The position numbers were made by a program, and so were the translations under genes. The notes below the pieces were generated by a model. That model was not told the origin of the DNA. It was given only the letters and a program-made list of their open reading frames with translations, and did no database searches. DNA of 22,500 bases from Promethearchaeota archaeon (lineage in GTDB: Archaea; Asgardarchaeota; Lokiarchaeia; Sigyniarchaeales; SOKP01): positions 1 to 22,500 of the forward strand of contig SDNY01000056.1 in NCBI GenBank assembly GCA_004524535.1, written 5' to 3'. Positions 1-22,500 of this stretch are shown here, one piece after another. How positions within the stretch are numbered: position 1 is the stretch's first letter; each line of letters opens with the position of its first letter.

Positions 1-348
1 GGTATGCGACAAGCAGGAATAATCGCTTCTTTTGGTTTAGTAGCTCTTGAACCAAAATGGATTAAAAGACTCGAGGAAGACCATAAAAATGCAAAATTAC
101 TTGCCGAAGGAATTGAAAATTTGGATCTTCCTATTAAAATTCAAAAACCTGATACCAATATACTTATGATATCTCTCCCCCAGGATATACGTATAATTAA
201 AGTAATTACTGCTCTTAATAAAGAAGGAATTTTAGCTTTTAATATAGATAAGCAAAGAATCCGTTTTGTTACTCATTATGGGATAAATGAAGATGACATT
301 CAGCATAGTATCAAAAGAATTGGAGAAGTTTTGAGAAAATTTTTGTAA
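1..348 (+). CDS. ltaE: Low-specificity L-threonine aldolase, C-terminal part (5' end outside window)
   Basis: Frame is open from base 1. GMRQAGIIA...RLEEDHKNAKLLAEGI...DTNIL...IRFVTH matches the C-terminal motifs of the LtaE/GLY1 PLP family (GGGMRQAG, RLxEDH, TN, RFVTH). Confidence 0.85.
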   Translation, partial: GMRQAGIIASFGLVALEPKWIKRLEEDHKNAKLLAEGIENLDLPIKIQKPDTNILMISLPQDIRIIKVITALNKEGILAFNIDKQRIRFVTHYGINEDDIQHSIKRIGEVLRKFL

Positions 349-444
349 ATTTGAATACTTTATTAAGCATAAAGAAAAATATTTTTATGTCTTTGGAAAT
401 AGAGATATGCCTATTAATAACCTTTGAAATATAATTCCAAGAAT

Positions 445-1323
445 TTATTTTTGTGAAATTATTTGAATTTGATTACCAAAAATGTGTGGTTTTAATATTA
501 GATTCAAAATTCTATCAAATCTTTGAAATTTTATTCCAATTTTTTTGATTTTTTTGTTAAAAAATTTAAAAACATAAGAGAGAGTTTGTTTATAGTAGTT
601 TATTTTAATTATTTTAAATTTATTTTGTTTGAGAAGCTGTATATATTGGAAGTTTTTCAAAGCTTTCTCTTCTGGAGTTATCCATCCTTTTAAAATGGCG
701 TATTTTCTTAATAAATTAAACTCTTGGATTAGTGGATTTTGAATAATCCACCTAAGAGGGAAATTAAAATTTGGCTCGAATAGGAGTAATAAACCATCTT
801 CTTTTAAGACTCTAAATGCTTCTTTTATAACAATATCCATGAAGTTTAGCGGGAGATGATGTAATAAAAACTGGATGTGTGCAATATCAAAAGACTCAGA
901 CGGAAAATTCAGTTTTTCAGCAGAACAGATAGAAAAACAGTTTTTTAGACCAAATTTTTCATGTAAAATCTTATTGTTTTCAATAGTTTCTGGGGATATA
1001 TCTATTCCAACTGCTTCATTTCCAGAAAGAACCCAGTATGTGACATAATGACGATTTCCACACCCAATATCTATAATTTTCTTGTTTTTAACTTTACCAA
1101 TTAAATTTTCCCACCAAAAAGATTTTTTCATTCTCCTTAAAAATGAGTGCTTGCTAATATTTTTCCTTAGTCCTATACTATATCTATCCCAAAAAATTCT
1201 CTCTTTTATTTTATTACTGTTTCTTATAAAGTATATCTTTTTTTTCATTCTACACAAAATTGAATGGTTGTTAACATTTTTATATCTTTTTTTCAAATTT
1301 TCCGTACAAGAATCCGATATCAA
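445..1323 (-). CDS. Class I SAM-dependent methyltransferase (true start may be the ATG at 1248)
   Basis: Motif I IIDIGCGN, GIDIS, SAEKLNFPSESFDIA, LLHHL and EAFRVLKEDGLLLLFEPN are typical Methyltransf_11 motifs. Very AT-rich sequence. Confidence 0.85.
   Translation of the reverse strand: MISDSCTENLKKRYKNVNNHSILCRMKKKIYFIRNSNKIKERIFWDRYSIGLRKNISKHSFLRRMKKSFWWENLIGKVKNKKIIDIGCGNRHYVTYWVLSGNEAVGIDISPETIENNKILHEKFGLKNCFSICSAEKLNFPSESFDIAHIQFLLHHLPLNFMDIVIKEAFRVLKEDGLLLLFEPNFNFPLRWIIQNPLIQEFNLLRKYAILKGWITPEEKALKNFQYIQLLKQNKFKIIKINYYKQTLSYVFKFFNKKIKKIGIKFQRFDRILNLILKPHIFGNQIQIISQK
1124..1282. repeat. Degenerate ~42-nt direct repeat, two copies 117 nt apart, at the 5' end of the methyltransferase
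   Basis: 1124-1165 tttttcattctccttaaaaatgagtgcttgctaatatttttc vs 1241-1282 tttttcattctacacaaaattgaatggttgttaacattttta (about 33/42 identical by hand). Encodes KNISKHSFLRRMKK and KNVNNHSILCRMKK in the same frame. Confidence 0.6.
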
Positions 1324-1426
1324 ATTATATTTGTTAGCTTTTATTCTTCAAACACTAATATGAATTTGGATTTAACTTTAACATGAATTTTGTTAATAAA
1401 ATAAAAATAAAAAAAATAATAGGATT

Positions 1427-3277
1427 TTATATTCCTAATTCATCTAATTTTTCTTTAGTGGGCCAGCCGGTTTCCCAATCCCAACCTCGGAATTGATAAT
1501 AAGTCTTTAAGTTATCTTCTAAATCAACTTTAATCCCAGCTGAACCTCCGGTTTCTAGTGCTTCAGTAACAATTTTAGGTAAATAATCATCCTCTCTTTT
1601 GCATCCAAGCTTGCAAGAGATCAATCTTTTAAGATTTGTAGCTCTTTCGCCTGCTAAAAACAGTTTTTTCTTATTTCCCAAAGAAGAAAATCCAGTAGCG
1701 ACTTTAAGTAATTTCGTTAGAATCGATATGTTAATATGGGGGAAATTACAAATAACTGCGGAATCGAAAATATTACATATATCTTGCAAATTAGCAACTG
1801 AATCTTCCCTGCCATCAATATTAAAACGGTCATCTTTTTTTACTTTCATGAGTGAAGCAGCATCACCATCAATATTAAAGAAATCCCCTTTTTCATGACT
1901 AGCTCCAATACAGCAAGTCATATAAGTTAACGCTTGTCCAAGGTAGGCTCTAGGATCATGCATAGGAATTTCTAATCCCTTTACATGTGCTGCTAAATCG
2001 GGGTCGACACCTAATTTTTCAGCCATAGTTCTTACTCCTTCTGCTAAAATATCTCCTATACCGTCTCTCTTAATAATTTGATTAAGAAGTTTTAAAACTA
2101 CATCCTCATTTCCCCATTTTAATTCTTGTAGTTTAATATCGGTCAAGTATTTGGAAATATTATCAATAGAAATCTTATTTTCAGCCAGATAAATTAAGAA
2201 TGATATTGAAACTCCACTAGAAATAGTATCAATCCCCTCGAGATTACATATATGATTTGCTTTAAGGATAGATTTAAAGTCTAAAATTCCACACATTGGA
2301 CCAAAAGCAGCAGTTGTTTCGTATTCAGGACCATCAATTTCAACTTCTTTCCCATCTATTTCAGCAATTGTAACCTTCCCGCAACCGATGGTACATCCTG
2401 CACAGGCATATTTCAAAACAGGATATTGTTCTTTTAAAGCTTTTCCCGTCAATCGTTCAGCGATAAATTCAGTATTTGTAAAATAATTCGCAGGAACGTC
2501 AGCTAAGACCATTCCCATATCAGTATAACATAAAGTGCCATGATTACTGAAAAATTGTGATGCGAATGCGTTCATTATATTTTTTATAGAGTTTCTTCCA
2601 GTGGTTGCTAGTGTTTCTTTATCAGCATATTCAATTGATTGCCCTCCTTTAACAGCTATTGCTTTTAACTTTTTTTTGCCCATCAGTGCTCCCAAACCAC
2701 AACGACCAGCGGCTCTCCCTTCATCATTAATAATGGCAGCGTATTTTACTAAGTTCTCACCACCCTTCCCTATGCAAGCTATGCGGATTCTATTTTCGTT
2801 AAGATTAGTTCTAATTGTCTCGATTGTTTCTCGAGTATTTTTTCCCCAAATATCATTCGCATCTTTAATTTCAATTTGCCCTTCATTAATAACTATATAT
2901 TTTGGCTGATCAGCTTCTCCAGTTATAACTAAAGCATCAAATCCAGATCTCTTTAAAGCTATGGGAAGAAAACCTCCTGATGTAGCTTCTCCCCAAATGC
3001 CCGTCAAGGGTGATATCCCTGCTACAGAATATCTACTACTGGAGGGGGTAGCTGTTCCTGTTAATGGTCCCGTTGCAAAAACAAGAGGATTAACATTTGC
3101 TAAGGAATCATTTTTTAGAATTTCATAAGCCCCTTCCGAAAGTAAATCATAAATGAGTTTTGCTGATAACCCCACGCCTCCAATATATGCCTCTGCTATA
3201 GTAGGATCTAAATCTTTAATCTCAACTTTTAATTGGTTTAAATCAATATAAGCAATTTTTCCATTATATCCTAACAT
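1427..3277 (-). CDS. aor: Aldehyde:ferredoxin oxidoreductase (tungstopterin AOR family)
   Basis: 616 aa. GYNGKIAYIDL, SPLTG..GEATSGG, GRAAGRCGLGALMGKKKLKAIAV, 4Fe-4S ligands CAGCTIGC plus a distal Cys (AVICNF), GPEYET, CNLEGIDTIS, HVKGLEIPMHDPR, YYQFRGWD. Confidence 0.95.
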   Translation of the reverse strand: MLGYNGKIAYIDLNQLKVEIKDLDPTIAEAYIGGVGLSAKLIYDLLSEGAYEILKNDSLANVNPLVFATGPLTGTATPSSSRYSVAGISPLTGIWGEATSGGFLPIALKRSGFDALVITGEADQPKYIVINEGQIEIKDANDIWGKNTRETIETIRTNLNENRIRIACIGKGGENLVKYAAIINDEGRAAGRCGLGALMGKKKLKAIAVKGGQSIEYADKETLATTGRNSIKNIMNAFASQFFSNHGTLCYTDMGMVLADVPANYFTNTEFIAERLTGKALKEQYPVLKYACAGCTIGCGKVTIAEIDGKEVEIDGPEYETTAAFGPMCGILDFKSILKANHICNLEGIDTISSGVSISFLIYLAENKISIDNISKYLTDIKLQELKWGNEDVVLKLLNQIIKRDGIGDILAEGVRTMAEKLGVDPDLAAHVKGLEIPMHDPRAYLGQALTYMTCCIGASHEKGDFFNIDGDAASLMKVKKDDRFNIDGREDSVANLQDICNIFDSAVICNFPHINISILTKLLKVATGFSSLGNKKKLFLAGERATNLKRLISCKLGCKREDDYLPKIVTEALETGGSAGIKVDLEDNLKTYYQFRGWDWETGWPTKEKLDELGI

Positions 3278-3292
3278 CTTTTCATATTCCTC

Positions 3293-4603
3293 CTATTTAT
3301 AAAACAACTCCATTATATCATCTAATTTATTTTCATATGCTATCTCATACATCCATCGTATTGTTGGCGGATCAAGCTTTCGAGTGGAAGATAATGTTGT
3401 ATAGTCATCAAATGCATATTCCACCATTTGATCCATTTTACTCATATATTCTTCACGAGAAATTTTAGGTTTTTCAAGTTCACTGATGGATAATGGGCAT
3501 CCTACTAATTTCATAAATGCTCTTAATTTTTCCAGTAATTCTCTTAAAATTTCGTCTCGTTGTCTACCTTCTATTTTAATTTTAAAAACTTTAGCAAGAT
3601 CTTTAAATCTATCTGTGGCTTTCGATTGAAAAGCAAGGGATATACTAAGATACAATGCTACGCAAACTCCATGATGAGCATGAAATAAGGCACCAAAAGA
3701 ATGCCCTAAACCATGTTCAACCCCTCCTGAAACATTTCCAAAACCTATTCCAGCAATATATGATCCTAATTGCATCTTTGAACGCGCTTCAAGATCATTT
3801 CCACGTTTTATTGCGCGAGGTAAATAATCTAAGATCATTTGAATTGCCTTAAGATTATTAATGTCAGTATATTCAGTACTCATAGTTAAGACATAAGATC
3901 CCATAGCATGTGCTAATGCGTCCATTCCGGTTCCCATAGTTAAATATGGTGGCATTGTTTTTACAAAATCAGTATGTAATACCACAAAATCAGGACAAAG
4001 CTCATATAAAACAACTTCCGTCTTTTTAGGAGGTTCTCTATCTGTATCAGTTACAACTGCTATAAATGTTGTTTCAGATCCTGTGCCGCTAGTAGTTGGA
4101 ATTGCCGCTAAAATGTACACTTTTTTCCTAAGCCCTAAGTACGAGGGGGCCATTAGATTATTTAAATTTATTTCGGGTTTTTCATATAATAACAAAATCA
4201 TTTTAGCTGTATCCATTGCTGAGCCTCCCCCAATAGCTATTATTGCTTTTGGGTCATATTCATTACAAACCTCAACTGCTTCCATTACAGTGGATCTTGG
4301 AACTTCAGGCAACACATTTGAAAAAATTCTTGAATCGATTTGTTTCATGGTCTTTAATGTTTCTGCAACTTTTTCTCCGAATTTTGGTAAATCTTTATCA
4401 ACAACTAATAATACCCGTTTATCCTCTGCTGATAAAAAGCTACCTAGGTGATTTGCAAAATCTATTAGACTATTCGTTCCAGTAAAGGTTGTCTTTGGAG
4501 AAACTATTGGGCCGTGGTAATTCCTCATCGCATTAGACGACGCCTTGATATATAACGATTTCAAGGATTCCGTCTCATACCAAGCTTTTTGTTGGCTTCC
4601 CAT
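3293..4603 (-). CDS. Iron-containing (type III) alcohol dehydrogenase
   Basis: GGGSAMDTAK, PTTSGTGSET, and metal ligands DALAH / EHGLGH / HHG. Stop codon lies 15 nt before the aor start, so probably one operon. Confidence 0.93.
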   Translation of the reverse strand: MGSQQKAWYETESLKSLYIKASSNAMRNYHGPIVSPKTTFTGTNSLIDFANHLGSFLSAEDKRVLLVVDKDLPKFGEKVAETLKTMKQIDSRIFSNVLPEVPRSTVMEAVEVCNEYDPKAIIAIGGGSAMDTAKMILLLYEKPEINLNNLMAPSYLGLRKKVYILAAIPTTSGTGSETTFIAVVTDTDREPPKKTEVVLYELCPDFVVLHTDFVKTMPPYLTMGTGMDALAHAMGSYVLTMSTEYTDINNLKAIQMILDYLPRAIKRGNDLEARSKMQLGSYIAGIGFGNVSGGVEHGLGHSFGALFHAHHGVCVALYLSISLAFQSKATDRFKDLAKVFKIKIEGRQRDEILRELLEKLRAFMKLVGCPLSISELEKPKISREEYMSKMDQMVEYAFDDYTTLSSTRKLDPPTIRWMYEIAYENKLDDIMELFYK

Positions 4604-4680
4604 ATTTTTATTTTCACTTCCTTTTGTTATAATAAGATATATTTTATACTATCTAAAATGATATACTAGTATTTATTTTA

Positions 4681-4696
4681 ATGTGATTTTTCACAT
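4681..4696. promoter_or_regulatory. Palindrome ATGTGA-N4-TCACAT upstream of adh-aor; candidate operator
   Basis: Perfect 6-bp arms, about 78 nt upstream of the adh ATG, in the 125-nt intergenic region. Confidence 0.4.
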
Positions 4697-4728
4697 ACCA
4701 CAAAGAAAAATATTTAAAACTAAATGTT

Positions 4729-5838
4729 TTAATTCGTCGCAATTTTTTTCAGAGGAATAAACACATCTCTCGGACCTATTCTTTCTAGATGTATGGCTTC
4801 CTCAGGACAAAGATGTGCGCACACGCCGCATCCTATGCATAATTCTTCATTTACTGTTGCGATTGAATCCTCTAAATCAATTGCTTCCAAAGGACACTTC
4901 TCTACGCATGTCCCACAGCCCACACAATCCTCTTCATTCACTCTCGATATGTAAGAACTAATTGTATGTAGTGGTAACACACCTCGATGATACATCCCCA
5001 GAATACCGCAACAACATTTGCAACAATTACATATTGCTTCAATGCCTTTTTTGGGATCGGAATGTATATGAAAAACTTTATGAACAAGACCATAATCTTC
5101 AGCTTCCCTAAAGATTTTCATTGCGTCCTCTTTTGAAATAGGACTTGCAAAGTTACGTTCAATAGCAAATTTAGCGGATTTATCAAAAAGAAAGCAATTC
5201 AATTTTGGAGCGCCTAATTTGCAGGGATCATTAAGAAGATCATGTTGGTGTCTACAATAACAATGCGCAACAGCAATATTATTTTCTTCTTTTTCATAAT
5301 CTTCTAAATATTTTTCTATTTCTTCATAGGGTAACACTACTTCTTGCGGTATCTCCACTTCCTTTTCAACTGGAACGGTTCTATCAACTGCAGGCACTTG
5401 CTTAAATAATTTTGAAACAGACTCATAATTTTTTTGAGATTGAGTGCCTAATTCATCAAATAATTTGTCTGCTAATTCTGCTACTTTTTTATGTTTATCA
5501 TCAGTTAATCCTTTCAATAGCGAATATTCAAAAATTCCGGGGTACGGACCCATAAGACGATAAACCATAATGCCAGTGTTTCTACTTGGAGATCCTAAAA
5601 CTATTCCATTATCCATTAATGCGTTCAACATTTTAAGTATTGCTTCTTTATTCATATCTGTTTTTGCTTTTATCTGCTCCAAAGTTAATGTTGGCTTTTT
5701 ATAGATTAAAAGAAATTTAGCTTGCTCTTCTGTAATTACTGTTTGAAGAAATTCAATCAAAGTATCCGTTATAGGAAAAGGAAAAGCTCCTGCCTTTACA
5801 ATGGTTCTTGCGACTTTATACCATAACTTTTCAGACAT
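4729..5838 (-). CDS. Cys-rich iron-sulfur protein with N-terminal HTH-like region and C-terminal 2x[4Fe-4S] ferredoxin domain
   Basis: Central CYCR..C..C..ICNCCKCCCG cluster; C-terminal CVGCGTCVEKCP and CIGCGVCAHLCP; N-terminal TLEQIKAKT..LNALMDNGIV looks like a winged helix. Confidence 0.88.
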   Translation of the reverse strand: MSEKLWYKVARTIVKAGAFPFPITDTLIEFLQTVITEEQAKFLLIYKKPTLTLEQIKAKTDMNKEAILKMLNALMDNGIVLGSPSRNTGIMVYRLMGPYPGIFEYSLLKGLTDDKHKKVAELADKLFDELGTQSQKNYESVSKLFKQVPAVDRTVPVEKEVEIPQEVVLPYEEIEKYLEDYEKEENNIAVAHCYCRHQHDLLNDPCKLGAPKLNCFLFDKSAKFAIERNFASPISKEDAMKIFREAEDYGLVHKVFHIHSDPKKGIEAICNCCKCCCGILGMYHRGVLPLHTISSYISRVNEEDCVGCGTCVEKCPLEAIDLEDSIATVNEELCIGCGVCAHLCPEEAIHLERIGPRDVFIPLKKIATN

Positions 5839-6068
5839 TATAATTAACTATTTTTATTATATTATTTTCAAAATTAAACTACATAAAATAAAATTACATA
5901 ATTTATTTAAATTGGGACAAGAATTCAAAAACATTTTTTTCCCAAAAAAACTAGCTTTTTAGACATATAATTTTTATAATGCGTCGTTTTTAAAATTTAA
6001 ATATTAATGTGTTTAATAATTTATCATTAACTTAATTATTCAAAATAAATATAAAATCGTGATTAAAA

Positions 6069-6962
6069 ATGTCAGACGAGTTATCAGATAAATTGGTTAT
6101 TAGTGCCGCGTTAGCTGGCGCAGCAACGGTGAAATCTCAAAATGAAAATGTTCCATACACAGCAGAAGAATTTGGGAACGAAGCAAAAAAATGTTACGAC
6201 GCAGGAGCTTCAATTGTTCATATCCACGCCAGAGACCCAGAAAAAGGAAATCCTACCCATGAATTGGATATTATAAAAGCTGTAATAGATGCAATTAAAG
6301 AACGTGCCCCCGGAATTCTTATAAATCTAAGTACTGCAATTTCTCAGGTTGCAACTGAGAAACAAAGAATAAAACCTGTTGAAACATATAAACCACCTCT
6401 CTGCTCACTAAATACAAATTCTATGAACTTTAGTGTAGGCGACCATAAAACTGGGCAAGTGTTACTTGCCCCCACAATGGTTTTTATGAACAATTTCTCA
6501 ATGATTCAAAAGTTTGCTAAAAGAATGAAAAAAGCTCGGTCAAAACCGGAAATAGAAGTGTATGACATGGGAGGTCTTTATAATATCCTTTTCCTTAATA
6601 AACAAGAAGGTTTATTCGATCAACCGCTTCACTTCCAATTTGTATTTGGAGTGCTAGGAGGGATTCCATTTTCCTACCAAAATCTAGCTAGTCTTTTAGC
6701 TCTAAAACCCCCTGATGCTACTTGGAGTGTATGTGGTGTAGCAAAAGATCAGTTTCGAGCAGGAATGTGCGCTTCCGTAATGGGAGGTCATATAAGGGTG
6801 GGTTTAGAAGATAATATCCGAACTATTGATGGTGCATTGGCTAAAGGTTCTTATGAGCAAGTAGAGTGGGCAGCTAAAGTTGCTAAAATAGCAGGACGAG
6901 AAGTAGCTACTCCAGCAGAAGCGGCAGAGATCTTCCATCTACATAAAACAGATGTATATTAA
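6069..6962 (+). CDS. BKACE / DUF849 family beta-keto acid cleavage enzyme (3-keto-5-aminohexanoate cleavage enzyme homolog)
   Basis: ISAALAGA..NENVPYT, Zn ligands HIHARD, KPEIEVYD, FQFVFGV.GG, catalytic HIRVGLEDN, GREVATPAEA. Confidence 0.93.
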   Translation: MSDELSDKLVISAALAGAATVKSQNENVPYTAEEFGNEAKKCYDAGASIVHIHARDPEKGNPTHELDIIKAVIDAIKERAPGILINLSTAISQVATEKQRIKPVETYKPPLCSLNTNSMNFSVGDHKTGQVLLAPTMVFMNNFSMIQKFAKRMKKARSKPEIEVYDMGGLYNILFLNKQEGLFDQPLHFQFVFGVLGGIPFSYQNLASLLALKPPDATWSVCGVAKDQFRAGMCASVMGGHIRVGLEDNIRTIDGALAKGSYEQVEWAAKVAKIAGREVATPAEAAEIFHLHKTDVY

Positions 6963-6982
6963 GAAGCTTTAATTTATTTCAA

Positions 6983-6991
6983 TTTTTTTTT
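6983..6991 (+). terminator. Oligo-T (T9) archaeal-type terminator after the BKACE gene
   Basis: T9 run 20 nt after the stop codon, followed by further T-rich sequence. Confidence 0.5.
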
Positions 6992-7208
6992 ATTTCTTTT
7001 AATAAAATAACATTTATATTTCTCTGAATAAGTATAACTAATTTTAACAATTTGAGTGTTCTCATGTTATAAGTTTTTTATTTTTTTCACTTTTAAATAA
7101 AGATCCAAAAGATGCATATTTTTATTTGAAAGATATATATCATAGAATGTAAAATATTATTCATTAAAAAAAAATAGATATCTAAAAAAAATAAAAGTGT
7201 GAAAGACA

Positions 7209-7685
7209 TTGACATTAAATATAGATGAAGAGCAGGATGTATCTGTCACAAAAGGTATGATACGTGCTGAATTTAACTTTTGGGTCGGAATTGTCATGGA
7301 TAAATTCTATGATGGACTTCAAGAGAAAAAATTTATAGGTACTAAATGCTCTAAATGTGGAAAAGTTTTTCTACCGCCTAGAAATAGATGTGGAGATTGC
7401 TTTGCGAAGGCTGAGGATTTTATTGACTTACCTGAAACTGGTATACTAAAGAATTTTACTGTAACGACTTATAAAATATCTGAGCGAAAAACAAGAAACG
7501 TGAAAAAAGATCAGATCGTAGGATTGGTCCAAATTGATGGAGCAGATAGCGCTATGGTTGTACCAGTTATAAATATAAATCCAGAAGATTTGAAAATAGG
7601 TATGAAATTAAAAGTAGTATGGGCAAAAAATATAAAAGGAGATCCCAATGATATTGCGGGATTTGAGCCAATAGGAGGCGTTTAA
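7209..7685 (+). CDS. DUF35 / ChsH2-C-like Zn-ribbon + OB-fold acyl-CoA-binding protein
   Basis: KFYDGL..IGTKCSKC-x10-CGDC, G.LKNFTV, GLVQIDGAD, LKIGMKLKVVW. TTG start. Ends 2 nt before the next gene. Confidence 0.92.
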   Translation: MTLNIDEEQDVSVTKGMIRAEFNFWVGIVMDKFYDGLQEKKFIGTKCSKCGKVFLPPRNRCGDCFAKAEDFIDLPETGILKNFTVTTYKISERKTRNVKKDQIVGLVQIDGADSAMVVPVININPEDLKIGMKLKVVWAKNIKGDPNDIAGFEPIGGV

Positions 7686-7687
7686 AA

Positions 7688-8818
7688 ATGGATAAAGTAG
7701 CAATAGTAGGTTTTTATCAAGTTAAACCTGGATTAGACTTAATGATGAGCCCTTATGAAATGCTTTTTGAGGCAACAAGAGGGGCATTAGATCATGCTGG
7801 ATTAAAGAGAGACGATTTATCCACCGTAATTGGATGCAATAACGATTATTATGATGGTAAAACTATTTCAAATTGTTTTAAAGTAGAAGCGGGTGGTGCC
7901 TACATGAAGGATGAAAGTAAAGTTGAGATGGATGGGGCTCATGCTGTAATGTATGGACTAATGAGGATCTTATCAGGAAATCATAAATTAGCAATGGTGT
8001 ATGGTATTAGTGCGCCTTCTTGTTTTCCATACGAATCTGTTAGAATTTTAGAAACTGATCCTACGTTCGATCGACCAATCAATCTTTTAAATGGATATAC
8101 CGCAGGGGGAATGCAGATGAGGGCTTATTTAAATGCTTTTGGGCTTTCAGAAGAAGATATCGCTAAAGTTGCTGTATATAATTTAAAAAATGCCGCAAAA
8201 AATCCTTTAGCAATACCAGAAGCTCAAAAAACTAACATAACTGTTGATGAAGTATTAAATTCTGAAATGTTGAGTGCTCCTTTGAAAAAATTAATGTATC
8301 CTATTCTATGTGATGGCGTGACAGCCTTAATTCTTGCTCCAGAAAGGCAGGCTCGTAAAATAACAGATAAACCTGTATGGATTACTGGTGTAGGACACTT
8401 TAACGACACATATTATTTGGGTGATAGAGATTTAAGTAGTTGTTCTTCAATGGAAAAAGCCGCAGAGAAAGCTTATAAAATAGCCGGAATAAATAATCCA
8501 AAAAGCGAAATTAATGTGGCTGAACTCTTTGGACATACTGCCTGTGAAGATTTGATTCTAGCTGAAGCTGCAGGGTTGGCCGATAAAGGAAAAGGCTTAT
8601 CTTTAATTGACACTGGGAAACTTAATCCTTCAGGAGGAACAATGGCAGGATATACTCCTGCTGCAAATGGTTTAACGAGGATTGTAGAGGCTGTGAAACA
8701 AATTCGAGGTGAAGCAGAGGGACATCAAATATCGGGGGCTAATAAAGCAATTGCTTCAGGGCAAGTTGGCTTTTGTGCTCAAAATAATATTGTATATGTT
8801 TTAGAGGGAGGTGAATAA
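7688..8818 (+). CDS. Thiolase-fold protein, Ltp4-like (no nucleophilic Cys); putative retro-aldolase subunit
   Basis: VAIVGF, DYYDG, ESKVEMDGAHA, ETDP, CDG, PVWITG, LGDRDL, NPSGG and C-terminal QNNIVYVLEG recall actinobacterial Ltp4 (ESHVEMDAAWA, QQNLVAVMEG; recalled, not aligned). RBS GGAGG at 7674-7678. Confidence 0.85.
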   Translation: MDKVAIVGFYQVKPGLDLMMSPYEMLFEATRGALDHAGLKRDDLSTVIGCNNDYYDGKTISNCFKVEAGGAYMKDESKVEMDGAHAVMYGLMRILSGNHKLAMVYGISAPSCFPYESVRILETDPTFDRPINLLNGYTAGGMQMRAYLNAFGLSEEDIAKVAVYNLKNAAKNPLAIPEAQKTNITVDEVLNSEMLSAPLKKLMYPILCDGVTALILAPERQARKITDKPVWITGVGHFNDTYYLGDRDLSSCSSMEKAAEKAYKIAGINNPKSEINVAELFGHTACEDLILAEAAGLADKGKGLSLIDTGKLNPSGGTMAGYTPAANGLTRIVEAVKQIRGEAEGHQISGANKAIASGQVGFCAQNNIVYVLEGGE

Positions 8819-8823
8819 TAAAA

Positions 8824-10068
8824 ATGGCTAATGTACAACCAGCAGTAATAAGTGCTGGTTTTTGTGAACATGCATCAAAACGTTCTGATGTAAATATGGC
8901 TGAATTGGTAAACGAAGCTGTTGAAGATTGTTTAAATAAAGCTGGATCTGTTGAATGGAAAGATATTGATTATGTGATAAATGGTAATATGCCTGCTTTT
9001 GAGGGTGCTAATATGCCAGAATTATGGATGACAGATCATATGGCTGCTAAAAATAAACCCCTTTTAAGGGTTACAACAGGTGGAACTACTGGCGGCTCAG
9101 TATTTGTCTCAGGCTACTATGCCGTCGCTTCGGGATTATATGATATGGTTTTAGCGGTTGCTTTCGAACAACAATCCTGCGGGAATACTACAGTAGGATT
9201 AGCTTCTGTGGCATTAGGCGAATTATCTATTTACCCTAGTTTAGGTTATGAAGCCACCAGATTAAGAAGAAATATGGGTGCTGGTGCTGCTATTGGTGTT
9301 GCATCATACCAGGCGATGAATTATATGAGAAGAAGTAAAGCTACTGAAGAAGATTTAGCCCGCGTTGTTGTACAAAATAGAAGAAATGCCGCAAAAAATT
9401 GGTGGACCCATCTAAAGATGCCAACTATTACAATTGAAGATGTGTTAGATACACCGTACATTTCATATCCTTTAAGATTTGGGATGGTATGTCCTGCATC
9501 CGATGGGGCCTGTGCTGTATTATTTACAACCGAAGAAAAAGCAAAACAAATAGCCGATGTACCTGTATATATTAACGGCGTTGGCAGTTATGCTAATGAA
9601 CCTGCAATCATAGGCGTTGATTGTGGTGGGGCTGGGCAAACTGATCCGTGTGAACAATTAGGAGCCGTAAAATCAGCCGAACTTGCTTATAGCCAAGCGG
9701 GTATTTCTTTCCCAAATAAAGAAATCGACTATGCGGAAGTGTATTCTCCATTTCCAAATCAAGAATTGCAGTGGGTTGAAAGAGTTGGTTTATTTGAGCC
9801 AAATTCTGCTCCCGAAGCTTACTTAAATGGAGTTACTGCTCTTAATGGTGAAATGCCAGTGAACTGTTCTGGTGGAGTAAATTCTACAAACGCAATTGGT
9901 GCTTCTGCGATGGAAAGACCTGCTGAATCTGCCCTGCAAATTATGGGTAAAGCGGGAAATCAAGTTCCTAAGACTGTACACACTGCTTTAGGACATGGCT
10001 GGGGGGGCGCAATAAATTTAATAAGCCACGTTGTTATGGCAGATGAGCCACAACGTAAATTTAAATGA
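8824..10068 (+). CDS. Thiolase-fold protein, Ltp3-like (Cys to Gly; Tyr at the HDxF His position); putative retro-aldolase subunit
   Basis: KRSDVNMAELV, FEGANMPELWM, KPLLRVTTGGTTGGS, CPASDGACAV, EIDYAEVYSPF, PVNCSGGVNSTNAIGAS, ALGHGWGG recall Ltp3 (FEGVMMPELFM, AEIYVPF, NPIGAS; recalled). RBS GGAGGTGA at 8807-8814. Confidence 0.88.
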   Translation: MANVQPAVISAGFCEHASKRSDVNMAELVNEAVEDCLNKAGSVEWKDIDYVINGNMPAFEGANMPELWMTDHMAAKNKPLLRVTTGGTTGGSVFVSGYYAVASGLYDMVLAVAFEQQSCGNTTVGLASVALGELSIYPSLGYEATRLRRNMGAGAAIGVASYQAMNYMRRSKATEEDLARVVVQNRRNAAKNWWTHLKMPTITIEDVLDTPYISYPLRFGMVCPASDGACAVLFTTEEKAKQIADVPVYINGVGSYANEPAIIGVDCGGAGQTDPCEQLGAVKSAELAYSQAGISFPNKEIDYAEVYSPFPNQELQWVERVGLFEPNSAPEAYLNGVTALNGEMPVNCSGGVNSTNAIGASAMERPAESALQIMGKAGNQVPKTVHTALGHGWGGAINLISHVVMADEPQRKFK

Positions 10069-10083
10069 GGTGTTAAAAAAAAA

Positions 10084-10602
10084 ATGCCATTACCAGAATA
10101 TATCAAGAAGGATTACAAAAGAACAAGAACAATGAAGGGAAGCTGGTATTTAACGAGTTACAAATACAAATTCAATTTATCACGGATTAAAGAGTATTTA
10201 AAAGGACTTAAGAATGGAATACTTCTTGGATTAAAATGTAGATCATGTAATACCGTCTCTTTCCCTCCAAGACTGATTTGTGGGAGATGTTTAGTAAAAC
10301 CAGATCAATGGGTTCGATTACCTGAAACTGCTTCAATAGCGACTGGTTCTGCGAACTACGACGAAGAAGATAAAAAAAGAGAACATCCCTTTCCAGTAAT
10401 AGCCGTTCGCCAAGATGGTGCGGATACTGCATTAATCCATAACATTTCTGACGATGTTGATTTTAATTCGATTTATATAGGAATGCCATTAAAAGTCGTA
10501 TGGGCTAAAGAAAGAAACGGTTTATATTTGGATATCGATCATTACGAGCCAATAGAAGACCCAGCAATCGAACTGAACAAAAAAGAAGGAAGCGTCGATT
10601 AA
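10084..10602 (+). CDS. DUF35 Zn-ribbon + OB-fold protein
   Basis: YLKGL..ILLGLKCRSC-x10-CGRC, VRQDGADT, IGMPLKVVW. RBS GAGGTG at 10067-10072 overlaps the upstream TGA. Confidence 0.92.
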   Translation: MPLPEYIKKDYKRTRTMKGSWYLTSYKYKFNLSRIKEYLKGLKNGILLGLKCRSCNTVSFPPRLICGRCLVKPDQWVRLPETASIATGSANYDEEDKKREHPFPVIAVRQDGADTALIHNISDDVDFNSIYIGMPLKVVWAKERNGLYLDIDHYEPIEDPAIELNKKEGSVD

Positions 10603-10625
10603 ATAATAATAATAATAATAATAAT
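10602..10625 (+). repeat. (AAT)8 microsatellite immediately after the stop codon
   Basis: Eight perfect AAT units. Confidence 0.9.
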
Positions 10626-10626
10626 A

Positions 10627-10700
10627 TTTTTTTTTATATTTCTTTTTCTTGGTAATAAATCTTATAAAAAAAGATTAAAAAAAGAAAAGTTTTTTAAATT
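10627..10700. terminator. Convergent termination region (T-tracts on both strands)
   Basis: T9 at 10627-10635 on +; A-runs around 10666-10688 read as T-tracts on -. Lies between convergent operons. Confidence 0.5.
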
Positions 10701-10702
10701 AT

Positions 10703-11305
10703 TTAGAATGTAAAACCATCTGGTAGATCTGATTCTTTAGTTCCTTCAGCTACAAACATTAAATCCATTATTGTATATGTTGGGCTTTTAGTCCTAAAAA
10801 TTGGGATTATTTTTTTTCCAATTTCAGGTTCTCCAACCGAAAGAACGCTCATCAAGATCGTTACGACTTCCTCATCAAATTCAACATTCACGAATTTAAT
10901 TGGTTTTGGAAGTGTATTAAAGGCACCCGACCTCTCTGTAATAATGAATGAATGGATTTTAGCAGTTTTTCGAGCTTTTTCAGTAATATCTACGGGTTTA
11001 GCTTTTCTAAGACAATCAGGACAATAGATTCTAAATGGTTCAAAAATCGATCCTTTAGAATCACATTTTTCATTATCACATCTAGAAGCCATAAGCTTTC
11101 CCTTACCGAGAGATTCGAAGAATATTGCCTCACCACCATAAGAATGAATATAGGTCATATCTCTTGGGTTAGTCACACCAGCTAATTTTCCAGTATCTTT
11201 ATTAAAAATTGGCTGATTTTTTTCAATAACATGGAATGTTCCTCTTGGTTTGTATCTACCATTAACGACATCCACATATCCTTTTTCATCATCTGTTTTT
11301 GGCAT
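10703..11305 (-). CDS. DUF35-like Zn-ribbon + OB-fold protein with N-terminal extension
   Basis: HSYGGEAIFFESL..LMASRC-x4-C-x13-CPDC, IHSFI, FVNVEF, PEIG..IIPIF. Starts 4 nt after the thiolase stop, with a GGAGG RBS. Confidence 0.85.
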   Translation of the reverse strand: MPKTDDEKGYVDVVNGRYKPRGTFHVIEKNQPIFNKDTGKLAGVTNPRDMTYIHSYGGEAIFFESLGKGKLMASRCDNEKCDSKGSIFEPFRIYCPDCLRKAKPVDITEKARKTAKIHSFIITERSGAFNTLPKPIKFVNVEFDEEVVTILMSVLSVGEPEIGKKIIPIFRTKSPTYTIMDLMFVAEGTKESDLPDGFTF

Positions 11306-11309
11306 TTTT

Positions 11310-12731
11310 TTAGTCCTCCTTTAATAATTTATTCGGATTCATTAAAATTGTACATGTTACATGGGAACCTACACCGGCATGGCTTATTGCTAAACCACGG
11401 TTTGCATCCTTTACTTGTAAGCTCGTCCAATCAGAGGGCTTTTCTCGTCCAAAAGCATCCCATTTTTCTTGGGGTTCATGGATTTCATCCCATCGATTCC
11501 AGATATGATATCCAATTTCGGCAATCTGCATTAATCCTGTCGCTCCTACTGCATGCATACAACCAATCAAACCACCAGAAGGATTGCTTGGTAATGCCCC
11601 TGGTTTATTTGTATTTGGATTAATTACATATGCATCACCAGACTCTATATAATCTCTTCCCTGTCCATAGGGGCGGATACCTATATCTTCATATGTTTGG
11701 ATATCACTTATTGTAAATGCATCATGGAGCTCCACAACATCAAGATCATCAGTGGGATCAACCACACCAGCCATACGATAAGCATACCATGCAGCCATTC
11801 GAGCAGCCAAGAAACCAGTAAATCCAGGATATCTGTCTGCACCAGGGAATTCTTTTGCTAAATTATCATATTGTCCTGGTTTTTCATTAGGTAAGAGTGG
11901 GATCTTCATATTTCTTCGATCAGCAACTCTCAATGTATGACTGCCTGCTGCGATATAAATTCTAAGAGGGTTATTAGTAATCTCATATGCTGTTTTTTCA
12001 TCACATACAATGCCACATGCAGCTCCAACGCTCATTAAACAACAATCGAGCGCACGGAGAGGTGCTGCTACTATCGGAGAGTTAATCACATCATCTACTG
12101 TTATCTTCATTGGACCATGAGCATGTGGGTTCATTCTCGCATAACCACGATTTTTAACGGCTACTTCTGCCATAGTTTTCCTGAAAGATTCCTCTTCCTT
12201 TCCAAAAATTTTCCAATATCTTTGAGCCATTACAGCATAATACCCTGTGTAAATGTGCCCCAATGGTGTTTCCCAATCCTTATCAGCCGCACAAGATATA
12301 AGATGATTCCCTTCATCAGTTGGAACTTCATCCATTCTTTCCCATCCTAAAGCAAGTGCACAATCACTATATCCTGAAGCAACTGCCTTAACAGCTTCCC
12401 ACATAGCGGATCCTCCTGTTGCTCCACCTGTCTTCACACCAATAGTTCCCAATGGATCAAGACCTAATCTATCATGGATTACAGCTTCTCCTAATAATTG
12501 ATCACCAAAATGATCAGCAAAATGTCCATAATAACACGTGTGAATGTAACTCTTTAACTCCGCAGGAGTCATGTTAACAAAATCGCTAGCAGCAGTTAAT
12601 GCATCAATACATAATTCTTCTGTTCTTGTCTCCGGAAACGCACGATCAAATTTTGACATTCCAACTGTCGCTAAATATACTGGTCTCATCAGTTTAGGTA
12701 TTTTTAACTGTTTCTCACTAAATTTTATCAT
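11310..12731 (-). CDS. Thiolase-domain protein of the archaeal GGATGG subfamily (PRK06365-like), lacking the nucleophilic Cys
   Basis: DHFGDQLL, GVKTGGATGGSA, YTGYYAVMA, LDCCLMS, PLLPNE, ELHDAF, IQTYED, NPSGGLIGCMHAVGATG, SHAGVG. Confidence 0.9.
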   Translation of the reverse strand: MIKFSEKQLKIPKLMRPVYLATVGMSKFDRAFPETRTEELCIDALTAASDFVNMTPAELKSYIHTCYYGHFADHFGDQLLGEAVIHDRLGLDPLGTIGVKTGGATGGSAMWEAVKAVASGYSDCALALGWERMDEVPTDEGNHLISCAADKDWETPLGHIYTGYYAVMAQRYWKIFGKEEESFRKTMAEVAVKNRGYARMNPHAHGPMKITVDDVINSPIVAAPLRALDCCLMSVGAACGIVCDEKTAYEITNNPLRIYIAAGSHTLRVADRRNMKIPLLPNEKPGQYDNLAKEFPGADRYPGFTGFLAARMAAWYAYRMAGVVDPTDDLDVVELHDAFTISDIQTYEDIGIRPYGQGRDYIESGDAYVINPNTNKPGALPSNPSGGLIGCMHAVGATGLMQIAEIGYHIWNRWDEIHEPQEKWDAFGREKPSDWTSLQVKDANRGLAISHAGVGSHVTCTILMNPNKLLKED

Positions 12732-12800
12732 TTTTTTTCACATTTAACTCATTTTCATAGATATAATTTAATATTGATTACATTTTATGATTATAAATAA

Positions 12801-12862
12801 TATTGAGTTTTGTTTCATATTAATTTTATAAATTTCTATATCTATTATTGAGTTATGTCAAT
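12801..12862. promoter_or_regulatory. Repeated TATTGAGTTWTGT motif and ATTGA-N6-TCAAT inverted repeat in a divergent promoter
   Basis: tattgagttttgt at 12801-12813 and tattgagttatgt at 12846-12858. The second copy extends to ATTGAGTTATGTCAAT (12847-12862). Confidence 0.4.
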
Positions 12863-12934
12863 TTATTTATGCTTAAATTGATTTTTTAACTTAGAATTAA
12901 ATATTTATAATTTAAAATTTAAAATTGAGGTATT

Positions 12935-14269
12935 ATGGACACTAGACTAAGAGATTTTGAAGAAATTAGAATTCAAAAATATGTACCTGAATTAGACCTA
13001 TTAGCAAATCCTTTACTTACTCCTCAAGAGAAAGAATTTTTATCGGATTTTTACGATTTTTTAGAAAGAGATCTTGATAAAGATTTAAAGATGTTAGAGG
13101 AACTCGATTATTTCGTTGAGGAACCTACTCAAGAGAAAAAAAAAGAAATTGTTATTAAAATTTTAAAGAAGTTAGCTGATAACGGTTATTATAGCACAAT
13201 TCTGAACGATGAAGATTTTGAAGTTGGAAGAATTACGAGAAATGTACTTATCGCTTATGCATTATGTGGGGGGAGATGGAGTGAGTCGAGCGAACGATAT
13301 GTTGCAGGAAATTATAGTGTCGAAATGGGACGTCTTGCAGGAGGGACATTATATTGTAATCCAGTCAATTATAGAGCAACTGAGCAACAAAAAGAAAGAT
13401 TTCTATATCCCGTTGCCAAAGATGGGGCTCCTGCGTCATCAGCCATGACTGAATTTAATGCTGGAAGCGATATATCAAGAATGGAATTAAATATTCAATT
13501 AAAGGATGATAAAGCAATTCTTAAAGGTAAAAAAGTCTTTATTACAAATGGCATGTTCGCTGATTATATAATTGTCTATGGAAGAATAAACAATGGTCCC
13601 TTAGGAGCTATTATAGTTGATACTGAACATCAACAATTAAGGGATTTTAAATCAGCTAGAATAAGAACTTATGGAATGACTGATGCTTTCGTATGTAGAT
13701 TGAACTTTGATAGAGTAGAACAGCCTATAGAGAATATGCTTCATGGAAATGGATTAGATATCGCATTTCACCAGCTAACAGAAGAAAGATTAGTTATTAG
13801 CGCTGAAGCTTTAGGAGATGCTATGAAAAAGCTTTTATATTCTCATACATATGCACTTCATCGTAGACAATTTGAGAGGCGTTTGCATGAATATCAAGTT
13901 ATAAGATTCCCAATCTCTAAAAACATAAGGGAAATGAATTTATTAGTTTCTACATTGATAAATTATGCAAGAGAGTTAGATCGACGACCAGAACTTGCGA
14001 ATTCTAAATTAATGGCAGCTCAAGCAATGGGACTTAAAATATCTAGTACAGAGCTTGGTTTCGAAAGTGCAATACATTGCTTCAGGACAATGGGCGGTCG
14101 CGGGTTCATTAGGCAATATTCCAATCCAATTGGATTACTCGACCCTTACTGTATGATTCATGGTGGGGGGTCCAATTATGTGCTCGAAGATAGTGAATCA
14201 AGAAGATACTTCAAGTATAAACCCACAAGAAGAGAAATTGAGGATATTATCCCCAGAATTGATTTATAA
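12935..14269 (+). CDS. Acyl-CoA dehydrogenase family protein
   Basis: AMTEFNAGSD, LKGKKVFITNG, LTEERL, RRQFERRLHEYQVI, MGGRGF, IHGGGSN. GAGGT just upstream of the ATG. Confidence 0.92.
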   Translation: MDTRLRDFEEIRIQKYVPELDLLANPLLTPQEKEFLSDFYDFLERDLDKDLKMLEELDYFVEEPTQEKKKEIVIKILKKLADNGYYSTILNDEDFEVGRITRNVLIAYALCGGRWSESSERYVAGNYSVEMGRLAGGTLYCNPVNYRATEQQKERFLYPVAKDGAPASSAMTEFNAGSDISRMELNIQLKDDKAILKGKKVFITNGMFADYIIVYGRINNGPLGAIIVDTEHQQLRDFKSARIRTYGMTDAFVCRLNFDRVEQPIENMLHGNGLDIAFHQLTEERLVISAEALGDAMKKLLYSHTYALHRRQFERRLHEYQVIRFPISKNIREMNLLVSTLINYARELDRRPELANSKLMAAQAMGLKISSTELGFESAIHCFRTMGGRGFIRQYSNPIGLLDPYCMIHGGGSNYVLEDSESRRYFKYKPTRREIEDIIPRIDL

Positions 14270-14459
14270 GTGTTTTTCTTACTTTCATTTTTATTTAAAA
14301 TTATTACTTTATAAATTATTAAATAGATCTTCTTAATTTAGTGATAAAAAGGTTAATATTTATTATAATTAAAAAATTAATATTAAAACGAGAAAAATTA
14401 ATAGAGTAATTATAAATGCTATAACATGAAATTTCAATTAAAACCTTAAAGTTGAGATT

Positions 14460-16688
14460 ATGGAAGAAAAGAAACCATTAAATGAAAATGATACATCAGA
14501 CCAAGAAAATTTAGAGAAAGAAAGACTTGAGAAAGAACGAATGGAAAAAGAGCGAATGGAGAAAGAACGAATTGAAAAAGAACGAATAGAGAAAGAAAGA
14601 TTGGATAAGGAGAGATTAGAGAGAGAAAAACAAGAACAGTTTAAAAAGCAAAATCGACTTATCAGTAATAATATGATTTTTATAATCCCTAGTTGGGGGG
14701 ATTTATTAGGGTATCCCACATTAGGTAAATACGTTGGTCAGGATGTAACAAAGGTCATTAATGACGTTGTAATCTTTTTTGGTGGCACTGAATGTGCTGT
14801 TGAAACTGAAAAAGGAACGAATTATTTCATTTTTGGATTAGGATATTACTATGTCAAATTTGAATTACCTCATGATGTTGAAATGTCTCGAGGAAAATTT
14901 ATTGTTGATAGTCGACTACTTACAGGATTGATCTTATCTGATTTTGTCTATGATCATCTCGCCTCTTCAAAAGATGTTACATTAGAAGATGATAAAGATG
15001 TAGTTATTGCAGAAAAAGGAGTAAAAATACCAATTGATCTTTCCTTTAAATCAAGGGGTCGGAAAACTCTTATTAAGGGAGCTATTACGAGAAATATTTT
15101 TACTCGATATAAGAATATCTTCTTAGAGTTTATGGATAAAATTCGCGATCCAGAAACTTATAAATTAGATACTCAAGGACATTTACTTCTAAGCGGTTGT
15201 CGAGACTTTTACAATAAAATAATTGTGGATAATAAAATGAAAGTTCATGGATCTAGTGAATATATGGAAGAAACAGCGGGATTAGATGAAATTATATATG
15301 GTGTTGATGAATACATTCCCAAAATCTTTTCTCCAATAGAACTTCAAAAAATCGGGGAAGTAATTACTGATTTAAAGAATACTTATGCCACAATTGACTA
15401 TGATCCCATGTATCCCTACTCAATTTTAAAAAATATCTCTAAAATCTTAAAGTCTGAAACCACTCCTATTTCTTTGTTAGAACCCTCATCAGATTCTCCT
15501 TTATCACTTAAAAAATCTGTATTATTTTCAGCTGAAAATAGTTTAAGCTCAATGGTTGACTGGCCAAATGAATTTCCAAGAAAAATAAAAGAGGAGCCTT
15601 CTGTAAGTCCTATTACAAGACCCATCGATATTACTTCTCAAAAAGTTGATCCTTCCACAATTAGAGATTATCGAGAACCCCAAAGAGAAGAAGAGCAATT
15701 TAAATTAAGTTTTGAGAAATCTGAAAAAGTTGAAGCGAAACCACTCCCTCCAATGCCTAAAGAAGATATTGAACAAATTTTATTATATCTTAGGAGGATC
15801 ATCGAAGAAAATTTTGACATGCCCTCTATAGGAAGAGCATTCGGACTGGCACGGGATACAATAAGAAGCATACATCCTGTTGAATATCCTAAACTTAAAT
15901 GGGAATTAAGTAGAGAGGCAAACATCTACGAGAAAAAACAACCTTTATTTACCCTTCCGCCAAGAGATAAAAAGGAATTACTAGAAGGAATCGGTAAATG
16001 GATAAATAAATTTGAAAAGGAGAGATTAGAAAAAGAGAGAAAAGAGAGAGAGGAAAGGGAGAGACTTGAAAAAGAGCGACTAGAAAAAGAGAGAAAAGAG
16101 AGAGAGGAAAAAGAGCGACTAGAAAAAGAGCGAAAAGAGAGAGAGGAAAAGGAGCGACTTGAAAAAGAGAGAAAAGAGAGAGAGGAAAAGGAGCGACTTG
16201 AAAAAGAACGACTAGAAAAAGAGAGACTTGAAAAGGAGCGATTAGAAAAAGAGCGACTTGAAAAAGAGCGACTTGAAAAAGAGCGACTTGAAAAAGAGCG
16301 ATTAGAAAAAGAGCGAATTGAAAAAGAAAAGCAAAAATTGGAAGAAGAAAGAAAAGAAAGAGAACGATTAGAAAAACTTAGAGAAGAACAAGAAAGAATT
16401 AAAAAACAAAGAGAACAAGAAAAAATTGAGGCTGAAAGGCAAGAACAGCTAAGAATTGAGCAAGAAAGCTTAGAAAAAGAGAAGCTAGAGAGAGAGGCTC
16501 TTGAAAAAGATAAAATCGAATTAAAAAAATTAAAGGCAAAAAAGAAACAGCAAGCAAAGTTATTAAAACAGAAGAAAAAACAAGAAAAGAAATTAGAAAA
16601 GCAAAAAGCGAAACTTGCAAAAAAGAAGGCTAAAGAAAAAGAAGAACTTGCCAAGTTAAAACAAGAATATGAGTCTATGGAAGAATAA
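14460..16688 (+). CDS. Hypothetical protein with N- and C-terminal EKERL (ER/K) charged-helix repeats
   Basis: 742-aa ORF: short repeat block, globular region, Pro/Ser-rich linker, helical domain, then about 224 aa of Pro/Gly-free E/K/R-rich tail ending in a Lys-rich segment. Confidence 0.88.
14514..14618 (+). repeat. 7 x 15-bp coding repeat, [ED]KER[LMI]
   Basis: [35 protein letters not shown], with synonymous variation between units. Confidence 0.9.
16014..16319 (+). repeat. Coding tandem repeats: [13 protein letters not shown] composite units followed by 9 x 15-bp EKER[LI]
   Basis: Four EKERKERE blocks interleaved with EKERL (39-bp period), then nine 15-bp units at 16185-16319. Three consecutive units at 16245-16289 are identical (gaaaaagagcgactt). 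Confidence 0.92.
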
Positions 16689-16771
16689 CTTATTCTAAAA
16701 AAATTTTTTATTGTTATTATAAATCATCAGAGAATTGATTTTTAAATAATTTTTTTTAATTATTATAAACA

Positions 16772-17737
16772 ATGGATTTTTTTACTCCTTACTATGATGT
16801 AACTCAACTGGTAGAACAATACCAAGGCAGCAAACTCGAGGAGATATTTCAAAATCAACAAGTAATTAAGAACAAAATGGGGCAGTTCTTAGAATTCATT
16901 TGGGAAGAAGAAAAAATCCCCTTTGAATTAAACTTAACCTCAACAAAAGATAACATTCTTCGAAATCTCAAAACAGTATTCTATGTTGGAGAATTTACAG
17001 AAAAAAAATTAATAAGACGTGGCATCAGTTCACTATATGATCTGAGGCTCAACTTAAAATACCATAAATCAGCAAATAGATTGATAAGATCGATAAAAAA
17101 TAAAGATTACATAGCATTATGCGAGAATAAATATATTAACGATATTGATACAGCTTTTTGTTTCAAGGTAGAGGATCTTCTTTTCCTAGATATAGAGACT
17201 CTAGGCCTATATGATAGTCCAATAATTATTTTAGGTATCGGTTTTTATGTTAAAAATAAATTTAATATCCGATTATTGTTTGCCCGTGAATTGGAAGAAG
17301 AAATAGCAATTTTGGAACATCTTCGAAAAGAAATTTTACCTAACTTTAAATGTTTTATTTCGTACAATGGAAAAACATTTGATATCCCCTATATTGCAAA
17401 TCGATTCTTATACTATTTTGATGAAAACCCAATGATTTCGGAAAATGAAATACCTTATGAGAACGTTAATACAAAATATCACCACATTGATTTATATCAT
17501 AATTGTCGTCGTAAATTTAAGGAAATGTTTTTTAATTATACGCTCACTAATATGGAAAAAGAATTATTAAATTTAGAGAGGAAAAATCATTTACCAAGTA
17601 ATATGGTAGGAACATGTTATAGAAAATATTTGAAAGATCCTGAAAGATATATTGGATTAATTAAAGAATGTATTGATCATAATTATTATGATATCTACTC
17701 ATTACCCTTAATTTTAAGAAAAATATTACAGGATTAA
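16772..17737 (+). CDS. YprB/MrfB-like RNase H-like (DEDD) exonuclease
   Basis: Exo I LFLDIETLGL, Exo II SYNGKTFDIPYI, HIDLY, YTLTNME, Exo III HNYYD. N-terminal HhH-like YVGEFTEKKLIRRGI. Confidence 0.88.
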   Translation: MDFFTPYYDVTQLVEQYQGSKLEEIFQNQQVIKNKMGQFLEFIWEEEKIPFELNLTSTKDNILRNLKTVFYVGEFTEKKLIRRGISSLYDLRLNLKYHKSANRLIRSIKNKDYIALCENKYINDIDTAFCFKVEDLLFLDIETLGLYDSPIIILGIGFYVKNKFNIRLLFARELEEEIAILEHLRKEILPNFKCFISYNGKTFDIPYIANRFLYYFDENPMISENEIPYENVNTKYHHIDLYHNCRRKFKEMFFNYTLTNMEKELLNLERKNHLPSNMVGTCYRKYLKDPERYIGLIKECIDHNYYDIYSLPLILRKILQD

Positions 17738-17813
17738 TCTATGATAATAAAACCAATAAAAAATCTGACTTTTTTTTTCTAATTTTTTATAATATCAAAC
17801 AAACATTTAATTC

Positions 17814-17847
17814 CTTAATTAATTAAGATATCTTAATAGTTTATATG
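17814..17847 (+). promoter_or_regulatory. Overlapping perfect palindromes directly upstream of a putative TATA box for glpD
   Basis: CTTAATTAATTAAG (17814-17827) and ATTAAGATATCTTAAT (17822-17837), then TTTATATG (17840-17847), 33 nt before the ATG. Confidence 0.45.
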
Positions 17848-17880
17848 AATTTGAAAAAATTAAAAGACACTATTAAATAG

Positions 17881-19563
17881 ATGATTGATTTAGAAAAAAA
17901 ATTATTTGACCAGAATTGGAATTACAAGAAGAGAGACAATATTATTAGGAGATTAAAAGAAACCCATTATGATATTATAATAATAGGCGCAGGTATTACA
18001 GGTGCAGGTGTGGCACGCGAGGCAGCAATGAGAGGATTAAAATTGGCTGTAGTGGATATGCAAGATTTTGCTGCAGGAACATCTTCGAGAAGCTCGAAAT
18101 TAGCTCATGGAGGTATTCGGTATCTAAGCCATGGAGAAATGGATTTAGTACATGAAAGCACAACTGAAAGGAATTGGTTGTTGGCACATGCACCTACAGT
18201 CCGCCCTGTCCCATTTCTTTTTGTACATTTGAAAGATGGTAAATATAATAAACGAACTATAATGAGCGCCGTTAAAATATATGATTTCTTAGGAAATAAG
18301 GACACCGAATTTAAAATTTTTAAAGAGTATAAATGGTATAAACCTGAAGAAGTGTTTGAATTAGAACCTGAATATATAAGGGAAGGTAATATGGGTGGCG
18401 CTGTTTATTATGACAATAATGTTGATGACGCCAGATTAACAATAGAAACCTTAAAAGAAGCGGTAATTCGAGGCGCCGATGTAATTAATTATTGCAAAGT
18501 TAACGGATATGTTAAAGATAACGGAAAAATTATTGGAATAAAATGTAGAGACTTGGAAAACGATAATGATTTTGAAATAATGGGGACATTAGTTATAAAT
18601 GCTACAGGCATATGGACGGATAATTTATTAGAAAGTTATCCAGAAGAGATTCCAAAGCCTCTTATTCGTCCCACTAAGGGAGTTCATTTACAATATAGAA
18701 GGGAACATGTTAAAAACAGGATGGCCACGATTATCCGCTCAATTACAGATGATAGAGCTTTTTTTGTATTACCTCGTAATAAAGATTTTACGATTATTGG
18801 AACTACTGATACCGATTATAAAGAAGACTTGGCAACTCCTTTTTGTAATAAAGATGATGCTGATTACTTAATTAAATCAACAAAGCATTATTTTCCGTCT
18901 GCTGAGTTAGATTATGATAATATTGTTTCAACTTATGCTGGAGTTAGACCTTTAGTTATGCAAAAAGGCAAATCTGAAAGTGATATTTCCCGAAAACATA
19001 TTGTTTTTTTTTCTGATGATGGATTATTGACTATGACTGGTGGGAAATTAACTGCTTTCAGAAATATGGCAGAAGATTTATTCATTCACATTGAAGAAAA
19101 AAATATTTTCCCCGATATTAAAAGAAAAAAGAATTTTTCCAAGCAAAAATATATTATAAGTCTTGAAAAAGATGCTTGGATAAAAGAGCTAAAAAATTCA
19201 GGTGTAGATATTGATGAAGATATAGCAGATCACTTATATCAACAATATGGTAAGGGTGCAGTAAAAATTCTCGAACTTATTAAGGGTGATAATTCTTTAA
19301 AAGAACGGATTATTGAAGAAAATGATTTTATAAACGCAGAAATTATATATTGCTTACGCTATGAATTAACCCCTCATTTAATCGATGTTTTTTGCCGGCG
19401 AACGGAAATGTCCCTATGGATAAGTCATAAAAAAGCACCAGAAGCTGCTAAAAAAGTAGCTGAAATTATTGCAAAAGAATATTCTTGGTCAGAAGAGAAA
19501 AAGAATAAGGAAATTGAAACATACATCGAAGACGTTAAAAAAACAGTATCATTTATTAAATAA
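17881..19563 (+). CDS. glpD: FAD-dependent glycerol-3-phosphate dehydrogenase/oxidase (GlpD/GlpA family)
   Basis: IIGAGITGAGVA, DFAAGTSSRSSKLAHGGIRYL, DDARL, INATGIW, RPTKGVHL, IGTTDTDY, YAGVRPL, GGKLTAFRNMAE. Confidence 0.94.
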   Translation: MIDLEKKLFDQNWNYKKRDNIIRRLKETHYDIIIIGAGITGAGVAREAAMRGLKLAVVDMQDFAAGTSSRSSKLAHGGIRYLSHGEMDLVHESTTERNWLLAHAPTVRPVPFLFVHLKDGKYNKRTIMSAVKIYDFLGNKDTEFKIFKEYKWYKPEEVFELEPEYIREGNMGGAVYYDNNVDDARLTIETLKEAVIRGADVINYCKVNGYVKDNGKIIGIKCRDLENDNDFEIMGTLVINATGIWTDNLLESYPEEIPKPLIRPTKGVHLQYRREHVKNRMATIIRSITDDRAFFVLPRNKDFTIIGTTDTDYKEDLATPFCNKDDADYLIKSTKHYFPSAELDYDNIVSTYAGVRPLVMQKGKSESDISRKHIVFFSDDGLLTMTGGKLTAFRNMAEDLFIHIEEKNIFPDIKRKKNFSKQKYIISLEKDAWIKELKNSGVDIDEDIADHLYQQYGKGAVKILELIKGDNSLKERIIEENDFINAEIIYCLRYELTPHLIDVFCRRTEMSLWISHKKAPEAAKKVAEIIAKEYSWSEEKKNKEIETYIEDVKKTVSFIK

Positions 19564-19681
19564 TTCTTAAAATTTAATTTTTTGATAAAAATTGGACTAC
19601 CATAAAATTATATTAGAAAAAAAATACAATATTCGTATAATTTTAATTTAATAAAAAAATTAAAATCTGGTGAGAATTTAT

Positions 19682-20329
19682 ATGGTAGAATGGGTAGATG
19701 GCTTTTTTAAACCATTAGCGGAATATGCATGGCTTATGATGGTGTTACTTGGAATTATATGGTTAATTTATGCAGCCTACGAAGCGAATAGAAGAGAAAC
19801 ATGGCGTAAATTGACAAAAATAGATGATTGGGAATTCAATATCACTCCATTTTTAAAATTGTTGACGTATGTAGGATTTATTTTAGGTATATTGACTATT
19901 TTCAGTGGAGTTACGGGATTAATACTAAATATTGCACCTAGTACAAAATATGCTACTGAAACAGCTAATTCAGTTAATTATTTTACCTCAATCTTCTTGA
20001 TTATTTTTGGTTTGCTTACGTTCTTTAAACCTTTAAATGATCTTCCGATATCAAGTATAATTGGACTTGCAGCTGCATCATTAGTTACTGCCATAATAAT
20101 ATGGGTTATTATGGCGCTCGGAGTTTCAATCTCAACTACGATAGCGGTTGCTTTGATAGTTATATTTTTAATCATATTTGCTATAACTGCTATAACAGTA
20201 AAATTTTACACCGCCCTTTTTATGAGTATTTCCAAGATCATTTCTTGGCCTCCATTCGCATTTATAGCCGCTGTATTTTGTGTCATTCAAGGGTTATTAT
20301 TGGTACTCTTAGGAATCTCAATAGTTTAA
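19682..20329 (+). CDS. Hypothetical polytopic membrane protein (about 6 TM segments)
   Basis: Several long hydrophobic stretches. The ATG at 19682 is preferred to the GTG at 19670 because GGTGA (19669-19673) forms an RBS 8 nt upstream of it. T11 tract at 20336-20346 follows the stop. Confidence 0.8.
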   Translation: MVEWVDGFFKPLAEYAWLMMVLLGIIWLIYAAYEANRRETWRKLTKIDDWEFNITPFLKLLTYVGFILGILTIFSGVTGLILNIAPSTKYATETANSVNYFTSIFLIIFGLLTFFKPLNDLPISSIIGLAAASLVTAIIIWVIMALGVSISTTIAVALIVIFLIIFAITAITVKFYTALFMSISKIISWPPFAFIAAVFCVIQGLLLVLLGISIV

Positions 20330-20360
20330 TTAATCTTTTTTTTTTTAGTTTTAATTATAA

Positions 20361-21473
20361 TTAGAAAAAAGCAAATCTTTGTGAAGTACTTTTATTTGTT
20401 TTTCCAATTATATCGTTTTTTAAGTCGTATCCACAGTTAGGACATTTATTGTCTTCAGTTATGTCAATTTTAGTGAAGGTATATCCTGATCTTCCAAAAA
20501 TTAAATGATTACAGTTTGGACAATAAGTATTACTTCCTTCTTCGTGTCTTATATTTCCTATATAAGGAAAATATAAGCCAGCTTCTTTTGCGATTTTATA
20601 AGCCATATTTAGCGTCTCGTATGGAGTCCTTTTCTTGGAAGGAACCTTGAAATCTGGGTGATAAGCTGAAAAATGTGTAGGCGTATTCTTCCCTAAATTA
20701 TCAACAATCCAATTACATAATTTTTTAATATCTTCTTGGCTATCATTCCAATTGGGTATTATTAGATTAGTAATTTCTACATGTATTCCACTATTTTTAA
20801 AACGCTTAGCAGTGTCTAATACAGGTTGGACTGATTTTACACCACACATTTCTTTATAAAAAGCGTCGGACATAGCTTTAATATCTATGTTAGCGGCATC
20901 GATTCCTACTTCAATTAGTTCTTTTGAGGCTTCTGGTGTTGAAAATCCATTGGTAACTAAAATTATTTTAATATCTTCTCTTTTAAGAAGTATTGCCGTA
21001 TCTAAAATCCATTCATGCCATATTAAAGGTTCATTATAAGTGTAAGCAAGAGTTTTAGCTCCACTTTTAATAACTTTTTTAACAAGTTTTTCTGCACTCA
21101 TCTCGACTAACGACATTCCACGATCACTATAACCTTCTAAATCAAAGAAACCGTTTTTTCCATCATCTGTAGGATTCGCCTGACTTATTGACCAATTTTG
21201 GCAATTTTGGCATCGAAAAGAACAACCAATTGATGCAATTGAATAAGCTGTGGCACCAGGCCAAAAATTATAAAGTGGCTTTTTTTCAATAGGATCTAAG
21301 CTTCCCGATGATATTAGTGACCCATAGATTAATGTAAATAATTCACCATCAAAATTTTTACGCGTTCTACAAATTCCTACTTTTCCAGGCATTATAGTGC
21401 ATTCATTGGCACATACATGACATTTTACCTTGCCCTCGTCAAGCTTGTCCCATAATCTTGCCTTAAATTTCAA
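20361..21473 (-). CDS. amrS: AmmeMemoRadiSam system radical SAM enzyme
   Basis: CHVCANEC..GICRTR, DPIEKKPLYNFWPG, radical SAM motif CSFRCQNC followed by QNWSISQ, AYTYNEP, ANIDIK, HVEITNLIIP, C-terminal CPNC..CPNCG. Confidence 0.93.
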   Translation of the reverse strand: MKFKARLWDKLDEGKVKCHVCANECTIMPGKVGICRTRKNFDGELFTLIYGSLISSGSLDPIEKKPLYNFWPGATAYSIASIGCSFRCQNCQNWSISQANPTDDGKNGFFDLEGYSDRGMSLVEMSAEKLVKKVIKSGAKTLAYTYNEPLIWHEWILDTAILLKREDIKIILVTNGFSTPEASKELIEVGIDAANIDIKAMSDAFYKEMCGVKSVQPVLDTAKRFKNSGIHVEITNLIIPNWNDSQEDIKKLCNWIVDNLGKNTPTHFSAYHPDFKVPSKKRTPYETLNMAYKIAKEAGLYFPYIGNIRHEEGSNTYCPNCNHLIFGRSGYTFTKIDITEDNKCPNCGYDLKNDIIGKTNKSTSQRFAFF

Positions 21474-21647
21474 CTTTTAATTCCTTAGTTTTAATAATTG
21501 TAATTAAAAATATATCGCTAAATATATAATAGATAAGCATTTTTTTAATTTTTATAGATATATTATATAAATTGAAAAAAACGTAGCTAAAATTCTAGAA
21601 CAAATTCTTTAAAAATATAACTAAAATATTTAAATTGAGGTCTTTCT

Positions 21648-22500
21648 ATTCAAGGCAAAAGAAATATTGATCTAACTCGAGAAGAAATTGAAGAATTAAT
21701 CAAAGAAAAGTCTTTGATATTAAAACAATTAGAAGAAAATGGTAAAACTTCAAATTATATAGGAGAATTAAGCGATCTTGCGTTTCTTCAGTTAGAGATT
21801 GAAAAATTTGATGATTCTGAAAAAAACTTTTTAATTTGTTTAAAACATTTTAAAAAGCAAAAAGATCGACTAGGTCAAGCAGCTGTGTTTGGAATTTTTG
21901 GCACTTTATATTTTAAGAAAGATGAATATGAAAAATCAATTGATTTTTATCAAAAAGCATCGGATATCTATGATGAATTAAAACAAATCCCTGAATTAAT
22001 AACCTGTCTAAAAGGAATCGGAAATAATTATATCAAGCTAAATAAATTAGATGAGGCATGTGATATATTTTTAGAATGTAGTTCGGTTTGTTCTGATAAT
22101 AATGATGTCTATAATTTATTGGACTGTTTGGGAAATTTAGTTTATATTTACGAAAAACAAGAGAAATGGGAGATTCTTTATGAATTGTATAAAAAAAGCT
22201 TAAAGGCTTTTAAGGAGATAGGAGATAACAAGGGAATTATAGTTTCGTATTTTAATTTAGGAATTTTACAGAAAAAAAGTAATAAATTAGATGATGCTCT
22301 TAGATATTTCAAAAAAGGTACAAATTTTGCAATTGAAGCAAATTACGCAGAGTTTATTATAAAAGGATTAGGCTATGTGGGTGAAAACTTGTTTTATCAA
22401 GGTCGAATCAAAGAGGCAAAAGAACAATATATAAAAGCTCTTTATTTAGCAGATTCTATAGAGTTAAAAAATGCGATTTTGCAAATCAATGTATTACTAA
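21648..22500 (+). CDS. Tetratricopeptide-repeat protein, 3'-truncated by the window end (absent from the ORF track)
   Basis: Hand translation is open from 21639 to the end: IQGKRNIDLTREEIEELIKEKSL...AAVFGIFGTLYFKKDEYEKSIDFYQKA...CLKGIGNNYIKLNKLDEA...SYFNLGILQKKSNKLDDALRYFKKG, giving repeated ~40-aa TPR-like units. Start uncertain: ATT 21648 or TTG 21714. Confidence 0.88.
   Translation, partial: MQGKRNIDLTREEIEELIKEKSLILKQLEENGKTSNYIGELSDLAFLQLEIEKFDDSEKNFLICLKHFKKQKDRLGQAAVFGIFGTLYFKKDEYEKSIDFYQKASDIYDELKQIPELITCLKGIGNNYIKLNKLDEACDIFLECSSVCSDNNDVYNLLDCLGNLVYIYEKQEKWEILYELYKKSLKAFKEIGDNKGIIVSYFNLGILQKKSNKLDDALRYFKKGTNFAIEANYAEFIIKGLGYVGENLFYQGRIKEAKEQYIKALYLADSIELKNAILQINVLL

Follow-up and report, generated by a model that had tools for sequence, protein, structure and literature searches.

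We analysed a window of 22.5 kb, which is an entire contig. The initial annotation described a catabolic island of a probable Asgard archaeon at positions 1427–14269, and open reading frame calls and Pfam searches recovered all of the genes it named, at the same positions. The related loci confirm the host assignment: 21 of 28 carry Asgard names (Promethearchaeota, Hodarchaeota, Hermodarchaeota or Sigynarchaeum), with 98% identity to the closest one. The locus encodes three thiolase-fold proteins (TLP1, TLP2 and TLP3) with one DUF35 partner each, as initially proposed, one of the partners (DUF35c) being seen by profile comparison only. Pfam searches also agreed that the window lacks a classical thiolase, a crotonase-type hydratase and a 3-hydroxyacyl-CoA dehydrogenase, though the window is one whole contig. 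The classical beta-oxidation genes sit elsewhere: in the rest of the genome, 12 of the 17 thiolase-fold reading frames are Cys-bearing, and there are 14 ECH_1 and five 3HCDH_N matches. Rather than being a single conserved 12.8-kb unit, the locus combines a core operon, a second sub-cluster and a FeS-ADH-AOR cassette.

All three thiolase-fold proteins have a Gly where thiolases have the nucleophilic Cys. In alignments to solved thiolases, the 'AACASG' of 6esq and 7yvy lies opposite TGGATGG in TLP3, TTGGTTGG in TLP2 and EMDGAHA in TLP1. The loss is also seen in the alignment with 4yzo and in comparison with the genome's own 12 paralogues that keep the Cys. Because the nucleophile position is a Gly, these proteins cannot be ordinary thiolases; the initial annotation was right on both the missing acyl-enzyme Cys and this consequence.

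The core is a four-gene operon, DUF35a-TLP1-TLP2-DUF35b, with intergenic gaps of 2, 5 and 15 bp. Its first and last genes, DUF35a (7209–7685, plus strand; zf-ChsH2 40.7 bits, OB_ChsH2_C 28.6 bits) and DUF35b (10084–10602, plus strand; zf-ChsH2 34.1 bits), encode Zn-ribbon/OB-fold partners. All four genes stand in this order in 23 of 26 orthologous loci; of the other three, one is cut by a contig edge and two are incomplete. The position of DUF35b is conserved across these loci, and the four Zn-ribbon Cys of DUF35a are invariant in an alignment of 33 sequences.

TLP2 (8824–10068, plus strand) is an Ltp3-like protein with an invariant Gly/Tyr/Asn signature. Its orthologues display 'VTTGGTTGG', 'Y(S/A)PF' and 'STNAIG', the sole exception being L026 at the Asn position, and G, Y(S/A)PF and N are invariant in the 24 aligned sequences, where mean column identity is 82%. 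The signature occurs in 26 of the 28 best full-length representatives at 50% identity and in 33 of the 113 full-length proteins among the best 150, and it persists to about 36% identity. When aligned with the SCP2 thiolase 4bi9, the Y, P and N of TLP2 lie opposite the H, C and H of the HDCF and GH motifs. PMC12329534 describes the HDCF motif as YDHF in Ltp2 and YDCY in Sal, the Tyr being the essential catalytic base; the corresponding motif in TLP2 is YSPF, with Tyr at the same first position, a putative counterpart of Tyr344 of Ltp2. TLP2 forms one clade with actinobacterial PRK08313 proteins (thlB; support 1.0) and scores 358.7 bits with NF006180, under the cut-off of 514. Several polar residues of its former active site do not vary (Tyr307, Asn356, Glu115, Gln117 and His196). 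This conservation, like the persistence of the signature, argues for catalysis, and TLP2 is probably the catalytic subunit.

TLP1 (7688–8818, plus strand; Thiolase_C_1 69.5 bits) is Ltp4-like and has a shortened nucleophile loop ('VEMD--G'). Among 24 orthologues the HDCF and GHP positions are variable: 10 or more distinct tetrapeptides replace HDCF, and the His position holds Y, F, N, M, H or D. It is 30% identical to an actinobacterial PRK07937 protein (thlA) and scores 193 bits with NF005924 (cut-off 419). TLP1 is probably non-catalytic, its active site having decayed, and would serve as a structural partner. Fold modelling lends support to a heterodimer of TLP1 and TLP2: ipSAE was 0.91 (0.91, 0.94 and 0.86 in three runs) against 0.00 for the best control, the partner pLDDT was 87, and at least 90% of the contacts were common to the runs. 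Of 80 solved complexes 58 attain the ipSAE mark, as do 2 of 110 mismatched pairs, and likeness to solved thiolase dimers may explain why the model passes it. In the modelled interface, the invariant loop 52–64 of TLP1 touches the TLP2 loop 75–87 bearing the TTGG motif; the quality of both AlphaFold models is too low for active-site detail.

The third thiolase-fold protein belongs to a second sub-cluster, conserved within the family, which consists of TLP3-DUF35c, an acyl-CoA dehydrogenase (ACAD) and a beta-keto acid cleavage enzyme (BKACE). TLP3 (11310–12731, minus strand; 473 aa) scores 668.6 bits with NF004982 (PRK06365), slightly below the cut-off of 695. It has lost both Cys and retains both oxyanion-hole His (HDAF, CMHAVG). 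Its best solved match is 6esq (E 4.7e-35), and of 121 genomes sampled from the phylum, seven have an orthologue. Only 4 bp separate it from DUF35c (10703–11305, minus strand; 200 aa), a divergent DUF35-like Zn-ribbon/OB protein. Pfam gave nothing significant for DUF35c (OB_ChsH2_C, E 0.09), but hhalign matched it to a profile of 33 DUF35 proteins with a probability of 95.4% (E 1.8e-8, 136 columns). It has 1035 homologues, the best 120 of which (75–97% identity, about 200 aa) are named 'Zn-ribbon domain-containing OB-fold protein'.

The ACAD gene (12935–14269, plus strand; Pfam Acyl-CoA_dh_1 and _M) is divergent from TLP3. Its 'LTEERLV' aligns with the 'ER' of isovaleryl-CoA dehydrogenase (IVD) 4o5m, with a Gly at the MCAD-type base site, which makes its base position look IVD-like; the IVD-type Glu is kept in all eight homologous loci. 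BKACE (6069–6962, plus strand) is single-copy in the genome (one tblastn match) and resembles the Kce (3-keto-5-aminohexanoate cleavage enzyme) family, with a full-length PF05853 match of 301 bits. Its best NCBIfam match is Kce itself (257 bits, cut-off 382), and the 3,5-dioxohexanoate transferase model gave 223 bits (cut-off 430). As it falls short of every NCBIfam equivalog cut-off, the assignment is at family level and no substrate is assigned. The original BKACE family survey is reported to include only three archaeal genomes (NetSyn preprint, 10.1101/2023.02.15.528638). In the five TLP3-centred loci (L038–L042), the divergent ACAD/TLP3-DUF35c pair occurs in four (L038–L041) and BKACE is adjacent in three (L038, L039 and L041). 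Within the family, much of the synteny of ACAD, TLP3 and BKACE runs on into genes unrelated to them (radical SAM, RNase-H-like, G3P dehydrogenase-like), and hence their linkage may reflect shared descent.

Around the modules of relatives gene orders are shuffled, with BKACE, IVD-like ACAD, TLP3-DUF35c, enoyl-CoA hydratase (ECH), FabK-like, ligase, SCP2 and CrtI-like genes in varying arrangements. Among the 26 loci, we found an acyl-CoA ligase near the module in 11, an NMO-family FabK-like gene in 10, a TLP3-like-DUF35-SCP2 triplet in seven, BKACE in six besides the window, a CrtI-family and PaaE-like reductase pair in four (and also in L039), and ECH in three. The FabK-like match is far under the TIGR03151 cut-off (166 bits, cut-off 453). 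The association of BKACE and ACAD with the modules is borne out, since both recur alongside them in rearranged orders. The hydratase-less scheme did not stand: this contig has no hydratase, but relatives encode ECH within the cluster, so that the pathway is not hydratase-free, and the steps originally proposed require one.

The third part is a separate, lineage-specific FeS-ADH-AOR cassette alongside the core. It comprises an aldehyde:ferredoxin oxidoreductase (AOR, 1427–3277, minus strand; AFOR_C 336 bits, AFOR_N 235 bits), a Fe-containing alcohol dehydrogenase that is the first gene of the ADH-AOR pair (Fe-ADH, 3293–4603, minus strand; Pfam 134 and 120 bits), and a Fe-S protein (4729–5838, minus strand) with two 4Fe-4S motifs in its C-terminus (residues 299–351). 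No family matched the N-terminal 290 aa of the latter, which is probably a neighbour outside the core. The arm is limited to near relatives: AOR, Fe-ADH and the Fe-S gene are each found in the fetched flanks of only 3 of 26 loci, and all are absent from L038–L042. The single conserved island of the initial annotation therefore fails the linkage check for these three genes. Nor is the inclusion of ADH and AOR in the pathway supported, as the ADH-AOR cassette is separate and occurs three times in the genome, the other two copies lying on contigs C87 and C190.

With moderate confidence, we read the locus as a composite whose core is the archaeal counterpart of the [double DUF35]-Ltp4-Ltp3 system, a probable aldol/retro-aldol lyase, accompanied by the sub-cluster and the side cassette. 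The loss of the Cys and the closest likeness to Ltp3/Ltp4 suggest that C-C bonds are probably cut by aldol chemistry and not by thiolysis. The core would be a heterodimer of two thiolase-fold proteins that lack the Cys, with DUF35 proteins at its flanks, where the putative active site of TLP2 has Gly for the nucleophile, Tyr at the Ltp2/Sal base position and Asn for the oxyanion His. Most likely it would catalyse CoA-ester aldol or retro-aldol cleavage of a beta-hydroxyacyl-CoA, giving a short acyl-CoA and an aldehyde, ketone or beta-keto acid with no acyl-enzyme. Branched or otherwise beta-oxidation-resistant lipid chains are the likely substrates. The second sub-cluster may feed or follow this step, ACAD by dehydrogenation and BKACE by taking a beta-keto acid product with acetyl-CoA. 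The FeS-ADH-AOR cassette could take an aldehyde product and would not be an obligate part. The retro-aldolase idea of the initial annotation thus survives in the Gly for Cys, the Tyr at the Ltp2/Sal base position and an Ltp3/Ltp4-type nearest counterpart; its 'three equivalent aldolases' are too simple, given that TLP1 is degenerate and TLP3 has HDAF plus His and no Tyr.

That the whole of 1427–14269 is one catabolic pathway, with ACAD, three equivalent aldolases, BKACE, and an arm of Fe-S protein, ADH and AOR for the carbonyls, seems unlikely to us. The genes lie side by side in this contig and likewise in the 98%-identical L001, the FeS-ADH-AOR unit and BKACE being divergently oriented with 230 bp between them, and aldehydes from an aldolase would be substrates of AOR and ADH. 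L002 also has Fe-ADH and the Fe-S gene adjoining its TLP cluster, L004 has a different ADH-AOR paralogue pair (54–55% and 49% identity) about 7 kb from the module, and L017 has the L004-type AOR, but its ADH match is 24% identical and lies far upstream. Against this stand the rarity of the three genes near other modules, their absence from the TLP3-centred loci, the apparently non-catalytic TLP1 and the different active-site make-up of TLP3. Moreover, tblastn of the genome gave 12 AOR-family and five Fe-ADH matches, with three ADH-AOR pairs, so chance adjacency would not be rare. It is more doubtful still that the Cys-less proteins and their DUF35 partners are non-enzymes, i.e., scaffolds or lipid- or acyl-CoA-binding subunits that organise other enzymes. 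DUF35 is described as mediating archaeal thiolase/HMG-CoA synthase and Sulfolobus ketothiolase-reductase-dehydratase assemblies, and thiolase/DUF35 pairs are given as averaging 3.8 in Asgard genomes (bioRxiv 10.1101/2024.07.05.601840); the degenerate TLP1 and the SCP2 lipid-carrier genes beside TLP3-like pairs would also fit. Yet the column identity and invariant residues of TLP2, the persistence of its signature at low identity, and a module without any Cys-bearing thiolase point the other way.

A synthetic direction, in which acetyl-CoA would be added to an aldehyde by aldol chemistry, followed by a hydratase and a FabK-like enoyl reductase to complete a non-Claisen C2 elongation of lipid chains, is improbable. 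The FabK-like, ECH, ligase and SCP2 genes of relatives agree with it, AOR could in principle make aldehydes from acids, and Sulfolobus DUF35 complexes are reported to be able to drive synthesis (10.1101/2024.07.05.601840). However, the literature ties the bacterial relatives to catabolism, degradation fits ACAD and BKACE better, no acyl-CoA reductase was identified, and the NMO match is far from the FabK cut-off. We give very little weight to decarboxylation of malonyl- or methylmalonyl-type CoA esters, as in Cys-less relatives of condensing enzymes. TLP3, with both His and neither Cys, would fit, and the trypanosomal SCP2-thiolase-like protein TbSLP is described as slowly decarboxylating malonyl-CoA; but that rate is very low and the same source argues that TbSLP is really an aldolase (PMC12329534), both His are lost in TLP2, and the window has no carboxylase.

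Several known systems resemble the proposed DUF35-flanked aldol/retro-aldol lyase. Like the archaeal DUF35-bound thiolase complex (6esq), it combines an SCP2-type thiolase fold with Zn-ribbon/OB DUF35 proteins, and both would join two thiolase-superfamily subunits in one DUF35-stapled assembly, but thiolases of that type keep the catalytic Cys and do Claisen chemistry. The PhlABC Friedel-Crafts acylase likewise has two unlike thiolase-superfamily subunits and a DUF35 protein in one operon; PhlC, which is among the PDB matches of the TLPs at low identity, is described as the active superfamily member (PMC2954200), and the chemistry, acyl transfer to a phenol, differs from the one we propose. 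Ltp2-ChsH2, the analogue first suggested, and Sal-Shy share the thiolase fold, the Gly for the nucleophilic Cys and a DUF35 partner flanking the dimer. These are homodimers in which DUF35 comes as a MaoC hydratase domain, whereas the Asgard module is a predicted heterodimer with stand-alone DUF35s and no MaoC gene. TLP2 has a Pro in place of Cys304 (YDCY), which is the other catalytic residue in Sal, and the Ltp2 structure 6ok1 is a weak, tenth-ranked PDB match of TLP2 (E 6e-13).

Ltp3/Ltp4 with an Rv3521-like double DUF35 are the better analogue. Tsukamurella and Streptomyces plasmids encode counterparts in the order DUF35x2 (309–339 aa), thlA, thlB. The former passes NF005924 'lipid-transfer protein' (593 bits, cut-off 419) and the latter NF006180 (734 bits, cut-off 514). 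By gene order and family name rather than direct alignment, we take thlA/thlB to be of the Ltp4/Ltp3 type of Mtb and Rhodococcus. The Tsukamurella operon is flanked by an AMP-ligase, an enoyl-CoA hydratase and a nitronate-monooxygenase-family gene, and an acyl-CoA synthetase is annotated near the Streptomyces pair. Rv3521 (CHP), ltp4 (Rv3522) and ltp3 (Rv3523) are placed near fadD19 and echA19 (PMC6429209). Ltp3/Ltp4 are named aldol-lyases for C24-branched sterol side chains, essential for branched ones only, with credit to Wilbrink 2012 (PMC6273163), and elsewhere 'putative SCP-2 aldolases' (PMC8204306); the label appears to draw on genetics and analogy. As judged from the sequences, each subunit of the core has its match in the actinobacterial operon, which encodes a double DUF35, a PRK07937 lipid-transfer protein and a PRK08313 protein in that order. 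DUF35a matches each half of the double-DUF35 protein, and thlB is 38.7% identical to TLP2 with the same G/YVPF/N. Both systems have an adjacent pair of thiolase-fold paralogues with two DUF35 domains, the larger subunit with Gly, Y-x-P-F and Asn and the smaller with an 'EMD' loop, and both have acyl-CoA ligase, enoyl-CoA hydratase and NMO-family neighbours. The pairs are 30–39% identical, under the NCBIfam cut-offs. The Asgard DUF35s are two separate genes flanking the pair and not a fused upstream protein, the host is an anaerobic archaeon without a steroid-ring catabolic context, and BKACE and TLP3-DUF35c are additional neighbours of the Asgard system.

Contig C146, whose full 22.5 kb make up the window, belongs to a 3.66-Mb, 99%-complete genome. 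We delimited its units from the ORF listing and from Pfam and NCBIfam scans. Four plus-strand genes form a tight run with gaps of 2, 5 and 15 bp, in which two DUF35 genes matched by Pfam, DUF35a (7209-7685) and DUF35b (10084-10602), enclose two thiolase-fold genes, TLP1 (7688-8818) and TLP2 (8824-10068). The run starts 246 bp after a BKACE gene (6069-6962, plus strand; PF05853, 301.3 bits, profile positions 1-274 of 274), which reached no equivalog cut-off in the NCBIfam scan. Across a spacer of 230 bp, the BKACE gene is divergent from three minus-strand genes: a Fe-S protein (4729-5838) and an Fe-ADH (3293-4603), both assigned by ORF and Pfam, and, after a gap of 15 bp, an AOR (1427-3277) with both of its domains (AFOR_N, 235 bits; AFOR_C, 336 bits). 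A third thiolase-fold gene, TLP3 (11310-12731, minus strand), converges on the four-gene run and lies 4 bp from DUF35c (10703-11305, minus strand), which encodes a 200-aa Zn-ribbon protein. Divergent from TLP3 is an acyl-CoA dehydrogenase (ACAD, 12935-14269, plus strand) with the middle and C-terminal domains (PF02770 and PF00441) and no match to the Pfam N-terminal domain. Its candidate catalytic Glu, in 'LTEERLV', aligns to the 'ER' of IVD and is kept in all eight homologous loci (8/8); the Glu at this position is, we assume, the catalytic base of isovaleryl-CoA dehydrogenase. The remaining genes of the contig are unrelated, and encode a repeat-rich 742-aa protein, an RNase-H-like protein, a glycerol-3-phosphate-dehydrogenase-like flavoprotein, a radical SAM protein and a TPR protein.

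Some genes of the contig deserve separate mention. The contig begins inside a PLP-dependent threonine-aldolase/GntG-like gene (1-348, plus strand), whose full-length homologue in the near-identical locus L001 reaches 363 bits with NF041359, where the cut-off is 230; such a gene also precedes the module in L004, L005 and L017. The 742-aa protein (14460-16688, plus strand) matches no Pfam family and has long (K/R)ERLE charged-pentapeptide runs at both ends. Its gene carries 15-, 30- and 39-nt tandem repeats around a non-repetitive centre, the strand is strongly purine-rich at 16000-16700, and L001 encodes a 707-aa homologue. In the Fe-S protein (4729-5838, minus strand), 290 N-terminal residues without family precede a 2x[4Fe-4S] domain. 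Residues 36-94 match winged-helix families weakly (Sulfolobus_pRN, E 0.009; TrmB, E 0.024); instead of carrying electrons, the protein could regulate in response to redox state. It has two tandem copies in L001 and a 52% paralogue on contig C93, and its Atlas look-alikes are bacterial clusters without names.

The probable Asgard origin given by the initial annotation was confirmed by the related loci: 21 of the 28 that bear TLP2 are labelled Promethearchaeota, Hodarchaeota, Hermodarchaeota or Sigynarchaeum, and the best is 98% identical. Promethearchaeota belongs to the kingdom Promethearchaeati, which we take to be the Asgard group. To assess the conservation of the neighbourhood, we ran tblastn on 26 orthologous loci, whose TLP2 identity is 67-98%, and clustered all their ORFs; two further loci, from Dehalococcoidia (L027) and Bathyarchaeia (L028, 25% identity), were left out of these counts. 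The related genomes in these comparisons are not independent, and the neighbour counts are lower bounds because several loci lie on contigs of 5-11 kb (L005, L012, L018, L020, L023). The four-gene module was complete and collinear in 23 of the 26 loci; one was cut by a contig end and two were incomplete. The whole arrangement of the window was found again only in L001. Within the fetched flanks, BKACE occurred in 6/26 loci and AOR, Fe-ADH, the Fe-S protein and ACAD in 3/26 each. The commoner neighbours, an acyl-CoA ligase (11/26), an NMO/FabK-like flavoprotein (10/26) and a TLP3-like-DUF35-SCP2 triplet (7/26), are missing from C146, and contig C58 of the same genome groups an NMO, such a triplet and a hydratase. 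An enoyl-CoA hydratase lies near the module in 3/26 loci, and a CrtI-family oxidoreductase with a PaaE-like reductase in 4/26, and again in the TLP3-centred locus L039.

The CrtI/phytoene-desaturase-family flavoprotein scores 147-156 bits with TIGR02734, under the cut-off of 238, and its partner is a PaaE-like FAD/NAD/2Fe-2S reductase; the pair stands beside TLP/DUF35 modules at L003:8235-11000 and L039:16455-19196, and also in L004, L005 and L017. A locus titled Thermoplasmatales archaeon (L011, CP070724.1) encodes TLP2 and DUF35b 95% and 89% identical to those of the window, with DUF35a and TLP1 missing upstream, for which mis-binning, a chimeric assembly or a recent transfer are possible explanations.

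We also compared loci centred on TLP3, from five genomes, all of the window's family. ACAD and TLP3-DUF35c were divergent neighbours in four of the five, and BKACE adjoined DUF35c in three. Past BKACE came a paralogous TLP1'-TLP2'-DUF35-DUF35 module and a hydratase, with a ligase in one locus. About 27 kb of genome G040 hold ACAD, TLP3-DUF35c, the TLP3-like-DUF35-SCP2 triplet, a hydratase, a ligase, BKACE, an NMO and the four-gene module. In the same genome, a glycyl-radical enzyme gene of the PFL2/glycerol-dehydratase subfamily (L042:5010-7403, minus strand; TIGR01774, 752 bits, cut-off 678) sits between ACAD and DUF35c-TLP3.

These comparisons qualify the proposal of a single catabolic island: BKACE, ACAD and several Cys-less TLP/DUF35 units stay grouped while their order changes, whereas the Fe-S-ADH-AOR arm does not. 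Part of the synteny within the family reflects shared descent, since it includes the unrelated RNase-H-like, glycerol-3-phosphate-dehydrogenase-like and radical SAM genes. The genome has three Fe-ADH-AOR pairs (C146, C87:174-3358 and C190:2653-8049), among 12 AOR-family matches, which suggests a reusable alcohol/aldehyde/acid cassette. On C190 the pair is adjoined by an acyl-CoA ligase. The lack of classical beta-oxidation genes noted at first holds for the contig and fails for the genome, which has 14 crotonase and five 3-hydroxyacyl-CoA dehydrogenase matches elsewhere. Both TLP types are patchy in the phylum: of 121 genomes sampled, 13 have a TLP2 orthologue and 7 a TLP3 orthologue, and most of these belong to the window's family.

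Sequencing runs shared only 0.05-0.10 of words with the locus, and the matching Logan contigs came from relatives, since their identity was 90-99%. In two RNA-labelled runs (X5, X6), such contigs fell on AOR, Fe-ADH, DUF35a, TLP1, TLP2 and part of TLP3, and single contigs spanned DUF35a/TLP1 (7390-8466) and TLP1/TLP2 (8671-8854); run contigs show neither transcription, strand nor level, and RNA-labelled libraries can include DNA. None of the four runs gave a contig on 13037-14300 or 5279-5709.

The three thiolase-fold proteins had been described as lacking the acyl-enzyme Cys, and alignment to solved thiolases bears this out. The position of the nucleophile in the 'xxCxSG' loop is Gly in TLP2 and TLP3, and in TLP1 the loop is shortened and has no Cys. 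The nucleophilic Cys is kept in 12 of the 17 thiolase-fold ORFs of the genome; the other five are TLP1, TLP2, TLP3, a TLP3 paralogue on C58 and an ORF on C184. The latter (C184:6014-7189, minus strand; 387 aa), in which Pro stands in for the nucleophile, keeps HDAF and GHP and groups in the tree with the Bathyarchaeia protein of L028. All three TLPs lack the combination of the Cys of HDCF and the His of GHP that marks SCP2-type thiolases. TLP1 has FGHT and Tyr at these positions; TLP3 has HDAF (Cys replaced by Ala) and keeps both His (HDAF, GH) and neither Cys.

By placing 85 thiolase-fold proteins in a tree and tabulating their motifs, for ORFs of at least 330 aa (4 of the 75 locus ORFs were left out), and by aligning 24 TLP1 and 24 TLP2 orthologues separately, we distinguished three TLP types. 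TLP2 is the best conserved (82% mean column identity). Its orthologues carry 'VTTGGTTGG', 'Y(S/A)PF' and 'STNAIG', and the sole departure is L026, at the Asn position. The Tyr and Pro of YSPF align to the His and Cys of HDCF, and the Asn to the His of GH, in the SCP2 thiolase 4bi9. TLP1 orthologues vary at the HDCF position (FGHT, FEHF, SEAF, HTQF and others) and at the His position (Y/F/N/M/H/D), and retain the invariant loop 'NDYYDGKTISN'. A library of 1.84 billion representatives holds 88 relatives of TLP2 at E <= 1e-30. Gly, Tyr and Asn stand at the signature positions in 26 of the 28 best full-length relatives; the count drew on the representatives of at least 340 aa, 113 of the 150 listed. 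Language-model look-alikes of TLP2 include clusters from Promethearchaeota, Actinomycetota, Spirochaetota and Chloroflexota.

Each TLP had also been assigned a DUF35 partner, and this stands. DUF35a and DUF35b have both DUF35 domains by Pfam (PF12172 and PF01796), although the OB score of DUF35b, 21.8 bits, is under the cut-off, and the Zn-ribbon residues C47, C50, C61 and C64 are invariant in the DUF35 alignment. DUF35c gave no significant Pfam match; it aligned to a 33-member DUF35 profile with an hhalign probability of 95.4%, and its homologues carry the source name 'Zn-ribbon domain-containing OB-fold protein'. The three DUF35 proteins are stand-alone (158-200 aa), and the Pfam scan found no MaoC domain in the window.

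Three other readings of these proteins were rejected. The 1035 close homologues of DUF35c had raised the idea that TLP3-DUF35c is a pan-Asgard housekeeping pair, which fails because only 7 of the 121 sampled phylum genomes have TLP3 orthologues. ORFs of 498-500 aa in L025 and L026 resembled DUF35a-TLP1 fusions, an artefact of ORF calling: the in-frame sequence upstream bears no likeness to DUF35, and DUF35a is read in a different frame. A match to the NCBIfam profile ThcB4 in L038 hinted at a defence-system link; the ORF is a TIR gene of a Thoeris-like cassette inserted there, and PADLOC matches no TLP or DUF35 protein of the window. This cassette (L038:609-4610, genome G109), made up of a TIR protein (PADLOC ThsB, 125.7 bits), a SLOG cluster-3 protein and a ThsB_TIR protein, occupies the place of the TLP2' and two DUF35 genes of related genomes and leaves a lone TLP1', which resembles an insertion disrupting the paralogous module.

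A model of the TLP1+TLP2 complex gave an ipSAE of 0.91 (runs 0.91, 0.94 and 0.86) against 0.00 for the best control, with a partner pLDDT of 87 and at least 90% of contacts common to the runs. This ipSAE mark is reached by 58 of 80 solved complexes and by 2 of 110 mismatched pairs; the score is a likeness and not a proof, because thiolase dimers have already been solved. In the model, the invariant TLP1 loop contacts the TLP2 loop that bears the former nucleophile position. AlphaFold2 mean pLDDT was 34 for DUF35c (single sequence) and 41 for TLP2 (24-row alignment). We infer that TLP2 is the catalytic subunit and TLP1 a decayed paralogue acting as structural partner, each capped by a DUF35 protein. 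The initial annotation had instead counted three equal aldolases, a view that is too simple given the decay of TLP1 at the motif positions.

The route outlined there remains close overall, with changes. A ligase would activate a lipid acid, and a dehydrogenase, either the IVD-like ACAD or the NMO-type flavoprotein, would form the enoyl-CoA. A crotonase would then hydrate it; the original scheme had no hydratase, and the one that the route requires is encoded elsewhere in the genome. The TLP1-TLP2-DUF35 complex would cleave the resulting beta-hydroxyacyl-CoA by retro-aldol chemistry, with Tyr307 of TLP2 as base and no acyl-enzyme, giving acetyl- or propionyl-CoA and a carbonyl compound. If the product were a beta-keto acid, or the branch carboxylated, BKACE could transfer it to CoA, spending acetyl-CoA. 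An aldehyde could be consumed by AOR or ADH, a role proposed for them before that now appears optional. Judging by the SCP2 and CrtI-family genes nearby, the chains would be hydrophobic and perhaps isoprenoid-like.

Judged from sequence, the reaction could run in either direction. A far-reaching extension, which we regard as very improbable, would have Asgard archaea run a C2 cycle that works through aldehydes and independently of thiolases, centred on the complex as a reversible acyl-CoA aldolase. Such a cycle would shorten beta-methyl-branched (isoprenoid-derived) acyl chains, which ordinary beta-oxidation is unable to do, with ATP-free recovery of beta-keto acid products by BKACE. In reverse, with enoyl-CoA hydratase, the FabK-like reductase and aldehydes supplied by AOR, it would extend chains without a Claisen step. 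Were this so, the closest archaeal relatives of eukaryotes would have a route between isoprenoid-type and fatty-acid-type lipid carbon.

To our knowledge, Cys-less thiolase-fold/DUF35 proteins form a class of C-C lyases that is only now emerging, and its known examples come from the catabolism of steroid side chains in bacteria. The neighbours of the Asgard operon handle lipids (acyl-CoA ligase, SCP2, CrtI-like, FabK-like, hydratase, BKACE and IVD-like dehydrogenase). The operon suggests that some Asgard lineages can process branched or isoprenoid-like acyl chains anaerobically, and bears on lipid-carbon handling in the archaeal relatives of eukaryotes; the interest would be greater if the aldol-based lipid chemistry proved true. 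There is also an annotation to correct. Such genes are routinely called acetyl-CoA acetyltransferase or thiolase and counted as capacity for beta-oxidation or fatty-acid synthesis, which TLP-type genes cannot give because the nucleophilic Cys is missing. A preprint reports 3.8 thiolase/DUF35 pairs per Asgard genome and treats them as ketothiolases (bioRxiv 10.1101/2024.07.05.601840). The literature searched holds no account of a Cys-less heteromeric module, of the Ltp3/Ltp4 likeness or of the BKACE linkage in archaea.

The analogue first suggested was the steroid aldolase Ltp2. In PMC12329534, from which we took the motif equivalence, the HDCF-equivalent motif reads YDHF in Ltp2 and YDCY in Sal, with Tyr as the essential catalytic base. 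TLP2 resembles both in its invariant Tyr307 at the first position of this motif, whereas TLP1 (Phe, variable) and TLP3 (His) have no catalytic Tyr there. The second catalytic residue is Cys304 (YDCY) in Sal and Tyr344 in Ltp2; the Sal-type Cys is Pro in TLP2. In Ltp2 and Sal, DUF35 is supplied by a MaoC-type hydratase (ChsH2/Shy), unlike the stand-alone DUF35 proteins of the window with no MaoC. The Ltp2 structure 6ok1 was not among the matches to the C-terminal 125 residues of TLP2.

The better analogue is Ltp3/Ltp4. A TLP2 search of plasmids found operons in Tsukamurella and Streptomyces with, in order, genes for a double-DUF35 protein (309-339 aa), a small (thlA, 354-359 aa) and a large (thlB, 388-390 aa) Cys-less subunit. 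In Tsukamurella the genes beside the operon are annotated as AMP-ligase, crotonase and NMO family, and the Streptomyces annotation places an acyl-CoA synthetase close by. In PMC6429209, Rv3521 (CHP), ltp4 and ltp3 lie near fadD19 and echA19, in the order of the plasmid operons. From family, size and context, we infer orthology between the plasmid genes and the named Ltp3/Ltp4. The latter are termed putative SCP-2 aldolases (PMC8204306) and aldol-lyases essential for branched and not for straight sterol side chains (PMC6273163, crediting Wilbrink 2012); the aldol-lyase label on branched side chains appears to rest on genetics. The subunits thlA and thlB pass the cut-offs of NF005924 (PRK07937 'lipid-transfer protein'; 593 bits, cut-off 419) and NF006180 (PRK08313; 734 bits, cut-off 514). 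TLP1 (193.1 bits) and TLP2 (358.7 bits) do not reach these respective cut-offs, so the window proteins are a distant archaeal variant rather than members. In the tree, all Cys-less types form a clade (0.988) separate from the Cys-bearing SCP2-type thiolases; within it, TLP2 and the large subunits group with a support of 1.0 (n=30), and TLP1 with thlA weakly (0.45). The large subunit is 38.7% identical to TLP2, with the same Gly, YVPF and Asn, the small subunit is 30% identical to TLP1, with the same 'EMD' loop, and both halves of the double-DUF35 protein match DUF35a and DUF35b. The Asgard module thus has the Ltp3/Ltp4-type architecture, i.e., adjacent small and large Cys-less paralogues, two DUF35 domains and a common signature, and offers a tractable, non-pathogen system for such chemistry: a subunit-for-subunit counterpart of Ltp3/Ltp4 kept as a tightly conserved operon in Asgard archaea.

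Follow-up and report, generated by a model that had tools for sequence, protein, structure and literature searches.

The contig SDNY01000056.1 of a Promethearchaeota (Asgard) archaeon contains a conserved operon of four genes in which two thiolase-fold genes, both devoid of the canonical thiolase residues and related to the actinobacterial Ltp3 and Ltp4 families, are flanked by two separate DUF35 genes. Our preferred interpretation, which we hold with moderate confidence, is that the operon encodes a heteromeric retro-aldolase, possibly acting on a branched hydroxyacyl-CoA, in which the Ltp3-like protein would be the catalytic subunit, the Ltp4-like protein a structural one and the two DUF35 proteins staples.

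Organisation and distribution of the module

In the window, i.e. the whole 22,500-nt stretch of DNA analysed, the ORF list combined with Pfam or NCBIfam matches places four genes on the forward strand: DUF35a (7209..7685, 158 aa, TTG start; Pfam), an Ltp4-like thiolase-fold protein (7688..8818, 376 aa; NCBIfam), an Ltp3-like thiolase-fold protein (8824..10068, 414 aa; NCBIfam) and DUF35b (10084..10602, 172 aa; Pfam). Intergenic gaps are 2, 5 and 15 nt long, and the Shine-Dalgarno-like sequences GGAGG, GGAGGTG and GAGGTG lie 8-13 nt upstream of the ATGs of genes 2, 3 and 4, respectively, so that the ORF list and these sites agree with the compact, co-oriented operon with internal ribosome-binding sites described in an earlier note on this DNA. 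The sequence upstream of the TTG start at 7209 has no clear Shine-Dalgarno-like site, and DUF35a has an alternative ATG start at 7257. Immediately 3' of the last stop codon, the AT- and T-rich tract read from the sequence at 10603..10660 (forward strand) is a possible archaeal terminator.

Of 19 short Asgard loci, 16 contain the four genes in the same order; the remaining three are truncated at a locus or contig end or lie below the 45% filter used. The order is also kept in all 14 of the 20-kb loci taken from further genomes of the phylum, each of which has DUF35a upstream of the Ltp4-like gene; the arrangement is therefore not due to chance. The Ltp3-like gene is the best conserved of the four, with orthologues at 72-93% identity. 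Of 301 genomes sampled from the phylum, 55 have close orthologues, in some cases as two copies, and one locus (L109) contains two further, more distant paralogous modules. In every module seen, these two paralogous ones included, the Ltp3-type gene lies next to the Ltp4-type gene, and the spread and multiplicity of modules look like those of a family with many substrates. The source genome itself encodes 11 thiolase-like and 8 DUF35 ORFs, and every DUF35 ORF adjoins a thiolase-like gene.

The nearest non-Asgard relatives (46% identity, 411 aa) form a cluster, P0125, from uncultured Actinomycetota and other metagenome contigs, in a sister position to the Asgard proteins (SH-aLRT 99); the named members of the sister clade are Actinomycetota MAGs. 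Contigs of this cluster have a GC content of 45-66% (28 contigs of at least 9 kb measured), and many of its modules adjoin an unrelated phosphate-transporter block. The layout with two free-standing DUF35 genes flanking the pair was confirmed. It is no Asgard peculiarity: of 50 metagenome loci from the sister clade, 25 have the same flanking order and the remainder are cut by contig ends.

Kinship with Ltp3 and Ltp4 and the loss of thiolase residues

Both core proteins match thiolase families in Pfam, the Ltp3-like protein with Thiolase_C_1 (E 3.1e-24) and Thiolase_N (E 6.7e-11), the Ltp4-like protein with Thiolase_C_1 (E 3.2e-19) and, below cut-off, Thiolase_N (E 1.3e-4). The Ltp3 and Ltp4 families are represented in NCBIfam by NF006180/PRK08313 and NF005924/PRK07937. 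PRK08313 is the best match of the Ltp3-like protein at 358.7 bits (next family 197.6), under a curated cut-off of 514 bits, and PRK07937 matches the Ltp4-like protein at 193.1 bits, level with PRK06066 (195.6) and under a curated cut-off of 419 bits. For comparison, in a Streptomyces locus (L037) a DUF35 ORF with two OB domains precedes two genes whose products pass these models, the first PRK07937 with 569.6 bits (cut-off 419) and the second PRK08313 with 710.8 bits (cut-off 514); an EchA19-like hydratase and an acyl-CoA synthetase are encoded next to them. The Rv3521/Rv3522/Rv3523 numbering of the mycobacterial genes is that of a table in PMC6429209, where Rv3521 appears only as "conserved hypothetical protein".

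The actinobacterial set and the window thus have in common two cysteine-less SCP2-thiolase-fold genes, Ltp4-type then Ltp3-type, and two DUF35 domains. In the phylogeny, the cysteine-less proteins group together in a single clade (88 of 99 rows, SH-aLRT 99) that splits mainly into an Ltp4-type (40 rows, SH-aLRT 98) and an Ltp3-type clade (44 rows, SH-aLRT 96), each containing the window's protein and a Streptomyces one, with FastTree concurring; the partners of one module occupy matching parts of the two clades. Within them, however, the window's proteins sit in well-supported subclades of their own, apart from the Streptomyces Ltp3/Ltp4-family rows, a placement that had been set beforehand as counting against the strict claim. 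Because both proteins score below the curated cut-offs and lie in separate subclades, the pair is, by sequence, related to Ltp3/Ltp4 proper without belonging to it. The resemblance and common gene order proposed earlier therefore hold, being carried by the family scores, the Streptomyces order and the cysteine-less signatures, but membership of the two families does not.

In the Ltp3-like protein, Gly87 replaces the nucleophilic Cys, Y307-S-P-F the HDCF motif and Asn356 the His of the GHP motif; the Streptomyces Ltp3-type protein likewise has Gly, Y-x-P-F and Asn. All 28 aligned rows, at identities down to 33%, share G87, H196, E305, Y307 and N356, and among the 40 rows counted in the Ltp3-type clade the nucleophile column never holds Cys, whereas Tyr occupies the HDCF-His column in 32 and Asn the GHP-His column in 36. 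In the Ltp4-like protein, alignment to solved thiolases reveals a short deletion at the position of the nucleophilic Cys, in a loop (E-M-D-G-A) identical to that of the Streptomyces PRK07937 member, while the HDCF and GHP positions hold F281-G-H-T and Y322. These two positions vary even within 13 Asgard orthologues, and the Ltp4-type clade as a whole is variable at the nucleophile, HDCF-His and GHP-His columns. As the nucleophilic Cys is lost in both core subunits, thiolysis is impossible for either. To judge from these residues, the degenerate Ltp4-like subunit is probably non-catalytic, shaping only the pocket and the dimer, and the Ltp3-like subunit, with a site of Tyr307, Asn356 and His196, is likely the catalyst.

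Solved aldolases provide a precedent. According to PMC12329534, the catalytic base of the Ltp2- and Sal-type enzymes is the first Tyr of YDHF (Ltp2) or YDCY (Sal), motifs that replace the thiolase HDCF, and Gly stands at the lost nucleophile position; Tyr307 of the Ltp3-like protein occupies the position of this Tyr. The second catalytic residue of both enzymes (His together with Tyr344 in Ltp2, Cys304 in Sal) is absent, Pro309 occupying the position of the Ltp2 His and the Sal Cys; Asn356 is expected at or near the position of Ltp2 Tyr344. Sequence similarity between the window's proteins and 6ok1 (Ltp2) is weak (E 6.1e-13 and 1.6e-10). The structure model of the Ltp3-like protein (mean pLDDT 84.2) has an SCP2-thiolase fold; its closest folds are the archaeal thiolases and thiolase-like proteins 7yvy, 4yzo and 6et9, with Ltp2 at rank 12.

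A putative heteromeric aldolase and its neighbours

The four genes would encode one complex, with a heterodimer of the two SCP2-thiolase-fold proteins as its core and a different DUF35 zinc-ribbon/OB protein flanking each subunit. DUF35a matches both halves of DUF35 in Pfam (zf-ChsH2, E 2e-10; OB_ChsH2_C, E 1.4e-6), has the zinc-ribbon motif C-x2-C-x10-C-x2-C and would act as a small staple on one side of the pair. DUF35b matches zf-ChsH2 (E 2.3e-8) and retains the C4 motif, its OB_ChsH2_C match (E 1.8e-4) reaching 21.8 bits against a Pfam cut-off of 27.1. Orthologues of DUF35a form a single clade (7 rows, SH-aLRT 98) and those of DUF35b a separate clade of their own (7 rows, SH-aLRT 99). In Streptomyces, by contrast, the DUF35 domains are fused and upstream, and the first half has no zinc ribbon.

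Such an arrangement would mirror the DUF35-aldolase-aldolase-DUF35 order solved for Sal and Ltp2, in which, as described in PMC12329534, a central dimer lies between two DUF35 domains. Like the window's proteins, Ltp2-ChsH2 (6OK1) and Sal-Shy combine a cysteine-less thiolase fold with a zinc-ribbon DUF35 partner, but Ltp2 and Sal are homodimers with one kind of DUF35, fused to a hydratase, whereas a heterodimer core with two free-standing DUF35 proteins is predicted here. The modelled heterodimer scored 0.95 against 0.00 for the best control, passing a mark that 58 of 80 solved complexes attained, as did 2 of 110 mismatched pairs; contacts agreed between runs to at least 89%, and partner pLDDT was at least 93. 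This makes the heteromer of the earlier note plausible, although the pass may rest on likeness to known dimers, because thiolase dimers have already been solved. None of the papers found reports an assayed heteromer of the Ltp3/Ltp4 type. The aldol-lyase label of Ltp3 and Ltp4 rests on genetics as cited in PMC6273163, which describes both as required when sterol side chains are branched, but not when they are straight.

The complex probably splits a carbon-carbon bond in a CoA ester other than a sterol. The most likely reaction would be retro-aldol cleavage of a 3-hydroxyacyl-CoA, releasing acetyl-CoA or propionyl-CoA together with an aldehyde, a ketone or a beta-keto acid; such a step would serve where ordinary oxidation and thiolysis cannot proceed, e.g. 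at a carbon carrying a branch. In relatives, genes next to the module encode an acyl-CoA ligase, an acyl-CoA dehydrogenase and an enoyl-CoA hydratase, which would feed this reaction. Ligase and hydratase genes beside the modules of Asgard relatives recall the synthetase and EchA19-like genes in Streptomyces. Neighbours vary from genome to genome: across the 14 Asgard loci they include the ligase family in 5, a FabK-like enoyl reductase in 6, BKACE in 4 and a hydratase in 3. In L118 and L119, a FabK-like reductase, the four module genes in the usual order and an acyl-CoA ligase (in L118, PRK06187 at 522.3 against a cut-off of 476) lie on a single strand, and L111 has genes for a ligase and an enoyl-CoA hydratase after the module. 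The window itself has no hydratase or ligase among its genes, and no 3-hydroxyacyl-CoA dehydrogenase was seen among the annotated module neighbours. Acyl-CoA dehydrogenases flank the module in the window, L109, L114 and L157; the one in the window (12935..14269, forward strand; Pfam Acyl-CoA_dh_M and Acyl-CoA_dh_1), with an orthologue at 92.6% identity in L109, is a possible pathway partner.

A BKACE gene (6069..6962, forward strand; Pfam BKACE, E 8.2e-90) ends 246 nt upstream of the module in the same orientation and has as its best NCBIfam match the 3-keto-5-aminohexanoate cleavage enzyme, at 257 bits below the cut-off of 382. It is possibly linked to the module in function; the BKACE genes of the Asgard loci counted above lie within about 2 kb of the module, and P0125-cluster locus L157, like the window, has one directly upstream. 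The FabK-like reductase is co-oriented and directly upstream of the module in L118, L119 and L120 and adjacent to it in L112 and L115; such an enzyme suits a reductive, biosynthetic pathway no less well than degradation.

Alternative readings of the operon

The earlier note had proposed a steroid-like substrate, i.e. that an Ltp3/Ltp4 orthologue here does the actinobacterial job of removing C24 branches from sterol (or hopanoid or steroid) side chains. The same parts, the order of the thiolase-fold genes, the best or joint-best NCBIfam families and, in 3 of 14 loci, small SCP2 sterol-carrier-domain proteins close to the module speak for it, but the scores far below the curated cut-offs, the separate subclades, the many-substrate look of the family and neighbours that are general acyl-CoA enzymes, with BKACE and FabK-like reductase among them, make it extremely improbable. 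In the source genome, rated 99.11% complete, EchA19 had no match above cut-off (best 183.3 against 400) and KshA_C no match, the KshA test being weak for an anaerobe; from this thin test, together with the module neighbours, no steroid-specific genes were seen in what is, unlike the actinobacterial hosts, an anaerobic-type archaeon. An archaeal ketothiolase/DUF35 pair, which would form or split acetoacetyl-CoA or ketoacyl-CoA for the synthesis of mevalonate or fatty acids, would agree with the public name of the protein, acetyl-CoA C-acetyltransferase, with the thiolase/DUF35 complex reported for Sulfolobus fatty acid synthesis and with the multiple thiolase/DUF35 pairs given for 67% of 62 Asgard genomes (both 10.1101/2024.07.05.601840). 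The archaeal thiolase/HMG-CoA synthase/DUF35 complex (6ESQ/6ET9) and Saci_1121/1120 of the Sulfolobus fatty acid synthase have the same fold and a DUF35 neighbour, and such complexes are among the nearest solved structures, but these enzymes are homodimers with one DUF35 and keep the catalytic Cys and His. In both proteins of the window, the nucleophilic Cys is missing along with the histidines of HDCF and GHP, so a ping-pong thiolase mechanism would have no nucleophile, and canonical thiolases are encoded elsewhere in the genome, one of them (C165:57885-59108) adjoining an ORF for an HMG-CoA-synthase-like/DUF35 fusion; we regard this reading as very unlikely.

Aldol additions are in general favourable, and the same complex could instead form bonds, adding an acetyl-CoA enolate to an aldehyde or ketone for thiolase-independent chain extension, the product being dehydrated and reduced. 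The FabK-like reductases described above would suit this, as would a zinc-dependent medium-chain dehydrogenase/reductase 3' of the module in L112 and L115 and an aldehyde:ferredoxin oxidoreductase and iron alcohol dehydrogenase within 6 kb of it in the window, with similar genes (55% and 46% identity) about 6.6 kb from the module in L111. The direction of the reaction is not readable from sequence, but acyl-CoA dehydrogenases and ligases, which are characteristic of breakdown, occur just as often beside the module and the family's sole genetic data, as cited in PMC6273163, concern breakdown, and we consider synthesis unlikely, and cleavage by the proposed retro-aldolase the better account. Finally, the loss of every canonical catalytic residue in both proteins, and the known role of DUF35 complexes as scaffolds (PMC12329534; 10.1101/2024.07.05.601840), would be in line with a pair that is catalytically dead and serves as scaffold or carrier for other enzymes. 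This seems quite improbable given the five invariant residues in the active-site region of the Ltp3-like protein, the position of that gene as the best conserved of the operon, and a Tyr307 that coincides with the catalytic base of solved aldolases.

Layout and conservation of the operon

The module consists of four plus-strand ORFs (7209-7685, 7688-8818, 8824-10068 and 10084-10602) that are separated by 2, 5 and 15 nt in the ORF listing. In Pfam, the first and the last, DUF35a and DUF35b, match zf-ChsH2 and OB_ChsH2_C, the two halves of DUF35, and the two middle ones, the Ltp4-like and the Ltp3-like gene, match the N- and C-domains of thiolases. GGAGG-type sites lie upstream of the ATGs of genes 2-4, a T-rich tract follows the stop codon of the last gene, and the start of the first is ambiguous (TTG at 7209 or ATG at 7257), its nearest orthologue aligning from residue 1. 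The ORFs, the Pfam matches and the reading of the sequence thus bear out the co-oriented four-gene operon with small gaps and ribosome-binding sites described in the earlier note. Contigs from RNA libraries (four runs of three studies, 88-99% alike) cover parts of the four module genes and are not by themselves evidence of transcription; the same holds for the single contigs across gene boundaries, at 7249-7821 and 7390-8466 for DUF35a and the Ltp4-like gene and at 8671-8854 for the Ltp4-like and the Ltp3-like gene, and the stretch at 6905-7085 without such cover is no evidence about transcription either. In DNA runs besides the likely source, a fraction of 0.22-0.43 of the sampled words is present, and their records are mostly labelled as sediment metagenomes.

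Using the Ltp3-like protein as query against 301 sampled genomes of the phylum (E <= 1e-60), we found a match in 68. By our own count from the table, 55 genomes have a copy of at least 70% identity, some of them two: 52 of the 69 genomes of the window's own family, its own genome included, and 3 of the 19 of one other family. All four genes occur in identical order in 14/14 Asgard loci of 20 kb and in 16/19 short Asgard loci, the other three being cut or under the print filter. Among orthologous loci the Ltp3-like protein is the most conserved (72-93% identity), followed by the Ltp4-like protein (56-87%) and both DUF35 proteins (41-83%), and near-identical public proteins include one from "Candidatus Hodarchaeota archaeon" at 93% identity and many others from Promethearchaeia or Promethearchaeota. 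The flanking order is also present in 25 of 50 bacterial sister loci from metagenomes, contig ends cutting the rest, so that the two separate DUF35 genes on either side of the pair lose the novelty once assigned to them. The window's own genome has a single Ltp4-type/Ltp3-type/two-DUF35 module. A locus of the same genus (L109, G141:C6:60000-79999) carries three in tandem at 5982-17481, two of which are more distant paralogues with the order Ltp4-type, Ltp3-type, DUF35, DUF35; a gene for a beta-keto acid cleavage enzyme (BKACE) sits between two of the three.

A family of paired cysteine-less proteins

Against NCBIfam, the Ltp3-like protein matches PRK08313 (NF006180) first, with 358.7 bits at a cut-off of 514 and 197.6 bits for the next family, and the Ltp4-like protein matches PRK07937 (NF005924) with 193.1 bits at a cut-off of 419, level with PRK06066 (195.6 bits). 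Streptomyces proteins over these cut-offs, with 704.5 and 710.8 bits for PRK08313 and 569.6 bits for PRK07937, were taken as stand-ins for the Ltp3 and Ltp4 of Mycobacterium and Rhodococcus. Their link to Rv3521-Rv3523 is made through the family names, through the syntenic EchA19-like gene and through PMC6429209, in which a table names Rv3522 ltp4 and Rv3523 ltp3 and calls Rv3521 a conserved hypothetical protein. In one such Streptomyces locus (L037), an acyl-CoA synthetase gene on the opposite strand (PRK07798, 735.9 bits) is accompanied by an enoyl-CoA hydratase gene over the PRK07799 cut-off (373.8 bits with the EchA19 model, cut-off 400), a tandem DUF35 ORF at 2996-3934 in which OB_ChsH2_C occurs twice and the zinc ribbon once, and a PRK07937 member followed by the PRK08313 member of 710.8 bits. 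Judged by these family assignments, this is the fadD19/echA19/tandem-DUF35/ltp4/ltp3 pattern, of which the earlier note named the tandem-DUF35/ltp4/ltp3 part.

A search of 1.84 billion cluster representatives returned 3698 proteins at E <= 0.001. The Asgard orthologues all fall within one 50% cluster, followed by a sister cluster of uncultured Actinomycetota (46% identity) and by many proteins at 35-44%, among them, at 41% identity, the Streptomyces protein that exceeds the PRK08313 cut-off with 704.5 bits. When the genome collection was scanned with this family's Streptomyces member as query, the 80 loci kept were all from Streptomyces. A quick IQ-TREE tree was built from the 99 rows that remained once 9 redundant Asgard rows, 27 from the canonical clade and 11 that were fragmentary or on long branches had been dropped. 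The cysteine-less proteins form one clade in this tree (88/99 rows, SH-aLRT 99), which splits into an Ltp4-type clade of 40 rows (98), an Ltp3-type clade of 44 rows (96) and a small group of 4 rows, and a FastTree of all 146 rows is concordant with this split. Within a 28-row clade (96), the Ltp3-like protein groups with Asgard rows and the Actinomycetota sister (8 rows, 99), and the Streptomyces Ltp3 row, the one verified Ltp3 member in the tree, falls in another clade of 3 rows (99). Similarly, the Ltp4-like protein is in a 9-row clade (99) and the Streptomyces Ltp4 row in a 3-row clade (97), both within a 16-row clade of weaker support (90). The module partners occupy matching regions of the Ltp3-type and Ltp4-type clades, as expected if the pairs evolve together.

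The window's Ltp3-like protein carries the cysteine-less signature of the Ltp3 family (Gly, Y-x-P-F, Asn), and the Ltp4-like protein has the E-M-D-G-A loop of the Ltp4 family and its position directly upstream of an Ltp3-type gene. Signatures and gene order speak for the proposed Ltp3/Ltp4 identity, whereas the missed NCBIfam cut-offs and the separate subclades in the trees speak against it, and indicate that the two proteins are relatives of Ltp3 and Ltp4 and not members in the strict sense. The family to which the module belongs is large and old, and consists of cysteine-less proteins of thiolase fold that occur as pairs in bacteria and archaea.

Catalytic residues and assembly of the pair

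The catalytic positions were placed by aligning both proteins with HMMER to thiolases of solved structure, 6esq among them. The nucleophilic Cys, the HDCF motif and the GHP His are all replaced in both proteins: the Ltp3-like protein has Gly87, Y307-S-P-F and Asn356 at the three sites, and the Ltp4-like protein, whose shortened nucleophile loop reads E-M-D-G-A, has F281-G-H-T in place of HDCF and Y322 in place of the GHP His. The Streptomyces proteins are similar, with HTAGSVG, YVPF and N-P in the Ltp3-family member and the loop EMDGAWA, against EMDGAHA in the window, in the Ltp4-family member. On these residues, neither protein of the module can act as a thiolase. Their public annotation is as acetyl-CoA acetyltransferases or thiolase-domain proteins. 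Multiple thiolase/DUF35 pairs have been reported in 67% of 62 Asgard genomes and linked to fatty acid synthesis, for which the pair counts serve as an argument (10.1101/2024.07.05.601840), and cysteine-less heteromeric pairs are not set apart from other pairs in sections 7-9 of that preprint. As the present pair cannot be a thiolase, care is needed with such counts and with metabolic reconstructions.

Canonical thiolases are present elsewhere in the same genome, where six other thiolase-like paralogues retain the nucleophilic Cys. In the window, no HMG-CoA synthase gene adjoins the thiolase/DUF35 genes. One of the six, a canonical thiolase gene on another contig (G000:C165:57885-60424) with Cys, HDCF and GHP kept, adjoins a 449-aa ORF with C-terminal DUF35 domains. 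The model of the archaeal HMG-CoA synthase gives a match there of 110.8 bits (cut-off 353), which overlaps this ORF and reads through two stop codons. Match and ORF may together represent a synthase-DUF35 fusion marking the entry module of the mevalonate pathway, and this arrangement places the mevalonate module elsewhere than the module described here. PF08540 (HMG_CoA_synt_C) had no match in this genome, with positive controls in only 4/14 genomes, which makes the profile unsuited to the archaeal enzymes; TIGR00748 was used instead.

Within the 40 rows of the Ltp3-type clade in the FastTree, the nucleophile column never holds a Cys, and Tyr is found at the HDCF-His column in 32 rows, Pro at the HDCF-Cys column in 28 and Asn at the GHP-His column in 36; the nucleophile, HDCF and GHP columns vary in the Ltp4-type clades. 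In a curated alignment, G87, H196, E305, Y307 and N356 of the Ltp3-like protein are invariant (28/28 rows). The alignment of the Ltp4-like protein has D82 invariant in 25/25 rows and E279 invariant too, and F281, H283 and Y322 vary even within the 13 Asgard orthologues; at Y322, Tyr is kept in 3 of them and replaced by Asn in 5, Asp in 3 and Phe in 2. Ltp2 (6OK1) and Sal are solved DUF35-bound aldolases of the same fold in which, as described in PMC12329534, Gly stands at the lost nucleophile position and the catalytic base is the first-position Tyr of YDHF (Ltp2) or YDCY (Sal). The Ltp3-like protein shares both the lack of the nucleophilic Cys and the base Tyr (Y307), whereas the Ltp4-like protein has F281 in place of the latter. 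The second catalytic residue of Ltp2 (His and Tyr344) and of Sal (Cys304) is missing from the Ltp3-like protein, in which Pro309 takes the third place of the motif and Asn356 that of the GHP His; Asn356 is expected to lie at or near the position of Tyr344 in Ltp2. We infer that the Ltp3-like protein is likely to hold the live site, as the catalytic subunit, and the Ltp4-like protein a degenerate one.

In both small proteins of the module a C4 zinc ribbon precedes an OB fold, the OB domain of DUF35b scoring 21.8 bits, below the Pfam cut-off of 27.1. DUF35a and DUF35b each form their own orthologue clade, both with the C4 ribbon, and differ in this from the tandem protein of the Streptomyces locus, which has the ribbon in its second half only and an OB fold alone in the first. 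The deep DUF35 tree does not resolve the correspondence of the Asgard proteins to the halves of the tandem protein. Every complete Ltp3/Ltp4-type module that we observed is accompanied by two DUF35 domains, and the Sal structure is described as a dimer flanked by two DUF35 domains (PMC12329534); a heterodimer core would need two different DUF35 proteins. A model of the Ltp3-like/Ltp4-like heterodimer scored 0.95, compared with 0.00 for the best control, at a score mark that 58/80 solved complexes and 2/110 mismatched pairs reach. At least 89% of the contacts were concordant between runs, with a partner pLDDT of at least 93. The modelled interface is the usual thiolase dimer face, and the pass may thus rest on likeness to solved dimers. 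The module is probably a heteromeric C-C lyase of Ltp3/Ltp4-like type; this much of the heteromeric aldolase claimed in the earlier note stands, and its chemistry we infer.

Modelled as a single chain (mean pLDDT 84.2), the Ltp3-like protein was nearest to archaeal thiolases and thiolase-like proteins, with Ltp2 at rank 12. Fold search proved of no use in telling aldolases from thiolases, as all SCP2-type structures matched without separation (TM-score 0.72-0.84, normalised to the query).

The only members of the family with functional data are the sterol genes Ltp3 and Ltp4, which according to genetics cited in PMC6273163 are aldol-lyases required for branched and not for straight sterol side chains. 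In the literature we found no report of an enzyme assay of any Ltp3/Ltp4-type protein or such a heteromer, nor of the module in Asgard archaea, although the proteins may be listed in the trees and pair tables that supplement the Schmerling preprint and in the PMC12329534 alignments; 10.64898/2026.07.15.738315 was discarded as a DUF35 source because its match is to DUF3592. Being four small, separate, soluble-looking and highly conserved proteins, the module is a good candidate for a first structure and assay of this enzyme type.

Neighbouring genes and possible substrates

BKACE (6069-6962, +) precedes the module in the window and is near it in 4/14 wider Asgard loci. A FabK-like reductase of the NMO family is near the module in 6/14 of these loci, an acyl-CoA ligase of one family in 5/14, with an additional AMP-binding gene in another (L120), and an enoyl-CoA hydratase and an SCP2-domain protein in 3/14 each. 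In two loci (L118 and L119), short gaps separate the reductase, the four module genes and the ligase, which all share one strand; in L111, ligase and hydratase are downstream of the module, and in the bacterial sister locus L157 a ligase-like gene, two acyl-CoA dehydrogenase genes and BKACE precede it on one strand. A GntG-family PLP-dependent, threonine-type aldolase (366.9 bits, cut-off 230) adjoins the module in 3/14 loci (L111:13498-14553, L113:8063-9115 and L114:8150-9205), and a fragment of it is found at 1-348 of the window.

Nothing points to a sterol substrate for the module. The genome, rated 99.11% complete, has no EchA19-family match over the cut-off (best 183.3, cut-off 400) and no match to KshA_C, the latter a weak test in an anaerobe, and the neighbours are general acyl-CoA enzymes, so that the sterol reading proposed from the sequence was not borne out. 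That the substrates are many is suggested by the number of paralogous modules in a genome and by the diversity of the hosts. Among the annotated neighbours no 3-hydroxyacyl-CoA dehydrogenase was seen, and the combination of ligase, hydratase and dehydrogenase without it fits a route resembling beta-oxidation in which retro-aldol cleavage takes the place of oxidation and thiolysis. In view of the FabK-like reductase, the opposite, bond-forming direction may hold instead.

Within the degradative direction, a more specific proposal, which we consider rather unlikely, is that the module provides the key step in the oxygen-free breakdown of beta- or methyl-branched acyl chains, such as acids from isoprenoid lipids, in Asgard archaea and some sediment bacteria. 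A ligase would form the CoA ester, an acyl-CoA dehydrogenase or CrtI-like desaturase together with the hydratase would yield a tertiary, non-oxidisable 3-hydroxyacyl-CoA, and the complex of Ltp3-like, Ltp4-like and DUF35 proteins would cleave it by retro-aldol; the carbonyl product would then be taken over by an aldehyde:ferredoxin oxidoreductase or, in the case of a beta-keto acid, by the neighbouring BKACE. Hints in this direction are the adjoining BKACE in the window, the four Asgard loci and L157, the CrtI-family and ferredoxin-reductase-like genes that adjoin the module with a hydratase in 3/14 loci, a faint hint at isoprenoid-like substrates, and the fact that branched chains are the subject of the only genetic phenotype of the family (PMC6273163). 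We observed no carboxylase and no other gene specific to branched chains. If the substrate is indeed a branched or isoprenoid-derived acid, this would bear on lipid recycling by sediment archaea.

The CrtI/carotenoid-isomerase-family flavoprotein scores 138.6 bits with the phytoene desaturase family model (cut-off 238.1), and the pair with its ferredoxin-reductase-like partner is located, with enoyl-CoA hydratase near the module, at L111:3205-5946, L113:12732-15509 and L114:17262-19999. Upstream in the window, divergent from BKACE and the module, a minus-strand set at 1427-5838 encodes three proteins that could use an aldehyde product: aldehyde:ferredoxin oxidoreductase, iron-type alcohol dehydrogenase and a 369-aa protein that ends in a 2x[4Fe-4S] domain. 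Parts of this set are near the module in L109 and L111, with distant relatives (33-34% identity) in L121 and L122.

On the other side of the module, the minus strand carries at 10703-12731 a third cysteine-less thiolase-like gene, whose DUF35 partner is degenerate; an acyl-CoA dehydrogenase-like gene (12935-14269, +) comes next. The third thiolase-like protein (473 aa; PRK06365, 668.6 bits, just below the cut-off of 695) lacks the nucleophilic Cys (KTGGATG) and retains both histidines. Its 200-aa downstream neighbour is marginal in Pfam (OB_ChsH2_C, E 0.092) and is a DUF35 relative in an iterative search (E 2.5e-25), without the C4 ribbon.

Many bacterial sister modules adjoin a block of similar-sized ORFs (L164:193-5884, L125, L133, L134, L136, L142 and L146). 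In L164, the only annotated copy, it is a phosphate ABC transporter with a PhoR/PhoB-type two-component system; we saw no functional link to the module and set the block aside as a clue. Further downstream in the window, a 742-aa ORF at 14460-16688 (+), with no Pfam match at E <= 0.1, lies within a strong AT skew (0.318 in 15001-16500) and is followed at 16772-17737 by an RNase H-like or family B polymerase exonuclease-like gene.
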